The translations under genes were made by a program, and so were the position numbers. A DNA stretch of 58,958 bases, counting the filler, from Catajapyx aquilonaris (taxonomy: Eukaryota): NCBI GenBank assembly GCA_000934665.2. It is 2 parts of 2 records of this genome, joined end to end, with 100 filler letters (N's around TTAATTAATTAA, not from the genome) between each part and the next. Parts side by side here need not be neighbours in the genome. Positions count along the whole stretch, not along the records: positions 29,572 to 58,958 come from KZ539223.1; 1 more part is not named here. One strand, given 5' to 3'. Numbering within the stretch: the stretch's first letter is position 1; each line of letters opens with the position of its first letter. Below are positions 1-58,958 of this stretch, piece by piece. The notes beneath the pieces were generated by a model. It had not been told where the DNA came from. It saw only the letters and a list, made by a program, of their open reading frames with translations, and did not search any database.

Positions 1-1219
1 CCCCCCACTGCCAACCATCATGCGCATGTATCACATACCGTCAAACGGTGTGAGATTGTGCCAGGTGGGGTGAGATTGTGCCAGCGCATTTTTTGGACGA
101 CAGTGCGCCCTTCCGTGATGAAACTCCCGAAATCTTAAAGGCGTCGTACGCAAAAACTATGCAAGTTAGCCCAAAACTACTTCCACATCCCAATATTAGT
201 TTTGCAAGTCCTATCAGGCTACGTGGCCACTTTCCGCGAGTTTTTGAGCACCCTGTATATTGAATTTGATATTGAACCACCATCGTACAAGCTACAAGTA
301 CACAGCAAGACGCAACAGTGATGCAGAGGCCTTGATTTGAAATTGGGATCAGCTTGGAAGATCTTCCGCCAGGGGCGCTTGTGTGAAATGGTACATCTTC
401 AGGAGTCTCCTGGGCGCCATGCCAGCCTCAAATCTGCCAAGCCTCGCCCCAGGAAGAGTTGGAATGGAAGAATTACTTACCATATCATCTACCAGGAAGC
501 TCACCAAACATCACAAGTTATTCGAAAAAATTATTTCTGACATTTAAATGCCAACTATAATTTATATCATGTGTCTAATCTCCATCCACAGCGTGATCCA
601 CAGCATTATAATAGTTATTACAAACATCAGGTAGTTTTTATAACAACGTAATAGTCACAAAAAGTGTAAATTTATGCATAAATTGTTGGCATACTTTACT
701 TTGTATATCTAATATGTGAAAATGTCTTGGAAAATGTATTAATGTATTGTGACAGTGTGCCTGCTATTAGTGACTTGTAAGCACTAATAAATATAGCTAA
801 TACGTTACATTTAGCTCGACGACTATGCCGTATATGACGTCATTGGACATCAGGAACCGAAGAACCAAGACCGAAGTCGGCGGGATCTGGACATTGCCAT
901 CAGCATTCAGATCAAACAGCAGTGATAGGCCAACCCGATAAAACGACGCACACTAGTGCTTTGAAGATTGAAGCTACCAGCAGCGTATTCGCCTTTGGAA
1001 AGTAGAGCAGTGTCCGTGAACCTCCGTGAACAGTCCGCGAAGTCTCCCCTCCCTCCCCCGCCTCCGTAGGAAGTTTGACCGAAAACTCGCTCATTTCTCC
1101 CCCCTCCCCTACCTGCTGACCCTGGATGATGCATCTGAATTGGCTAGCAGCCCAACACTTCACAAGACTGGTGTAGGAGTGTTTTTGTCCGATTGGAGAC
1201 AAACCAAATAATAGGGATT

Positions 1220-1265
1220 ATGGCGTCACAAGGGAATTCATCCCAATTCACAGACATTAGTCAAG
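1220..1265 (+). CDS. MAP2K4: MKK4 coding exon 1 ([15 protein letters not shown])
   Basis: ATG at 1220 with donor G|GTGTGT. Its phase matches exon 2. Not conserved enough to be certain. Confidence 0.65.
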
Positions 1266-4200
1266 GTGTGTGTTAGTGACATTTATTCCTGTGTTGCGGT
1301 GGGGACACCACTCGGTGGTATAGAGCTATTTCCGGAGGATGTCGCAGTGAACTGACACGCCAATGATAATACAAAGCTCTTTCTTTTCAGCAGAAAGACG
1401 AAGCCGATTGAAACTTAGTTTCAACAATAGTCCTTCCATGAAATCGTCAGCTCTGGATTGCCTTCCATTTCCGGCTAGTGGATATCCATCACACATGTAG
1501 GTGTTTGCTAGGGGTAATTTGCTGTGTAAGCCTAGTCACAGATTTTGAAGTGATGAAGTGTGGTGATCGTAAATGAATCCTAATTATAATCATAGAGAAA
1601 CTGTGCTTTAATGATACTCATTAGTCGTGGCTGTGTTTGGCTGTTGGGCAATAAATTTGAGTAATAGTTGTATTAAGACCAACTTACAGAAGCTTAATTA
1701 TCAGTAATGACTTCTCATTGAGAGGAAATGTCATAGAGTGTAATTCTATGCAGTGGTAAAACTGCTAGTCTGCTCCTCATAAGTTAGCCTAATGATACTT
1801 TTCGAATTTTTTATGTAATTGATTTCACTGCTAAATTTTTCTTAAGTGTAAGTGTTCTCAATTTTTACGAAAAAATATGTCTGTCAGAGCAGTGGGTCCC
1901 AACCTTTTTTTCATAATGTACCACTTCTTATGTTCTAATACCACAATACCTACAATTCCGAATGCTATCAGTGGAATATAATTTTAAATGCCATAACAGG
2001 GTGTCTAGCAACCTGGAAAACCTGGAAATATCAGGGAATTTTATTCTGGAAAAGTCAAGGAATTATGTTGCCTTTCTGGAATTCTGCCCAATGAGGTATC
2101 TGTGACGACGACAGTGTAAGCGCCAGCCACCTTATTATCACAACTGCCTTGCCGCAGGCATCAACTTGGGTGGGAGATCGGCCCTCCTGGGGTTCTAGGG
2201 GTCTTTCTATAGGTTTAGGGTCTGTGAGTCACATTACACCTCTTTCTGTCAACAATTATGCAGAGGACAAGGCACAAAATGTATGGGCGAGTGGCCTTCC
2301 GTTCGATTTGCCTGAAAATTGGATATGTTGTAGCCCAGACCGTCCTGATCAATGTTAGATAGGGACATTTCGAGGTAGGACCTACAGGGAGCATGCTATT
2401 GACCTCCGAAGGTAATAGGGGGAGTAGTAGACTACAATAATCTTGTCTCCAGGAACTCAATGGTTATTGCATTAAATTATCTATTAATCTTTATTCCCTA
2501 TTCATCTGGTTCAAATTCTACTCCTTGAAGGTTGTCATCTGGAGTTTCCTCCAGCTGCACTTCAACATTCATTGGGTCAATGTAAGGAAGGTTTCTCTCA
2601 CAGCAGTCTTCTATGCTATTGAGTAGCCTCTTCGATGAATAGCGATTAGCATGCTCCCTGTAGGTCCTACCTCGGAATGTCCCTATCTAACATTGATCAG
2701 GACGGTCTGGGCTACAATGTCCCATTTTCAGGCAAATCGAACGGAAGGCCACTCGCCCATACATTTTGTGCCTTGCCCTTTTGTCATCGAACTGCTCGTA
2801 TTTTTCAGTGATTTCCCCAACAAACGTCAATACACGCTGCACCGTACAAGCTATACAAATCAGGGAAATTTGGTCAAATCAGCGCTGGGAAACCTGCAAA
2901 TATCAGTGTTTTTTTTTTTGGTTTTTTTTGTTCGCTAGACACCCTGCATAATGATACAGGCATACTTTGCTTTACGGCACTTTACAGTGGCTCACTAATA
3001 CAGCACTTTCAATTATTGTCTATTTTATTATTTTTAGCACTTGCATTGTTTTTGCAGTGCCTGTGCACATCAGGTGAGGTTTATTTAATATTTAAAATAC
3101 TTTTTCGTAGTTTTTAAAGGCGCTATTGTTATTATTGCTAATATAGTGTAATTATGTTTTAAGGTTTTTAAATGCACTAGCAAGTGGTAAAAAAGCTCAA
3201 GATTCACTTTACGGTGTTAGTTTGGAACTGAACCTCCTGTATTACTGAGGTATGCCTGTATTGTGAAAAACAATTTTAAGCCTGCATGGAAACGTTGGGC
3301 TGTGCCATTCCAGCCCACTTTCATGGTGCTTTTGAGGTGGATTTAAGACATTGAATGCATTGAAACCCTTGACGTTTATAGTGGATACAGGCCTTTACCT
3401 ACCCTCCTCATCATGAGCCACCGGACAACACCTGGTGATACAGTGCTGGACATTAATTCCGTCTCACTGCCAGCGACATTTGCCTTGGCAGTAGAAGAGC
3501 ACATCAAAGTGATGAAGTGTGAGCCTTGCGAGTAAGAAGTGATAGACCGTGCTGGTGAAGTCATCGACTGCGCTCAAAACTGCGCGTTCAAAACACGTTG
3601 GAGGGAGTGGGTGACATCACTAGCAGGGTCTTTCACTTCTTACTTGCAAGGCTCGCACTTCATCATTTTGATGTACTCTTCTGCCACCACAGCAAATGTC
3701 GCTAGCAGTGAGACGGAATTAATATCCAGCACTGTACACTTACCCCTGGTTGGAAAGCGCAGCATTAGAGTATAGTTTTAAAAAGTAATTCAATATCATT
3801 ACCTTTCTCGAAGTGGTTATAGGGCGGTTTGACCATAGGTATAGGTAATATGTATAGTGGTAATAGGGCAGTTTGACCATAGGACCAAATAGGTAGTGCA
3901 ACAACAAAATTAACTACGGAATTAATATTACACTGCATCACTGCATATCTGAATGAAAAGCTAAGGGCTGTTTCAAGTTATGCATTCTTATTGTTGGCTA
4001 CCCCTGGTTCAAGTCTGTGTCTCATTTTCATCCAACCCGTGGTCAGTGGTACAGTACCCTGCATTAATGGCCATGCACAGACATCGCCACCTGTCCAAGA
4101 ACGAGCGGAAATAGGCGCCTGTGGGGTGCGTCCAAAATACTTGGACAGCTCAAGGTATAGCGGTAGATTCAAACTCTTGCTACAAAGATGGATCACAGAT

Positions 4201-7200
4201 ATATCTGTGGGATGAATTATAAGGCCATTGCGATTCCTATCAATGTATTGAGGTTGTGAGCCAGTTATTACACGGACCGAGCGAATGCCTGTTAATCCAC
4301 CGCGATATCTTGAGCCGTCTAGAGTGGACTTGTAAGCAGTCTTGATCATAAAGTATTTTGGACACAGCCCACCAGACGCCTAGTTCCGCTCAATCTGGCC
4401 AGATGGCGATGTCTGTGCATGGCCATTAATGCAGGGTACTGTACAAACCTAATGGAAATATCCAAGCATATACAGAGGTAGTCATCTGTTGATGTGACAG
4501 ACTTTATGATTCTTGTAATACAGTTGAAACTTATCAAGCTACTTCAGTATGACAGGCTGAACTGAAATTTTTCTTACTTCCCTGAGAGGTGAAAGCCACA
4601 ACAGAAATTAACTAGTTCATGTGGGCGTAATAGGGCACAATACCAGTGACTTCTCACGATTGCTGTTGGTAGCCTGGATTTTGGGGAGGAGGGGGTGCAC
4701 TCCACATTAAGTTGGTGTGATCATGCCATAGGGACTTGTACTATCGGCACGGAAATGGTTCGGACACTTGTCATGGTCAATATGCCTTTGTATTAGGGGC
4801 CATTATCAACTTTAAGACCTTCCAACAGTTTCACCTATTATGGGAGGGTTGTAGCTTCCGTAGCATAGATGAAGTTTTAGGCTGACAATTGTTGTAAGGG
4901 ACCTTTCCTTGTAAGCAACTTGATTGTATGGATTCCATACATTTTGCGGGATGAAATGTCATTTAATTGCACAGAATGCATCACTGCTAGGAATTGAGAA
5001 TCCAGAAAGACTATTAGAACTATTTGTGAATTTATCCCTTGCTTCCTGTGCATAAGGTGATGCTGAAAAGCAGTGCATAATGACTCTTAAGGGGAGGAAT
5101 CAAATGGAATTCTTTGTAGAGAGAAAGATGAACTAATTTTATTTATCACATGTGATATATTCACAATGTATCAAGAGGATCATTTCTGCCCACTAGTGGG
5201 TTCTGGACCACACACTCACAGTTTTAGCACCAGTACCCTGCATATTAATAGTCATAAGTTGTCTTCTGGTGTTGCATAACTATTGCTGCAGAGGAATTGG
5301 ATTTGTGACTGTATGTGGTAACCTATTCCTGGCCACCTGTGGTGCTGCATGCCAGTGCTACTTAATGTGCACACATTTGATGAAACTTTTTCTCTCATTA
5401 TGTAGGATCAACTGCATTATTAGTAGTAAATCCAGAATAAGTGATTAATCATATGTGAATAGTATAGATCAACTAGTTGTACTAGATTTACCATTGATCA
5501 CGCAATTAGACATCTGACGATGTAGGTACTAAGTGGCTTCAAAACAGGAAAGGACATGGCACAAAATGTATGGGCCAGTGGCCTTCCGTTAGATTTGCCT
5601 GAAAATGGGATATGTTGTAATCCAAACTGTCCTGATCAATGTTAGATAGGGACATTTCGAGGTAGGACCTACAGGGAGCATGCTAATGACCTCCAAAGGT
5701 AACATGGGGAGTATAGTAACTACTTCCCATATTATATTAGCACGCTCCCTGTATGTCCTACCTCGAAATGTCCCTATCCAACATTGATCAGGACGGTCTG
5801 GGCTACAACATATCCCATTTTCAGGCAAATCGAACTGAAGGCCACTGCCCCATACATTTTGTGCCATGTCCTTTTATGCACTTAAATAGGTGTCTTTTGT
5901 GTTAGTAATTTTGGTCACCTCCATGACTATTGGCATTGTGCAATACCATACCAAGTCAGTAATTGCCAAGTACTACAGGGTGTTTCTTACTAGTATGGCC
6001 AACGGCCGGCAGAGTATTCCTTGGCCCAAACTGAGTCTAAAATGTAGGAGGGAGAAATGTCGAGGGACCAACCTGTAACGAGGTAGATGACCAGAAACAT
6101 TGGCCTACCCCTAGACACAGACGGAAACAGACACGACTCCTCTTTGTAGGGAGAACCCCTGGCAGATGGACTCGCTCGCCTTACAGGGGTTGCCTAAGGA
6201 GCAGCATATGAGCCTGATAATCGCTTCTCTGAAGGTGATCTTGCAAAATCCCATCAGCCATGTTTATCACTCTCATATCCTGCTCCCTAGGCAACCCCTG
6301 TAAGGCACTCGAGCCCATCTGCCAGGGGATCTCCCTACAAGGAGATGTGGTGTGTGTTGCCGCCTGTGTCTATGGGTAGGCCAATGTTTCAGGTCATCAA
6401 CCTCGTTACGGGTTGGTGCCTCGACATTTCTCCCCCCTACATTTTAGACTTGCTTTGGGCCAAGGAATATGCTGCCGGCCGTTGACCATACTAGTAAGAA
6501 GCACCCTGTATAAGCAAGTAGGATAATTGGAGCACAGGGTACATGCTTCCATGTTGCATTGTTGCCAAAATGCCAGACATGCCTTGCATAAGAACAAGCC
6601 TCACTGCACATAATGTTGCATTTATTTTTTCACTGTGACCTTACCAGGGATTTTTGAAGAACCTCATTAATTGCTGCACAGTCTGCACTCATGTCTACCA
6701 TAGACCTACAATCTATGCCAAAAAGGTGAAGATAAATGTTGAAAGGTTCCAGTGAGTTGACTGGAAAACTGGTGACATTCCTGCTCCAGCATGAATACAC
6801 AGTGTGAACTTTAAGACCTTCAATGGCTACACTACTGAGAATTCACGTTAGTGTCAAGGCCTGTCGTAAGCTTTCTGGTGAACTCCCTTTGTCTTTGTGG
6901 TCACAACTCTAACTCTATGGGCCCCTTTACATACGTATTGTTTTGGGGAGCTCTTTGCTCTCTGGAAAACCATTAGGCATTATTACAACCTGAAAAGCTG
7001 TCCAGGAACCAGTGAAGGTGGTTCTGGTTAGAAATTTTTAGAAAATTTTGGAATCCATTTCACATTGCAGGTGGAAGAGTTTTGCTACACATGTAAGGCT
7101 TGAATTTTCAAGACTTCTAACATTTTAACAAGTTTGCTGTGTATAGAAGCTAAGCATTTCCTCAAAGTATAATAGGAACGTGATATCACAATGTATTTCT

Positions 7201-10200
7201 ATGATCTAATCCTAATTTATATGAAAGTTTTTGTCAAACTCATTAGGCATGTCAGATTTCTATCAGTGTGGCTTACTTGAGACTGTTTATAATTTTTACA
7301 AGGGACACTAGAGTGAAGCTCCAGCCTAATCTGGGAGGAAATGGTCATCACACCAAAGAAAAACATCATAGGAAAAGGTGGTATAAAGCATAAAGATGCT
7401 GTTGTGATGTGAAATTGATGGTGCATGTAGTGACCCATTTTTACATCGACGGTGTTGCCCATTGCATGCTGTAGCTGCTGAGATTGTTGTTGGTGTAATC
7501 ATTTGGCGTGCCATTCATATCTGGCAGAGTGGCTTTGTGCAGTCGCAATCATAAATATGTGGACGGTAGCACTCCCCTTGCTAGTAGAGTAGCAGCCATT
7601 GTCATCATTACACAATCCACATATCGTCGCTGTTCTGACAAAACCTTGTAAGCGCCACCGGTGCTGATTACGTTTTATTGCACATTCGAGAACAATCTGG
7701 CACCCTTTACATCCGGCGAAAATCTCGGAACTGTTGGTCCCATGGTAAAGCTCCATGCGGTCACATGACCAAAACACGTATCCGGTTGGAAGCCTTTCTG
7801 TGTGCAAAACCCAAGGCAAAAACAGTTCTGCCATGACAGCTGAGCACGTGGTAGGACCCCTGCATCAATCTTGGAGTGCAAGCTAGGAATAATGACTCAT
7901 AATTTTATTACGACTCGTGCCTCCTTCGGAAAACGGTTTTATGTGTCTCCTGTGAAATTTGCTTTCTGTCGCTTACGAGGTTTTGTCAGAACAGCGACGA
8001 TATGGTGTTCACGTCTTGTCCAAGACTAGTAGACCTAGCCTGGTGTTGTTGGTGAGAGGCAGAGGTCATGCACGGAGACCCTGGGGAGAGGAGGAGCTCT
8101 GGTTTACCATCCACATCTTTATGCTTGCAACTGTACATCTGGTATATTTTCTGTTATTTACAAGTGCTTTACCAGACTAGCTTTTATGGGTAGGGAAATA
8201 GTGGAAAATACACACAGTGCACTGAGTTTTCATTGGTGTCACCCAAGCATTGTAAGGTCATATAATGTTGAGGGTAAGTTGTGTATGATGGTGCATTAGG
8301 AGTGACATGTGTCATTACCACACATTACACAATTGTGGCTGTACAATTGTGGCCAAATGTTCAAGTTCAACTCATGCATTCCTTTTATTTGTGGATAAAA
8401 ATACGGAGAAGTAATGTTCATGACACCGATGATTGATTTTTAAGGAGAGTGGTTCCTTGCAAGATTTATAAATATGGGCTGGTGCATTGCCCAAGTTCCT
8501 ACTTCAAGTGTGGGGGTAAGGTGTGCAGTTATGGACTGGTTACCTCAGTAGCCAAACTAGAGAACAAATCCATTGGAACAAATGACCTGGGCCACATTTA
8601 CTCAATATACAGTAAAACTTCTATAAGTCGAATCTCCATGGGACCGGGAAAAAACTTCGAGTTATAGAAGATTCGAGTTAGAGAAGTTTAGATTTTTTAA
8701 AGCACAGAGCTCTATAAGGAAGACTACTTTTATATCCAGAGGCAAAAAGTGTTCAAAACTTAAAAATAACTGTCACTATCACACTTACAATGTTCCTCGT
8801 TGTTTTGGTGTAAAAAAATCTCTGTTATGGACATTTTGCCTACTCTTAAATTCAAGGATTCAATTGTCACAATTGAGTCAAACACTTCTTTAGGTATGTC
8901 TGGTAGACGGAGATCATGAAATTGAGCCTTCCTGTACATGTGGCCTACTCTCAACCCTTCGGCTGGGAAATGAGAAAATTATCCGTACTCGCCAACATGA
9001 ATTTCGACGTAGGGAGACTGAAAATGCATTAATATTCCATCCTAAGGCCCTGCCTACACTTCGAGTTATGGAGAACTTCGAGTTATAGAAATTCGAGTTA
9101 GGGAAGTTTATTTCCTATTATTTTACATTGTGACCAACCAAGCTCATAATTTTCTTCGACTTATATAGAGAACTTCGACTTGGGGAAGTTCGACTTATGG
9201 AAGTTTTACTGTAATTACAATATTACCCCACAATCTGTAGCATGCCAGTATAGGCCTAAGGCAGGGTCAGCCAGTATAGCACGAGGTTTTCTTAATATCT
9301 GACATGCAAAAATGCATAATTTTTGAGCCATAATTTGTCAATAATTATTAATAACAAATGCAATCCACCCAGATTTGTTATACTGAGCACAGTGCTCTCC
9401 ATCCTGAAGAGGGATGTAGCTCTCTTTGATTGGTTCCACAAAATGGTAACTCATTGGTTGCATATTTATTTCACTCCCCCCCTCCCTTGCCTCCCCCCTC
9501 TCTCTCCCCTCTCCCTCACCACACACTGTAACCTGAAGATAACAGGTCTTGCTAGAAGAACTGCAGTTTAGTGAAAATGTGACTTTTATGCAGCATAATT
9601 ATTATTGCCCATGTGCAAATATCAGTTTTGTTCCTGTACATACTGTACACTTGTGCAAGTGTAGAATTTCAGTGCCTTCCAGGAATCATTTCATGAAAAA
9701 TTGATGAATTTGACCATACAATCGAAATGTGAGATTCTTGAATTTAAATAATGACTAATGTTCTTAGTTTTAATATTGTGGTAACTGAACATAAGTTTAT
9801 CTGAAGGTAATATACAATATTGCAAAAAAACAACAAAAAAGCACTTTCTATTTGGACCTTGCTGCAATTCATTATGGACACAGTAACATGATACTCATTT
9901 GGTACATTAATTTCGGCTTACTAGTTTGCTTTTATCTGAAGGCCATGACATACGTGATAATTAGAAGCATTTGTTAAGTCAACTTCTGAACTTCATGTAA
10001 GGGGTCGTGCAAATACCATGTGACTGTTTTGGGGGGAGGGGGGGGGGGNNNNNNNNNNNNNNNNNNNNNNNNNNNNNNNNNNNNNNNNNNNNNNNNNNNN
10101 NNNNNNNNNNNNNNNNNNNNNNNNNNNNNNNNNNNNNNNNNNNNNNNNNNNNNNNNNNNNNNNNNNNNNNNNNNNNNNNNNNNNNNNNNNNNNNNNNNNN

Positions 10201-12036
10201 NNNNNNNNNNNNNNNNNNNNNNNNNNNNNNNNNNNNNNNNNNNNNNNNNNNNNNNNNNNNNNGGGGGGGGGGGTCAAAAAGTGGCCTAAAATCGGTCACG
10301 TGGTATTTTCACAACTCCTAAGGAGCACTGTATGGCCAGCATAATTTACGAAGTGTTTTACTGTATTAAGGTATTAAGAATGGATAGTTTTCATATTAGG
10401 CACATCATATTAGGACAGGATGCCCTGCATATAGACCTGCTTTTAAGTCATTGAAGAAAACATCGTCATCAATTATCCTGATGGACACACTTAAATATGT
10501 GGAGAGACTGAACAGACAGTCATAAGTGCCAGAGTTTTAAAATGCTAGTTATTGCTCGCTTATAACAGTCCACTGAAGGTAGATCATATGCTACTGCCAG
10601 CAAATGCATAATCACCCTGGAAATTAAATGTGCAAAAATAGGCTGTTGGTGCAACATCACATTTGCACCGCTTTTGTGTGAGCAAAGAGTGTTAAGTGCA
10701 ATCACAAGACATCTCCCAACTCTGGCATTCAAGGCATGGTGTGCAGTGGGTTAGTAGGTCCTCAACATTTTGTGGAAAAATTCTCAGCAGAGGTACCAAG
10801 TGGAAAGGGCATGCAACCATCAGGGTAACATTGTCAAGTCTTGTGAGAGGAAAAGGTAATGAAGAGGCAGGAAGCATATGAGACTGATGATGCTAAAAGG
10901 TGAACATCTTGTTAGGACTACTCCATTCTGATAATATACTGCACACATATAAATGTCAGTACTTCTACGTTAATCACTTGACACCCACCATACCTACTGG
11001 GCATGCCATATCTGTACTGTACAAAAATATCAGCTTGATATACGCCCTGAAAAATACTGATTGAGCTAATTCTTTACTGTAATGGAATTGTAATCTTTTA
11101 GGATGTCACACCCAAGGTCACACCCCATTATGTATCCAAATCTGTTCCTTTAAAACATGTCCCTTGCTAAACAGGTTTTTGTTGTAGAGGACAGAAATGT
11201 ATAGAAAATCTACTCGGGAGAAAAATTCATTTCTGTAATTGACAAGTCTCCAGTGTTCCTGGTCTATTATAGACATGTTGCACAGTATTTTCGATGATTT
11301 TTGGATTGAAACATTTCATTTCTTAGAAAAATATTCAAGAACCACAAAGCAGCACTGTAACTAGCAAAACAGTATGAAAACAAATAGCATACTATCCGTT
11401 TATTTAATATAGAGCCCTGTGTTTGACTCTAAACAACTCCCAGGCAAATTATCGAAAAAAAATAATGGTATGTATCGTTAGAAAGCTTGTCTAAATCCAT
11501 GTTACCTATATGCAAGTTGCTTTCCTATCATCAGTCTCTAATATTTTATCGCAAAAAGAAGGCTGAAAAGTGTCATTTTTTGACTAGTTGCCGACGTTAC
11601 ACTGCAAAGTGAATTTTTTATGACACTTTCAGAAGGCCAAAAAAATCCACCTGTGAACCCTGGATAGTGAACATCTTTGTCTATCTAGTGATATATTTGA
11701 AACATTGGGGAGGCGGAGTGGTGCTGCGGTAACGTATGCGCCCACGGATGTTAAGGTCCTGGGTTCGATCCCAGCCCGGGGACACCCCCTTCATCTCATG
11801 CAGAGTTCATTGGGTCACCTCTGGCTTCGTCGCGGGTGGTATTTCCTACTGACTAAACCACCCGGGGGAGTTCACTGAAAATGGCCACATAAAGACATTG
11901 CACTGCACCTTGCACATCCCCTCCTGTCATCCTGCCCGTGCGCCCAGGCGTTACGTATAAAGGTTCCGATGTAGATGTATGAGTATAAAATAAAGTTCCG
12001 TGCTATGTACCTCAGATGAGGTCAAGCACTACCCGG

Positions 12037-12072
<36 letters not shown>

Positions 12073-14619
12073 TGAAGCATTGTGATCGGCATTTCTGTAA
12101 TCGTGATTAAGTTAATTGCACAGCTGTTATCTCGGCCGTTTCTCATCCGAATTACTGTATCGACGGCAAGCCAGAAATGTGCGTGATAAGATTACACCGT
12201 ACTCTATTACACGAAATTTTTTAAAAGTATTTACAAGTATCGCCGTATATTCCCGCCAGAAAGCGGGCTGGGTCCTTTTCTATAAAACTGACTAAAACAA
12301 TACTTTTAAAAATTTTAGTGTAATAGAGCACAATGTAATCTTATCACGCACATTTCTGGCTTGCCGTCGATACATTCGCGAAGTAATTCGGATTATAAAC
12401 AGCCGAGATAAGAGGTGTGCAATTAACTTAATTATGATTACAGAAATGGTGATCTCAATGTTTCAAATATATCATTAGATAGACAAAGGTGTGCACTATC
12501 CAGGGTTCACAGGTGAATTTTTTTGGCATCCTGAAAGTGTCATAAAAATTCACTTTGCGGTGTAACGTCAGCAACTAGTCAAAAAATGACACTTTTCAGC
12601 CTTCTTTTTACGATAAAAAATTAGAGACGGACGATAGGAAAGCAACTTGCATATATGTAACGTGGATTTAAACAAGCTTTCTAACGATACATACCATTAT
12701 TTTTTTGGATAATTTGCCTGGGAGTTGTTTAGAGTCAAACACAGGGCTCTATATTAAATAAACGAATAGTTGACAGTTTTCAACTTTGTCTGGACAATTT
12801 CATCATATGGGCAAAATAAGTTTACATATTATGACTCATTGAAAAGGCTGCTATTTTTGTTGCATGGTCCGTTTATCTCTCTTCAGCATTTATTCACATA
12901 TGCTTTTATTTTGTAGATCGAGTAAGAAGCTTAGCTGTAATCACCTTTTCATGATTATCTCAGTTTTAAAATGTTGTCCTTTAGGACTGTTTGCTCAGAT
13001 GGTTCACACTGATCACTTGTTGGAAATGCCTTGAGTGGGACCAACACACTTGAATTAATTGAAACATTTACAGGGTCGAGTACAACAGTGTTCAAGGCTG
13101 TCTTTTATTTATAGTGGTTTAAACATATATGCTGGAAGTTAGACGAGTGTATGTGGGGTGGGGGGGAAGAGTTGGCAAGAGGGCATATTCAGGAATATTG
13201 GTGAAGTTTGGAAAAAGCTGTTAACAATGATGCCTGCTGTCATGAGGTTCTGTCAGATTAATTGTGACGCTGATTTTGCATTCATAGTTGGTTGCTGATT
13301 AGAATTGCAAGAAGCTTATAATGGTAGGTGCCATTATTATCTGGTTAGTTAGCTGCAGCTATACTGGAAAGCTATATGTAAAAAATAGTATTATTTACTG
13401 ACATTAAAAGGTGAAAGCTGTGGTAGAAACTGGCCAGGTACAGAAATGTTTGAGACATTACACATATAGAGTGGTTTCTACTCATGATGTCATTTTTGCC
13501 ACACATTATTACACAATATGATGGAAGTACAAGAAATGAATGTACCTTTCATTTGATGATTGCATTGTTGGTATTCTGCATAATCCCCTTTGGACCAGTA
13601 ATGCATGCATTCGAACATTTTGGCCCTTAGTTGTGTGAAAGACCTGCATCAAAATGTGTGGTTTTGTAATAATCCCCCTTGCTCTTTTATCATGTTTGCT
13701 GTACCATGTGCATTAATTTTATTGTGCAAAAATACGGAAGCATTTTATTACGTTATGCTGCAGATTGTGGTCCACTCAGAAAGAGCCGATGTTTAATTAT
13801 GATCATATTGTTTCAGGGAACGGTTCCGGATTTGCCAAACTTTGGAAACATCTGGAAAACTGAAGATCTCTCCAGAACTGGTGTGTATGAGTGCTTTTGA
13901 AGAACCAGAGTATTAATGTTGGCTGTTCAGATGCAAAATGTCCTGGAACAGGACTAGAAGCCAGTATCCACACAATAGTTTTTTTTGTCAGAAAAGCCAA
14001 CCATGTATGTCCACATTTCTCTTAAGCTTAAGAGAATCATGGGAAGAGTAGAAAATTTTCTTCTTGGTCAGGTCCCTCTTCTGAGGAGGTCAGAGGCAAA
14101 ATAGGGAGGGGGGAGGCTTGTTGTGCAGGAAACATGGATGTATGCCAACAAGCTTCTTGCATGATGTGTAACCCCACCTTCCCCAGAGGTAATGTAAAGA
14201 AGGACTTCCGTTTTGCCTGTGGTGTTGTTTCATGAATTTTATGCTACACACACACACACACACACCCACTCTTGTCTTGACTAAGGCGTGGGGACGGACA
14301 TTGATCACTTTTCACTGCGAGTGTAAACTGATCTAACCTAACCTAACCTGATCTAACCTAACCTAACCTAACCTAACCTACCCTACCTAACCTACCCTAC
14401 CCTAAGTAACCTAGGCTGAGAAAAATGGACTTTTGTGAAACCCTACAAATGAAAATAGTGGGGACATGTCCCCACTAATTTACACATGTCCCCACTGTAA
14501 TGGTACACTTCGCGTGTGTGAGACTGTGGGGACCGACAAATGTCCCCACAATTGGAACTGGTCCCCACAGCTACAGTAAAACCACAGACTTCCGTCCCCA
14601 GACCTTAGTCAAGACCTGA

Positions 14620-14679
<60 letters not shown>

Positions 14680-17600
14680 TATCTTAGAAGCCAGTAACAA
14701 AGATGAATTCAAATTTATAAATGTTTCTTCATAAATTGCTTTAATTTCCACAGGGAAGAGACACAAATATTTGCCATTGCAATTTACCAGAGATTTACCT
14801 AGATGCAATGAAACTCTTTGTAACATGTGAATTCGGTATGAAAAGTTCTGGTACTAAAGCTTGTTTTGTTTCTTTCTGTGAAGATGTTTGACTTCACAGC
14901 TGATGATCTGCAAGACCTTGGGGAAATAGGACGTGGGGCTTTTGGTACTGTGAACAAAATGATGCACCGGCGTAGCAGCACAGTCATGGCAGTTAAGGTG
15001 AGATTGATTACTGTGTTTGCAATCAATATCCGCTATGGGAGGGAGTAAAAGGTTAAAAGAAAAGTGGCAAAATGTATACAGTAAAACTTCTATAAGTCGA
15101 ACTTCCCTAAGTCAAAGTTCTCTATAAGGCGAAGAAAATGATGAGTTTGGTTGGTCACAATGTAAAATAATAGGAAATAAACTTCCATAACTCGTATTTC
15201 TATGACTCGAAGAACTCCATAACTCGAAGTGCTGGCGGGGCCTTACGCTGGGATTCAGTCTCCCTAAGTCGAAATTCATGTTGGCGAGGACGGAAAATTT
15301 CCTCATTTCCCAGCCGAAGGGTCGAGAGGAGGCCACATGCACAGAAAGGCTCAATTTCCTGATCTCCGTCTACCAGACGTACCAAAAGAAGTGTTTGACT
15401 CAATTGTGACAATTGAATCCTAGAATCTAAGAGTCTTAGGCAAATGACCATAATGGAGATTTTTTTTACAACAAAACAACGAGGAACATTATAAGTGTGA
15501 TGGTGACAGTTATTTTTAAGTTTTGAATGCCTTTCGTCGCTGGATATAAAGATAGGCTTCCTTACAGAGTTCTGTGCTTTAAAAAAGCCAAACTTCTCTA
15601 ACTCGAATCTTCTATAACTTGGAAGTTTTTTTCCGGTCCCATGGCGATTTGACTTATAGGCGTTTTACTATACATGTTTGTGTGATAATTTTCACAGGAT
15701 GGACTAATGTGTTAAAGGGCCAATGATAATTATTAATTATACAGTGGGCCCTGCCGTATCCACAGAGGTTTGGTTCTAGGACTACCTGCAGATACCAAAA
15801 TCTACAGATGCTCAAGTCTCTTACATAAAATAGCATAGGATATGGATATAGCCTACACACGCCAATACTTTTGAACCGGATATAGTTTATCTCTGCCAAT
15901 CTAGGTAGTGCTGCAGGTGACCTTTCTGAACTGTTCTGCCAAGTGGCAGCATCTAAGGTTGACTGGATCAGTTTCTGTGGGGGGTTTTGTATGGTCGTGT
16001 TAGGGGTGTTCTGCGATACTTCCTGGATCTGGTTTACAGAGTAAATCTTTTTCCTTTCAACTTAATTTTCATTTTCAGGAAGAGGTAGAAGTCACAGGAA
16101 GCTAAATCTGGCGCAAAAGGCGGGTGAGGGATAATCACCATGTTGTGGGACGCGAAAAACTGCTATGTGGCAAATGCGATGTGAGCATGCTCCTTGTTAT
16201 GATGTTGTTTTCGCGCCACTTAGCAGGATGTTTCCTTCGAAAATTAAGCTGAAAGGAAGATTTGAGTATAATTTCACCCACTTTCTAGGGGGTTGTGCTT
16301 GTCAAAGGACGTCCAGAACCATCAATTTAAGTTTTGAACCAATTATACCATTTATATGTAATGTAACTGTTTGCCCTAAACCAGTGGTTCCCAACCTTTT
16401 CGGGCCTTTACACCCCTTTGAGAGCAGTTGGTCCTTCTCGTACCCCCTACCAGGATAACAGATTTACAGAATCGTTGACATTTAACTAATCCGTGATAAT
16501 CGTGATAACTACCTTATTATCAATATTTTGGGACCAGACCGAAGCAGTGGTGGAGTGGATAAGGTGTTTGACTGCTAATCGGGAGGCCCTGGGTTCGAGT
16601 CCCAGGGCCGGCAATCGTAACTGTGGTTTTCTATGGTTTCCCACGGTCCTCCCAGGAGAATTCCGGGATTGCTTCCTAAATAATTAGGCCACAGCCGCTT
16701 CCTTCCGTCTCTATCCTATCCCAAAAAGCAAAGTAAAAATAAAAGCAAAGAGTTCCATTCAAAACAAAATTACCTTCGTACCCCCAAGAGGACCACCTGG
16801 CACCCCCATGGGGGTACGGATACCCCTGGTTTGGAACCCCTGCCCTAAAGTGTCGTCACAGAATGCATCTTGTAGCATCTTGTGAGTTTCTGCAGCACTT
16901 GCCAAGTTTAAAACATAACTTGAGGCTATTCTTTCCGGTCATGAATTTCCACCCCCAGTAGAATCACAAAACACACCAAGCAAAAGGCTACAAAAGGCAG
17001 ATTGGAAAGGTGCATATCTGGACCACACACTTTTGTCACCCATACAACTACCCTGTGATCATATGTGTAAATTGTGGGATATGGGAGAAAAATGAAAGAG
17101 ACTGAAATGAAGTTGCCACGGGATAAAATGAATCACTACCATCAGTATCATGGTCATCATCATATTTCCTTCCCCTTAACCTTTACTGAGATATTGGCCA
17201 TTCCCATAATCAGGTGTGCACTTTGTTACATTATTACACACATCACAAGTAGGCTCCAATGCTTCCTTAACACCTTTGCTACCAGCTAGGCTGAAAACTC
17301 CTAGATTTTCACTTACGTGTACTCTGATGATACGGACAAGATATTTTACTAATAATAATAATAATATAAATAATAAGTTTTATTAACCTGCTAGGCTTTT
17401 TGGGCCTTTCTGCAGTTCAGGATATTTTACTAATAATAACAGTCATACAGATACTTACCTGTTCATGCGAAACACTACGAATGTGTTGGGAAACATTTCC
17501 CTCGTCCAGAAGTTTCTAAATTAATTTGAAAAAATATCACTGTTAAAAATCACAATTCAAGTGCTACAGGACAACTCTTAGGCTGATTTAATTATGAAAT

Positions 17601-20600
17601 ACATTAAAACACATGGGACATCTACCTTGAGAATCCTTCCAGACAAATTTGCTGAAATCATTGTACTTTGCAAGAATTAAATTAATACTTACCTGCGGCT
17701 TGCTGGCACTTTGGAAAACACCAAATTAATTAATTTCTCGCGAAGTACGTACAACAATTTGAGCAAATTCGTCTTGTTTGGTTCTCAAGGTACATATTCT
17801 GTATATTTTAACGTATGTCATAATTAAGTAAATCAGCCTAACAGTTGGTGATAGTAGTTGAATTTTGAGTTTTTACAGAGATATTTTTGAAAATTCATTT
17901 TGGGACTTCTAGATGAGGAAAATGTTTCCCAACACATTCATAGTGTTTTACATAAACAGGTAAGTATGTATGTTATTATTTGTATTTATTTATTTATTTA
18001 ATGTTGCCCCACGATAGAACCAGAGGCCCTCTTAGGGGGGTGGAATACCACCAGTGTACCACCAATTTGCTGCGTTTTTTCTTCGGTCACCATGCAAGGA
18101 TGAAAGGACATGAGGTAGTGATGGAGATTTCTGGGGAGGAGACACAGGTGCAAGTGCAATGTTAGAAAAGGGGTCATGTGCAGTCTCCCAGGAGGTTAGG
18201 TTGCCAGACGCCTCCAAGGCGCGGGTCAGAGACCCTCCTGACGCAGGTGAAAGGGAACTCCTGGGCAGGGATGAACCTGGGACCTTTCACTCAGCAAGCC
18301 GAGTCGTTACCAACTCAGCCACCATGCCTCCCCTAGCTGTTATGATTTGTAAAATATCTTTTCCATATCTTCCGAGTACCCGTAAGCGAAAATCTAGGCG
18401 TTTTCGGCCTGGCTGGTAGCAAAGGGGTTAAGGTAAATGAGTATTCATAATAATGAGTAAGTGCATGTGTGTGCATAACCAGTGTACACAGTTCAAAGAG
18501 GAATGGCCAACTCGACCCCTTCATGCCCAATGAGCCACATGCATAGGAGACATGATTTTAAAAGGCAAGCCATATGGATGGGGTTATTTTTTTGTGCACA
18601 CAGATATCAACAAATTCCCCATGTTTCACTGTCACGATATACTGTACATAATAGTGATATTCCCCTTTCCTGTAATAAGTGTACATGGGATGTGTCCTAC
18701 CTATGACCTCTACTGCTAAGTCATTTGTGTTCATGCTTGGCATTTATTCACAGCGAATACGTTCCACTGTTGACGAGAAGGAGCAGAAACAACTTCTGAT
18801 GGATTTGGAAGTTGTAATGAAGTCTAATGATTGTCCATACATTGTTCAGTTTTACGGAGCCATCTTTAAGGAGGTGAGCATCTTCATGATTTTTGCGGAT
18901 TGTACCCAAATTTATGAATATATTTCATTTCAGGGTGATTGTTGGATATGTATGGAGGTCATGGACACTTCATTAGACAAGGTGTACAAGTTTGTGTACA
19001 GAAAATTAAGGCAAACAATTCCAGATGACATTTTGGGGAAAATAACAGTAGCAGTAAGTAAATAATGTCTTCCTTAGTTATAATGTTTATCATCAGAGAT
19101 ACTAATGTTATTGAAATTTTCATAGTCAAACATGGAGGGTATTGCCTGTAACTCAGTTTCTCCTTTACAGACTGTGAAAGCACTCAACTATCTGAAGGAA
19201 AAGCTAAAAATTATTCACAGGGATGTAAAACCAAGCAACATACTGTTGGATCTGAGGGGAAACATTAAATTATGTGATTTTGGCATCTCAGGGCAACTTG
19301 TAGACTCAATAGCACGAACACGTGATGCAGGATGTAGGCCATATATGGCGGTAAGTGATACTAAAGGATTATTTTGGTTGTGTCTAACACATAAGTGGTG
19401 TTTGAACTTCACATGTCATGTATACAGGGTGGACCAACTTCAAGTGTCGTTTTATAACGGCGATTAATAGCAGTGATTTTGCGATGACGTAGCAACAACG
19501 TGTAAAATGTCCCACTTTGGCCCCATCAAAAATATTAGCTGCCAATAGCAGCTCACGTGTATTAAATCAACCCTGCTGCTGGGTTGACCTGGAAAAAAGT
19601 AGGTCCACACATGACCTGAGATGCGCCTGGGTGAAATGGGTGACGCCCAAGGTACCAGATGGACTCGTAATGCATTACATATGTGCTGCTATTGGCAGCT
19701 AATATTTTCGATGGCGCCGAAGTGGGCCATTTTACACGTCGCTGCTACGTCAATCGTAAAGCGCTTCTATTAAAGGGACACTCCACTCAAAATACAAGTT
19801 GGGTTCTAAAAATGGGGCAAAAAATCCTGATTCCGAGGGTATAAGCAGTTTTTCTTAGAGACGAACGGTAAGGCCAGTGTGAAAGCTGGAAGTGTGTCGT
19901 TCGAAAACCGCGCGCGGGGCGGTGGGCACAGGTGGCGACGCCACCAGAGTGGAACCGGGCGGAACTAGTCCTTGGTGGCCTGGCGCGGCAGGTGTTTACT
20001 GACTATACTATACTTCTCCGGTTTGCTGCGGGATGGTGTTGAATCGCCCTTCTTAGCAGACGACGCTGGACGACGTGTGTAGATATATGATTTTCCGTGT
20101 TACCGTTGGGTGTAGAAAAAACCGAATGCACATTCGGAGTCGGGATTTTTTTCCCGATTTTTGGGGGCCAACTTGTATTTTGAGTGGAGTGTCCCTTTAA
20201 TAGCCGTTATAAAACAACACTTGTAGTTGGTCCACCCTGTATTAGTAGACCATGACTGAGCATGAGAGGGTCTTATATTCTGGAGTCATACCACCTACGT
20301 CTTTCTCGAGAGTTCCTCTCTTTGAGTTGTAAAGAGTATGCCACCTGCTGTGAGCCTTGACCTTTGTTCTCATGCAACTAAGCTGAATTTAAATATGAAT
20401 ATTTTTAAGGGGGGTGGGGGGACTTAGTAAATCTTAGCACTAAAAAAAACACTTTCAGATTTTGGAGATTTTCAATTTTTGGAATTTCAGATAAAGAATT
20501 CGTAACATGTAGAGATTATTTTTCAAGTAGGGTATCACGTATTCATAGTTCCATCTGTGACTGGCAACTGTACTTCAAAAACCCATGCAATCTTTCCTTG

Positions 20601-23406
20601 GGCAAACTAGATTTAAGACACTGTTGTAAATATTTGACTTCAGCTTATATTCTACCCAAGGGTTGAATTTTTGCAGTGAAACTTGGCGACAGTTCATGTA
20701 AGTTTTTCTTCCTTACAGCCAGAGAGGATAGACCCTCAAAGAGCAAAAGGATATGATGTCCGTTCAGATGTCTGGTCACTGGGAATTACACTGTATGAGA
20801 TTGCTACAGGAGAATTTCCATACCCCAAGTGGAACTCGGTGTTTGAACAGTTGTATCAGGTGGTGCAGGGTGAGCCACCACGTCTGTCACCCAGTGGTGC
20901 CAATGGAAATGCTTTCTCCATGGAGTTTGTCGACTTTGTGAATACATGGTATGGATCGTTCTGAATTTTCCTGACAATGACAGCAAATCTGCCTTTTGGA
21001 AGTTCAAGAAATTTCAATATAATAGTGCCATGCATTTCAAAAGGCAGGGGCATATGATCGAGGTGTTAGTGAAAGTCCACTGAGTGTGACAATCCCCGCA
21101 TGCTAGGCAGAATGAACTTGTAAATATGGATTTTACCACTGTAAATGGTTTGGGATACAGACCCAGGGCAGTACATTACTCTAGATGGGTTTGAAAACAA
21201 AAATGAACAAGCCCAACAACAATCTGAGCACACAAGGTCCATTTATGATGGGCCCCAATATAGTGGCCTTATTACAGACACTGAATTAAAAGTGAAGCAA
21301 TTGTGGAAGGTTTTGAAAATTTCTTGGAAGAAATATTCTACCATGAAAATTAAAATTATTTTCTTACCAATTGAAGAGGAATGTTTGAAGACTTGGATCT
21401 TCCAAAGCAGAAATAGTAATTCAGTCAATTTGCTGAATAGGTCAGTACTGAAGAATGTTTGTTCTTAAAATGATCTTCCACAAAGGTACTACCTAATTTT
21501 TACGCATCAAGATAACTGATGCATCAATTGCAAGTGTCAAAAAAAGGTTCATATATAAAAGCTAAATAATACGAGATCCCCCCACCCCTACCACCACGTC
21601 ATGCACAATAATATTTGAACCACCAGCACAAAAAATCCTTGCACTCTACACAGTGGGAGTGAATGACAATCATTGATAAATTAGTACATGTCGTTTACAG
21701 GCATATTTTTCCTGAGAGATAGAATCACTTTGTTAAAGTATTTTGTTACCCTCCCTCACGACCCCAAATATTATGTTTGCAACACACAGTTTGGGAAGCA
21801 CTGACTTAGACAGTGGAAGGCCCACAAGTCTGCCTTCCCAAGGTGAAACGTCCTATGTCCAAAACCAGCAGGACGAAAATTGCATGCCGGCAATGCACCC
21901 ATCCCATCTGGGAATGAGGGGGACCACACAAGACCTTCACCTTGACTGGTTTTGGACATAAGACGTTTCACCTTGGGAAGGCAGCAGTGGCCACTCACAA
22001 ATCCATGATATTCATGTGCACAGGATCACAACTTCTGTTATGTTTTGAATAGTAATCCGTTGCTTCTATGAATCTGAAATTACGAGGGCATGCTGATAAT
22101 CATGGGAATATAATTTTTAATACATGTCACAGGACAATGAGGGTGACATCAAACCATATTTTTACTTTTCTTCATAATCACCAGAAACTGCCTTGGGAAG
22201 GCAGAAGTGGCCACTCACAAATCCATGATATTCATGTGCACAGGATCACAACTTCTGTTATGTTTTGAATAGTAATCCGTTGCTTCTATGAATCTGAAAT
22301 TACGAGGGCATGCTGATAATCATGGGAATATAATTTTTAATACATGTCACAGGACAATGAGGGTGACATCAAACCATATTTTTACTTTTCTTCATAATCA
22401 CCAGAAACTAGTAAACTTGCTCCAACGAAGTACCTGTTCTTCCCTCCCATTGGCGTAGGACTCAGGGCTGTGGGAGCTGCACCAAGCGTCAACAGCAGCC
22501 TCAACTAATGCATTGAAGTGGTACCGATTGCCATTCAGGTGCGTCTTCATTTTTGGACAAAGAAAGAAGTTGCAGGGCACAAGATCTGGACTCGATACAC
22601 CGGATGAGGAAGAACGGGGAATTTGAGTATCTGTAGGGCATCCGCAGTGTGAAGGCCTGCGTGCGGTTGAGCATTATCGTAGTGAAAAGTGACATTTTCT
22701 AGGAGCACCCTGTTCACTTGTGCCTGAAACCTCCACAGGGGGTCCACATGCACCTAAGAATTTACAGTTTTGTGACCGGTCAGGAACTTGACGTGCACGA
22801 CACCTTCTCCAGACACTCAAATTCCCGGCACTTCCTCATCCGCCGCATACAACCCAAATCTTGTGCCCTGTGACTTCTTTCTTTTCCCAAAAATGTAGAC
22901 ACCTGATGAAGGACACTCAGTACAATGCATAAGTTGAGGCTGCTGTTGACGCTTCATGCCTCTTACACAGCCCTGTCCCAACGCCGACGGAAGGTAAGAA
23001 TAGGTACATCATTGGCGCAAGTTTACTGATGTTGTGGTGATTATGATGAAATGTAAATATATGGTTTTGCAGAGGAGATTCCGGGCTTTCATTTGATATC
23101 ACTCTCATTGTCATGTGACATGTATTACACAATCTATGTCCATGGAGGCAAAAATTATCAGCATGCCCTGATACTTGTACAAGGATTTAATTATCAGCTG
23201 GTGTTGTTGACTTCACTATCACTAATTCAATCTCTTTCAGTCTCATCAAGGAGGAGAACCAGAGGCCAAAATACAACAAACTGCTGGAGCACCCTTTTAT
23301 TACCCAGGGCGACACAAAGCATGTGGATGTTGCTGGTTATGTGTGTGATGTTCTGCAAAAGATGGCAGAAGACGGGCCCTTCATGTTCACTGTCTACGAC
23401 CAATGA
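1220..23406 (+). CDS. MAP2K4: Dual-specificity MAP kinase kinase 4 (MKK4/SEK1), 9 coding exons: join(1220-1265,1391-1496,13817-13880,14884-14997,18754-18873,18934-19053,19171-19350,20719-20948,23241-23406), 1146 nt, about 381 aa
   Basis: Exons join in frame at GT-AG boundaries. The product has a D-site RRSRLKLSF, then [91 protein letters not shown] and [15 protein letters not shown], all characteristic of MKK4. Confidence 0.95.
1391..1496 (+). CDS. MAP2K4: MKK4 coding exon 2 (JNK/p38 docking site RRSRLKLSF)
   Basis: ttttcag acceptor and AT|GTAGGT donor. Resembles the vertebrate KRKALKLNF D-site. Confidence 0.85.
1997..2946. mobile_element. Non-autonomous hAT-like element with a 5-bp TSD
   Basis: TIR CAGGGTGTCTAGC...GCTAGACACCCTG, CATAA on both sides, and subterminal CCTGGAAA / CAGGGAA repeats. 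Confidence 0.7.
2264..2779. mobile_element. MITE with long TIRs, nested in the element above; second copy at 5551-5872
   Basis: Inverted arms of about 130 bp (AGGACAAGGCACAAAATGTATGGG...), with a near-identical copy 3.3 kb downstream. Confidence 0.8.
2957..3258. mobile_element. Tc1/mariner-pogo-type MITE
   Basis: TA-CAGGCATAC...GTATGCCTG-TA. Confidence 0.6.
3441..3734. mobile_element. Palindromic TA-flanked MITE
   Basis: TA-CAGTGCTGGA...TCCAGCACTG-TA, with arms pairing over most of its length. Confidence 0.8.
4052..4441. mobile_element. TA-flanked MITE
   Basis: TA-CAGTACCCTGCATTAATGGCC...GGCCATTAATGCAGGGTACTG-TA. Confidence 0.8.
5551..5872. mobile_element. MITE, second copy of the 2264-2779 family
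   Basis: Same TIR arms with a shorter internal spacer. Confidence 0.8.
5976..6508. mobile_element. Palindromic TA-flanked MITE
   Basis: TA-CAGGGTGTTTCTTACTAGTATGG...CCATACTAGTAAGAAGCACCCTG-TA, with inverted arms over 200 bp. Confidence 0.85.
8610..9211 (+). mobile_element. About 600-bp Tigger/pogo-like MITE, copy 1 of 3
   Basis: TA-CAGTAAAACTTC TIRs and subterminal TTCGAGTTA repeats; homologous to 15079-15670 and 24562-25134. Confidence 0.85.
10001..10318. mobile_element. PIF/Harbinger-type MITE spanning an N gap (10049-10262)
   Basis: TAA on both sides, imperfect TIR GGGGTCGTGCAAATACCA / TGGTATTTTCACAACTCC, and poly-G tracts. Confidence 0.6.
11391..12770. mobile_element. Foldback element with arms of about 470 bp, interrupted by a SINE
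   Basis: 11391-11707 plus 12083-12240 is the reverse complement of about 12300-12770. Confidence 0.85.
11708..12069 (+). mobile_element. tRNA-derived SINE with (ATT)n tail and 13-bp TSD
   Basis: A-box-like TGGTGCTGCGG, B-box GGTTCGATCC, (ATT)n tail and TSD ATTTGAA(A/G)CATTG. The empty site is visible in the opposite foldback arm. Confidence 0.85.
13817..13880 (+). CDS. MAP2K4: MKK4 coding exon 3 ([21 protein letters not shown])
   Basis: tttcag acceptor and GTGTGT donor. Contains the SGKLKISPE motif; phases are consistent. Confidence 0.9.
14274..14615. mobile_element. TIR element within a (CA)n microsatellite, carrying internal (CCTAA)n
   Basis: 25-bp imperfect TIR GTCTTGACTAAGG..GGGGACGGA, (CA)n at 14246-14265 and 14621-14677, CCTAA repeats at about 14333-14413, and GTGGGGAC/GTCCCCAC motifs. 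Confidence 0.7.
14884..14997 (+). CDS. MAP2K4: MKK4 coding exon 4 (Gly-rich loop, AVK)
   Basis: [26 protein letters not shown]...MAVK, donor GTGAGA. Confidence 0.95.
15079..15670 (-). mobile_element. Tigger/pogo-like MITE, copy 2 (inverted relative to copies 1 and 3)
   Basis: Reverse-complement homology to 8610-9211. Confidence 0.85.
16382..16842. mobile_element. hAT-type MITE containing a tRNA-derived SINE (about 16536-16745, +)
   Basis: CAGTGGTTCCCAACC...GGTTTGGAACCCCTG with an 8-bp TSD CCCTAAA(C/G). The inner SINE has TGGTGGAGTGG and GGTTCGAGTCC boxes. Confidence 0.75.
17451..17967. mobile_element. Palindromic MITE
   Basis: ATACTTACCTGTT...AACAGGTAAGTAT, with long diverged inverted arms. 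Confidence 0.7.
17975..18332 (-). mobile_element. tRNA-derived SINE
   Basis: The minus strand starts GGGAGGCATGGTGGCTGAGTTGG...GGTTCATCCC and ends in an (AAAT)n tail. Confidence 0.7.
18754..18873 (+). CDS. MAP2K4: MKK4 coding exon 5
   Basis: [40 protein letters not shown], cag acceptor and GTGAGC donor. Confidence 0.95.
18934..19053 (+). CDS. MAP2K4: MKK4 coding exon 6
   Basis: [16 protein letters not shown]...ILGKITVA, after a 60-nt intron; GTAAGT donor. Confidence 0.95.
19171..19350 (+). CDS. MAP2K4: MKK4 coding exon 7 (catalytic and activation loops)
   Basis: [11 protein letters not shown] and the SIART activation motif; GTAAGT donor. Confidence 0.97.
19425..20239. mobile_element. TA-flanked palindromic MITE hosting a nested element
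   Basis: TA-CAGGGTGGACCAACT...AGTTGGTCCACCCTG-TA. Confidence 0.8.
19774..20196. mobile_element. Kolobok-like non-autonomous element (TTAA TSD)
   Basis: TTAA-AGGGACACTCCACTCAAAATACAAGTTGG...CCAACTTGTATTTTGAGTGGAGTGTCCCT-TTAA. Purine-purine termini favour Kolobok over piggyBac. Confidence 0.7.
20719..20948 (+). CDS. MAP2K4: MKK4 coding exon 8
   Basis: [22 protein letters not shown]...FVDFVNT, donor TG|GTATGG. Confidence 0.95.
21971..22409 (+). repeat. Near-perfect 220-bp tandem duplication
   Basis: 21971-22189 is repeated at 22191-22409. Confidence 0.9.
22303..23170 (-). pseudogene. Decayed mariner transposon with an internal inverted duplication
   Basis: [27 protein letters not shown] remnants on -, and TIR GAGGGCATGCTGATAAT / ATTATCAGCATGCCC. 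Confidence 0.75.
23241..23406 (+). CDS. MAP2K4: MKK4 last coding exon
   Basis: (C)[20 protein letters not shown]...[11 protein letters not shown]...FTVYDQ then TGA at 23404-23406. Confidence 0.92.
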
Positions 23407-24360
23407 CAGTGGAGTTAGAGGGCAAAAGAAGCCCTCCAAGCACAACACATTTTTGTGTTGCTGGCATTATCTTTCCCCTGACGATTTTACCAGGTTTCAG
23501 TGTTGTTAATGTCTCCTTGCAGTTTTTGTTTTTAAATGAAGCAGTGTTAATTGTGTACATAAGAACATTATTGCATGTTGTACTCTTATGGTATTTATTC
23601 AATTTTAAGGTGATGTCCTGCTTTTATCCAGTTCCCTTCCTCCTGAAAATCACTTGCAACTGTATTTTTCCACAAAATGTAGAGACACTGCCAGTGGGAC
23701 TGTCCCAAGTTCCTTGTAAAGTACAGTACTTGGTCATTACTACACTTAGTGTCGCTTTTATGCTCGCAGCCAATGGACATCATTGCCTCGAGTCGTTGGG
23801 ACAGATGTGCCAAGTCAGTGGATTTGGTCATATTTGTTTACGCTAGGCATGGGAGGCATGGGGCTTTTCTGTCTTCATTGTTGTTGCACTCAACATGTGA
23901 GCTGGTCTTGTCTCTGGGTACGATGGCAATAACATCATCCGAAGCTTGGGAATTTTGCAAATTCCGCAGAGGGTGTACAGGACTTGTACAGAGCTTTAAT
24001 CAATTTCAGGGCACACGTTTTTGTTTCTTCCTGCAATAATATACAATAACGCTGTACCTGCACTGCACTTGTGGCGTTTTTGCACATCTGGCTTTGTGAG
24101 CAGGAGATATGAGAGTTGGTTCAGGTAGCTCAGTTTTATATTTTGGGCACAGCCCTATGTGAGTTTTTATTGTTGATGTCAGGGCATGTACCAAATGGGA
24201 AACTCCTGCATTATAAAATTGTCAGCAAGGTTGACGTTGTTGTACCAAAGCGGTGGCTTTATTCCTTGTTTTTCAGTTTGGTAACGTGCTGGCAAATGAT
24301 GTTCCCAACTTCAGAATATTAAATAGGGTACCGGTAAGTTATTTGGGATTGTAAAGGCTA

Positions 24361-25189
24361 ATTGAAGACCATGGGGGAAGAACAATCAAGGTCCACTTTT
24401 CGTCAAATATAAGTTTCATATCTCTGAAGATAGTTTCACTAGCGTATAATATGATGGTTCGGTCGTTATTGTGCAGTAATGATCATAGTCCAATATGGAA
24501 GGCCCTGAAAGTGGGATTTACAATGGAACCTTATGCGCCTTCGAAGTTTGAAATTGCAATACAGTAAAACTTCTATAAGTCGAATCTCCATAGGACCGGG
24601 AAAAGGCTTCGAGTTAGAGAAGATTCGAGTTAGAGAAGTTTGGATTTTTTAAAGCGCAGAACTCTATAAGGAAGCCTACCTTTATATCCAGCGATGAAAG
24701 GTGTTCAAAACTAATAACTGTCACTATCACGGTGTTCCTCGTTGTTTTGTTGTAAAAAAAATCTCTGTAACGGACATTTGCCTACTCTTAGAGTCAAGGA
24801 TTCAATTGTCACAATAGAGTCAAACCCTTCTTTCGGTACGTCTGGTAGATGGAGATCAGGAAATTGAGCCTTTCTGTGCATGTGGCCTAATCTCGACCCT
24901 TTGGCTGGGAAATGAGAAAATTTTCCTTACTCGCCAACATGAACTTCGGCTTAAGGAGACTCAAAATGCATTGATATCCCATCGTAAGACCCTGCCAGCA
25001 CTTCCAGTTATAGAAATTCGAGTTGGGGAAGTTTATTTCCCATTAGTTTACATTATGACCAACCAAGCTCATAATTTTCTTCGACTTATAGAGAACTTTG
25101 ACTTAGGGAAGTTCGACTTATAGAAGTTTTACTGTATCTCAGTTTTACATGAGGTGGCCCTTGATCATTCTTCCCCCATGGTCTTCAAT
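24361..25189. mobile_element. TIR MITE containing Tigger-like copy 3 (24562-25134), downstream of the MKK4 stop
   Basis: TIR ATTGAAGACCATGGGGGAAGAA / TTCTTCCCCCATGGTCTTCAAT; the inner element has a TA TSD. Confidence 0.75.
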
Positions 25190-27092
25190 AATTATTGTTA
25201 GAAATAGGTTTTGAGCATGCATCCAATCAGATGTTTTGAGTGGATGTATTTTCTAGAATGGCAGTGGACCACACAGAAGCCCTTGCTGCATCTCGCATGT
25301 AGGGAACCACTCTTACAAAGTTCTTGGAAGATTTCGCAAAGTACTGACAAGGCAATAGGATCAATTTACTTGTAATTGACAAGATTCTGCAACGTTAACC
25401 ACAGTAATAATATTGCTATTGCCATAGTCAAGTGATCTTCACTCTGGTAGTGACGAGTACAATGGGCCTTTACCCTATATTGGCCCACCACATAGCTAAA
25501 ATATCACACTTCTTTCTGCTCCAAACACTACTGGCTGAGGTCTCGAACCCGAGACACTGCTGCTGGTAATGTTTGTAGTTCGTATCTGTTCTCAACTACC
25601 AATAGTTAACTATGAGAGAACACAAACTTTAATGAATATGAGCTGTTTCGCAGTGATTCAGAGGAAATGGGCTTCAAACATGAGGTAACTTATTTATTGC
25701 ACTGTTGGCAACAACACATGGTATGGAAAGATACATACAAACATTATATAAAGTGGTGCACTGCCCCAATACAAGATGGGAGTGCATTATGGATTACTCT
25801 TCAGCAATCAGTAAAGCAAAGCAACAATCATGATTAGTGTATGTGTCCTGGATTGTTGTTTCCAATAGGAAGTTTTACCTTAAACTGGTTGCTGGGGTAA
25901 ATAAAATTTAAAAATCCCTAACTTCCAACTTGGACTGAGGCCTGAGGGCAACTGGATTCACAACTAGCTGCAGAAAAATACCTTCAAGTGATATTTGCAA
26001 TAAATAAAAAAGATCCTGACACTGGGAACACCCTGTATAAGTTAATACAAATTGTAATGCTAGCCCTTGGTTAGCCCTTGAGCGGCCCTCGAATGGGCCT
26101 GTGAGTAAGGCACGTCTCATGTTCTAGGAATCCAAGTGTCTACTGAACTGTCGTCGCTAACAACAATACCTGCCAGTTAACGACTGCCAATAGAGCCAAC
26201 AATACACAAATCATAGTTACATCAGGCTACGCCCCTGTTGTCAGGAGGAACCTGAAAAGTTGTTGAGGTACACAGGTTTGTTTTAATAAGTGACCAAGTC
26301 AGGATTATAGCAATAAACCATGTTATTAATGGATTTAAACATACAGAACAAAGTAACCACATAGTAAAAAAAAAATAAAAATTGGCAAAATTTTAGGGAA
26401 AATACCTGGTTACAATGTGCAGTACATGCGCAATCTTGGAGGGACTGATTTTCTGGGAGTCCACTTAGCTTACTCCTGATGACGAGTTGTCCATCCTCCT
26501 GGTCGGGCAGGAAGGCAGGGTGACCATGGAGCATAGAGCACATGCGGTTTGTTAATTTTGAGAATGTCACAAAATAATGTGGAAAAGAAGGGAGAAAAGT
26601 ATATGTTATCTGGTCAAGGAGGCCACACCCAACTTCTTCGAGTCCAGGGTTCAAGCTCTTGGTCTCGCCCAAGTTCCAAAATAAAGAATAAGTTTAATTT
26701 GATGAAAATCAATCTCGTGATTGCCTTTGATTGGTCCAAAGTGACGCCATCAACTAAGTACTATATGCAACAAATTTTAATTGGTTAGAGAGCGATGATC
26801 GAGTGAGGGAGGAAAAAGGAAGTTAACCAAAATCTGACCCCAGAAGGGCAAATACCAAAAGGAGCCTGCATCCTCCCTTACTCAGCAGTTCAGGCAAAAA
26901 AGAGAGGTTGGGCTCAGGAAGCTACCAAACAAAACGCAACAAGGATAAAACAAGAGGGTTTATGGTGGCAAAAATAAGGGGCAGCATAAAATTTTGAGGA
27001 CCTAGAATTTAGGGACATGACAGTTGGCCTACAGCTAAAGAGAGAAATAAAATACCGTATATATTCTAGTAACAAGCTCAATTTACTCTAAC

Positions 27093-27716
27093 TCATTCAA
27101 AGGTACCAAAAACATCAGAAAAGGCTTTTTGATCTTTGATGCCACCATATCGGACAATGATGTACAGCACCTGAGGCGATGTGTATCGTCCCACTTTCCA
27201 ATAAACATCACTAGGAGTTCCAGCAGTTTCACTAAATGGTACAATATCACCTTTTGACACAATAAAATCCTCACGCCCACCCCAAAAAGTCAAGTGAGAA
27301 AGCTTGACGGTATCATTTTTCTGGTTGACATAGACCAAGCCTATTAACTTCCTAAAGAATTCTCCCATGATATACAACATTGTGCAGGCTACAATTCCTG
27401 CAGCTGAAGCAGCGGTAAATGTATCAGCAGATAAGTAGTCAAAGTATGTCATTCCTGCCATGGGTGGCAATGCTCCGATACTCACTACTGTTTGGTAAAC
27501 TTTCAGCTTGTTTATTGCGCGTGCATGAACAATGAAGGGGAACCTGTAGATTGCTGTGAAGTCAGGTTGTTCTGTGGCCTCCACAGGTGGATTAGTTGAT
27601 GACATGCTGCAGAAATTACGTTGTGGCATAAGTTTTTCCCAAGCAGTCCGGGCAGTTCCCATGCAGCTCCGCCCATGGCAAAACCATCTTCCTATGATAT
27701 GCATGTGACAAGCCAT
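27093..27716 (-). CDS. TMEM186: Transmembrane protein 186 (mitochondrial complex I assembly-associated), 207 aa
   Basis: YRFPFIVHARAINKLKVYQT, two hydrophobic helices and VKLSHLTFWGGR fit the TMEM186 family. A splice acceptor (ttttgtag) ends at 27723 and an in-frame TGA sits directly before the ATG. Confidence 0.9.
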   Translation of the reverse strand: MACHMHIIGRWFCHGRSCMGTARTAWEKLMPQRNFCSMSSTNPPVEATEQPDFTAIYRFPFIVHARAINKLKVYQTVVSIGALPPMAGMTYFDYLSADTFTAASAAGIVACTMLYIMGEFFRKLIGLVYVNQKNDTVKLSHLTFWGGREDFIVSKGDIVPFSETAGTPSDVYWKVGRYTSPQVLYIIVRYGGIKDQKAFSDVFGTFE

Positions 27717-29471
27717 TCACACCTACAAAAGAAATGGAAAGTAGCGGTATTGTAAGTGCCACTTGGTGTTCCAATAAGTTGAATTACCTTACCACTTCTA
27801 GTGCACCTATATTTATTACTTAATTTAGTTAGTTTTCAATGACAAAATAAAACAGCCACAGATTCCCATGATGTAGCCAAACCTGAGCCAAACTGTCATT
27901 TGTTTTTACTTTTTTAGCTGTGAAGCTCATAATGGTGATTGTGGATGTCTCACTTTAGCTAACAACTGCTTTGTTGTGGTATCAGAATTCTAATTCAGAT
28001 TGAGCTCTATTTTAGTGCCTTTTTAAACGAGCATTTTGTTACTAAAATGATATAAGAACTCACTACAAATTTTCTACATTATAAAAGAAATATGCAACTA
28101 ATATCAGATGTAGCAACTATTTCTAAAATGGCCAATAACTCCCGTACAGTCCACTACACTTCCACGGAGACGACGGAGACACTTCCTTGAATTTCTCACT
28201 AGATGGTATCCTGTAAGTACAGGATGCCGGCTCCTTTCTTCCACGTGCTTCATCAGTTCTACTTCCAGCTGGACCACGGCAGCACGATCTCTCAAGCTGC
28301 CCTCTGCCCGCAGGGTACAACAGTATCATCTTCCTGAAGACTGTTATGTTCGACACCAACCGCCAGGGGCCCCTTGGCGAGGATGCTGCTCTGTAGTGGT
28401 TGGTAATTGAACTGTATGAGGTATTTGGCAGTGTTGGGCGACGCAGTCTGGAATTTTCTGGATTCTTGGTCCTTCGGCCCTTCGGGTGTGTGGTACGGCA
28501 GCTTCCATTCGTTCTTCCACGCGGTTGACGAAGGGTGGCCAGGCCTAGGAGGAAGATCCTTGGCCCATGTCGGACGTGATTACTTCGGCAGAAGCGGACA
28601 CCGAAGGCCCTCAGCAGCACGTGAAAAAGTTCGTGTTTAGATCCAACGCTCGGCAAGTAGAGGAAGTCTTGGAGGTTGTTATACCAGAGGTATTACGATC
28701 CTGGTCCTAATGTTGTTTTGCTATTGGAATTTGAATTGTCAACATGGAGGGAGGGAGAGAGTGTGGTTAAGGAGTTGGTCACACATGTAGGGGAGTTGTC
28801 GCCTGCAACAAACCTATGTGACCACTGCCTCCAAGGGTTACACATTTCCTATAAATTTGAAGGAGAGACACTGCTTTTGTGCAACGTTCATGCCACATTC
28901 ATCTTGGGCCCTGGCAACAAATGAAAACACGCCTTGAAACAAATCATGTGCCATCACAGGAGACTTGCAAGAAATCTTAAGATGGGACAGTCACACCCCT
29001 CATCAAACAAATCATGGGGCTTGGGAGCTAAGAAGAATGGGGTCTAAGTATTGCAGGAAAATAGCTCTACTTTCAGGAGGTATTTTCCTGTAAGCAGTTG
29101 CAAGCAAATGAAGACAATATTGGTCACGTAGGTGACTTTGTTGCATGTGTGACCAGAGTTTTTCTCCGTGTTCTTCAAAATGGGGTGGCTTCCACTCAGA
29201 TTTGTTGTTAGTAGTCACAGAGGTAATTATGCAGGAGCGATGAACAACATATACAGGAAATGTGTGTTTTACTAGGACAAACACTACCTTGACACTTGAC
29301 ACTATTTGGAGTAAAGGAGGCCGCTTTTTGGGGAGAAAAAACCAACTGGAAGTGGGATTTGCAGCTGGTTTTGAGATTGCTCTCCCATTCCACTGCTCCA
29401 GGGCTGCATGCCGGATCGAGACCTGGCAACTTGGTGTGTGGTCCTGGAGCAGTGGAATGGGAGAGCAATCT

Positions 29472-29571
29472 NNNNNNNNNNNNNNNNNNNNNNNNNNNNN
29501 NNNNNNNNNNNNNNNTTAATTAATTAANNNNNNNNNNNNNNNNNNNNNNNNNNNNNNNNNNNNNNNNNNNN
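29472..29571. other. Artificial scaffolding linker N44-TTAATTAATTAA-N44
   Basis: Exactly 100 nt, with a central palindromic 12-mer that has stops in all six frames. Confidence 0.95.
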
Positions 29572-30267
29572 ATTGCTCCAAGAGCAAGTCACACGTGGGG
29601 AATTCTCATGGGCTGGTTGGTCATGTTGTTTCCTCTGCATCTGTATCAATTCCTGTCTGCAGCTCTGATGTTCCAAGGTTGTTGAGAGGTCCTGGACCTT
29701 TCTTTTTTATTTTAATCCAAAGAAATGTTCCATGGAGCCGTCTAACACCTGCATTAATCTCATGAGGGTCTAAAGTATTTCATTTCCATGCAGTCTGCTG
29801 AAATGACTCCACGTGGATTATTCTCAGGGTAAGGAAATGGAAAATATTAGTAAAAAATTTTTACTGTGGGGTTTTAAAAATATTTCCTCTACAGTCCATT
29901 GTAGATTGGGGAGGTGAAATCGCTGGTACTGTCCCTATGTCCATATCTGGTTGAAAAAATTCGGCAAGTCCATACCACCATGGCTGCCGTACTGGTGCCA
30001 CACCTGCTGACCCACTTGCGGGCCAGCACATACCGCCCAAGTTGGGATCTGAGGTTCTTAATTTTTGTTTGATATTGGCAGGTGAGGTGTTAACATACAC
30101 CCGATAAACAGATAACCCCCATGGTTGTGTTGTATGCATCAATAACTCCTGGCCTAGGTACAGTCGCCCAAGGAAGTATCTTTACACCTCGAAAATCCCA
30201 CTCATCCTGTAGGGTATGAGACACACCATAAAATCAGTGTGAAATTTTAACAGCACTTGTGAGCGGT

Positions 30268-33062
30268 GCCAGATGTTGGGGGGTGGGGAGGGGATTGGGA
30301 AGCTGGGGGAGGTGAAAAAAAGTACAGATAAAACCCGCGACTTGGGTGTATTGGAGGCATGTGGCATTGACCTTCCAACCCTGGGCATGCAACATGATAA
30401 GACTCTGGCCTAAGGAAGATAACTCATTTTGGGGCTATATTGATAAAATGTGCATTTCCCCCTCATGCACTTGAGTCGGAAGGCAAGGCAATAATTCTGG
30501 CAATGTAGCCACGTTAGTGGTGGTGACAGTTGCCTTAGATTACAGATCAATAGGACATAATGAATTGTGCAGTTGTAAGGAAATGTCAGCTGTCAATCAC
30601 CAGTCCTATTCCCTAGCATAATTGCAAGCATAAATAACGCAACATTTACGCTCGCAAACATCTTAAATCGACAACTTAAGATAACTGAAGAGCAGATATC
30701 ACACTGCAGGTCTGCAGCACAAATATTGCAAATTGTATTCACATGGAATGGAAAAGTCCAAATGATTAGCGGAAAATGTGAATAAAAGTTATCTGCCTAT
30801 TGCTTTCGATGGGAGCTCCATTAATTATGGCCGTTTGGTGATGAGTAGGCTAAAGTCTTGAAAAAAAAAAAAAACACATCACAAATGATGTAAAATGACC
30901 TCCTGTTCATTGTAAATTTACCTATCCCCCCCCATGCAATTTATGTTAAAAAGAAGAAGAAAACAGGAAGTCAGTCCCCCTCCCAACTAATTTTAAGGCT
31001 TGGTTTATATTATTTTTAAAAAATAGTGAAGGGAAAGCGACAACAACGGTATGCAAATAAGTCATGGTTTATTAATGACTAGTCCAATGACCATCCAGAT
31101 CAATGCATTATTATAGACGTTTTGGCATGGATCGGACTGGGTTTGCACAAAAAATGCCAAAACGACTACAAAAATGCATTGATCTGGATGGTCATTGGAC
31201 TGGTCATTAATAAACCATTTTGCATACCGGTACCGTTGTTGTCGCTTTCCCTTCACTATTTTAAAAATAATAATATAAACCAAACCCTTAAAATTAGATG
31301 GGAGGGGGACTGACTTCCTGTTTTCTTCTTCTTTTTAACATAAATTGCATGGGGGGATAGGTAAATTTACAATGAACAGGAGGTCATTTTACATCATTTG
31401 TGACGTGTTTTTGTTTTCAAGACTTTAGCCTACTCATCACCAAATGGCCATAATTAATGGAGCACCCATCGAAAGAAACAGGCAGCTAACTTTTATTCAC
31501 ATTTTCCGCTAATCATTTGGACTTCTCCATTCCATGCGAATACAATTTGCAATATTTGTGCTGCAGTGTGACATTTGCTCTTCAGTTATCTTAAGTTGTC
31601 GATTTAAGATGTTTGTGAGCATAAATGTTGCGTTATTTATGCTTGCAATTATGCTAGGGCATAGGACTGGTGATTGACAGCTGACATTTCCTTACAACTG
31701 CACAATTGAATGGCCCTCTGGAACAAAGGCCCAAGTCCAGTCCAAGAAATGGGTGGGAACGAAGGAAATATTTTTTTCCTGGGCATGGCAATGAGCCCTA
31801 GGCATTTGACTTCGTGAAACAGGTCCGTAAAGGCCACCCGAATATATGGTGAGATTCCCGCAGCGATACAACAATCAGGGGAACCGTATTTTGCAATTTA
31901 CTGATTTGGACTTGGGCTTTTGTTCCGTGGGGAATGATGGACTTGGGCTCACGTGGATTGCTGAAAACGAATTCTGTTCAGTGGCTGCTAATATTAAACT
32001 CAGTTTGCGCGATGAAGCAACATTATGCCGTACCAATATTGCTTTCACAGGGTCAAATATGCGTACTGTGCATGCCTATGGCACTCCCAAATGACCATTC
32101 GACGACAGTTGATATTCTTTCTTGCTGCATACTCGTGTTGCACTGGTGGACATGTCATTCCTTTGGGGTCAGTCAGACACCAAGAGGGGTATACTGGCCG
32201 AGGCCGTCTTCAGTTGAACTCCAGGATGCGACTCTGCCTGACGTCCAAATGACGCGTGCTGGGTGTTGATTAGCCTTGCCTGCTTGCCCAGCATAAGTCA
32301 TTTGGACGTCAGGCAGAGTCGCATCCTGGAGTTCAACTGAAGAATGACATGCCCACCAGTGCAACACGAGTATGCAGCAAGAAAGAATATCAACTGTTGT
32401 CGAATGGTCGTTTGGGAGTACCATATAGGCATGTACAGTACGCATATTTGACCCTGTGAAAGCAATATTGGTACGGCATAATGTTGCTTCATCGCGCAAA
32501 CTGTGTTTAATATTAGCAGCCACTGAATTCGTTTTCAGCAATCCACGTTCCTATGGAACAAAAGCCCAAGTCCAAATCAAAATACGGTTCCCCTGATTGT
32601 TGTATCGCTGCGGGAATCTCACCATATATTCGGGTGGCCTTTACTGACCTGTTTCACGAAGTCAAATGCCTAGGGCTCATTGCCATGCCCAGGAAAAAAA
32701 TATTTCCTTCGTTCCCACCCATTTCTTGGACTGCACTTGGGCTTTTGTTCCAGAGGGCCATTCAATTCATTATGTCCTATTAATCAGTAATCTAAGGCAA
32801 CTGTCACCACCACTAACGTGGCTACATTGCCAGAATTATTGCCTTGCCTTCGGACTCATGTGCGTGAGGGGGAAATGCACATTTTATCAATATAGCTCCA
32901 AAATGAGTGATCTTCCTTTGGCCAGAGTCTTATCAGGTTGCATGCCCGGGGTTGGAAGGTTAATGCCACCTGCCTCCAATACACCCAAGTCGCAGGTCTT
33001 ATCTGTACTTGTTTTTCACCTCCCCCAGCTTCCCAATCCCCTCCCCACCCCGTACATCTGGC
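30268..33062. repeat. Large foldback element (outer palindrome) with a second foldback nested in its left arm
   Basis: 30268-30566 pairs with 32763-33062, and 31704-32253 pairs with 32298-32767. Confidence 0.9.
30567..31703. mobile_element. 1137-bp foldback transposon with an AATT TSD (Sola1-type target)
   Basis: AATT-GTGCAGTTGTAAGG...CCTTACAACTGCAC-AATT with arms of about 560 bp. The uninserted site ATGAATTGAATGGCC is visible in the opposite arm of the host. Confidence 0.8.
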
Positions 33063-33576
33063 CAGGTAATGAACAGACAAAACTGCAATTTTTTAAGGAT
33101 GTCCTCCATATTGTTTGCAACAACTTAATGCATTGTGGGATTTGTGATATCAATCCATCTCTTAATGGTAAATAATTGAAAGTACACATTCTAGTGTCAC
33201 AATAGAAGACCTGATAAGCTAATGTTGTTAAGCGACATTTCTCAAACTTTTCAGGGGAGCAGAATGAAAAAATCGTTTTCGTCAGGTTTACAAACATTCG
33301 CAAACAAACATACCAGTATGTGATGGAGAAATACATCGGGAATGCTCTCCTGACAATGAAAAGTTATTTGGGCCCCATGTCAAAGGTCACGGGACAATAT
33401 ATTGGCTTGCACACAACAACATTAGATATGAAGCACAACAAAAGTTGTGAAGTGCCCATCACCTCCGCATACAAAATCATGCACCTTTGACACTGCTGCA
33501 TCAATCAGCCACCAAATCCATCACGTAACCCCAGTAGGTGCCATTCAACGTCCACAGGGTTTTCGGTGTCTGCATC

Positions 33577-34340
33577 ATCGCAAGAAAGGTGCCTCAGGTT
33601 TTGTTGCACAAGGAGCATCATGGTTATCTTTCAGTTCTGCCTCACATTGTATGCAGAAGTCGCACACATCACATTTTGGTCTGCGGAAGGCATACTCACA
33701 TTTCTCTCTGAAATAGCGGTGATATGTGGCATAAGACATTTTTAGAAGTAACCCAGTCTGCTCGAAATAATATTGGCGAAAGAGTCTGTGTAATCCCTTG
33801 GTGCAGAGGCTTGGGTTGCTCTTGTTGCGGGAGTAATGTGATGGTTGGCTTGGGATGAGAGCCAAATGATCTTGCAGCGTTTTCCACACACACTGCTGAA
33901 TTTTATGTGGACGGTTCTTGTGTGACCACCTCTTCTCTTGCATGGCAACATTGCGTGTCATAAATGTGATAGTATTTTAGTAAAAACAATGCAATCATAT
34001 CTGCCTCTACATGTTATTTAGGGACTGAGTTGGTTATCCTCACATACCTGCCTTCACATTCTCTAGGATTATCCTAATCCTTTTTGGTGTTACGCTCAAT
34101 ACTTGCAACAGAAACTTCTGGTACACCTCTGTTTTGCTGTGGCTGGACATACTCGTATGCAAAGTATTTCCATGTGCACTGTCGATTTTTTGTTTTTACT
34201 GCAGAGTGAGGACGGGCAATAGTACCTCGTTCTAGACATGCCAACAGGAAAGTGTCCTGTTGCTGTTTGTTGCCCATATTCCAGAAGTGCTCAAAAAACG
34301 AATCTTGTTCCGCTATGATGACCTGTGAGAAATGACAAGA
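33577..34340 (-). pseudogene. Sola1-like transposase, N-terminal fragment
   Basis: FWNMGNKQQQDTFL, VCQKFLL, SHYSR and FRRPKCDVCDFC motifs, with frameshifts. Confidence 0.7.
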
Positions 34341-34545
34341 CATTTTATAGCCCTACACGTAAAAAAAGGTAGACTACTTCCATTATTGGTGTGACAATAT
34401 TCAGGTTAGGTTTTGTTGGTAAAATACAGAGTTGTAGGCGGACACTACTGTTACAGGTGCACACATTGGCAGACCATATAATGGAACCAGCCAGTCTCCA
34501 CGTGTGTTCATCCAGACATAGCTTATTACCTTCTTGTAGCACTGC

Positions 34546-35124
34546 CTAGTCCAGCATGAAGTTGTTCGTGTCCACTCCTTGGCAGGAACAAGCAGACCAG
34601 CATATTAAGTAGTATAGCTCTGTCCTCTTTTCATCTGCCCACAACTTCTTATGCACTGTTCTCTTGTACAATAAGCTGTCATTTTCTCTCAGCAGAAAAG
34701 GCACCAGTCTTATGGCTGTTACAAGTTCATTGGTGGGGGGTTGCGCGGCAATTTTCTGGTGCTCCTCCAAAATTAATGCCATATTGACTGGTACCTTCTT
34801 AATTTGTTTTGCAATTTCAATAATTTTGTGTGCACATTCACCAAGTGACTGACAGAATACTAAGCTTATTTCAGTGCCCACGAGCAAGCGGAACTCTTGC
34901 ACAATTCCGTCTGCTGTAAATAGCAATGGAAAGGTCGCCCTGATATCGGACATTGACTTACCATTTAGTATTTGTGCTCGCCTATCAGGAAAACATTGCC
35001 TCATTTTTTGCAACACGGACTGATTTTCTCGCTCTGATGTGGGCTTTTTGCTCTCTTTTTGCTGTGAGTTTTTTCTCTTCTTTTCCCCGGGCGGCTCCGC
35101 GATTGGCAGGATCTGGTCCAGCAC
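34546..35124 (-). pseudogene. CACTA/EnSpm-associated accessory ORF fragment (SAMD3-like C-terminal domain)
   Basis: RRAQILNGKSMSDIRATFPLLF...QEFRLL pattern. Confidence 0.45.
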
Positions 35125-35979
35125 TGGGTTGATAGGGGCCTGTTTTGGCCCTTGCTTAGTAGTTGACCCTCCTTTCTTGATTTTGGAAGGTCCTGGTCTT
35201 AGGGCTGTTGGCTAGGTTTTTATCCTTTTTGTGGGGTCAAGGATGAGGGACTGATATGAAGATTTTGAGTTTTTCTTCAATGGACGTTTTAATTTGTTTA
35301 ATAAGGGTACGGAGACTTTGATGGTCGTTTTTTTGGAGGTTTGTTCAAAATTAAATAAACCCGGGGTACGCCGAATCAGATCAATTAAAGAATACTACAG
35401 TTCATTTCAATGTCTCTATTTGTCCTCATCACAGCTGACAACCAAACGCAGCACCTGACATGACACGTTTCACCCTACAGGGCTCGTCAGAGGTGCATGA
35501 CTGTAACATTGAAAGCTGGTCCCTCTGCTGCTTTTAAAACGGATGGAGGTTCCGCTGACACTGCTGCTCCTTGATCAGATCCTGATCGTGGCGGTGTTCC
35601 TGGTACTGCGTCATCAGGTTGCAGTGTGACTGGGATTTCAACTGCTTTGGTTCGAGTGTTGCCTATATATGCTGTGTATAGGTCTGCCAAAGCCTTTTTG
35701 CGAGTTATAGCGCGAAGGATGCGTTCTCGCACTTTCTTCCCTGCTCTCCTTCTTCTCTTCTGGAGCAGGGATGGATGGGAGAATGGGGGATGGTTGGTAG
35801 GGTCCATTGGGTCTGGTGTTGTTTATGTAATGCGGTTTTAAGAATTGGAGGTAGGCTTAAGATGTGTCTTAGCCGCTTTGGTTTGGAGATATAGGGGTGG
35901 TGTGGTTTCTCAGGTTGGGTAATGGGTGTTTTTGGTGTGGTTTTGAGGGTGGGTGTGGGGATTGTGACATGGGGGAGGA

Positions 35980-36260
35980 GAGGTGGGGTGTGATCTTGTT
36001 CTGGAGGAAATTGTGATGTTGGGTAATATTTCCTGAGACGATCTCGATGAACCAGCTGGGTTTTTCCGTTGTCAATTTTCACAATTTGGAAAAGGACTGG
36101 TCCTCGTCTCTGCATTACTCTGTGTGGTCCATCCCATAGACTGAAAAATTTCTGGCTTAGGCCTACTGGAGTCTGGGGTCTGTGTAGTAGGACCAAATCA
36201 CCCTGTTTTATGTGTTTAGGGCGAGGTTTCCTGTCGTCTTGCTCACCTTGCATTATCAAA
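35980..36260 (-). pseudogene. Ty3/Gypsy integrase C-terminal (GPY/F) fragment
   Basis: GDLVLL...KFFSLWDGPHRV...VHRDRLRKY. Confidence 0.8.
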
Positions 36261-37322
36261 GTGTGGAAATCATCTGTATAATGATTGCTTTTTTCTGGCC
36301 AGTTGCACTCCAGACTTTCAGTAGCTGGGGCGCCATACCACCTGTGACAGGAAATCAAAACATCAAATTTAAGAATGAGAGTGATACCGTGGAAGTCCAA
36401 AAATAGTCCTACAGCCATAAAAATGTCTAGTACAAATTCCGCTTATTACTTATTACTGCATATAAGTGGAGCGACAGGGTCAGATATTATTGGTAACTGT
36501 CAGCCAGCCGGAGGAGAATATTATTCTCCAAACTTGTAACTGCATATTACAGGCAGATGCTGTTCTTAAATGTGTGTTATGACCATCTTCATAAAATACA
36601 TTGTGAAGGATATTGGCCAAAGCTAAAGTCTCATTAAAAATGAAAATTGCTTCATCTGTCAAGAGTACACTCCAACCCTATTCAGTTACTGACATAATTT
36701 TCCAGGAGTAACACACGGACATTCACACGTTTATGTTGGCGCGTTTTTGCCAACCAAATTCATATGGCGCTTCCTAAGGCTGTTATTTTGTTCCAGCAAA
36801 AATACTGCGGCCTTCCTCTTTCGAAAAATGCCCTGATTTGTGAGAGTTGATAAATATTTGGTGTCGATGGACGCGGTTGAAGTTTGGCAACACACTGACG
36901 CACAGAAACGACCTTTCTGCGTAACTCAATATCAGCTTGAAAATCCTGTCAACTTGGAAAAGTTATACCTGTTGTCCTTACACAATGTGACAGAGCAGTC
37001 TCTCGTGATTCCATTTCAGCTAAAGTAATCCGAAGGTATCTTTTCATTACCGCATGGACGTACGGTTGTCCGTAACAATGCTGGGTAACACACGGACAGT
37101 TGCGAATTCTTGTACATTTGTGAGGTCTCCCGATTAAAAACATGCTTATTTGGAGTCAATGGAAATAGCTTTATTAATTGTTTACATGACAGATTCACAA
37201 TATGAATCACATGTCACAAATTATATGACTGTGTGTACATGTACTTAATATGTGAACACAACATACACGAAATCACCCTTGGGAGTTGGGACAAGAAATA
37301 AATTACTAGGATGTACGGAAGC

Positions 37323-38116
37323 TCACTCTTTCTTGGTGAGACTCACCACATGGAATACATTACCCTCCCCACATGACTCCTGTGCAACTTGCACGGCATA
37401 GCCACTGCACGGAACAATGCAGTGAAATCTACTGGTACCAGGAACTCTTTTCACTTCCGCCCAGAGTTCTTCCAGGTCACTTTTCCATTTCATAATGTCC
37501 TCATTTGAAGCAAATATGACATCCACATTTGGGCAGGCAGTTTTGGCGACATCTGCAAAGTCTTTTGCTGTCAGAACAATAGCTTGGCGGGAGTTGACTC
37601 TACGCCATACAACCCCTTTAATAGTTCCGCCTACCCCGTCAACTACACCCTTTCCATGGCTAGATGCAAAATAATTCCACCTCAGTTTCACTCCACGCAT
37701 TTGTTCCAAGACATATCAGTTCAGACATCAGGAACCTCGATTTAAACTGGGATGCTGCACCATCCGAAAATATATCAATGCGGTGCACTTTAGTCTCCTC
37801 ACACACATTTTCTATCAAAATGGACAAAAAGTGGAAGACACTGACTTTGTCGTGATCCAAATTGTCAGATCCTGTTGCCCTAATCTGCAGTGAGCCACGC
37901 GTACGCTGTGAAAACAGTACACTGATTGTGTCTCCAGTACGCACTCTGCACTTCGTCTTGCAGCTTAAAGTTATAGTTTTGGGAAAAGTCCACCTGAAGG
38001 ACTATGGTATTCCCGTCGACTGCCTTTGTTCTGGCCATAAATGCCTTGTGCTGCATACGTTTCACATGTGTGTGCACTTTAAATTCTGGAACCTGCTTTT
38101 TCATTTCTGCAATTGA
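37323..38116 (-). pseudogene. Sola2-like transposase catalytic fragment
   Basis: VDFSQNY...QDEVQSAYW, SDNLDHD, FSDGAASQFKS and SHGKGVVDGVGG, with frameshifts. Confidence 0.75.
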
Positions 38117-38129
38117 AGGTGTGACCTGA

Positions 38130-38464
38130 GCGGTTAGGATCACACGGAGAATAAGACGTGGCGGTTCGGTTCAAGTACAGTTTATTTGCCAGTTCGAAGT
38201 GTTGCGAGAAGGAAAGCAGGTTCAGGAAGGATCGGTGGGTAACCGATCTGGGTGCGACCAGTTGCCAAGGTATTCCCCAGACAAAGGGCCTCGAGAGCAG
38301 CACAGTACTCTCCTAATATACTCTCGTCCCAGTGCGTGATGGGGAGGTTGCATGGGATAGTCACATGGGAAGCCAAGGTGGTTGATGGGGAGATATAAGC
38401 AAAAGAATATCACGTGACCATTGGTATTGCCATAGTAGAGCGGACAGAATAAAGTGGGGCTACA
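38130..38464 (-). mobile_element. Possible solo LTR
   Basis: The minus strand begins TGTAGCCCC and has AATAAA near its 3' end. Non-coding. Confidence 0.35.
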
Positions 38465-39149
38465 TCAGTAAAGTGACGGTGGGCGACAAATGGTAGTGAA
38501 ATACTAAGGTCACACATCCCCACGCAAAGCACCTTCCCCCTCTCGACAAATGAAAAGCTCCTCTGAGAATGAAAACAGACAGTGAAAACAGAGGAGTCCG
38601 TGGTGGAGAGTTACAAAATGCATGGATCATGGTTGGTCGTACGAACGCGACAAAAGTCGCAACACAAAACACATCAAGAATTTTCTTGAGAATACTTAGT
38701 TCGTATGACAGAGGTTGGGGACGGCCCATTTCTTCGGCCGTTGGCACAAAACGTAAAGTTATACAAAAACAATATATCCGGGCAAAGGTATAGACACAAC
38801 AGGTGGACGTCGATAATCGGTGGTCGTCCAAACACTCACTGCACATTGGGCGTCTTCCCTTTTCCGTCTCACATGCATTCCAAGGCTTCCGGTTGTCGAC
38901 TAGTTCCGACGAGCAGTGTTTCCGTCCGAGCTGATCGCGATGACTCCCCCGGGTGGGTCGGTGTCCGATTGGGCATGGTACAGCACATCAGATGATGAAC
39001 CGCCACCTCCTCGGGTTGTTGGACGTCCGTCAAAAAGGCCAACGTAACGGGGTGTATGCCCCCTCCGACGACGGCGCTGACGGGGTGTGTCCCTCAGGGC
39101 CACGACGAGCGGGGGCGTCAACACAAACGGCAGGATGGGAGTTCCGAAA

Positions 39150-39415
39150 TATCCACACGGGGTGCGGTCGCTCATCGGCGCACAACCCACCACACACATC
39201 CGGTTGAGGTCGATGAGGCAGGGGTTCCCCATCAGAAAGTCGTTGCCGATGATCACCGGTAGAACTGTTGTCTCCAAAATGAGGAACATATGCGTTATGG
39301 TGGATGTACCCCACAGGATAGGAAGGCATATAGTTCCCAAAGGCCGCGCCACATGGCCATCCAACATCACTCCTCGAGGTAGGGCAGTGCGGGTAATGGG
39401 GGGCCGTTCAGCGTC
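39150..39415 (-). pseudogene. LTR-retrotransposon aspartic protease C-terminal half
   Basis: PLGTICLPI...FLILE..LPVIIGNDFL...IDL. Confidence 0.65.
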
Positions 39416-39419
39416 GGAG

Positions 39420-40170
39420 AGGACCTCCCGCTTCCTTTTCTCTTTCTTGACCAGACCGAAACTCCTGTCGCACGGCAGGAAAGAGTGGCCGGGTTCTGGG
39501 AATCTCTGCACCACCTTTTCCAGGATACCTAACTTTACGAGCAAGAACAGATACTCTACCATAACTCGGTTCTTGTTCTGTGCCGAACAGTTATCTGAAA
39601 AAATGTACACAGTCTTCACACCAGGGCTGAGATTGTGTTCCACATAATACTGCACAAGACTGACCACCTCATTTTGACCCTTTCGTCCAACTGTTTCATC
39701 ATGCATAAAAAAATGGCTTTTTCCAGTCTTTGCTGGTGATATTGTTTGCAAGTGGCTTGTAATCCGCTCCAACCGGCTGGTTGTAACACCATGAAGTGCT
39801 GCGAATGCTTTCTTGCAGACGACATTTTCCTGGGTTCCTTCCCTGATCTGCAAAGACACATACAAAATAATAGTGCGCGCTGTTACAAGGTCACATAGTT
39901 GTACGCTAGGCCAGATGAATATAAGGGAAACCATACTTATGTATAATTTTGTGACCCACCTTGTACAAACATGAGTGTTGGCGCTGCTTCCCATTGCCTG
40001 TTTTTGGTCTCCGACGTTGTATGGATTTCTCACTCTTATGCACCCTGCTAGGTATGTGTCTTGCTTCTCTTTATCTGCGATTCCATTGAAAGAATGCAGC
40101 AATCTTTCCCTCTGGTCAGGGTCAAGGGATTCAAAGCACTTGTACTTGCATGAGCAGTCCTTTTCCCAGT
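39420..40170 (-). pseudogene. Sola1-like transposase fragment (internally deleted)
   Basis: QDTYLAGCI, VCKKAFAALHGV, DETVGRKGQNEV, FSDNCSAQNKN and GHSFLPCDRSFG. Confidence 0.8.
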
Positions 40171-40883
40171 GACCACTTCATTTGTTTCTTAGTCAAGCGG
40201 CCGTTAATTCTTTGCCACTGAAACAAGGGTACAATCATATTCAAGTCGGTTTATGGTGTCACCAGTGACCGACTAAGTTGATTCACGTTGTGTCGTAGTT
40301 GGGCTGCAGCAGTAGGGTCTGTGACCTGCTGCATCTGATCGTCCAGTTGTTGGCGTAGTTGTACGATGCCGTCGACATGAGCATTGTGTGGTCCATGTTA
40401 GGCTGGAATGCCGCATCAAGGCTTCGCCTGTTCACATTGCTTTCCTTTCGAGAACACGTCACAATAAAACGGCACAAAGAAACAAGCGAGACCAGTCATT
40501 AATAAAGAGTCGTCTTACAGCAAGTTTCTATACCTACATACAAAGTTCCGGGAGACCTAAAAATTGTTTATGTGCTCTTTAAAAATCATATCTGACAATG
40601 AAATTTTGCATTATTTTAAGGTAAAAAAAGTGAATTATATGTTAAATTAAAGCGCCAGTATCAGAATGGGGGATGGGCGGGGGTTGCAAAGAGCCATTAT
40701 GTTGAGGCTGGTTCTGATGTAAGGGTGTGAAGGCATTGGCAGCTTCAACGTCTGACAAACCCCCACGACGTTCACCACGGCGAAGGTTCCGTCTGCCATT
40801 CCTTCCACAGGGGACGTACTGCGAGTAACCACTTCGAATCAGTAATGCAGTTCAATTTTCATACTTGCATTGCCAATTTTTGT

Positions 40884-40959
40884 TTGTAGCCCCTGTACGC
40901 CTAAACAGCTGTTTCGCCTTGGCAAGGCTCTTCAGAGGTGCTAACCTCAGGGACTGCAA
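40884..40959 (-). ncRNA. Minimal type I hammerhead ribozyme (HHR-A)
   Basis: On -: gcacct-CTGAAGA-gcctt gcc aaggc-GAAA-cagctg-TT-taggcgt. Palindromic ACAGCTGT stem III and an extended outer stem; stem I has one extra U. Confidence 0.7.
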
Positions 40960-41859
40960 CCCTGCCATACTCCACGGCTGCGGCAACCCGACGTAGGATT
41001 GTTGTTGAATATCTACAGCCCCATCTTGCATTGGATGAACGTGTATGGTTTGAGTATTCTGCTGCGGTGGTGATTGGACCACGCTGCGCTGTCCCAGATC
41101 AGTATACCCAGTTTGGTAATCAATGACATCTTGTTGTACTGGATGAACGGTTAAGTATGTTGCCTCCTCTTGCAATTTTGGTGTCGTATTACGTTGACCC
41201 CAATTGTACGGTCGATAACTCTGATTTTGTCTTACAGCACGACTTGGCGTTCCGGCCCCAGTCTTTATAATTTCCTCCTCTGGGCTGTTGCCATGTACGC
41301 TGGTATCGGCGTTGGGCCTGAGATTGTCCACTGGTACCTCCAGCTGGTGCACCCTGTGTGGTGCTGTGTGTCACGCCAATCGCCATGAATTACGCCTTTG
41401 CTCCATCAATTCGAAGTTACGTGTAGCTAATATGGTACCTCCTATTCAGTCGATTAGGCAGGTGTTCTCGCTTTGGGCGCCATTGCCTGTCAATGTATTC
41501 CTTAACTTTAAATGTGGAATACTCGCTCATACTTTGCTACAGCTGCAACATCCACCACTTTCTCCCACTCATGTGCCATGCTCTGTTTAATCCCATGAAA
41601 TATGTCGATATGCTGATTAAACAATAAGCCTGTCCAATCCATGCTGACATGACGAAACAATGCCTCACCAATTTTCCAGACTGCATTGCTCAGTTCGTGT
41701 AGGTTTGGGATCTACTGTCCGGCATGGGGCTCTGCTACGTACAGAGGTTGTAAGGCTGCTATCCTCCTCTCCATGTCGTCCTATTGATTACAATATAGGG
41801 CTCGGCGCTCTAACCTGAGAAGAGGGAGTTGACTGGCTACGCCCCCTTCTGCCCACCCA

Positions 41860-41940
41860 CTACCGCCCCAGACGTCACCAAATACTGTATCCCTCCGCCA
41901 CCCGGAGAGAGCGGGTAAGAGGCACGGAGCCACGTCTTTT
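41860..41940 (-). mobile_element. Possible LTR 3' end plus primer-binding site
   Basis: On -: ...GGATACA gtatt TGGTGACGTC. Confidence 0.35.
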
Positions 41941-42489
41941 GTTAGTCCTGGAAGTATGACCTGTCCTAAATGTCACTTGAGCTTCAAATATTATTCACTT
42001 CTGGTAATGCAAGGAGGCCTTCATAATTAGCTCAGCTTTCCCAGTGGTTTTTTTAAAGTCACTGTATCTACCTTTCTTTCATAGATTGCTTCCTAAAAAT
42101 CATAAAAAATACATCTTCTGTCATGTTGCCAATTTATTCACAATTCATTGCCTAGAAGTATCATGCAAGAGCAAAATCAAATCAGAAATGACATATTATG
42201 TTGAGGATTTCATAGCGATTGCCTGACCATCTCTTCTTTATTCTCACAAGTTACTTATTAGATCTACAAGTCCTACGATGCATTTCGCTTCCTTTCTTGC
42301 TTGCTCTGAAGCAACCGCAAGTAGCACGTTGAAAAGCTGGTGCTTGGAGTATTGCGGTTGGTTGCTTCCTTCCTCGCTCTGAATCAGCTGTCAGGCAGGA
42401 CCAGCTGAAACAAACACAAGCGGCACGATGAAAATCTGGTGTGGATACCTGCCCGAAGCATTGCGTTTCCTTCCTTCCTCGCTCGGATT

Positions 42490-43240
42490 CAGCTTACCTC
42501 CAACAGTGAATACCAGTGGCTGTACTCGCTCCTCACATGCAACCTCTATGCTCCAGTCCTCTTCACGCATCCTATTTACATGCTCCACATACTTCCTCCA
42601 GTCTTCTGGCTTCACACAGGCGATAGCTTCCTCCCACACCGCCCTGGTGTTGGCCTCCCCAAAATTGCTCTGACATGCCACATGACCATTGTAATACCAC
42701 TTCAACTTGGACCATACATTCTCAATTGGATTATAATGGCAGTGGTAAGGGGGAAGCCGCACTATTTCATGGCCTTCCCTCGCCAGCAATTCATCGATCA
42801 CGTATTTCCGGTAGTGAGGCTTGTGGGGGACAGCCAAGGAGTACAGCTCTTTCTTCAGGTGATTACCAGGGGGCAGCAGGTTCTTCTCCAGCCACTTCCG
42901 GATCCTCTCCTTTCGCCACTGCTGGGTGGGCAACTCCTCTTCCTGCGTGGAATGGTAAGCAGCATTGTCCGTGACAATAAGGCATCTTGATTTTGGTAGG
43001 TTTGGGATGAGCTGCTCCTTAACCCACCGAAGGAAAGTGTGTCCATTCATGTCCCCGTGGTAATCACCTGTAGACCTGCTGGATTGAAAAATCAAGGATG
43101 CCCCTTTCACAAACCCCTTGGCTCCACAAGCATGCCGCTTGGTACATATCTGCAGCCCATCGTGTCCGTCGCCCTCTGCCACTTTTTCACAATATGACTC
43201 AGTTGCTGATGTCCAGTACACTTTGGAAGAGTCCACCTCC
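42490..43240 (-). pseudogene. IS630/Tc1-superfamily transposase fragment with long D-E spacing (Sailor-like, DD81E)
   Basis: GDYHGDMN, IVTDNAAYHS and RLPPYHCHYNPIENVW; I count 81 residues between the second D and the E. Confidence 0.8.
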
Positions 43241-43242
43241 AT

Positions 43243-44002
43243 TTGCCGGTCAGGTCCGGTGCCGGTTTCTTCAGGGGCGTGTCTTCATATGGCCTCAGGT
43301 GGTGGCCATCCTCCAGTATGTTGTCCTGAATTATTTGGAACAGCTGGGCTAATCCCGTTGCTATGAGCGGAGATGGATACTTCCTTCTGATTAATTGTAC
43401 GAGCGTCTCCAGGCCTGAGATTAGTGCACCTGTAGCAATGGCTATGAAAACATGGTCTGAGTGCAAGCTCTCACATGCTGTCACATAGGCCGTCATGGCC
43501 GTAGGTTTGGTATAATGTACAGTTTGTGTCTCTTGTGTCTAGAAATATGTGTGTATCCAAGAATGGTGCATGTGTTCTTCTGTCGTGTACCGTTGCTGTC
43601 AAGTGTTTGTTGTGTATTTTTTCTTGCAATTCCATCATTGTGTGTTCCGTGGTGACAAGGAGTATGTCATCTAAAAATCTCGTGTAAGTGTGTACTTGCG
43701 ACTCATTCTGACTCATGAAATTTACTTCTAATTCATTCAGAAAAATGCCAACCAGTATAGTGGTGAGCAACTAGACCCCATGGCCCCATGGCTATCCCTT
43801 TGCTTTGTCTATAAAGGTCTTGGCCAAACCAAAAATAGTTGGCTTCAAAGAACATGTCCAACAGCCTTTCCATAATGGATGGTGTAAAATACCTGGTTTC
43901 TTCGTGAGCTTGGTGCCAAAATGTGTATAACCTCATGACTGTGTCTTTCAGTAGCTGGCGTTCTATGTTAGGGCACATCGCATCAATGTCTATTGTAAAT
44001 AT
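43243..44002 (-). pseudogene. Penelope-like RT catalytic and thumb fragment, no GIY-YIG visible
   Basis: IDIDAMCPNI, NYFWF...YRQSKGIAMG, RFLDDI, PFLD and SLH...RKYPSPLI, with frameshifts. Confidence 0.8.
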
Positions 44003-44499
44003 CTACATAGTAAATTATCTACATTTGCACTTTGATCATCGGCGCCATGAATCATGTGGCATTTGTTCGCTGCGTCTGCTAACAATGTTTTCATGTGATT
44101 ATTTTCGCCAGCTAACTTTTGCAAATCATTGAGCAATGGAAAGTGATCTGTTATTTTTGACTGTCCGGGGATAGGCTTGAGCTTGCACAACTTACGCAAT
44201 CCCCGCTGTAGTCTTGAGTAGCGGTCATCTTGCCACTTTGATCTTTCTTCGGATTTTCCCATCACAGTTGATGCTGGCTCATTTCTGAAGGAATCTGGCT
44301 CGGAGGCACGGAAGATGGCACTTGAGGGACTGCTGCCTCCTGGACATCCCCCGCCAACCGAAAATTTGTAGGGACCAATGCAGGGACGTTGATCATTGAT
44401 GATCTGGGCTGGTTGAGGCTTATGTCTGGTTCTTTATCTTGGGCAAGATCTTGGGAGAATGGTGTTACACTGTTTGTATTTTCTGTTCTAGCTATTACA

Positions 44500-44960
44500 A
44501 TACACAAAATGGTGTGGTAAATACAGAGCAAACACACTGCACGTCCTTTTCGTTCTACACACTATACCACACTAAAAAGAACCAAAAAAAAGGGGCGTGG
44601 GAAGACCAAAACAGCTCGGTTCCCACTAACAAAAAAAAAGGAAACAGTTCACCTCCTTGCCACAAGGTGTCAGTAACGGGCAAACAAAAAGTAAGTGCGC
44701 CAAAAGCAAATGCGTGCCACCAGTAAACATACCGCCCACCAAAATTGACGTATTTTCCGAATAAGACATAAATGATATAAGAACATGCTCACATCTTATT
44801 GACTAGCAAAAGGCAAGAGGCAAATCTTGACCACAGGTCTTTTAAATGTAGAGTCTCGGCTTCGCACAGTAACTACGCGCTTCACCAGGCTTAGACCCTT
44901 GATGATCCAGAAACGCCGTCTTATAACGGAAAGGAGTAGCTGGGGCCGGCATGTAATAGG
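44500..44960 (-). mobile_element. BEL/Pao integrase remnants, PPT and start of the 3' LTR
   Basis: PQLLLSVIRRRFWIIKG is fused to VTVRS...FKRPVVKICLLP. PPT GGTGGGCGGTA is followed by TGT at 44729. Confidence 0.75.
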
Positions 44961-45039
44961 CGAAGATGCAGATACCGAATTCATCAGATCAACCAAATCC
45001 TTTTATATGCAAAAGTGTAATCAAAGTCAATTCTGAGTA

Positions 45040-46130
45040 ATTATGAGAACTGCATGAGAGTCGCTTCTGAACCTCTGCACCCGCAGTGGCATAAAATGCC
45101 AGACACTTGCGCCTCACTTCACTTGCTCCATCACATGGGAAGGTAGTCAGGAGCTTCTCGCATTCTGGACCAAGGTACACCGACTCGAGTGGCAGGAAGT
45201 CTGACGGATGCAACAGTGCACTGTCACTGGCACTCTTCAGGGCTGACCCACGCACAAATCTTTTGGCACAACTGCATAAACAGCTTCTGGGAGGCATCGG
45301 CCAGTTTGTGTACCAAGATCTTCCTACCAAGGAATAGGGCATTGAATGCGTTGGTGAAGTTCAGAGCGTACTTCAGGGGGGGTATATGCTTTATTGTAAT
45401 TGTTCTGTAGCTCCTGAAGGATGATTTCTGCTGACTTGAGCTTGCCCTCTTTCATGACGCTGGCACCATCACTTGCTACTCCAACTATGTTTGTCATTGG
45501 CACATCCTTTTCCTTCAACATTTCCGTGAAGGCAGTTAATATATCTTCTGCGGAGCATCTGCTGGGATCTAGTGGCATAAGATCGAGCAAATCAGTGCGC
45601 ACTCGCCCATTTTGTGGTGAGACATAACGTACCAACACACACAAGTATTTTTTCAAAGATATAGATCTGTTCTTTCGTCAATTAGGATTGAAAACTTTGC
45701 CTTCCTCACATTGTCACAAGTTTCCTCCTGTTCCACTTTCTCTAACAGATACGTGCATTTGCTTCGCTTCATTGACAAATCCTGTGCAATTTTTGAATCT
45801 GGAAATGCTGATTTGAGCACAGGGACCAAGAGTGGTCCACAACTTGTATAATGCAACATTGTGCTCNNNNNNNNNNNNNNNNNNNNNNNNNNNNNAACCC
45901 GATTTCAGCCTTTTTCACCTTGTCCCGATGTTGTTCCTCCTGCCTTGACTGCACACTAGTTGTCAAGAACCCACTAATTGAAGGACTGCTTTTCACAGCC
46001 CTGACTTTCACTTGGTGATTCTTCCCCAATGAATGTTTCTCTATTTCACTTTTCCCGTAGCAAATTGAGACACCACGGGCAGGACATTTACACTTTAATT
46101 TGTTGTCCGGATCAGGTTTAAGCCAGGCTT
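45040..46130 (-). pseudogene. hAT transposase fragment (ZNF862/ZBED-like)
   Basis: AFPDSKIA, FSILIDERTD, KYLCVLVRY and GVASDGASVM. Confidence 0.75.
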
Positions 46131-46199
46131 TGAACTTGCAATTGTTTCAAATGTTCTGCGAATAGTGACTTGTCGTTCTCTGACAGCTCTTCTCCAGTG

Positions 46200-46760
46200 G
46201 CACGAAGAAAATTTGAGAAATTAGGAAAGGTCTCCTCATATTTTCCATTCAGTATACGCTGACGCCACAACTCCCAACTCCCAACTTTTTCATCGTTGGT
46301 TCTATCTTGTCTTCAACTAAAAAGACGGTTACTTTTTCTCCTTGAAGACTTAAGTTCAGATGATTCACATGGACGAAGATATCTGATAAGTATGCTTACT
46401 TGACTAGCCAGGGAAAATCATTCAAACGATCGCTGAGATGAAATTGCTTATCCAAGAGAAATATTCTTATTTCGTCTTTCAATTCCCAGAATCGAGACAA
46501 CACTACTTCTGGACAGCCAGCGAACTTCACAGTGAAGCAAAAGTTGATGATATTCACTGTCCATTTCCTTGCAGAGCTGCCCAAAAAGTCTTGAATTCAG
46601 TGACTTGCTTTTTACGAAATTGACAATTTTCACTGATTCATTTAAAGTCTGCTTAAGCTCTTCAGGTATCTTCTTAGCCACTAGTTCTTCCCTGTGTAAG
46701 CAGCAATGGAACCATGTTGCCGACCCCGATTTCTTTTATTCGTGCTTGCAAGTCCAGTAA
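46200..46760 (-). pseudogene. hAT Buster/Charlie-type transposase fragment
   Basis: WFHCCLHREELVAK, LNSRLF, LLLHCEVRWLS and AYLSDIF. Confidence 0.85.
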
Positions 46761-46764
46761 GTCT

Positions 46765-48481
46765 GGATTAAATAGTCTGTATTTAACGAAATGCATCAAA
46801 GGTCTAAGAACAAACAGCAGTATATCATTAACCCTACAAGTAATAGACTTCATGCCCTGTATTATGGGTCGCATTGTGAGTTCTGACACATCCTTTTTAA
46901 TTTTATGCAATTTAGGCATAGTATACAACAGTGGTACCACATATTTCTGTCCATATGGATTTTCCTCCTTATCATACAGCACGTGTTTCTTACTTAAAAA
47001 CGTCTCCACATCCCTATTCCGTTTAAGCAGAGGTTTAATTTCGGGTAATATTTTAATCATGTCACCATGAATTCTTTCGAGTGTATTTTCAAACCACTCT
47101 TTGCATCCTAAAATATGTCCCATTCTAATATATGACCCAGAATAATAGTTTTTTCAATATACAGTTCCGAATCCATAATGGTTAGGCCGGGTTAGGCCCA
47201 CGTTTTTATCACCCATTTTAATAACGATTTCGTTTCCATTAAATTTCTCTAACCATCCCTCAGCCTCAATTTGAGCCTTGGGTTTTAGCAAGGGGCACCC
47301 TCGTAGGGCAGCATTTACCCATAATTGTTGCTTAATTTGGCCCATAATTTGTCGTTCAGGGTACTTAGGAGGAAATTTATCATATCCTCCGACCTTCTCA
47401 TTGAATAATTTATTTTTTTTACCCCCCTGGATATTTCCACGTGATTCAGGTTTCTGCTCACTTTGTCTGACAGCGTCTGCAACCCAATGATGCTCCAGAT
47501 GATTTAAGCAAGTGTTCAATTGTTCATAATTCACATAATTATGGTCAATATGTTTAACTCTTCTCTCCAAGTATTGCATAACTGTCGTAGGTATAAATAC
47601 GCTCGACAGATTTGTACTTGAAAAGTTTGCTAATGCAATATTCCTTTTCGGATGCAATTCCAGAGTTTCATTGGTATTCATGAGGTTGTCATAAATTTCC
47701 ATAATGTTTTTAATACCCAACAAATTACATAGTGTTAAATTTTGGTGTGAAATCATTTCAGCACCTGCCATTATCGTTTTATTTTCCAACTTTGGCCACT
47801 TTATCAGTTTTTTTGGGCCAGCCCATCCATATCTACAAGGCTGTATTCCTGCCATTTATTCAGAGAATGCACTTTATTTCCAGCTTTGAAAAATTTGTTA
47901 AACCCATTATCCCAACATAATTGCATCAAATGATCTACATCCCTTTTCCTGGGAACAGGTATATTGGCAACTCCACATTCCTGAATCAAGTGATTAAGTT
48001 TTCGATCCCTCTCTTGGCACAACAATTTTAATTTTTCCCCTGGCAACAGTTTTTCATCAACCCTCGACATAAGTCCATATCCTAGTTGTAAAGGATCCAG
48101 TTGTTTAAAAAATTGACCCAGTAATCTCTCACGTTTGTCACTTGCTGACTGAGACTGTCTTCCATCATCCCCTGCATCATCAACGTCCTCAGCCTCAGTC
48201 ACTGCTCCAGTGTTTCCATGGACCCTCGTCCCGGCTGCCATCTGTCCTGCTCCAGAAGCTTGAGTTGCGCCAGCTGTTCGTTGCACATCATCCATTGCGG
48301 GAATGGCCTCCACGACTTCCATCAGCTGACTGTCCACATTTAATGGATCTTCAAACTGTCCTGCCACTGAAGGAGCACCAGGTGCGTTGATACCGGAGTT
48401 GTCTCCACCCTCATTGTATTGGCCTCTCCCACCTCTCATTCCTCTTGGCATCGCCCTCCCTCTCCCTCCAGGTGATGTCAT
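46765..48481 (-). mobile_element. Penelope-like (Athena/Terminon-like) element copy 1: ORF1 (48481-47804), -1 frameshift, RT N-terminal half
   Basis: RGG-rich ORF1; IVIKMGDKNVG, LYTMPKLHK and MRPII PLE RT motifs; slippery site at 47807-47813. Confidence 0.8.
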
Positions 48482-49004
48482 CTGTCTCAGTAAGGATAGG
48501 TCTGGGATCTTTGTTCGAGTACAGGTTGTAATGGTGGATTACTGATGTTTTGAGGGTGAAGGGGTACTTGGTTGCCAGTAAACTGGACATTAGGTGGTGG
48601 TGGATTGTTTCCAAGTTGGGGATATTGATTAGGTGGGTTACTGGCAGGGCGGGGGCCTTGAGGATTATACTGGGGGTAGTTGGTTGCTCGATTGGTTTGG
48701 TCAGTCCTCTGCCTTCCACTTCAATTCATTTTTCACTAATTAATGATTAATTAGTGCTAATTAATTAATTTTGGGAGATAAGGAGTTGAATGGGACGGGT
48801 TAGGAGAAAATCGGCAGGTTGGTTTGGACTTAAAAAATGTTTGAAGAATTCTTGGTTGGACATGGTTTTGGAGGGGGGTTGGGACAACTGTCCTCTTTAG
48901 ATTTTAAGGCTTAAGGTGCTGTTTTGGTAAAAGGTCTGTTTGTTGACGGTAGGGCTTGGTACGTTAAGGTAGGGTACGTCGCAGTATGGGGGGTCGGTTC
49001 TTTT

Positions 49005-49035
49005 GGTAGGTTAGGTTAGGTTGGGTGAGGATAGG
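49005..49035 (+). repeat. Short degenerate (TTAGG)n tract
   Basis: GGTAGG TTAGG TTAGG TTGGG TGAGG ATAGG. Confidence 0.55.
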
Positions 49036-49060
49036 AAAAGTAAGGTAATGAGGTTATGCG

Positions 49061-49465
49061 TTAGGTCCTGGAGCGACCGGGTGGGAGGCACGTATGAATA
49101 TTTTCGAAGTGTTCCTTCCTTGGCGAGGGATGTTTACCACCCCGACCGGCGGCCACCTGCTTCCTCGTTGGTGGACCTCCTCCGCCCATCGTCTGACGAT
49201 CTGCGTCTTCTCTGCGGTACCGATCAATCTCCTCACGGACCCGTGTTTGCCCTTCCCTAGGGAGGCGGGAAAAGAGCTCCTCTCTACTCTTCCTTGTGCG
49301 GGCAAGCAACTCCCTTCTTTGCTTATACAGAATGGTGGTCATCTCCACACTCGCCACCCGCACAAATGCGTCCAGCTCGTTCCAATCTGTATTTGGCAGC
49401 AGATCCAGATTCGGGACATAGTGGTCTGGATGCAGGTGCAGCGTATGCACCGGGTCCCCAGCCAT
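49061..49465 (-). CDS. Helical, charged ORF of unknown function, probably a PLE accessory or N-terminal domain
   Basis: 134-aa open frame with a coiled-coil-like stretch, lying between a TTAGG tract and an HHR. Confidence 0.35.
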   Translation of the reverse strand: MAGDPVHTLHLHPDHYVPNLDLLPNTDWNELDAFVRVASVEMTTILYKQRRELLARTRKSREELFSRLPREGQTRVREEIDRYRREDADRQTMGGGGPPTRKQVAAGRGGKHPSPRKEHFENIHTCLPPGRSRT

Positions 49466-49600
49466 GAGGCTCCTGACCTCATCGTCAGGTTAAGTTATTA
49501 AATAATGCCCAGGGCACGGCAGGATGAAGTAAAATAATCAAGGCATCATTTGCTCAGGCGATATATATATTGTCCAACAAATGCTTGCAGTTGTCCTCCT

Positions 49601-49655
49601 TATCTAGCACCTTACGCGTTTCACCCTATAAGGGCTCATCAGAGATGCTTGGTAT
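49601..49655 (-). ncRNA. Minimal type I hammerhead ribozyme (HHR-B)
   Basis: On -: agcatct-CTGATGA-gccct tat agggt-GAAA-cgc-GTA-aggtgct. 7-bp stem I and palindromic ACGCGT stem III. Confidence 0.85.
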
Positions 49656-49987
49656 ACTTTAAGTATGAGAGGCAGGACACTGCAAGCATGCTACAACTGC
49701 CGACATCTTTGAGCAAGGTTAGGTTAGAAATTAAAAACAAGCCGGTTGGCTACCAGGCAGGTCCCGAAGCAAGGCCCGATCACAGGGGCGTACGCCTTTC
49801 TTCCGCCGTGCCAAGGCGTAGCGGGCTTGTGTGTACCGGACCGGTCCCTCTACCAGTCCGGGCCAGAGGTAATAAGAGGAATATGTTTGCCGGAAAGAAT
49901 AGACGCTAAGGCCAGATATACAGTTTTATGAGAGTTTATTGGTATATTTCCAAACACTTTTCAATAACAGATTTCCACACTAGAATT

Positions 49988-50043
49988 GGCCGGGTTCCGA
50001 CCGGTTTCGCTCTTGGCGAAGATACTCTTCAGGGGAAATGGCT
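49988..50043 (-). ncRNA. Minimal type I hammerhead ribozyme (HHR-C)
   Basis: On -: ttccc-CTGAAGA-gtatctt cgcc aagagc-GAAA-ccg-GTC-ggaa. Palindromic ACCGGT stem III. Confidence 0.75.
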
Positions 50044-50427
50044 TGATGTGTGGTACATAATTTTGCGTTTTTAGTAATACATTATAAGTTCCCGTAAGGC
50101 CACCGCGTGCACTCGGTTTCTTAGCCAGACAGGGGGACTTGGTTTTTATCTGGATATAATTTGTCTAGGCTTCCTCCTCATGTTGGTGAAGAATGGCTGC
50201 TCTTTCTTGTTGATTGGATTTCTCTGGCTACTTCAATGGTCGGTGTGGGAGAGGGGGGTAAGGGTATGGTTTGTTTTTTAACAACCCACGGAGGGGCGTG
50301 TGCGAGGCTCGGTGGTAGGGGGATTAACGGTACAAGTCAACGGGATTGGGATTGTAAAGGAGCGGACCAGGACTGGCCCATTTCGGAGAAGGTTGCGGCG
50401 GGGACAAGGGGGCAAGGTGAGACTCAA

Positions 50428-50817
50428 TTATAGGGTTAGGAATGCCGGGGGAGCAGGGGAAACTTTGGCGGTCGTATCAGCGTTCACCCGGTGTTGTTGG
50501 TCCCTCAGTCTAATATTGGCTGTTTGTTGGATAGCTTGGCGCTGATTGATTTGGCGCTGGAATTCCTCCATCCTTTCTTCCTGGGCAAAGTGGGCCCGGG
50601 CCAGCCTGGCCTGGCTAGCATCCTTGGCGGCCTGACCCTCTCGATGTTGGCGTCCGGCCCGGCAGCCACGTCGTCGCGGCTTCTTCCTAGGTTTGGGGAC
50701 GTCAGGCCTGGCGGTCGGGAGCGGAACCATCCGAGGTGTAGCTGGCAGACTTCTAGGCAGGAGCAGGTGCAGCGCCAAGTGTGGTTGATTTAGGCCACCC
50801 AAGTTCAGAGAGCCCAA
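50428..50817 (-). CDS. Basic, Gln-rich ORF of unknown function within the PLE chain
   Basis: 129-aa ORF (RKKPRRRGCRAGR, coiled-coil-like), co-oriented between HHR-C and HHR-D. Confidence 0.3.
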   Translation of the reverse strand: MGSLNLGGLNQPHLALHLLLPRSLPATPRMVPLPTARPDVPKPRKKPRRRGCRAGRQHREGQAAKDASQARLARAHFAQEERMEEFQRQINQRQAIQQTANIRLRDQQHRVNADTTAKVSPAPPAFLTL

Positions 50818-51085
50818 GATGGAGCTCGAAGAACTAACTCTCAGCCTCAGGTGGAAATTGGAGCTCGGTTTTGGGTGGAAGGGGGACCTCGAGCCGCAAA
50901 GTGCAATGCGTCCGAGGAGCCGGCTGCCTCTATAAGGCGCCTTGCTTTGGAGCAGGAAATTTTCCGCTCTGGATCAGCAAGGATGGATGACCTTCGAACT
51001 GCTGAATGGCCCAGTTCTAGGTATGTAATGAAAATAATAACTTCGGGATGCGCCAGAAAATAGTAATTAATTTTCACCAAACATG

Positions 51086-51150
51086 CCCTGCAGCTTACAT
51101 TGCCCGACGGCCGTTTCGCCTAAAAGGCTCATCAGGGGCCAGCTACAGGG
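51086..51150 (-). ncRNA. Minimal type I hammerhead ribozyme (HHR-D)
   Basis: On -: ccctgtagct g gccc-CTGATGA-gcct ttt aggc-GAAA-cggcc-GTC-gggc...agctgcaggg. Palindromic ACGGCCGT stem III. Confidence 0.88.
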
Positions 51151-51683
51151 TAGTACATGACTGCAACGAGGGCATTAGTACACCAAGAGACATTGTGACG
51201 AGGTAGCCTAGATCATTTGGGCCAGTTCAAAAGTTTTTTGCCTGACTGACTGTACGTTCATATTCGTTCGGAGTCTGAAGGTCTCTGAACCAAGACACAC
51301 CATGAATCCTATCAGCTGTATTAAAACAAGGTGAATAGTAATCAAAAGTGTCTTCCAATGGCCTTATCGCATCCATTTTGGAAATATCAGTCATGTGGTT
51401 CCTTTCTGCTTCTGTAAAATTAGCGACCCACCATGCTAATAGTATAAAAATATTCATGTGGCAACACTGGTTGGATATTGGTCCTTTTCCTCCCGTGAGA
51501 TCGCTCGAACCATAGCCACAAGGGCGAATATACCCTTTCGCCCTTTTTTCTCCTGACGGTGGCTGGATATTCGCCCGATGCACGTCTCGTCAGCTCGTGT
51601 TCTGTGCGAGATACCGTTTCGCCACTTTGGCATGACACGCCACTTCACCTAAATGTACAACATGGGGATGGATAATCGCCATT

Positions 51684-53024
51684 TTGAATAGTCGATGAGT
51701 AACGAAACCGATAAGGGGTCTAAGAACATACTGAAGCGCATCGTTAACTCTTCCAGTGTTAGAGGCGAACCCTTGAATAATGGGCCGAACTGATAATTCC
51801 GATAGGCTAGTTTTAATCTTATGTAGTTTGGGCATAGAATAAAGAGCTGGTACTATGTATTTCTGATTATAGGGATTCCTCTCATTTTTAAATTTTATGT
51901 GGCGTTTGTTCAAAAATATCTCGATCAATTTAGGTTTTTGAGTTTAAACGCAACCTGGACCATTTCAGAATGATCTTTCTCGACTGTATCAGTGAACCAC
52001 TCTGTGGTGCCTATTAAGTGACCAATCCTCTTATAAGAGCCACAGTTGAGATGTTCAATCGTTTTGGTCGCATAACAAGCTTCAGTCCATAATTGTCAGG
52101 CCTGCATTTTTTGTCTGCCATCTTTATGACTATGTCGCTACCGTTAAATATACGCAGCCAGGCTTCTGCTTCTATTTGAGAGGTTGATTTCAACGGTGGA
52201 GGCTTCCTAAGACAAGCATGGGTATAAATTTCGAGGCGAATATGACTCTCATAATGTGTTTCTCCGGCATTGAGGTTGGAAACTTCAGATATCCGCTGGC
52301 TTTTACTGAAAATATATATATTTTTTTTTCGTCGTTCCATATGAACCTTTTTCCCGCTTCTCGAGCTGGGCAATGGTATCGCACTACCAGTGATGTTCCA
52401 GGTATGCATCTATTTGTTCCGAGTTGGTGAATTCCCTATCTACATGTTTAATCCCTCTCTCAAGGTATTTCATTACTACTTCAGGTACCACTAGACTGGA
52501 AATATTTGAGCTAGAAAACTGTGTAGTGAATATCCGCCAATTGGCTTGATCTTAAGTTCATTTTGCTCCCATAAATGACTCCAGGATACATTCAATGGTG
52601 GGGACCCCCAATAAGTTGCATAATTTTATATTAGCATTAGAGACAAGTTGCATACAAGTGACTGAGTCCTGCCCTGCAATCTTTGGCCATTCAATCAGTT
52701 TTTTCTCCCGATACTTGATGGTAATGCAAGCTTTCGGATACTGTCATAATCCCACTCGTAGAGTTTTTTAACTGTATGGTTTCGATGATTTAGTAGGAAG
52801 TGGTTTTTCCATCCGGCATTCCAACATCTTAATATGATCTCATCTATTGAGTTCTCGAGCCGGTAATTCAAGCCTGGCGACTTCCATTTCCTGTATAAAG
52901 TGACTGTTTTTTCTGTTTCGCTCGTCAATTATTACCGAGAATTTTTCAGACTGTAGATTACACTTCTTCATTTTCATACCCCAGCAGTTGGCTAGTGTAC
53001 ATATGGTCCATAAGAACTTGTCCT
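51684..53024 (-). mobile_element. Penelope-like element copy 2 (diverged, decayed): ORF1 C-terminus, -1 frameshift, RT N-terminal half
   Basis: Collinear peptide similarity to copy 1: KKLIEWPK, LCNLLG, QIEAEAWL..FNG.DIVIKMADK, NPYNQKYIVP.LYSMPKLHKIK and RPIIQG. Confidence 0.8.
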
Positions 53025-53343
53025 TTGTGGTGTGACCTGGTAGACCCACTAGGTTGTGACGAACCTGCATCTACTCACCTGGTCCGTCGCCCGGTGTCGC
53101 TCAGTCTGGGTCCTTCAATGATAACACACCATTTTGAATACACTACTTTATTGGCACCATCTTACATCTCATTCTCCCGTCTCCCTTCACCGTTGCCAGG
53201 CCTTCCGGCCCACGCCACATGGTTTTCACCGTTGCCATACTCTTGCCACGTTGCCATGCTCTTGCCACGTTGCCATGCCCCCAAACGTGGCAATTCCCCC
53301 CCCCCCCNNNNNNNNNNNNNNNNNNNNNNNNNNNNNNNNNNNC

Positions 53344-54870
53344 ACCGAAAACAATTTCCCGGCCGCGTTTATATATTGAGGGGGATTGGTTTTTGAGGTT
53401 GGCCATCAGCCTTGTGATAGGCAGTGGTAAACAAAAGGCCAAATACCAAGGCGGAGATGATTCCGGGACTAGGTCCCGATAATGAACATATCGGGTTGAG
53501 CGAGTTAGTGCCAGGTGACTAGCACTTAAAATACGTTCCTCATAAACTTGAATGCCCGCACTCAATGAGAGTTCCAGTAATTCCAAGTCATCACAGCCCA
53601 CTTCCGATAACTTTCGGTATACCCTACTGTACCAGTTCAGGCGTGGGGATGAACCTGCCGCCTGGTTTTTGGAGCTAAGGTATGCCAGTTTCTGGAGTCG
53701 GGAGGTAAGAAGGTTGGTCAGCTTTATTAGTTGTTTGCCTATCAATCTCAGGGCTCTTCCAGAAAGTGGTCTAATGCCTAGTTCCAGCCTTAGAAAATAA
53801 TTTGCCGTGTTGGATGGGAGCTGGAGAAACCTCTTCAAGAAATAATTTTGAACCTGATCAAAGATCTGTAAGTGCGCAATTCCCCAGACCTGGGCTCCGT
53901 ATAGAATTACGGGAGCAATTTGGGCGTCAAACAGCCTAAGTGCTACCTGAACGTCACGGACTTTCAGGCGTAGCATTGTATTCCACAGGCTATTGATTGC
54001 CACTTTGGCCTTCTTTTTAAGACATTCCGCCGCCAACGTAAAGTTTCCCGTAGAAAAAAAAACGGTATACCAGGATATGTATATGTGGAGGTTCAGTTAA
54101 GCGGCACAGTGTCCCAAAAGAAAGTACATTTAGGCCGGCAACCGGGCCTTTTAAAATACATCACATTTGTTTTCTTTAGGTTCAAACGCAGGCCATTCAA
54201 GAGAAAGTAATCCCTCGAACAATTTAAGTTTTTCTGAAGATAGGCTTGGCTGTTACATAACAAAATTATGTCATAAGCATAGGCTAAGGTGGTAAAGTCC
54301 GGAGTATTCGGCTCCAAATTTACTCCCGGCGAACCATTTTCGCCGATGTACCTTTCGAGGTCCGAGAGGAAGATGTTAAAAAGTACCGGGCTCAAAGGCT
54401 CACCTTGCGGCAAACCAACCGGGACCCGAATAACTACTTTCGGATCACAATCATCTACAATTCTGAATTTTCTATGATAATCTTGCAGCAACATCACAAA
54501 GCTCCGACTCATCCCCAAAGTTAATAGTTTCGAAAAAAGCAACTGGTGAGAGACCGAGTCAAGCGCTTTTGATAGGTCAATAAAGACGGCAAAAAGCCCC
54601 CCTCTTGGCTTCGATATATACCTTTGAACCAAACAGTTTAAAGAGGAGGTTGTCAACACACCCTCTTCCTGGGCGAAAAGCAGCCTGTGTGTCTGAGAAG
54701 ATTTCATGTTTATTAGCCCAACATAGTAATCGACCAGTGACTATAGAAGAAAAGCGTTTTACTACATTGTTCACCAGAGCGATGGGACGATAATTTCCTG
54801 GTTCCGTTGGGTCACCCGCTTTAAAGACTGGAGTAACCCTCGCACGGGCCCAAACACTGGGTATCTCATG
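53344..54870 (-). pseudogene. Non-LTR retrotransposon (LINE, RTEX/L2-like) RT fragment
   Basis: NYRPIAL, QAAFRPGRGCVD, FIDLSKALDSV, GLPQGEPLSPVLFN, LAYAYD and ILYGAQVWG. Confidence 0.85.
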
Positions 54871-55909
54871 CTAAATGGTTCAATGGATTCGGCATTGACT
54901 GATTAGTCAAATACTGTTACACACCCCACAGCCAAGCTTCAACAAACCAAAACAAAACGCACCCTGGGGGGGGGGGGGTGGAGGCCAGGAATATTTTGGA
55001 GGGTGAGAAAAGTCATAAATCGGCCCGGTACTGTCCTCTGTCGGCCAAGAAATCAACAAAATAATGATACAAAACATCCTCCAAAAACTCAAAAGAAATC
55101 ATAATGAAAATAATAGTACTGTCACTGGTAGGAGAGAGAGAAAAAATCACATCGCGGCACTGTTCACTTGCAAGGCAGGATAGTCTTAGTCAAACCGAAG
55201 TCAAAAGGAGGCGGAGGTGTACGTGTCGTCCTCACAGGGTGTCTTCTGGGACGGAGCCGAAAAGCGGGCGTTGTCCAGACTGGGCTGCATTTTCTTTCAG
55301 AATCTTCTTGCCTTTTTGCAAAATCTTTTCCTGCATATTCTTCGAAAATGCAACTGACAGGGTGGTGGCACACTCCGTCTCACCTGAGAATTCGTCCTCA
55401 ATCTGATATGGATAGTGTGAAATGTATAATTTCAAATCCAACATGTATTTCTGAATTATGGACGAATTTAAAGCAACTTGCGGTTTCCTTAACATCTAAG
55501 AGCCCCTCCTTTTTAATCCACACTGGCGTCTAGCCGGCCTGGTAGTAGCCATGTACTGCAGAATAAGGGATTTGTTCCCTGGTGTTGGTCTTGTTTATTT
55601 TGCAATACATTTCAGCCTCCTCTTCATCTTGAATGTGCACAGAACCGCTTAGACTTTTAGGTTTTTTCATTTGTTTTGGAAATCAATGCTTCCCGGCTTC
55701 GTTTGGTTCTAATGAAGTACTCCAAATGACCTGAGTGACTCAGTGGATCATAATATGCTTTCTAGAATGGGATAAAGTAGTGTGACATTTCGAGAGAGAA
55801 AAAATTGTCGACAAGTGTCTAAATGCTGTAAGACTTACATATCCATGTTTTGGTGTGTTCATTTCTTAGTTTTGGAAATGATTCTATCAGACTTCGTACA
55901 CTGTGTACA

Positions 55910-56007
55910 GTGTACTATGGGCGCCAAAAGAATTGACCGGTTTTGATGGGTTTATGGCGCTATATACCCATCAACTCCGGTCAATTCTTTTGGCGCCCAT
56001 AGTACAC
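55910..56007. repeat. 98-nt near-perfect hairpin
   Basis: GTGTACTATGGGCGCCAAAAGAATTGACCGG pairs with CCGGTCAATTCTTTTGGCGCCCATAGTACAC. Confidence 0.85.
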
Positions 56008-56031
56008 CACTACACATCTTATTCTCATATC

Positions 56032-56364
56032 CTACTTTGCTTCTCTGCTCTTCTTCCTCTCTTCATACACACTAAGTAGTACTGACTGGAACTGGTCATC
56101 ATCCTTGGTCAGACAGGCCTTGTGGTACTCCTGAGCCAAGGCAACTCCTATTTCTGCCAAGTCATTTGTAACTGCTAGGCCTGACACTGCCTTCTGTGCT
56201 TGCTGGTAGCCTGGGTTGGCGCTCCATGTCGCAGGGTCAGAGAAGAAGATGTCAAGTGGAAGGTTCATTATGTTCATAAATTTTGCCGTGTTTCTTGTCA
56301 CGAAACTCGCAAGAGTTATATCATCACAAGCGATAGGCCGAGAAGTGATACAGGGATCAAACAT
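56032..56364 (-). pseudogene. hATm-type transposase C-terminal fragment
   Basis: DPATW...Y..A...V..LAVTNDLAEIGVAL...LTKDDDQFQ. Confidence 0.7.
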
Positions 56365-56464
56365 GTTTATTCAGAGTGAGCCACACAAGTTTGCTGACTG
56401 ACAAAAGCCTCAGCACCACATGTTGATAAGAGTAATACGTGCTCACCTATAATTATAATAATCG

Positions 56465-57100
56465 TCACTGAGACTTAAACTTTATAAGTTTCTGCATATG
56501 TCGGGAGGACCTCTTCGTCGTAGCCCGCGACGTCAACTTTCCTTCATAGTGTAATTTCATTGCCACGAGGGCACGCAACATGTACAGCCGGTGATCACAA
56601 CAAGGAGTGTACTTAGCAAAATATGACGGATGACTCACCTCGGTTACTTTTTTGATGCTGTCAGTGGCCCCAAGAGAACTTTCATGCCTCTTTTTCGGAT
56701 AGATAAAGTGATACGCCTGCAATTGCTTTGTCACAACTGAAACGAGCATGTCACTGGGTGCCACCAGATTCCCAAAGTCTGGAGTCTGATCTTTTGACGG
56801 CGTACGCCAGGAAGAATATCAATAGCTGTTCATCCCTCTGAATAGTTTTATTTTGGTGGACCACTGTTGAATGGCAGTCGTGGCACAAAGGAAAGTTTTT
56901 AAAGCACTTTTGTGCCAAGTACACTGCGACGTACTCTATGCTGCTCGTTTCCAGTCCAGTCATATTCAGTGAATCACTGCTTTCTGCCACCTCCCTCAGC
57001 TCTCTGTGTAGACCTATGTCCTCATCCTCTTCCAGGATCATCTCTTCATATGATGATCTGGGACTGCAAGGCGAGAGTTGATGGGGTGTCGTACTGCAAT
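56465..57100 (-). pseudogene. P-element/THAP9-like transposase C-terminal fragment
   Basis: IEYVAVYLAQK...CHDC, GNLVAPSD and CCDH. Confidence 0.6.
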
Positions 57101-57856
57101 TATTATTATTGCAATTAAGAATTATTAACAGTTAGCATATGCAAGTAAGTGATGGGAAGTAGGCCTATACCGCCGTGCCATCCCAGATCAATATTAGGAT
57201 CCGGCCACATACCTGGTGTGGCTTGACAGAGGGTGGCCCGAATCAGGATCTTGGTGAGTCAAGAGCATCTCGTCGTCGCTTGGCTCACAGTTGGCTGATT
57301 CAGGAGGCTGCAGCATGCGAACGCACATTGCATGTTGCAATGCACAACGGAACTGGCGGGCCGATAAACAAAGTTTCCAGGGGATCCTGATATAGTCTGG
57401 ATGTCAGGAGAAACTTCATCCCCTTATTTTTCTAATCCCTCCATAGACTCAACGTGGAAGACAGAGTTATGAGTAGGCCGTCGAAGCAGTCCGGGTTGCC
57501 TGAGTCACTTGTTAATACCCACGATGCAGGGAACGGCAAAGGGGACTTTTGGCCAATGAGTTATTGGTGCGGTACAGCGTGTATGAAATGCACCTGTTGA
57601 GCTTACCTTGTAGCTCATCAGCCGTCACGAATTCCTCCATGGGCACGTCGCATGAGTGAAGGGTTCCGTCCTCGATGAATACCAGGCAACAAGAACAATG
57701 CGTGATCATCTCCGCTGCTAGCTCACCGATACGACCACCGTCCGCTCACTGCTGCTAGTCCTCCCGCCACCCGCCCTCCCTCCGCCCGCTCCACCCATCT
57801 CTCCAAAATGTCTCTTCCACCTCCGAGAATCCCCATTATTGACTTTTCAGAATATA

Positions 57857-58690
57857 TTAATCAGGTCCGTGCAAATTACAATTGAGTTGTCGATATCTAC
57901 GTCTCTTCCTCCTCACCACAGGCAGGCTTTGTGCAAGCTGGTTTCGCAGAATCTTAGCAGCTTTGCATGCAGCTGGATCTTCCTCTCCATGATCTTCAAG
58001 ATACTCATCGGGGTCATGCAGGTCTTCCACGGCACCCTCATCAACGTCATCTGGGAGATCATATGAGCCACAAAGGTTGTGCAGGACACATGAAGCCATT
58101 GTAATCTTGCAGATTCTCTTTATGCAGCCAACTTCTACAAAATAAAGTCCGCGGAATCGCTGCTTAAGGAGGCCAAACGTGTGCTCGATTCGAACTCGCT
58201 GCGAACTGTGCTGATAGTTGTAATTCTTCTTCCATTCTGGAAGGCTCCCAGTGTCTCGGTATGGGGTGAGAAGGTATGAAGTGAGTGAGTAGGCGCCATC
58301 ACCAAGTAGATAGTATCCACCTGCAAGAAATTAAATTGTCAAAAATGCGCTTCTAGTCACCTGGGTTGTGGAACTGACCTTCGCGCTAAGTCCTGGAATA
58401 TCCTTACGAACGAAAGAGTTTTTGAACACCTTTGCGTCATATGTACGGCCCGGGTATCCAATGAACACATCTCGGAATCTCTTCTGATCATCGCATATTC
58501 CCTGCAGGATTATGGCATGGAATTTCTTCCTATTGTAATACGAGCTAGGTGACTCGGATGGTGTTCTGATGGGATGAAGCTCCCATCTATGGCTCCAACC
58601 ACTCTCGAGGCCTAATTCTGCAGGAAACCCCTCTGCTATTCGGGGCTTCTAATCTTTTGTTGGCAGCTTTATGACTTCTGCTGAAATGCT
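57857..58690 (-). pseudogene. PIF/Harbinger (HARBI1-like) transposase fragment with a retained intron
   Basis: VGAIDGS, YYNRKKFHAIILQGICD, GYPGRTYDAKVF, LLGDGAY, RVRIEHTFGLLKQRFR and CVLHNLC. Confidence 0.9.
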
Positions 58691-58700
58691 GTATGAATTC

Positions 58701-58820
58701 CTGTTTCGCTCGTCAATTATTACCGAGAATTTTTCAGACTAGATTACACTTCTTCTATTTCATACCCCAGCAGTTGGCAGTATTTAAAGGGTCTAAATTA
58801 GTGTACATATGGTCCATAAG
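58701..58820 (-). mobile_element. PLE ORF1 fragment (copy 3), near-identical to 52913-53014
   Basis: Direct nucleotide repeat. The consensus peptide aligns without gaps to ORF1 of copy 1. Confidence 0.75.
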
Positions 58821-58881
58821 GTTGGTTAGGTTAGGTTAGGTTAGGGTTAGGGTTAGGTTAGGGTTAGGTTAGGTTAGGTTA
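58821..58881 (+). repeat. Arthropod telomeric-type repeat (TTAGG)n with TTAGGG variants
   Basis: About 11 units read directly from the sequence. Confidence 0.9.
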
Positions 58882-58958
58882 CCGTCAATCAAGCCGGTTG
58901 ACCGGAATGAGAAAAACCAATGCGGGCCTGGGGGTGTAATCCCAGGCCTTAGAGTACA

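Follow-up and report, generated by a model that had tools for sequence, protein, structure and literature searches.

Origin of the question

Do the transposon remnants packed on one strand downstream of a MAP2K4-like kinase gene in Catajapyx aquilonaris form a uni-strand piRNA source locus? The window analysed here is a stretch of 58,958 nt from this genome (GCA_000934665.2) in which two parts, perhaps not neighbours, are joined with filler. An initial annotation had read its segment 28100-58958 as a candidate uni-strand piRNA cluster resembling flamenco of Drosophila.

Genic setting and left boundary of the array

The left part of the window carries a protein-coding gene:

14842-23406, plus strand: MAP2K4-like kinase gene (Pfam Pkinase; stop codon of the last coding exon at ~23404-23406)

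Its Pkinase exons are plus-strand ORFs at 14842-15045, 18679-19062, 19126-19464 and 20680-20961, while the C-terminal exon was located by motif and translation; the best PDB match of the kinase was MKK4 (3aln, E 9e-30; for MKK6, 5e-17). The first AATAAA hexamers past the stop codon, ten of them on the plus strand, lie at 25900-27846, and their positions suggest that this is likely the zone of the kinase 3' end. Within the introns of the gene, foldback MITE-like repeats occur along with a 600-bp family whose copies vary in orientation; coding transposon debris is absent. The array begins ~10 kb past the stop codon. A hypothetical plus-strand transcript of the array would share its direction with the upstream MAP2K4 gene.

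The initial annotation had let a mosaic of coding slices begin at 28100 and had described it as free of terminal inverted repeats (TIRs). Self-blastn revealed otherwise:

29374-29471 and 55910-56007: inverted-repeat elements
30268-33062, no assignable orientation: composite foldback element with 300-bp TIRs (94%)

The composite element contains two nested palindromes of ~1.1 kb (30563-31707 and 31704-32767) and is high-copy, with a contig depth of 300-560 versus ~21-37 around it. Thus the stretch from 28.1 to 33.1 kb is palindromic, TIR-bounded, high-copy foldback DNA, and 28.1-35.4 kb yielded no coding piece that could be oriented. The array is polarised from 35.4 to 58.65 kb, where it is cut by the end of the window; self-blastn found no flanking inverted repeats in 33.1-55.9 kb.

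Catalogue of the transposon remnants

The 301 stop-to-stop ORFs of at least 50 aa in 28100-58958 (156 plus, 145 minus) were all compared with Pfam. Together with homology searches this yielded 12 orientable coding fragments (10 firm, two weak) at 35.7-58.6 kb:

35708-36442, minus strand: C-terminal integrase fragment of LTR-retroelement type (Pfam Integrase_p58_C, E 2.5e-5; 24.7 bits, below the cut-off of 27)
37326-38001, minus strand: second DUF7869-like, transposase-type fragment, weak (BLASTP E 0.006 to the DUF7869 ORF around an 'IFSD' motif)
38903-40177, minus strand: DUF7869 ORF of 425 aa (Pfam E 3.7e-10; 40.1 bits versus a cut-off of 26)
42394-43284, minus strand: Tc1/mariner-type DDE transposase fragment (Pfam DDE_3, E 6.2e-10, profile positions 54-132 of 146)
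43555-43996, minus strand: reverse-transcriptase (RT) core fragment (tblastn with residues 175-325 of protein P0003, E 4e-10 and 2e-4)
44799-45002, minus strand: DUF5641 fragment, weak (Pfam E 1.6e-3; 19.1 bits, below the cut-off of 23.1)
45058-45829, minus strand: hAT transposase fragment (word-index match to protein P0002, E 1.9e-11; tblastn covers P0002 residues 38-411)
46677-48538, minus strand: RT element, N-terminal RT part and upstream ORFs (phmmer to P0003, E 4.5e-8; tblastn covers 46728-47255)
51593-52409, minus strand: paralogous copy of the RT element, same N-terminal part (tblastn with P0003, E 1e-9, at 51686-51943)
53143-54870, minus strand: LINE-like RT fragment, ~1.7 kb (Pfam RVT_1 on two ORFs)
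56754-57131, minus strand: P-element transposase C-terminal fragment (Tnp_P_element_C, E 1.7e-4; 22.6 bits, exactly the cut-off)
57860-58648, minus strand: Harbinger/PIF-type DDE transposase fragment (Pfam DDE_Tnp_4 on two ORFs)

The 425-aa DUF7869 ORF is the longest ORF of the window and lies on single-copy contigs of 4.3 kb; the weaker DUF7869-like fragment reached Atlas feature scores of 0.96-0.97 with clusters that have DUF7869 in 16-17% of their members. In the LINE-like fragment, RVT_1 was matched at 54096-54740 (E 2e-18, profile positions 39-193 of 205) and at 54580-54870 (E 7e-6, positions 5-55), with a contiguous 317-aa ORF downstream. DDE_Tnp_4 was likewise matched in two pieces, 57860-58330 (E 5.8e-15, positions 75-158) and 58334-58648 (E 2.8e-9, positions 7-67). 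Among the proteins used as queries, P0002 carries Dimer_Tnp_hAT and DUF4371, and P0003 carries RVT_1 only. DUF5641 we take to be a domain of BEL/Pao-type integrase tails, so the BEL/Pao name in the initial annotation keeps a weak, sub-cut-off match behind it; its names Sola (three times), CACTA-associated, Sailor and hATm did not recur in our searches.

The element at 46677-48538 is probably Penelope-like, judging from a sequence motif and the hammerhead-like cores nearby. By similarity to P0003, the RT core at 43555-43996 may belong, as its downstream half, to the element matched at 46728-47255. This RT element is apparently interrupted by 2.7 kb containing the hAT and DUF5641 pieces, both oriented like it, which suggests nesting. 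The copy at 51593-52409 matches the ORFs at 46.7-47.9 kb with 63% identity (BLASTP E 2e-36) and 48% identity (E 1e-16), and the two copies form a direct DNA repeat of 68% identity (self-blastn). The array thus contains DNA transposons of at least five kinds, one LINE-like RT, one or two LTR-type scraps and three RT pieces that are probably Penelope-like. The ORFs of 28100-58958 gave no Pfam match to env, gag or protease.

Strand polarity and the role of chance

All 12 orientable fragments lie on the minus strand and none on the plus strand: the polarity claimed earlier stood, while its count of 18 of 18 was not reproduced. The fragments carry at least nine different domain or homology assignments over ~23 kb, their domains being partial. 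Within 28100-58958, TE-type Pfam matches were found on nine of 145 minus ORFs (representing seven elements) but on none of 156 plus ORFs (Fisher p=0.0012); with a further 82 plus ORFs also profile-searched, the 156+82 plus ORFs of 28.1-59 kb held no Pfam domain, whether TE or host. ORF length was skewed in the same direction (seven minus versus no plus ORFs of at least 200 aa; 13 versus three of at least 150 aa), while it was symmetric between strands in the left 28 kb of the window and the frequency of stop triplets was equal on both strands. Orientation here refers to the coding remnants, which account for ~10.6 kb of the 25.9 kb. The strong bias of the TE coding remnants to one strand is therefore confirmed, as is the packing of fragments from many families that the initial annotation had described.

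A TE-rich intergenic stretch could acquire such a look if its few orientable insertions happened to fall on one strand, some of them being the same insertion or old local duplicates. Several points favour this account: i) the pattern was selected after the fact; ii) the RT pieces at 46.7-47.3 and 43.6-44.0 kb are probably one element; iii) the N-terminal part of the RT is present in two paralogous copies that run in the same direction; iv) Pfam alone supports seven elements only, for which the two-sided chance of a single strand is 0.016. However, merging leaves nine independent pieces from unrelated families if only firm ones are counted, or 11 in total, and the chance that nine to 11 independent insertions share one strand is 0.004 to 0.001 (two-sided), although the window was chosen for its pattern and such p values are not negligible across hundreds of windows. 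The asymmetry of ORF length and the polarity of the hammerhead-like cores agree independently, and the identity between the RT copies (63% protein, 68% DNA) argues against a recent duplication. Chance combined with non-independence is thus improbable.

Hammerhead-like cores

Four CUGANGA...GAAA cores with a stem II hairpin, at 35468, 40912, 49619 and 51114, are all on the minus strand, as are all eight matches of the hammerhead-core motif in the right part of the window:

35434-35508, minus strand: hammerhead-like core (CUGACGAG, hairpin, UGAAA; motif at 35468-35490; Rfam HH9, 21.5 bits, E 0.24, gathering score 52)
40912-40935, minus strand: hammerhead-like core with stem II hairpin (motif; unlisted by Rfam; no hammerhead fold)
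49613-49651, minus strand: hammerhead-like core (motif; Hammerhead_3, 20.7 bits, E 2.3; minimum-free-energy fold with stems I and II)
51100-51141, minus strand: type I hammerhead-like motif, the best of the four (RF00163, 28.9 bits versus a gathering score of 34, E 0.0012-0.0049)

Stem I pairing was seen by eye in three of the four cores, while the minimum-free-energy structure had a hammerhead layout in one and a partial one in another, with z-scores that were not significant. The initial annotation had called four minus-strand hammerheads; four such cores lie on that strand, but none reaches the Rfam gathering score, the three sub-threshold matches scoring 28.9, 20.7 and 21.5 bits. Penelope-like elements can carry minimal type I hammerhead ribozymes (RF00163), and their RT is joined to a GIY-YIG endonuclease. 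The array resembles them in having RT fragments beside such cores, in which stem II is short and the stem III region palindromic; it differs in that its best motif stays below the gathering score and in that no GIY-YIG match was found in the window (Pfam).

Assembly, copy number and the possibility of capture

Contigs were compared with the window over 29572-45866. Those built separately from three runs of one sample agreed with it at ≥99% over pieces of 1.2, 4.3, 1.2 and 1.1 kb, at an even depth that k-mer counts place at single copy (k=31, over 33.4-45.9 kb); the 4.3-kb piece spans three fragments of the array. In a run of another sample and study, five identical short pieces were found at 33.2-37.1 kb. 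On this comparison of 29572-45866, an assembly chimera, in which the fragment junctions would be absent from the animal, is highly improbable, even though short N runs lie at 29472-29571, 45867-45895 and 53308-53342 and the DNA runs with this stretch may be the assembly's own source and so not independent. The single-copy state at k=31 implies that the fragments are without near-identical multi-copy relatives in that individual.

One or a few steps of capture, by a Helitron-like or Pack-type carrier or by RT template switching between TE mRNAs, would give a polarity that is inherited rather than selected. Consistent with this, the fragments come from inside their elements and lack termini of their own, and the frame of the 425-aa ORF is still open past its DUF7869 part. 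Yet Pfam found no Helitron Rep/helicase or other carrier domain in 28100-58958, the array being single-copy is not an amplified composite, and the apparent nested insertion in the RT element points to serial insertions. Moreover, cDNA chimeras are typically far shorter than 23 kb, and the array exceeds that length. Capture is accordingly hard to credit. What the DNA contains is a single-copy, nested graveyard of truncated transposon genes whose sense strands are all minus.

Comparison with known piRNA loci

Uni-strand piRNA clusters are marked by dense 24-31-nt small RNAs with 1U bias that come almost entirely from one strand, by a long precursor made on that strand from a discrete promoter and opposite to the TE sense strands, and, at the DNA level, by truncated or nested pieces of many TE families that are packed together and oriented alike for tens of kb. 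The DNA-level features are present here beyond chance. Flamenco and flam-like clusters are in addition expressed in somatic follicle cells, with Piwi-only piRNAs that are independent of ping-pong. Applied to this array, the label 'flamenco-like' fails on composition. In the account of van Lopik et al. 2023 (PMC10643416), what defines flam-like clusters is an enrichment of antisense Gypsy/ERV sequence, with a bias driven exclusively by Gypsy-family elements. The Drosophila flamenco and flam-like loci described there resemble this array in that truncated TE remnants, oriented alike, extend for tens of kb beside a protein-coding gene, but they capture ERV remnants. Here LTR-type pieces make up at most two of 12 fragments (the sub-cut-off Integrase_p58_C and the weak DUF5641), no env was seen, and antisense enrichment of Gypsy or env-bearing ERVs is thus not found; the array consists mostly of DUF7869, DDE_3, hAT, P and Harbinger transposases, a LINE-like RT and RT pieces that are probably Penelope-like.

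A second comparison is with Trichoplusia ni, in which 286 of 348 piRNA loci are uni-strand and, in the uni-strand clusters, 57.1% of insertions and 79.7% of TE nucleotides are antisense, as given by Fu et al. 2018 (PMC5844692). These too are arthropod loci, transcribed on one strand, with TEs of mixed classes mostly opposite. They were, however, defined by small-RNA data, while the array is known from DNA and has 12 of 12 fragments on one strand. Complete polarity is not specifically predicted by the uni-strand model, the T. ni bias as reported there being weaker (57% of insertions; PMC5844692).

A candidate uni-strand piRNA source and its genic alternative

We regard the array from ~35 kb to the end of the window as a candidate uni-strand piRNA source locus, the likeliest of the readings considered, with a probability of roughly 0.45; its anatomy, polarity, single-copy state and position make it a credible candidate of a known kind, while transcription, direction and small RNAs would follow by analogy. 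The plus strand would be transcribed into a long precursor, begun either at a promoter of its own between ~24 and 35 kb or as read-through of MAP2K4, which is co-oriented, and this precursor would be processed into piRNAs antisense to the TE families of the array. Insertions in the opposite orientation would be lost, because they would yield only sense piRNAs and would introduce termination and splice signals of the sense strand into the precursor. One point against this reading is the single-copy state, since the fragments would then record old or rare families rather than match abundant active ones.

The Drosophila traffic jam gene is a genic 3'-UTR piRNA source whose precursor continues from the 3' end of the gene on its own strand. 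Sources of this type show one possible way in which the array might be fed from MAP2K4; they differ in being short UTR sources without TE archives, whereas the array starts ~10 kb past the stop codon and beyond the AATAAA group.

The same setting lends itself to ordinary transcription without a piRNA role, through a 3' extension of or read-through from MAP2K4, or an intron of an unseen plus-strand gene, sense insertions being removed on account of their polyadenylation, promoter and splice signals, and antisense ones being kept. The TE sense strands are indeed antisense to MAP2K4, which runs on the plus strand and ends at ~23.4 kb, and the window ends within the array, so that a downstream exon is possible. 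Against this, the kinase mRNA would end short of the array, to judge by the ten AATAAA hexamers at 25.9-27.8 kb, the plus ORFs of 28.1-59 kb are devoid of Pfam domains, and the real kinase introns hold foldback repeats and the mixed-orientation 600-bp family instead of coding debris. In addition, the antisense bias of intronic TEs is moderate, and weak for DNA transposons, while here it is complete. We consider ordinary transcription unlikely, yet a serious competitor of the piRNA source reading.

Implications

Beyond this locus, the array might be one of a genome-wide set of fully polarised TE archives that, in contrast to flamenco, would consist mainly of fragments of DNA transposons and Penelope-like elements and would be transcribed as an extension of a co-oriented housekeeping gene (here MAP2K4) or from a promoter close behind it, an extrapolation that we hold to be rather doubtful. 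If true, C. aquilonaris would have a uni-strand piRNA system aimed at cut-and-paste transposons, and the complete polarity would imply an orientation selection much stronger than in Lepidoptera.

Strand polarity of the transposon remnants

Behind MAP2K4, an MKK4-like kinase gene on the plus strand, the strand polarization of the transposon (TE) graveyard is strong and real. Every stop-to-stop ORF of at least 50 aa in 28100-58958 (301 ORFs: 156 plus, 145 minus) was searched against Pfam, and TE-type matches were found for 9 of the 145 minus-strand ORFs and 0 of the 156 plus-strand ORFs (Fisher p = 0.0012): Integrase_p58_C, DUF7869, DDE_3, DUF5641, RVT_1 (twice), Tnp_P_element_C and DDE_Tnp_4 (twice), with Integrase_p58_C (24.7 vs 27 bits) and DUF5641 (19.1 vs 23.1 bits) under the Pfam cut-off. 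The nine ORFs represent seven elements; the two-sided probability that all seven fall on one strand by chance is 2/128. Two marginal non-TE matches, PV_NSP1 (minus, E = 0.0095) and DNA_pol_phi (plus, E = 0.0036), look spurious. Shorter ORFs, of 38-49 aa (147 in all: 82 plus, 65 minus), had no Pfam match, nor was there any in a six-frame search covering both strands of 43.2-44.4 and 45.6-46.8 kb (stops as X; 12 references), and TE families were found by Pfam on 0 of 227 ORFs in the left 28 kb.

When all methods were combined, 12 of 12 oriented TE coding fragments (10 of them firm) were on the minus strand. Merging the two reverse-transcriptase (RT) pieces at 43.6-44.0 and 46.7-47.3 kb, which are probably one element, leaves 11 independent events (9 firm), for which the two-sided chance is 0.001 to 0.004; that the common orientation arose by chance is less likely.

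ORF length was polarized as well: the right part carries 7 minus and 0 plus ORFs of at least 200 aa, and 13 minus and 3 plus of at least 150 aa (2 and 2 in the left part). Since stop triplets are equally frequent on both strands, this asymmetry is not explained by composition. A word-index homology search with 49052-49498, the longest plus ORF that stands free, found nothing, which is weak evidence. Seven long minus-strand ORFs are without family assignment:

28126-28692, minus, long ORF
33578-33976, minus, long ORF
34549-35211, minus, long ORF
38463-38987, minus, long ORF
40855-41370, minus, long ORF
49064-49489, minus, long ORF
50431-50973, minus, long ORF

A PDB sequence search with the minus ORFs 47157-47855, 53347-54096, 43993-44433 and 34549-35211 returned 0 matches for each.

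Individual fragments

Two database proteins served as relatives of the hAT piece and the RT pieces: P0002 (583 aa; hAT dimerisation domain and DUF4371), matched by ORF 45327-45677(-) at E = 1.9e-11, and P0003, which carries RVT_1 and was the single match of ORF 46677-47153(-) among 1.8 billion proteins (E = 4.5e-8). For the latter ORF, a word-index search among longer proteins found nothing, and an Atlas search led to unnamed eukaryotic clusters only. Via tblastn (local for P0002) the following were located, with none for P0003 on the plus strand:

45058-45829, minus, hAT fragment (P0002 residues 38-411)
46728-47255, minus, P0003 residues 3-160
51686-51943, minus, P0003 residues 81-152
43555-43996, minus, P0003 residues 175-325

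The RT pieces within 43555-47255 take up consecutive parts of P0003, and the 2.7-kb gap between them holds hAT and DUF5641 in the same orientation; thus the pieces at 46.7-47.3 and 43.6-44.0 kb are probably, on this arrangement, one element with a nested insertion. Moreover, the ORFs at 51.6-52.4 kb are paralogous to those at 46.7-47.9 kb (63% identity, E = 2e-36; 48%, E = 1e-16).

By language-model features (0.96-0.97), the stretch 37326-38001(-) is similar to clusters that carry DUF7869; its similarity to the DUF7869 ORF is weak (E = 0.006). The frame at 38903-40177 runs uninterrupted for 425 aa, far beyond its DUF7869 part, and finishes with an arginine-rich tail. Carried on single-copy contigs, it is more intact than one would expect in a graveyard. 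The name "DUF7869" occurred in none of the papers searched.

Inverted-repeat elements

Self-comparison revealed:

29374-29471, palindrome
30268-33062, composite foldback element of 2.8 kb whose inverted termini are 300 bp long (94%); nested inside are two abutting palindromes of ~1.1 kb
55910-56007, palindrome

The composite element is high-copy (depth 300-560, or 10-20x the single-copy level), and the identical peptide in ORFs of both its strands is due to the palindrome. At 28.1-33.1 kb, where the initial annotation described abutted coding slices without TIRs, the DNA holds a palindrome and a TIR-bounded composite instead; the oriented coding array it proposed holds from 35.4 kb, and to the left of that point no oriented coding piece was confirmed. 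By self-comparison, inverted repeats were not found in 33.1-55.9 kb, which fits truncated fragments lacking termini.

Long perfect hairpins of MITE type lie at 6176-6308, 29375-29470, 31079-31203 and 55917-56000; on both strands, their matches are to unrelated miRNA precursor models of plants and animals, score far under gathering thresholds and reflect a likeness of structure only.

DNA support and alleles

A search for sequencing runs with this stretch listed five, none of them recorded as RNA. Four were compared as contigs with 29572-45866: three from a single sample and the fourth, of unknown kind, from a different one. Depth was even and single-copy (~21-37) across 33.4-45.9 kb, and long pieces agreed with the window. 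One of them, 4.3 kb in length with 2 differences (36108-40389), takes in the DUF7869 ORF together with the DUF7869-like piece and the tail of the integrase. The second sample contributed five short identical pieces at 33.2-37.1 kb. Contig agreement supports the array DNA over 33.4-45.9 kb, to a limited degree since the first sample is possibly the source of the assembly; misassembly is a less likely explanation. Single-copy depth at k = 31 implies that the fragments are without near-identical abundant relatives in that individual.

Three indel alleles were found. The largest, at about haplotype depth, joins 30206 straight to 31000 in all three runs of the one sample, with 793 bases skipped and one G between, and resembles a presence/absence variant of a repeat; the smaller skips are at 35336-35514 (177 bases) and 35774-35922 (147 bases).

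Hammerhead-like motifs

At gathering thresholds Rfam reported 0 hammerheads in the window. Under E-value thresholds, three sub-threshold matches were listed:

51100-51141, minus, Hammerhead_1 (28.9 bits vs 34)
49613-49651, minus, Hammerhead_3 (20.7 bits)
35434-35508, minus, HH9 (21.5 bits)

Across the window there are 12 instances of the core pattern CUGANGA...GAAA vs 5.55 expected, a count reached by 3 of 100 shuffles; the right part has eight of them, every one on the minus strand. A stem II hairpin is clear in four of these eight, and three are alike in the sequence upstream. In thermodynamic folding, the stability of these four motifs was not above that of shuffles and they were not singled out. 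Thus the four minus-strand hammerheads described initially stand as hammerhead-like cores on that strand, but none is a validated ribozyme.

The upstream kinase gene

The 58,958-base window has a G+C content of 37-50% and five short N runs. The kinase gene is marked by:

14842-15045, plus, Pkinase ORF (Pfam)
18679-19062, plus, Pkinase ORF (Pfam)
19126-19464, plus, Pkinase ORF (Pfam)
20680-20961, plus, Pkinase ORF (Pfam)
~23404-23406, plus, stop codon of the C-terminal exon

The best PDB match of ORF 20680-20961 was human MKK4 (3aln, E = 9e-30; MKK6, 5e-17). The last intron of the kinase gene holds a 219-base tandem duplication of 99.5% identity (21971-22409). In and after the gene are three members of a 600-bp repeat family (8605-9213, 15076-15675 and 24559-25137; 84-87% identity), of which two point in one direction and the third in the other, in contrast with the polarized right part.

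Past the kinase stop codon, the first plus-strand AATAAA lies ~2.5 kb on, at 25900, and ten occur within 2 kb, to 27846; this group likely marks where the kinase mRNA has its 3' end. Within the array, 11.3 kb of plus strand (40501-51838) holds no AATAAA. Scarcity of the motif on the plus strand (10 vs 20 on the minus) was rejected as a signal, being accounted for by A<T composition; T exceeds A on the plus strand across much of 40-54 kb.

The array as a candidate piRNA cluster

The array shows the hallmarks of uni-strand piRNA-source DNA: numerous unrelated TE families, present as truncated and nested pieces, an extent of tens of kb and complete polarity. An origin of this assortment by one-step capture is less likely. 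It is reasonable, judging from the sequence, to regard the array behind MAP2K4 as a candidate uni-strand piRNA cluster, whose hypothetical precursor would come from the plus strand, like the upstream gene. The foremost alternative is that the region is simply transcribed from the plus strand in the ordinary way and has been purged of sense insertions, leaving the same polarity.

As a candidate cluster, the locus can be set beside known systems. Uni-strand loci of this sort exist in insects, and antisense bias is the criterion by which flam-like ones are found (PMC10643416); in those the bias is carried by Gypsy, whereas most of the array here consists of DNA transposases and of RT pieces that are non-LTR or probably Penelope-like, so that the earlier label "flamenco-like" does not suit its content. 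In Trichoplusia ni, 286 of 348 piRNA loci are uni-strand, and 57% of insertions are antisense (PMC5844692). Beyond insects data are scarce, according to a review (PMC11726155).

A working locus would be an archive whose families are old or rare. Were small RNAs to confirm it, the locus would be a clear-cut example of a uni-strand piRNA cluster, one to which reads map uniquely, from beyond the standard insect models. It would raise the questions of how so complete an orientation bias is kept up, whether clusters of this type keep DNA transposons and Penelope-like elements in check the way flamenco does Gypsy retroviruses, and whether a neighbouring housekeeping gene can supply the transcription. 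Were they absent, the array would be a negative control, indicating that strand-polarized TE graveyards alone are insufficient to identify piRNA clusters.

Follow-up and report, generated by a model that had tools for sequence, protein, structure and literature searches.

Two retroelement copies in the window, by which we mean the whole analysed stretch of 58,958 nucleotides (nt), join an upstream open reading frame (ORF1) to a reverse transcriptase (RT) through an A_AAA_AAC heptamer, an immediately adjacent stop codon and a change of reading frame, and an intact relative on a metagenome contig (L001) revealed the same arrangement. Sequence comparison suggests, with a probability that we put at about 70%, that this junction is a programmed −1 frameshift that would yield an ORF1-RT fusion in an endonuclease-less Penelope-like element (PLE) lineage.

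Results

Rereading of the minus strand confirmed the two heptamers of the preliminary description (47813-47807 and 52704-52698), each with its immediate TGA. The junction reads GCC CAA AAA AAC TGA in copy 1 (A run at 47814-47808, C at 47807), GGG AGA AAA AAC TGA in copy 2 and TCA AAA AAC TAA in L001. The parts of this lineage that we identified in the window are as follows.

41429..41813, minus strand: third fragment of the ORF1 N-terminal domain, same lineage, broken, with stops (TBLASTN)
43555..43996, minus strand: copy 1 RT core resuming past the insert, with RFLDDILL (TBLASTN: P0002 residues 175-325; L001 ORF2 residues 372-522)
46677..47855, minus strand: copy 1 RT frame (−1 to ORF1), with KKLIKWPK, IVIKMGDKN and RT motifs up to RPIIQG (ORF list; TBLASTN)
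47804..48538, minus strand: copy 1 ORF1, C-terminal part, 244 codons stop-to-stop, ending ...GLAQKN, TGA (ORF list; BLASTP)
47807..47813, minus strand: copy 1 candidate slippery heptamer A_AAA_AAC in the ORF1 frame (sequence read; frame-0 stop TGA 47806-47804)
49064..49489, minus strand: fragment homologous to the L001 ORF1 N-terminal domain (TBLASTN, L001 ORF1 residues 101-251, E 5e-5; alignment)
51686..52704, minus strand: copy 2 RT frame from KKLIEWPK, ending after RPIIQG...RLF (translation; alignments)
52695..52959, minus strand: copy 2 ORF1, C-terminal part, in two frames (one decay frameshift), ending ...SSIGRKN, TGA (three-frame translation; alignments)
52698..52704, minus strand: copy 2 candidate slippery heptamer A_AAA_AAC (sequence read; frame-0 stop TGA 52697-52695)

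Three-frame translation ended the frame-0 products at ...GLAQKN (copy 1) and ...SSIGRKN (copy 2). The −1 frame crosses the junction as ...GPKKLIKWPKLENK in copy 1 and ...YREKKLIEWPKIAGQ in copy 2, in agreement with the proposal that it runs on as KKLI(K/E)WPK in both copies; in L001 it reads KKLITW. An upstream stop closes this frame 14 codons (copy 1) or 13 codons (copy 2) before KK, and in L001 the frame opens just 6 codons before KK. The resulting ORF overlaps span 27 to 45 nt, and in all three lineages an X_XXY_YYZ heptamer in the upstream frame lies inside the overlap, at its end. The A run comprises 7 residues in copy 1 and 6 in both copy 2 and L001. The preliminary description had named random variation of the run length among copies as a sign against a functional signal. 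No length variant was listed at the copy 2 site in any of the four runs, whereas copy 1, within one sample, was A7 in the contigs of runs X1 and X2 and A9 (two extra bases) in those of X3 and X4; the A9 variant would break the −1 relation.

The L001 contig, which comes from an independent relative, carries uninterrupted ORFs of 602 and 728 codons, of which the RT frame is −1 relative to ORF1 with a 27-nt overlap. The repeat unit of 4,845 nt contains only ORF1 and the RT, and since its copies do not differ at all over 1,500 nt (100% identity), we counted them as one observation. The whole ORF1 of L001 contains three in-frame heptamers of the X_XXY_YYZ type, but in the overlap the junction heptamer is the only one. 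A single ORF1-RT frame in intact relatives had been put forward as an argument against recoding; L001 instead has two frames and the same junction.

Both window copies are dead, which corrects the preliminary description. The RT frame of copy 1 contains one in-frame TGA (near 47154) and is interrupted by an unrelated insert of ~2.7 kb (~44000-46700), and the element is lost past ~43500, its 3′ part being gone. The fragment at 49064-49489 is probably the front of copy 1 ORF1 and shares the frame of 47804-48538 across a decayed middle. Copy 2 has three stops and frame changes in its RT frame and ends near 51686. None of these remaining defects is common to both copies. The third fragment (41429-41813) matched L001 ORF1 residues 95-226 with 41% identity over 73 amino acids (aa) (TBLASTN, E 1.5e-16).

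Within 2.2 kb, BLASTN could align the DNA of the two copies over no more than 195 nt (68% identity), in line with the high divergence originally described. At the protein level, TBLASTN of the RT frame yielded 37% identity over 137 aa and 62.5% over 80 aa, and the first 133 codons of the RT frames are 38% identical. The C-terminal part of copy 1 ORF1 matched L001 ORF1 residues 439-576 (BLASTP, E 2e-8, 27% identity, 151 aa), showing that ORF1 is homologous between lineages, and the copy 1 RT frame matched L001 ORF2 residues 60-357 (TBLASTN, E 3e-28).

We then compared the three lineages (copy 1, copy 2 and L001, the first two lying 5 kb apart in one window) across the junction. Each of the three pairwise comparisons gave the highest protein similarity in frame 0 for the part before the heptamer and in frame −1 for the part after it. 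In the upstream 150 nt, the best local BLOSUM62 scores for the frame pair 0/0 were 56, 50 and 34, with the other eight frame pairs at 26 or below; in the downstream 390 nt, the pair −1/−1 scored 248, 125 and 112, with the other pairs at 58 or below. The RT-frame alignment across lineages starts exactly at KKLI, i.e., inside the heptamer. In 483 aligned columns with an overall three-way identity of 26%, the longest three-way identical nucleotide run was AAAAAACT (8 nt), of which the copy 1 heptamer is part, and the second longest measured 6 nt. Identity by codon position followed the order 2 > 1 ≥ 3 in five of six comparisons (e.g., 0.46/0.71/0.37 for positions 1/2/3), in alignments that were amino acid guided and thus biased toward positions 1 and 2; in the sixth (ORF1 of copy 1 versus copy 2, 44 codons), positions 1 and 3 were nearly equal (0.45 and 0.43). 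The adjacent stop is weak evidence, with a chance of ~1 in 8 by our own estimate, and its conservation follows in part from the Leu-Ile codons of the −1 frame, which force it.

The frame change might represent one old mutation that arose in a dead ancestor and was passed on to all three lineages, with the A run acting as a mutational hotspot. Both window copies are indeed dead, the run of copy 1 varies between A7 and A9, and A-rich linkers of Penelope-like elements are noted as prone to frameshift mutations in the section 'Structural Characteristics of Naiad Elements' of PMC8557442. However, both long ORFs of L001 are uninterrupted, and its repeat copy is 100% identical; the three sequences, although diverged to 26 to 40% amino acid identity, have also stayed similar as proteins before and after the junction, in the frame appropriate to each side. 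Such divergence with frame-correct similarity implies that the elements evolved for a long time in working condition with the frame change already in place, and we regard an inherited non-functional break as highly improbable. The claim that the junction is a functional recoding signal and not decay is supported by the heptamer, stop and frame change common to copy 1, copy 2 and L001, the last of which, as the relative available for the proposed conservation check, keeps both heptamer and frame.

Alternatively, the RT could be translated alone, through initiation that is internal or uses a non-AUG codon, or through reinitiation after termination at the ORF1 stop, so that two separate proteins would arise and the heptamer would be incidental. 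The −1 frame of copy 1 does begin with an ATG, 14 codons before KK, and the ORF1 stop adjoins the start of the RT-frame homology in all three lineages. This ATG is, however, missing from copy 2 and L001: there is none in copy 2, and in L001 no ATG occurs from the stop that closes the frame upstream to the conserved N-terminal region. KK is followed by CTG, CTG and CTA, so no near-cognate start is conserved, and the RT-frame homology begins within the heptamer itself. Independent translation of the RT is therefore very unlikely.

At eukaryotic −1 frameshift sites, a stimulatory hairpin or pseudoknot is expected 5-9 nt downstream. The region after the heptamer was examined for RNA structure in three sequences, two of them decayed. 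The 67 nt that follow the heptamer folded better than shuffled sequences in copy 1 (z −3.1; equaled by 2 of 200 shuffles), while folding was no better than that of shuffles in copy 2 (z +1.06) and L001 (z −0.96). In a crude scan for H-type pseudoknots, 132, 169 and 164 of 300 shuffles did as well as the three sequences, and the RNAalifold consensus (−1.35 kcal/mol, 4 pairs) contained no conserved hairpin. The fold proposed in the preliminary description therefore failed to reveal a hairpin or pseudoknot conserved in the three lineages, the signal being confined to copy 1. The frameshift reading is weakened by this lack of a conserved stimulatory structure, by the A7/A9 variation of copy 1 and by the number of lineages, which is only three.

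The same observations bear on transcriptional slippage, in which the polymerase would add one A on the run of 6 to 7 A residues in some transcripts, bringing the RT into the ORF1 frame with no need for a ribosomal slip; the protein made would contain ...K-K-L-I.... Such a mechanism would be in keeping with a conserved element that consists of a homopolymeric A run (6, 6 and 7), with the failure to find a stimulatory structure downstream, and with the DNA-level instability of the run in copy 1 (A7 or A9). On the other hand, it needs neither the C after the run nor the adjacent stop, and both are kept in all three lineages; the run also stands in the exact X_XXY_YYZ phase, though this phase is co-inherited with the protein context. 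Moreover, cellular RNA polymerase II would slip little on A runs as short as 6 to 7. We consider transcriptional slippage rather unlikely and retain the ribosomal −1 frameshift as the preferred reading.

Searches with the RT N-terminal region yielded a single protein match (P0002, E 2e-11) among 1.84 billion representatives, and this protein carries RVT_1 (E 8.6e-11). L001 ORF2 matched a PLE with a GIY-YIG endonuclease and two Cys residues between the motifs (L016; TBLASTN, E 6.6e-14), while the non-LTR RT of the window was not matched by the P0002 query (TBLASTN, E 1.1). These comparisons indicate that the RT is specifically related to PLE RTs. Upstream of the RT core lies IVIKMGDKN (copy 1), IVIKMADKK (copy 2) or IVIKPSDKN (L001), which we take to be the DKG-type motif and which aligns at the position of IIITKADKGN in canonical loci.

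The ORF1 product fits no known family. Protein searches found no homologue besides the fragment of L001 itself, and TBLASTN found none in the 16 other loci. The ~600-codon ORF1 of L001 is predicted to be helical in its N-terminal part and its C-terminal domain and disordered in between, and includes a 64-residue helix modeled at low confidence. No GIY-YIG endonuclease was detected in L001 or in the 59-kb window, whose copies are without 3′ parts, by TBLASTN with the L016 region or by a GIY...C..C...YIG regular expression, which recovered L016 as a positive control. The lineage is as poorly known as previously supposed, with one match to the RT among 1.84 billion representatives and no ORF1 homologue outside L001. 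Atlas look-alikes were RT clusters most often from Rotifera (score 0.97), which we treat only as a lead.

A further feature lies between the two copies.

51100..51141, minus strand: type I hammerhead ribozyme-like motif (Rfam Hammerhead_1; motif scan)

This motif scored 28.9 bits, under the gathering score of 34, with E values of 0.0013 to 0.005. In L001, inspection and a regular expression identified CUGAAGAG...CGAAAC...GUC with pairable flanks at 1601-1634, which gave no Rfam match at E ≤ 1. Two CCTAA units precede the ORF1 ATG of L001 by 6 nt, and on the element strand of the window ~3 units lie at 49011-49030 and ~11 at 58826-58880; none of these repeats in L001 or the window abuts a defined element end.

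Discussion

According to the frameshift reading, the element mRNA would contain two overlapping reading frames, with no start codon of its own for the RT frame. Most ribosomes would end at the UGA or UAA right after A_AAA_AAC and release the ORF1 protein, whereas a minority would move back by one base at the heptamer and read on into the RT as ...K-N-L-I-x-W.... A single message would thereby supply much ORF1 and little ORF1-RT fusion, in the manner of gag and gag-pol. We infer the ribosomal nature of the slippage, its efficiency and any role of the adjacent stop.

Penelope-like elements are the least understood class of retrotransposons and the closest relatives of telomerase. Elements that make their RT by frameshifting are called broken by annotation pipelines and hence under-counted. 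If confirmed, the junction would constitute a compact eukaryotic −1 site, with the stop immediately after the heptamer and no evident structure downstream, and its conservation offers a short, testable recoding signal. An ORF1 of no known family and nearby telomere-type repeats could also be relevant to the way in which arthropod retroelements that lack an endonuclease locate DNA ends. More doubtful, and offered tentatively from one arthropod genome and one environmental contig, is that these elements represent a deep, almost unsampled clade of endonuclease-less PLEs that makes its RT only through a structure-independent heptamer-plus-stop fusion, is associated with TTAGG-type telomeres and forms the arthropod counterpart of Athena.

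The A_AAA_AAC heptamer serves as a slippery site in astroviruses and several retroviruses. As in retroviral and LTR-element gag/gag-pol and in astrovirus ORF1a/1b, an upstream ORF of structural or accessory function would here be fused to a polymerase by a −1 slip on X_XXY_YYZ. At those sites a hairpin or pseudoknot follows within a few bases, and the frame-0 stop is usually more distant; here, in contrast, the stop abuts the heptamer in all three lineages and no conserved structure was found.

Canonical endonuclease-bearing PLEs (Penelope/Poseidon, Neptune and Nematis, here L016) resemble the lineage in their RT (E 6.6e-14), in a DK(G/N) motif upstream of (P)KLHK and RPI(V/I), and perhaps in the hammerhead ribozymes that PLEs carry in the terminal repeat or 3′ region, to which the sub-threshold hammerhead-like motif may correspond. 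L016, however, has a single ORF with a C-terminal GIY-YIG, whereas the present lineage has ORF1, a frameshift and no endonuclease. That one ORF is typical of Penelope elements, as the preliminary description held, agrees with the abstract of PMC8557442. A frameshift between ORF1 and RT is itself not new: it is already drawn for some PLEs in Fig. 1 of that paper (Craig et al. 2021), whose legend, without naming the clade there, describes ORF1 as sometimes separated by a frameshift with a pseudoknot (PMC8557442). The layout of that figure, with ORF1 upstream of the RT and a frameshift between them, is like ours, and the coiled-coil ORF1s of its legend may be compared with the low-confidence 64-residue helix (PMC8557442).

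The endonuclease-deficient Athena (of bdelloid rotifers) and Coprina share with the lineage an RT related to canonical PLE RTs and the lack of GIY-YIG (in L001); the hammerhead-like motifs and the short CCTAA-type repeats near element ends may be further common traits. Athena and Terminon elements are telomeric and bear reverse-complement telomeric repeats at the 3′ end, beside the hammerhead. They differ in that no pseudoknot was found after the site here, and their hosts are rotifers or fungi, whereas the present genome is of arthropod type. The label 'Terminon-like' accordingly holds in part: L001 lacks GIY-YIG and carries a hammerhead-like motif, but Terminons are giant with many accessory ORFs, and the L001 unit has 4,845 nt, two ORFs and no detected pseudoknot. 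An endonuclease-less Penelope-like element has a precedent in arthropods in the Neptune-like MjPLE01 of the kuruma shrimp (Koyama et al. 2013, as cited in PMC8557442).

A shared junction in two decayed copies

Both Penelope-like element (PLE) copies in the window lie on the minus strand, and reading the sequence at the end of their upstream frame (ORF1, frame 0) revealed the following junctions.

47813-47807 (heptamer) and 47806-47804 (stop), minus strand: copy 1 junction, GCC CAA AAA AAC TGA
52704-52698 (heptamer) and 52697-52695 (stop), minus strand: copy 2 junction, GGG AGA AAA AAC TGA

The A_AAA_AAC heptamer with an immediate TGA, which the preliminary description had reported in both copies, is therefore present exactly where it had been placed. 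Three-frame translation showed that the frame-0 product ends as ...SLVDMDGLAQKN in copy 1 and as ...LALPSSIGRKN in copy 2. The −1 frame, which encodes the reverse transcriptase (RT), crosses the junction as ...WAGPKKLIKWPKLENK... and ...KYREKKLIEWPKIAGQ..., respectively, and is closed by a stop 14 codons (copy 1) or 13 codons (copy 2) upstream of the KK residues. The two copies are strongly diverged. When 2.2 kb of copy 1 was compared with the window by BLASTN, the aligned part of copy 2 came to only 195 nt (68% identity), and the RT frames matched by TBLASTN at 37% identity over 137 amino acids and 62.5% over 80 amino acids.

Both copies are dead. In copy 1, the RT frame carries an in-frame TGA near 47154 and is split between about 46700 and 44000 by an unrelated insert of ~2.7 kb; it picks up again at 43996-43555 and is then lost beside a DDE_3 transposase remnant. 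The three minus-strand ORFs of the insert that were tested had no Pfam match; the insert ORFs may be remnants of hAT/ZBED-type transposases. ORF1 of copy 2 contains a frame break, the first 400 nt of its RT frame hold three stops and additional frame changes, and the copy ends near 51686. The two copies have no defect in common, and the junction alone is common to both. The stop of the copy 1 RT frame lies in a second A_AAA_AAC-like run (TAT TGA AAA AAC TAT, ~47151-47159, minus strand), which we take as a coincidence because the alignment to the intact relative described below stays in the same frame across this stop. Further ORF1 material was found by TBLASTN.

49064-49489, minus strand: ORF1 N-domain fragment
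41429-41813, minus strand: ORF1 N-domain fragment

At 48987-49203 and 48828-49004 lies a stretch where contig depths added up to about 1,500-2,400 in all four sequencing runs of one sample (X1 to X4), and one contig per run jumped 177 nt, from 48827 to 49005. This is a repeat or structural variant within the decayed middle of copy 1 ORF1.

An intact relative and the sampling of the lineage

A search with the 393-amino-acid N-terminal part of the RT, its one stop read as X, gave a single match among 1.84 billion representatives. This protein is encoded by L001, a metagenome contig whose sequence repeats with a unit length of 4,845 nt, the two copies being 100% identical over 1,500 nt. Both of its frames are uninterrupted.

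2330-4138 of L001: ORF1, 602 codons, ending ...IITSKN*
4111-6297 of L001: RT frame (−1), 728 codons, opening FSHHHIKKLITWD

The junction DNA of L001 (ACA TCA AAA AAC TAA) has the same heptamer, and a stop again stands directly behind it.

Relatives were otherwise scarce. When copy 1 ORF1 was compared with a set of 5.8 billion proteins, none of the 380 'near' and none of the 2,465 'longer' candidates scored, and the sole protein match of L001 ORF1 was its own fragment; the lineage is hardly represented in protein libraries. In metagenome_contigs, the conserved RT block (query A2) recovered 17 loci, of which only L001 belongs to this lineage and the remaining 16 are canonical PLEs at 23-39% identity. 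Junction peptide patterns (A3) produced 261 pattern matches in metagenome_contigs and no relative, and no relative emerged from scans of viral_contigs or genome_contigs with either query A2 or query A6. The contigs of X1 to X4 held no further copy of the junction at a likeness of at least 80%. Contigs covering 46765-~47100 had a word depth of about 1,530 (X1) and 1,900 (X3) versus about 31 for the locus, and a high-depth contig was about 87% identical to this part of the copy 1 RT (26 differences in 204 nt). An abundant related PLE family may thus reside in the same genome, depth not being the same as copy number.

The conserved frame changes at the heptamer

L001 ORF1 is homologous to copy 1 ORF1 over its last ~150 residues (BLASTP E value of 2e-8), and copy 2 ORF1 can be aligned over its last ~85 residues. 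The three-way alignment of the RT frames begins exactly at KKLI and continues through the blocks NLSS..IP..V..YLE...KH, LE..W and IVIK..DK(N/K) before entering the RT motifs. On both sides of the junction, every sequence pair (three in all) was scored in all nine frame pairs.

150 nt upstream: best frame pair 0/0, scores 56, 50 and 34; other pairs at most 26
390 nt downstream: best frame pair −1/−1, scores 248, 125 and 112; other pairs at most 58

Three-way identity was 26% over a codon-guided alignment of 483 columns, in which AAAAAACT at the junction, with 8 nt, was the longest run identical in all three sequences; no other such run exceeded 6 nt. Identity by codon position ranked 2 > 1 >= 3 in all but one of six comparisons, the exception having positions 1 and 3 nearly equal; the amino acid guidance of these alignments favours positions 1 and 2. 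It follows that the lineages of copy 1, copy 2 and L001 diverged as coding sequence and bore the frame change as they did so.

A programmed frameshift as the likely route to the RT

From the upstream stop to the conserved region, the −1 frame of L001 contains no ATG, and the same holds for copy 2; copy 1 alone has one, 14 codons upstream. Judged from sequence, the RT frame lacks a usable start. Over its entire length, L001 ORF1 contains three in-frame X_XXY_YYZ heptamers, and only A_AAA_AAC lies within the 27-nt overlap of the two frames. The best-supported reading, to which we assign a probability of about 0.7, is that a programmed −1 ribosomal frameshift yields ORF1 together with a minor ORF1-RT fusion; to this extent the functional recoding signal proposed in the preliminary description was supported. 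A −1 slip on A_AAA_AAC would leave the ORF1 protein as the main product and the fusion as the minor one. The stop abutting the heptamer in all three lineages may be part of the signal, and we estimate that the −1 frame, through its Leu-Ile codons, already yields a stop at this place about half the time.

The main rival to ribosomal frameshifting is transcriptional slippage, a less probable route in which the frame would change on the A-run. This run measures 7, 6 and 6 A residues across the lineages, with the heptamer in phase every time. Within copy 1, an A9 run with two extra bases was present in the X3 and X4 contigs and absent from those of X1 and X2; that these runs also differ from one another at other single bases suggests that X1 to X4 carry two haplotypes. 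The A9 run would break the −1 relation. Its occurrence in a dead copy is as expected from neutral homopolymer instability, yet it shows that the run is mutable.

A hairpin or pseudoknot behind the putative slip site had also been proposed for checking, and none was conserved among the three sequences in single folds, a pseudoknot scan or RNAalifold. The fold downstream of the copy 1 junction was better than shuffled sequences (z of −3.1, with 2 of 200 shuffles as good), and those of copy 2 (z of +1.06) and intact L001 (z of −0.96) were no better than shuffles. In the crude, home-made pseudoknot scan, 132, 169 and 164 of 300 shuffles did as well as the real sequences, and RNAalifold returned no consensus structure. 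Support for a stimulatory structure is poor.

Element type and genomic surroundings

The RT showed kinship with PLEs (TBLASTN to L016, E value of 6.6e-14). L016, a canonical EN+ PLE locus, has a single ORF with ADKG, YGLPKLHK, RYVDD and a GIY-YIG endonuclease with two cysteines between its motifs. Since Pfam failed to detect the GIY-YIG domain of this control, the endonuclease was sought by TBLASTN and by motif, L016 serving as the positive control, and neither L001 nor any part of the window yielded a PLE-type endonuclease. Neither ORF1 nor the N-terminal part of the RT had a Pfam match above cut-off. An AlphaFold2 model of L001 ORF1 had low confidence (mean pLDDT of 48.9), too poor for a fold search; in it, the middle of the protein is disordered, the C-terminal domain is helical, and the predicted helices include one of 64 residues.

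About 150 nt past the RT stop, L001 carries a hammerhead-like motif at 1601-1634, CUGAAGAG...CGAAAC...GUC, which Rfam did not call. In the window, a regular expression (CUGAnGAG...CGAAAC/UGAAAC) matched nine times on the minus strand, that of the PLE copies, versus twice on the plus strand; five matches were well formed. Only two of the window hammerheads appeared in Rfam, both below threshold.

51106-51135, minus strand: hammerhead-like, regular expression; Rfam Hammerhead_1 51100-51141, 28.9 bits, below threshold
49999-50032, minus strand: hammerhead-like, regular expression
49613-49642, minus strand: hammerhead-like, regular expression; Rfam 49613-49651, 20.7 bits, E value of 9, below threshold
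40904-40935, minus strand: hammerhead-like, regular expression
35462-35490, minus strand: hammerhead-like, regular expression

Telomere-type repeats and remnants of other mobile elements were also located.

58826-58880, minus (PLE) strand: about 11 CCTAA units, with CCCTAA variants
49011-49030, minus (PLE) strand: about 3 CCTAA units
14337-14376, plus strand: CCTAA run
57860-58330, minus strand: DDE_Tnp_4 (Harbinger-type) transposase remnant
53143-54740, minus strand: RVT_1, non-LTR type reverse transcriptase remnant
42394-43284, minus strand: DDE_3 (Tc1/mariner-type) transposase remnant
38903-40177, minus strand: DUF7869 protein, mobile-element remnant

In L001, AACCTAACCT (two CCTAA units, 2322-2333) stands 6 nt before the ORF1 ATG. 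No defined element end adjoined this run or those at 58826-58880 and 49011-49030. The three units at 49011-49030 were considered as the 5′ end of copy 1, a reading dropped because a homologue of the ORF1 N-domain lies upstream of them and shares its frame with the ORF1 C-terminal part. The interstitial CCTAA repeats suggest a subtelomere-like or formerly terminal region. The hammerhead-like motif and CCTAA units of L001 would fit an element able to pair with TTAGG-type chromosome ends, its unit boundaries not being defined.

Comparison with known elements

A frame switch between an upstream ORF and a polymerase is common in retroelements, and the present layout is already sketched in the literature. 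The abstract of PMC8557442 describes canonical EN+ PLEs as having a single ORF, and its Fig. 1 legend depicts an ORF1 separable by a frameshift with a pseudoknot, the clade being unnamed there. The text of this paper notes that endonuclease-less PLEs can arise within EN+ clades, the example cited being Neptune-like and from the kuruma shrimp. Among the papers searched, none joined PLEs with a slippery site or ribosomal frameshifting.

The preliminary description had assigned the copies to a poorly known, Terminon-like lineage. This assignment was only partly supported: the lineage is poorly known, and intact L001 has neither the giant size nor the many ORFs of Terminons. Membership of Athena/Terminon is not established. 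According to a review (PMC5537684), Athena has no endonuclease, is telomeric and bears short telomeric repeats at its 3′ end, and L001 likewise lacks a PLE-type endonuclease by TBLASTN and motif. We file the element as an ORF1-frameshift-RT PLE of known layout, from a hardly sampled lineage whose A_AAA_AAC-stop junction is well conserved.

Follow-up and report, generated by a model that had tools for sequence, protein, structure and literature searches.

Positions 46765 to 53024 of the window (the whole stretch of DNA analyzed, 58,958 nucleotides) contain PLE reverse transcriptase (RT) pieces, further open reading frames (ORFs), hammerheads and TTAGG tracts, raising the question of whether these are separate modules chained together as the relic of a telomeric array, as the initial annotation proposed, or belong together in another way. 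A sequence check found all of the annotated features on the minus strand, and the picture of co-oriented PLE pieces with hammerheads was borne out. What did not hold was their assembly into separate modules, because parts listed as distinct combine into one ORF1 when the nearest relative, L001, is mapped onto the locus. We consider it probable that the region is a decayed, same-strand cluster of pieces from a two-ORF PLE lineage, apparently endonuclease-less and resembling Athena, in an interstitial transposon-rich stretch. The read contigs that span 45971-50000, 49971-50903 and 50932-52942 have single-copy-like depth.

L001 is a metagenome contig with a 4,845-bp head-to-tail unit encoding an ORF1 of 602 aa and an ORF2 of 728 aa, with a 3′ hammerhead ∼150 nt after the ORF2 stop. 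Its ORF2 contains RVT_1 only, and neither GIY-YIG nor any other ORF of at least 80 aa was found in the 4,845-bp unit. The head-to-tail repeat is perfect, a terminal duplication that could be an assembly effect. L001 is ∼28 to 33% identical to the window elements and, by tblastn and phmmer, is collinear with them in both ORF1 and ORF2.

In the first PLE copy (copy 1), the L001 ORF1 matches fall in two domains joined by a linker, all on the minus strand. The N-terminal helical domain (49064 to 49504) matched L001 ORF1 aa 104 to 254 by tblastn (E 4e-5; 49504-49169) and aa 110 to 190 by phmmer (E 2.8e-5). Annotated as an orphan or accessory gene, the ORF at 49061-49465 is, from this match, the N-terminal part of the ORF1 that belongs to this element; structure prediction, which the initial annotation had proposed for it, gave an AF2 model with helices at 33-75 and 78-101 and a mean pLDDT of 65.9. 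The C-terminal domain (47804 to 48538) ends in ...QKN and a stop, and L001 ORF1 aa 458 to 580 map to it at 48223-47846 (E 3e-6). The linker (48539 to 49063) is C/A-rich on the sense strand, a skew that matches the middle of L001 ORF1, and carries the TTAGG tract at 49005-49035. This sequence had been described as a GT-skewed spacer; the skew was confirmed, whereas its role is that of the copy 1 ORF1 linker and not of a spacer between modules. The two halves of ORF1 are in the same frame, 1,075 nt apart in copy 1 compared to 846 nt in L001. The linker now contains many stops (14 in a single-frame read that follows ORF1), whereas the domains on either side of it are open; the N-terminal frame (ORF-B) and the C-terminal domain (ORF1-C) could therefore come from two elements or represent separate ORFs. 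As part of the whole reading, and to that extent only, it seems probable that the 49061-49465 ORF, the skewed spacer with its TTAGG tract and the segment annotated as copy 1 ORF1 make up one ORF1.

ORF1 ends at A_AAA_AAC (47807-47813 in copy 1) plus a stop, and the −1 frame goes on as KKLI.W in copy 1, in copy 2 and in L001. As these sequences indicate, a conserved −1 frameshift site links ORF1 to ORF2, giving the two-ORF arrangement of the Athena type. The first part of copy 1 ORF2 (46713 to 47855, minus strand, −1 frame relative to ORF1) contains an N-terminal DKN motif and the first RT motifs. From 47855 to 46677, with one in-frame TGA (47154-47156), it is recognizable as an RT of the PLE type by phmmer (P0003, E 2e-11) and tblastn (L001 ORF2, E 4e-28), and it carries the PLE RT motifs named DK(G/N), which is N-terminal, and KLHK...RPI(V/I). 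Copy 1 runs on past 46765. It is not 3′-truncated there, as the RT resumes at 44005-43110 beyond an insert: L001 ORF2 aa 66 to 363 map to 47645-46728, aa 378 to 449 to 43996-43784 and aa 454 to 535 to 43770-43474, in collinear order, and homology breaks at 46728 and restarts at 43996 with no residues lost. The unrelated 2.7-kb insert (44006 to 46712, minus strand) includes transposase-like pieces and an N run (45867-45895); its ORFs gave no Pfam match, and its motifs make it a putative hAT-type insert. The continued ORF2 (43110 to 44005, minus strand) contains the RT motifs IDIDAM, KGIAMG and FLDD as well as frameshifts, and matched L001 ORF2 aa 378 to 449 (E 7e-10 and 1.7e-10), aa 454 to 535 (E 5e-4) and, weakly, aa 586 to 664 (E 3). 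It runs into a Tc1/mariner-type fragment in which Pfam detects DDE_3 (43284-42394). Copy 1 would therefore be read, in order, as a leader with the hammerhead HHR-B, an ORF1 of three parts (N-terminal helical domain, C/A-rich low-complexity linker with a TTAGG-like tract, C-terminal domain), the frameshift site and a split ORF2; judged by this order, it is a nearly whole single element rather than a stub beside orphan genes.

The end of copy 1 ORF2, beyond approximately aa 664 of L001, is missing in the window. GIY-YIG was not found in the window by Pfam on 119 frames of at least 75 aa or by tblastn with two L001 ORFs and 10 PLE proteins, some of which carry this domain. Because the ORF2 C-terminal part is missing, the absence of an endonuclease is seen in L001 and is only presumed for the window elements, and the annotated endonuclease deficiency stands to that extent.

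The second RT/ORF1 copy was confirmed as a decayed homolog over five frame pieces (∼52908-51686). Copy 2 (51686 to 52908, minus strand) retains the ORF1 terminus (...KN, with a stop at 52695-52697), the A_AAA_AAC slip site (52698-52704) and ORF2 up to an "RLF" motif. In tblastn, it aligned with copy 1 ORF2 in five collinear pieces (summed E 3e-70), and it was also matched by L001 ORF2 aa 7 to 128 and aa 284 to 355. Both ends are cut, the 5′ break (∼52908) abutting an unrelated repeat, and copy 2 would be the older copy. Neither copy 1 nor copy 2 showed flanking repeats (pLTRs). Outside the 46765-53024 stretch, a further copy is represented by an ORF1 N-domain fragment (41429 to 41813, minus strand) that matches L001 ORF1 aa 98 to 170 and 203 to 229 with 41 to 44% identity (E 2e-16). 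The second annotated ORF, "ORF-C" (50431 to 50973, minus strand; ATG form 50428-50817), exists as an open frame, as does 49061-49465. In similarity searches, ORF-C matched nothing in Pfam or in Atlas (recognition 1258) and resembled neither L001 nor the other modules of the locus. With no relative and an antisense ORF of 117 aa at 50440-50790 that is equally long, its proposed status as an accessory gene was not upheld.

Two of the three annotated hammerheads, HHR-B and HHR-D, are complete, whereas HHR-C is only nearly so. HHR-D (51101 to 51140) is a minimal type-I hammerhead with helix III A-CGGCCG-U that passes both descriptors used; it scored 28.9 bits (E 1e-3) against Rfam RF00163, below the gathering score of 34. 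HHR-B (49606 to 49649), also minimal, lies in the leader ∼150 nt before the copy 1 ORF1 ATG. Its helix I has 7 bp, and its helix III is the palindrome ACGCGU; it scored 20.7 bits (E 1.8) against RF00008 and is 84% identical over 38 nt to a hammerhead at 35490. HHR-C (49994 to 50038) has a perfect core (CUGAAGAG...GAAA), a 4-bp helix I interrupted by a 1-nt bulge, a bulged helix II of 2+4 bp and the helix III palindrome ACCGGU; it fails both descriptors and Rfam is silent. Two more hammerheads lie outside the stretch, one at 40904 to 40943 that has a perfect core, a helix II of 5 bp and ACAGCUGU as its helix III palindrome but a weakened helix I, and one at 35451 to 35498 that is complete, minimal and found by the descriptors. 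All five are on the minus strand. The strict descriptor matched three times in the window (51135, 49642 and 35490) and never in 200 shuffles, and the relaxed descriptor four times compared to a mean of 0.4 in 40 shuffles; at gathering scores, Rfam gave no match in the window. Minimal hammerheads with a palindromic helix III are associated with the element, and a small palindromic helix III is the PLE hammerhead type, shrimps included, in the available text of PMC4209133. HHR-D and HHR-C would lie in leftover pieces, perhaps, as a guess, leader or 3′ pieces of other copies. L001 has no hammerhead in its leader at the distance of HHR-B. The HHR-C and HHR-B cleavage sites are 382 nt apart, within the size range that the accessible part of PMC7229834 reports for animal retrozyme circles. 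An animal retrozyme (tandem short noncoding units, each with a type-I hammerhead) was rejected, since the ribozyme cores are all the sequence that the D-C (∼1.1 kb) and C-B (382 nt) units have in common, and neither unit repeats the other.

The TTAGG tracts are short interstitial telomere-like repeats, at approximately one per 10 kb in the window. Telomere-like 10-mers occur 13 times in the window compared to 0.43 in shuffles, at six loci, four of them outside the 46765-53024 stretch; two loci in 6.3 kb are not clearly above the local rate (Poisson estimate ∼0.08). One of the two is a 16-nt exact TTAGG run (49007-49022) within ∼30 nt of degenerate repeats, and a read contig shows this tract 37 nt longer, its length varying between read contigs. 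The other is a 12-nt run (49716 to 49727; G strand on plus) whose sense strand reads CTAACCTAACC and then TTGC; 17 of 18 bases here match L001 2323-2339, just before the ORF1 ATG, with a BLAST E of only 0.41. TTAGG repeats had been taken as spacers between modules, yet the 49005 tract is inside the ORF1 linker of one element and the tracts are at no demonstrable junctions. The sense-strand CCTAA runs nearest to the five window hammerheads are 268, 591, 1045, 1379 and 6492 nt downstream, and the nearest after the L001 hammerhead is at ∼690 nt. Reverse-complement telomeric repeats directly after the hammerhead are absent at all five and in L001. Neither were telomere-capped truncated 5′ ends found: the copy 2 5′ break is without CCTAA, and there is no run between HHR-B and copy 1 ORF1. 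The telomere-like repeats do not show that the locus once sat at a chromosome end.

In the relic reading, endonuclease-less PLEs would have joined TTAGG ends in head-to-tail order, each addition being capped by telomerase, and the resulting telomeric or healed-end array would later have become internal and been invaded by other transposons. We rate this reading as unlikely. The endonuclease-less, two-ORF architecture agrees with it, as do the co-orientation of the PLE pieces with five hammerheads, the C-rich telomere strand being the sense strand at 49007-49022, 49716-49727 and 34403-34412, the recurrence of the motif AACCTAACCTTGC just before the L001 ORF1 ATG (set against the E of 0.41), the length difference of the 49005 tract between read contigs, and published endonuclease-less PLEs that prime at chromosome ends or breaks (PMC3846280 and PMC6431247, in the text available). 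Three of the five hammerheads are followed by a CCTAA run at 268 to 1045 nt, more than background suggests in a comparison chosen after the data were seen. Against this, the 3′ module that defines such elements, with telomeric repeats in reverse complement starting right behind the hammerhead, is missing from every window hammerhead and from L001; the truncated copy 2 5′ end lacks CCTAA; copy 2 has lost its 3′ end as well, an outcome that end-primed addition does not allow; and collinear halves of a single ORF1 stand on either side of the 49005 tract. Moreover, the six telomere-like loci in 59 kb are scattered in unrelated contexts, including the kinase-gene region, 14333-14394 (in opposite orientation) and 58824-58881 beside a non-PLE repeat.

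Improbable, in our judgment, are ordinary endonuclease-bearing PLEs with hammerheads in pseudo-LTRs, whose GIY-YIG was in the deleted parts and for which TTAGG would be incidental microsatellites or preferred microsatellite targets. The last ∼65 or more ORF2 residues are indeed gone in copy 1 and most of ORF2 in copy 2; distant relatives of P0003 carry PF01541 GIY-YIG (P0005), with GIY-YIG-type C-termini readable in P0006 and P0010; and the accessible parts of PMC8557442 and PMC3124438 describe, respectively, a bias of such PLEs to microsatellite insertion and AACCT repeats as abundant interstitial microsatellites in penaeid shrimp. However, the ORF2 of L001, the one close relative in which this ORF is complete, terminates with no endonuclease, the Pfam and tblastn searches found no GIY-YIG in the window, and frameshift-joined two ORFs are reported, in the available portions of PMC6431247 and PMC13159263, for endonuclease-less Athena and not for single-ORF endonuclease-bearing PLEs. 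The shared orientation could also be a property of the locus, a uni-strand transposon trap, piRNA-cluster-like or antisense to a long host transcript, which we regard as very improbable as the explanation. Between 34 and 59 kb, all transposon frames with Pfam support (integrase C-domain, DUF7869, DDE_3, LINE RVT_1, P-element C and DDE_Tnp_4) lie on the minus strand, as do the PLE pieces, and a plus-strand kinase gene lies upstream at ∼15 to 21 kb; such a trap leaves the hammerheads and element structure unexplained and is compatible with a decayed two-ORF PLE cluster rather than opposed to it.

Athena is said to have been described by Gladyshev and Arkhipova in 2007 as endonuclease-deficient PLEs of bdelloid rotifers, MjPLE01 by Koyama et al. 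in 2013 as an endonuclease-less PLE of kuruma shrimp, and Terminons by Arkhipova et al. in 2017 as giant Athena-based units of rotifers. The cluster shares with Athena, as portrayed in the available text of PMC6431247, PMC8557442, PMC3846280 and PMC5537684, an RT of the PLE type bearing the N-terminal DK(G/N) motif, two ORFs split by a frameshift with a helical or coiled-coil-like ORF1, a closest complete relative (L001) without GIY-YIG, and minimal hammerheads with palindromic helix III, head-to-tail in L001 and co-oriented here. By the same text, it differs from Athena in having no reverse-complement telomeric repeats straight after any hammerhead, no telomere-capped truncated 5′ ends and an arthropod-like host with TTAGG-type repeats. 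It resembles Terminons (PMC6431247, in the part available) in its co-oriented PLE RT modules, hammerheads, other sequence between them and telomere-like repeats nearby. The term "Terminon-like" did not survive, as Pfam detected no accessory domain (GDSL esterase, DEDDy exonuclease or Rep) within 46-53 kb and there is no hammerhead-plus-telomere-repeat 3′ end; the intervening ORFs are ORF1 itself or unsupported frames, and other genes come from independent transposons. Endonuclease-bearing PLEs (Penelope/Poseidon, Neptune) and animal retrozymes share the RT family, dimer-type hammerheads and complex partial-tandem structures, whereas neither a single RT-EN ORF nor GIY-YIG was found in the cluster.

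Extrapolating from published PLE biology, the dimer-type hammerheads would cut read-through or tandem transcripts to unit length, −1 frameshifting would yield ORF1 plus an ORF1-ORF2 fusion, and the RT, without a nuclease, would prime on free 3′-OH ends at chromosome ends or double-strand breaks. MjPLE01, in the accessible text of PMC8557442, PMC3846280 and PMC13159263, is likewise a PLE without an endonuclease and comes from a crustacean whose genome has endonuclease-bearing PLEs as well; its placement varies, from Neptune-like (PMC8557442) to Coprina (PMC13159263), and the likeness rests on descriptions, including hammerheads with small palindromic helix III reported for shrimp PLEs (PMC4209133, as far as available). 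The PLE lineage at this locus looks endonuclease-less, with two ORFs, and the cluster belongs to a known kind of element, endonuclease-less PLEs having already been published for a shrimp.

All items that the initial annotation listed for the region 46765-53024 are present on the minus strand, and its view of the element was borne out: the region holds a PLE with hammerheads, in co-oriented pieces and probably endonuclease-less. Endonuclease-less PLEs are an already known kind of element, and a shrimp in which they occur beside endonuclease-bearing PLEs precedes the present case (Koyama et al. 2013, as stated in PMC3846280, PMC8557442, and PMC13159263). The nearest relative of the element is L001, a metagenome contig. 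When the start of ORF2 from copy 1, one of two decayed PLE copies, was searched with its single TGA read as X against 1.84 billion representatives (phmmer), one relative was retrieved, the L001-encoded protein P0003 (E 2e-11, 33% identity); no longer homologues were found. P0003 is an RT (RVT_1), and its own relatives are PLE-type RTs, part of them with GIY-YIG. L001 (6,631 bp) repeats itself perfectly head to tail every 4,845 bp, its last 1,786 bp being an exact copy of its first. It could reflect a genuine tandem PLE array or result from assembling a repeated or circular template. Each unit encodes an ORF1 of 602 aa and, in the −1 frame, an ORF2 of 728 aa that carries a DKN motif and the RT and ends without an endonuclease, with no further frame of at least 80 aa. 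A hammerhead with a 6-bp helix I and a palindrome, ACACCGGUGU, lies ∼150 nt past the ORF2 stop. Searches of 5.8 billion proteins with L001 ORF1 returned only the self-match, and L001 ORF2 had no relative among the genome contigs or viral contigs searched.

Comparison of L001 ORF1 and ORF2 with the window (tblastn and phmmer) revealed collinear matches on the minus strand. Residues 104-254 of L001 ORF1 correspond to 49504-49169 (E 4e-5 and 2.8e-5), which covers an ORF at 49061-49465 previously listed as an orphan, and residues 458-580 to 48223-47846 (E 3e-6), previously listed as the ORF1 of copy 1. For ORF2, residues 66-363 match 47645-46728 (E 4e-28), residues 378-449 match 43996-43784 (E 7e-10), residues 454-535 match 43770-43474 (E 5e-4), and residues 586-664 weakly match 43538-43110 (E 3). 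Thus, the RT of copy 1 is interrupted by a ∼2.7-kb insert (46712-44006) and then resumes with no residues lost (motifs IDIDAM, KGIAMG, and FLDD). Because the collinear matches continue beyond the insert, copy 1 is not 3′-truncated. Assignment of the RT continuation at 43996 to copy 2 was rejected, as the residue count suits copy 1 only. The insert, which had no Pfam match, carries what we take to be hAT-like motifs.

As judged from these alignments, the "orphan ORF," the "GT-skewed spacer," and the "ORF1" are collinear with one L001-type ORF1. The two ORF1 parts of copy 1 share one frame and lie 1,075 nt apart, compared to 846 nt in L001, and the spacer has a C/A-rich skew in common with the low-complexity middle of L001 ORF1. 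The linker contains 14 stops in the ORF1 frame while both flanking domains are open, which makes it possible that the parts belong to two ORFs or two elements. Under the preferred reading of a single ORF1, the TTAGG-like tract at 49005-49035 lies inside ORF1 rather than between elements, since the ORF1 parts are collinear around it; the proposal that TTAGG spacers mark junctions is not supported. An additional ORF1 N-domain fragment is present at 41813-41429 (minus strand, E 2e-16), followed by a hammerhead at 40935. A structural model of the N-domain gave a helical hairpin (helices 33-75 and 78-101) with a mean pLDDT of 65.9 and just three sequences behind it.

Copy 2 (∼52908-51686) is an older homologue that is truncated at both ends. 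The ORF at 50428-50817, the other orphan ORF of the initial annotation, had no relative in Pfam, L001, window-module, or ESM Atlas comparisons and is overlapped by a similarly long antisense frame; we consider it an open frame and not a demonstrated gene. Its comparison as a candidate ORF1 fragment gave no support. The ESM Atlas likewise yielded no usable match for the frame at 49061-49465. Apart from the ribozyme cores, modules C and D, the segments around the hammerheads HHR-C and HHR-D, resembled neither one another nor the PLE copies. Between the hammerhead at 35490 and a CCTAA-like run at 34403-34412, an open minus-strand frame of 221 aa (34549-35211) was observed, with no Pfam family and a nonsignificant match to L001 ORF1.

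A_AAA_AAC is a classical slippery heptamer. This heptamer is located immediately 5′ of the ORF1 stop codon in copy 1, copy 2, and L001, where ORF1 ends in ...K N stop (47813-47807, 52704-52698, and 4129-4135, respectively), and in all three the −1 frame reads on as KKLI(K/E/T)W. In copy 1, the 90 nt 3′ of the slip site fold more stably than their shuffles (z −2.5), whereas in L001 they do not (z 0.07). We infer that A_AAA_AAC would function as a −1 frameshift site in the element. For the ORF1 of PLEs, the figure 1 legend of Craig et al. (PMC8557442) notes that it "can be separated by a frameshift."

At gathering scores, Rfam returned no matches in the window. With relaxed thresholds, HHR-D (51141-51100) scored 28.9 bits against hammerhead type I (E 1e-3, gathering score 34) and HHR-B (49651-49613) scored 20.7 bits against hammerhead type III; Rfam did not recover the L001 hammerhead, even at an E threshold of 1. 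We used a minimal type-I descriptor, consisting of the core CUGANGA...GAAA, helix II, a short A-U-closed helix III, the cleavage triplet, and helix I. The strict form of the descriptor detected three sites (51135, 49642, and 35490), each on the minus strand, versus none in 200 dinucleotide shuffles; the relaxed form detected four, with 40935 added, where 40 shuffles averaged 0.4. HHR-C (∼50038-49994, minus strand) combines a perfect core with a bulged helix II and the helix III palindrome ACCGGU, and is missed by both forms because its helix I is just 4 bp and bulged. A further candidate near 51640 was backed by neither form. Palindromic, small helices III are described for PLE hammerheads, shrimp ones included, in PMC4209133, where dimer action is proposed. 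When folded by MFE, the five hammerheads had z-scores of −1.27 to +0.44, an uninformative outcome that is expected for dimer-type motifs. MAFFT aligned helices I and III inconsistently, so a covariance model was abandoned.

The initial annotation viewed the locus as a Terminon-like chain and the relic of a telomeric array. Our data do not support the Terminon-like organization, nor the presence of orphan or accessory ORFs. The two defining features of telomere-attaching endonuclease-less PLEs, as described in PMC6431247, PMC8557442, and PMC3846280, are a hammerhead with reverse-complement telomeric repeats right behind it and truncated 5′ ends capped by telomeric repeats. Here, the 5′ break of copy 2 adjoins a 105-125-bp repeat (53014-52908) that recurs at 58820-58698 with 94-100% identity except for a 20-bp indel, and at 58.8 kb it is this repeat, not a PLE, that touches a (TTAGG)n tract (58824-58881). 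The repeat encodes a short hAT-like "FSVIIDER" word; as a candidate PLE 5′ end it was rejected, showing only this hAT-like resemblance of 15 residues. Three of the five hammerheads have a sense-strand CCTAA run within ∼1.1 kb downstream, which favors a telomeric origin, but the nearest run lies at least 268 nt downstream of every hammerhead in the window (HHR-C 268, HHR-B 591, 35490 1045, HHR-D 1379, and 40935 6492 nt), and the 60 nt past each of the five contain nothing telomere-like. Exact telomere-like runs of at least 10 nt occur at six loci of the window (14333-14394, in the opposite orientation, 18193, 34403, 49007, 49716, and 58824), and telomere-like ten-mers are far above chance (13 versus 0.43 in shuffles). 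Against this background of ∼1 locus per 10 kb, the two loci in the 6.3-kb region are not clearly enriched (Poisson estimate ∼0.08). In one penaeid shrimp, AACCT ranks with the most abundant interstitial microsatellites (PMC3124438), a pattern that may or may not extend to C. aquilonaris. The oppositely oriented tract, ∼60 nt of (CCTAA)n on the plus strand, has a (CA)n run and a repeat with many GTCCCCAC words next to it, and neither a PLE nor a hammerhead is close by.

Two further observations favor a telomeric origin: the motif AACCTAACCTTGC(T)CAAA at 49725-49708 recurs right before the L001 ORF1 ATG (17/18 bases; BLAST E 0.41), and the tract at 49005 is 37 nt longer in some read contigs. On balance, we consider a telomeric origin of the locus unlikely. 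We give similarly low credence to a fuller scheme, in which an Athena-like endonuclease-less PLE branch of arthropods would have two ORFs, an A_AAA_AAC −1 frameshift, and a CCTAA motif at the unit boundary (AACCTAACCTTGC before the unit start, here and in L001), and would prime on TTAGG ends or interstitial tracts, the locus being a healed-end array that later became internal.

The window as a whole is transposon-rich animal DNA. Between 34000 and 58958, all Pfam-supported transposon frames are on the minus strand, as are the PLE pieces: an integrase C-domain (35708-36442), DUF7869 (38903-40177), DDE_3 (42394-43284), a LINE RVT_1 (54096-54870), a P-element C domain (56754-57131), and DDE_Tnp_4 (57860-58648). 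This stretch may be a uni-strand transposon cluster. Upstream of copy 2, the LINE terminates in short GGCAACG-type tandem repeats (53146-53300, minus strand), next to which is an N run (53308-53342). Long perfect hairpins at 55900-56474, 31079-31203, and 6176-6308 probably represent MITE-like inverted repeats; on both strands, they gave subthreshold Rfam matches to plant microRNA families, and reads cover the one at 55.9-56.5 kb very deeply (∼780-3400). Protein-kinase exons on the plus strand at 14900-21000 (Pkinase matches 19126-19464 and 20680-20961) indicate that a host gene lies in the window or borders it.

In four DNA runs, all of a single sample and study, 92-95% of the window words were present; as the sample may be the one assembled, these reads do not constitute independent support. 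Read contigs span 45971-50000, 49971-50903, and 50932-52942 at a single-copy-like depth of ∼22-35, which argues at that level against assembly chimeras at the joins and places the copies outside any recent burst. One high-depth contig (665-943, two runs) matches from 46765 upward and then diverges, its continuation in frame being RT sequence, which points to a multicopy relative with an uninterrupted RT in the genome.

No publication on the ORF1 family was found in a search that reached few subscription journals. At present the findings are of practical use mainly for annotation. The family has no Pfam entry and almost no database relatives, so its fragments resemble orphan genes, and the RT of this lineage may seem truncated when an insert has only interrupted it. 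With the conserved slip site, programmed frameshifting could be tested in a PLE. A telomere link, if true, would extend telomere-attaching PLEs, so far best documented in rotifers, fungi, protists, and plants, to an arthropod with TTAGG telomeres and would inform the question of how chromosome ends are divided between retroelements and telomerase.
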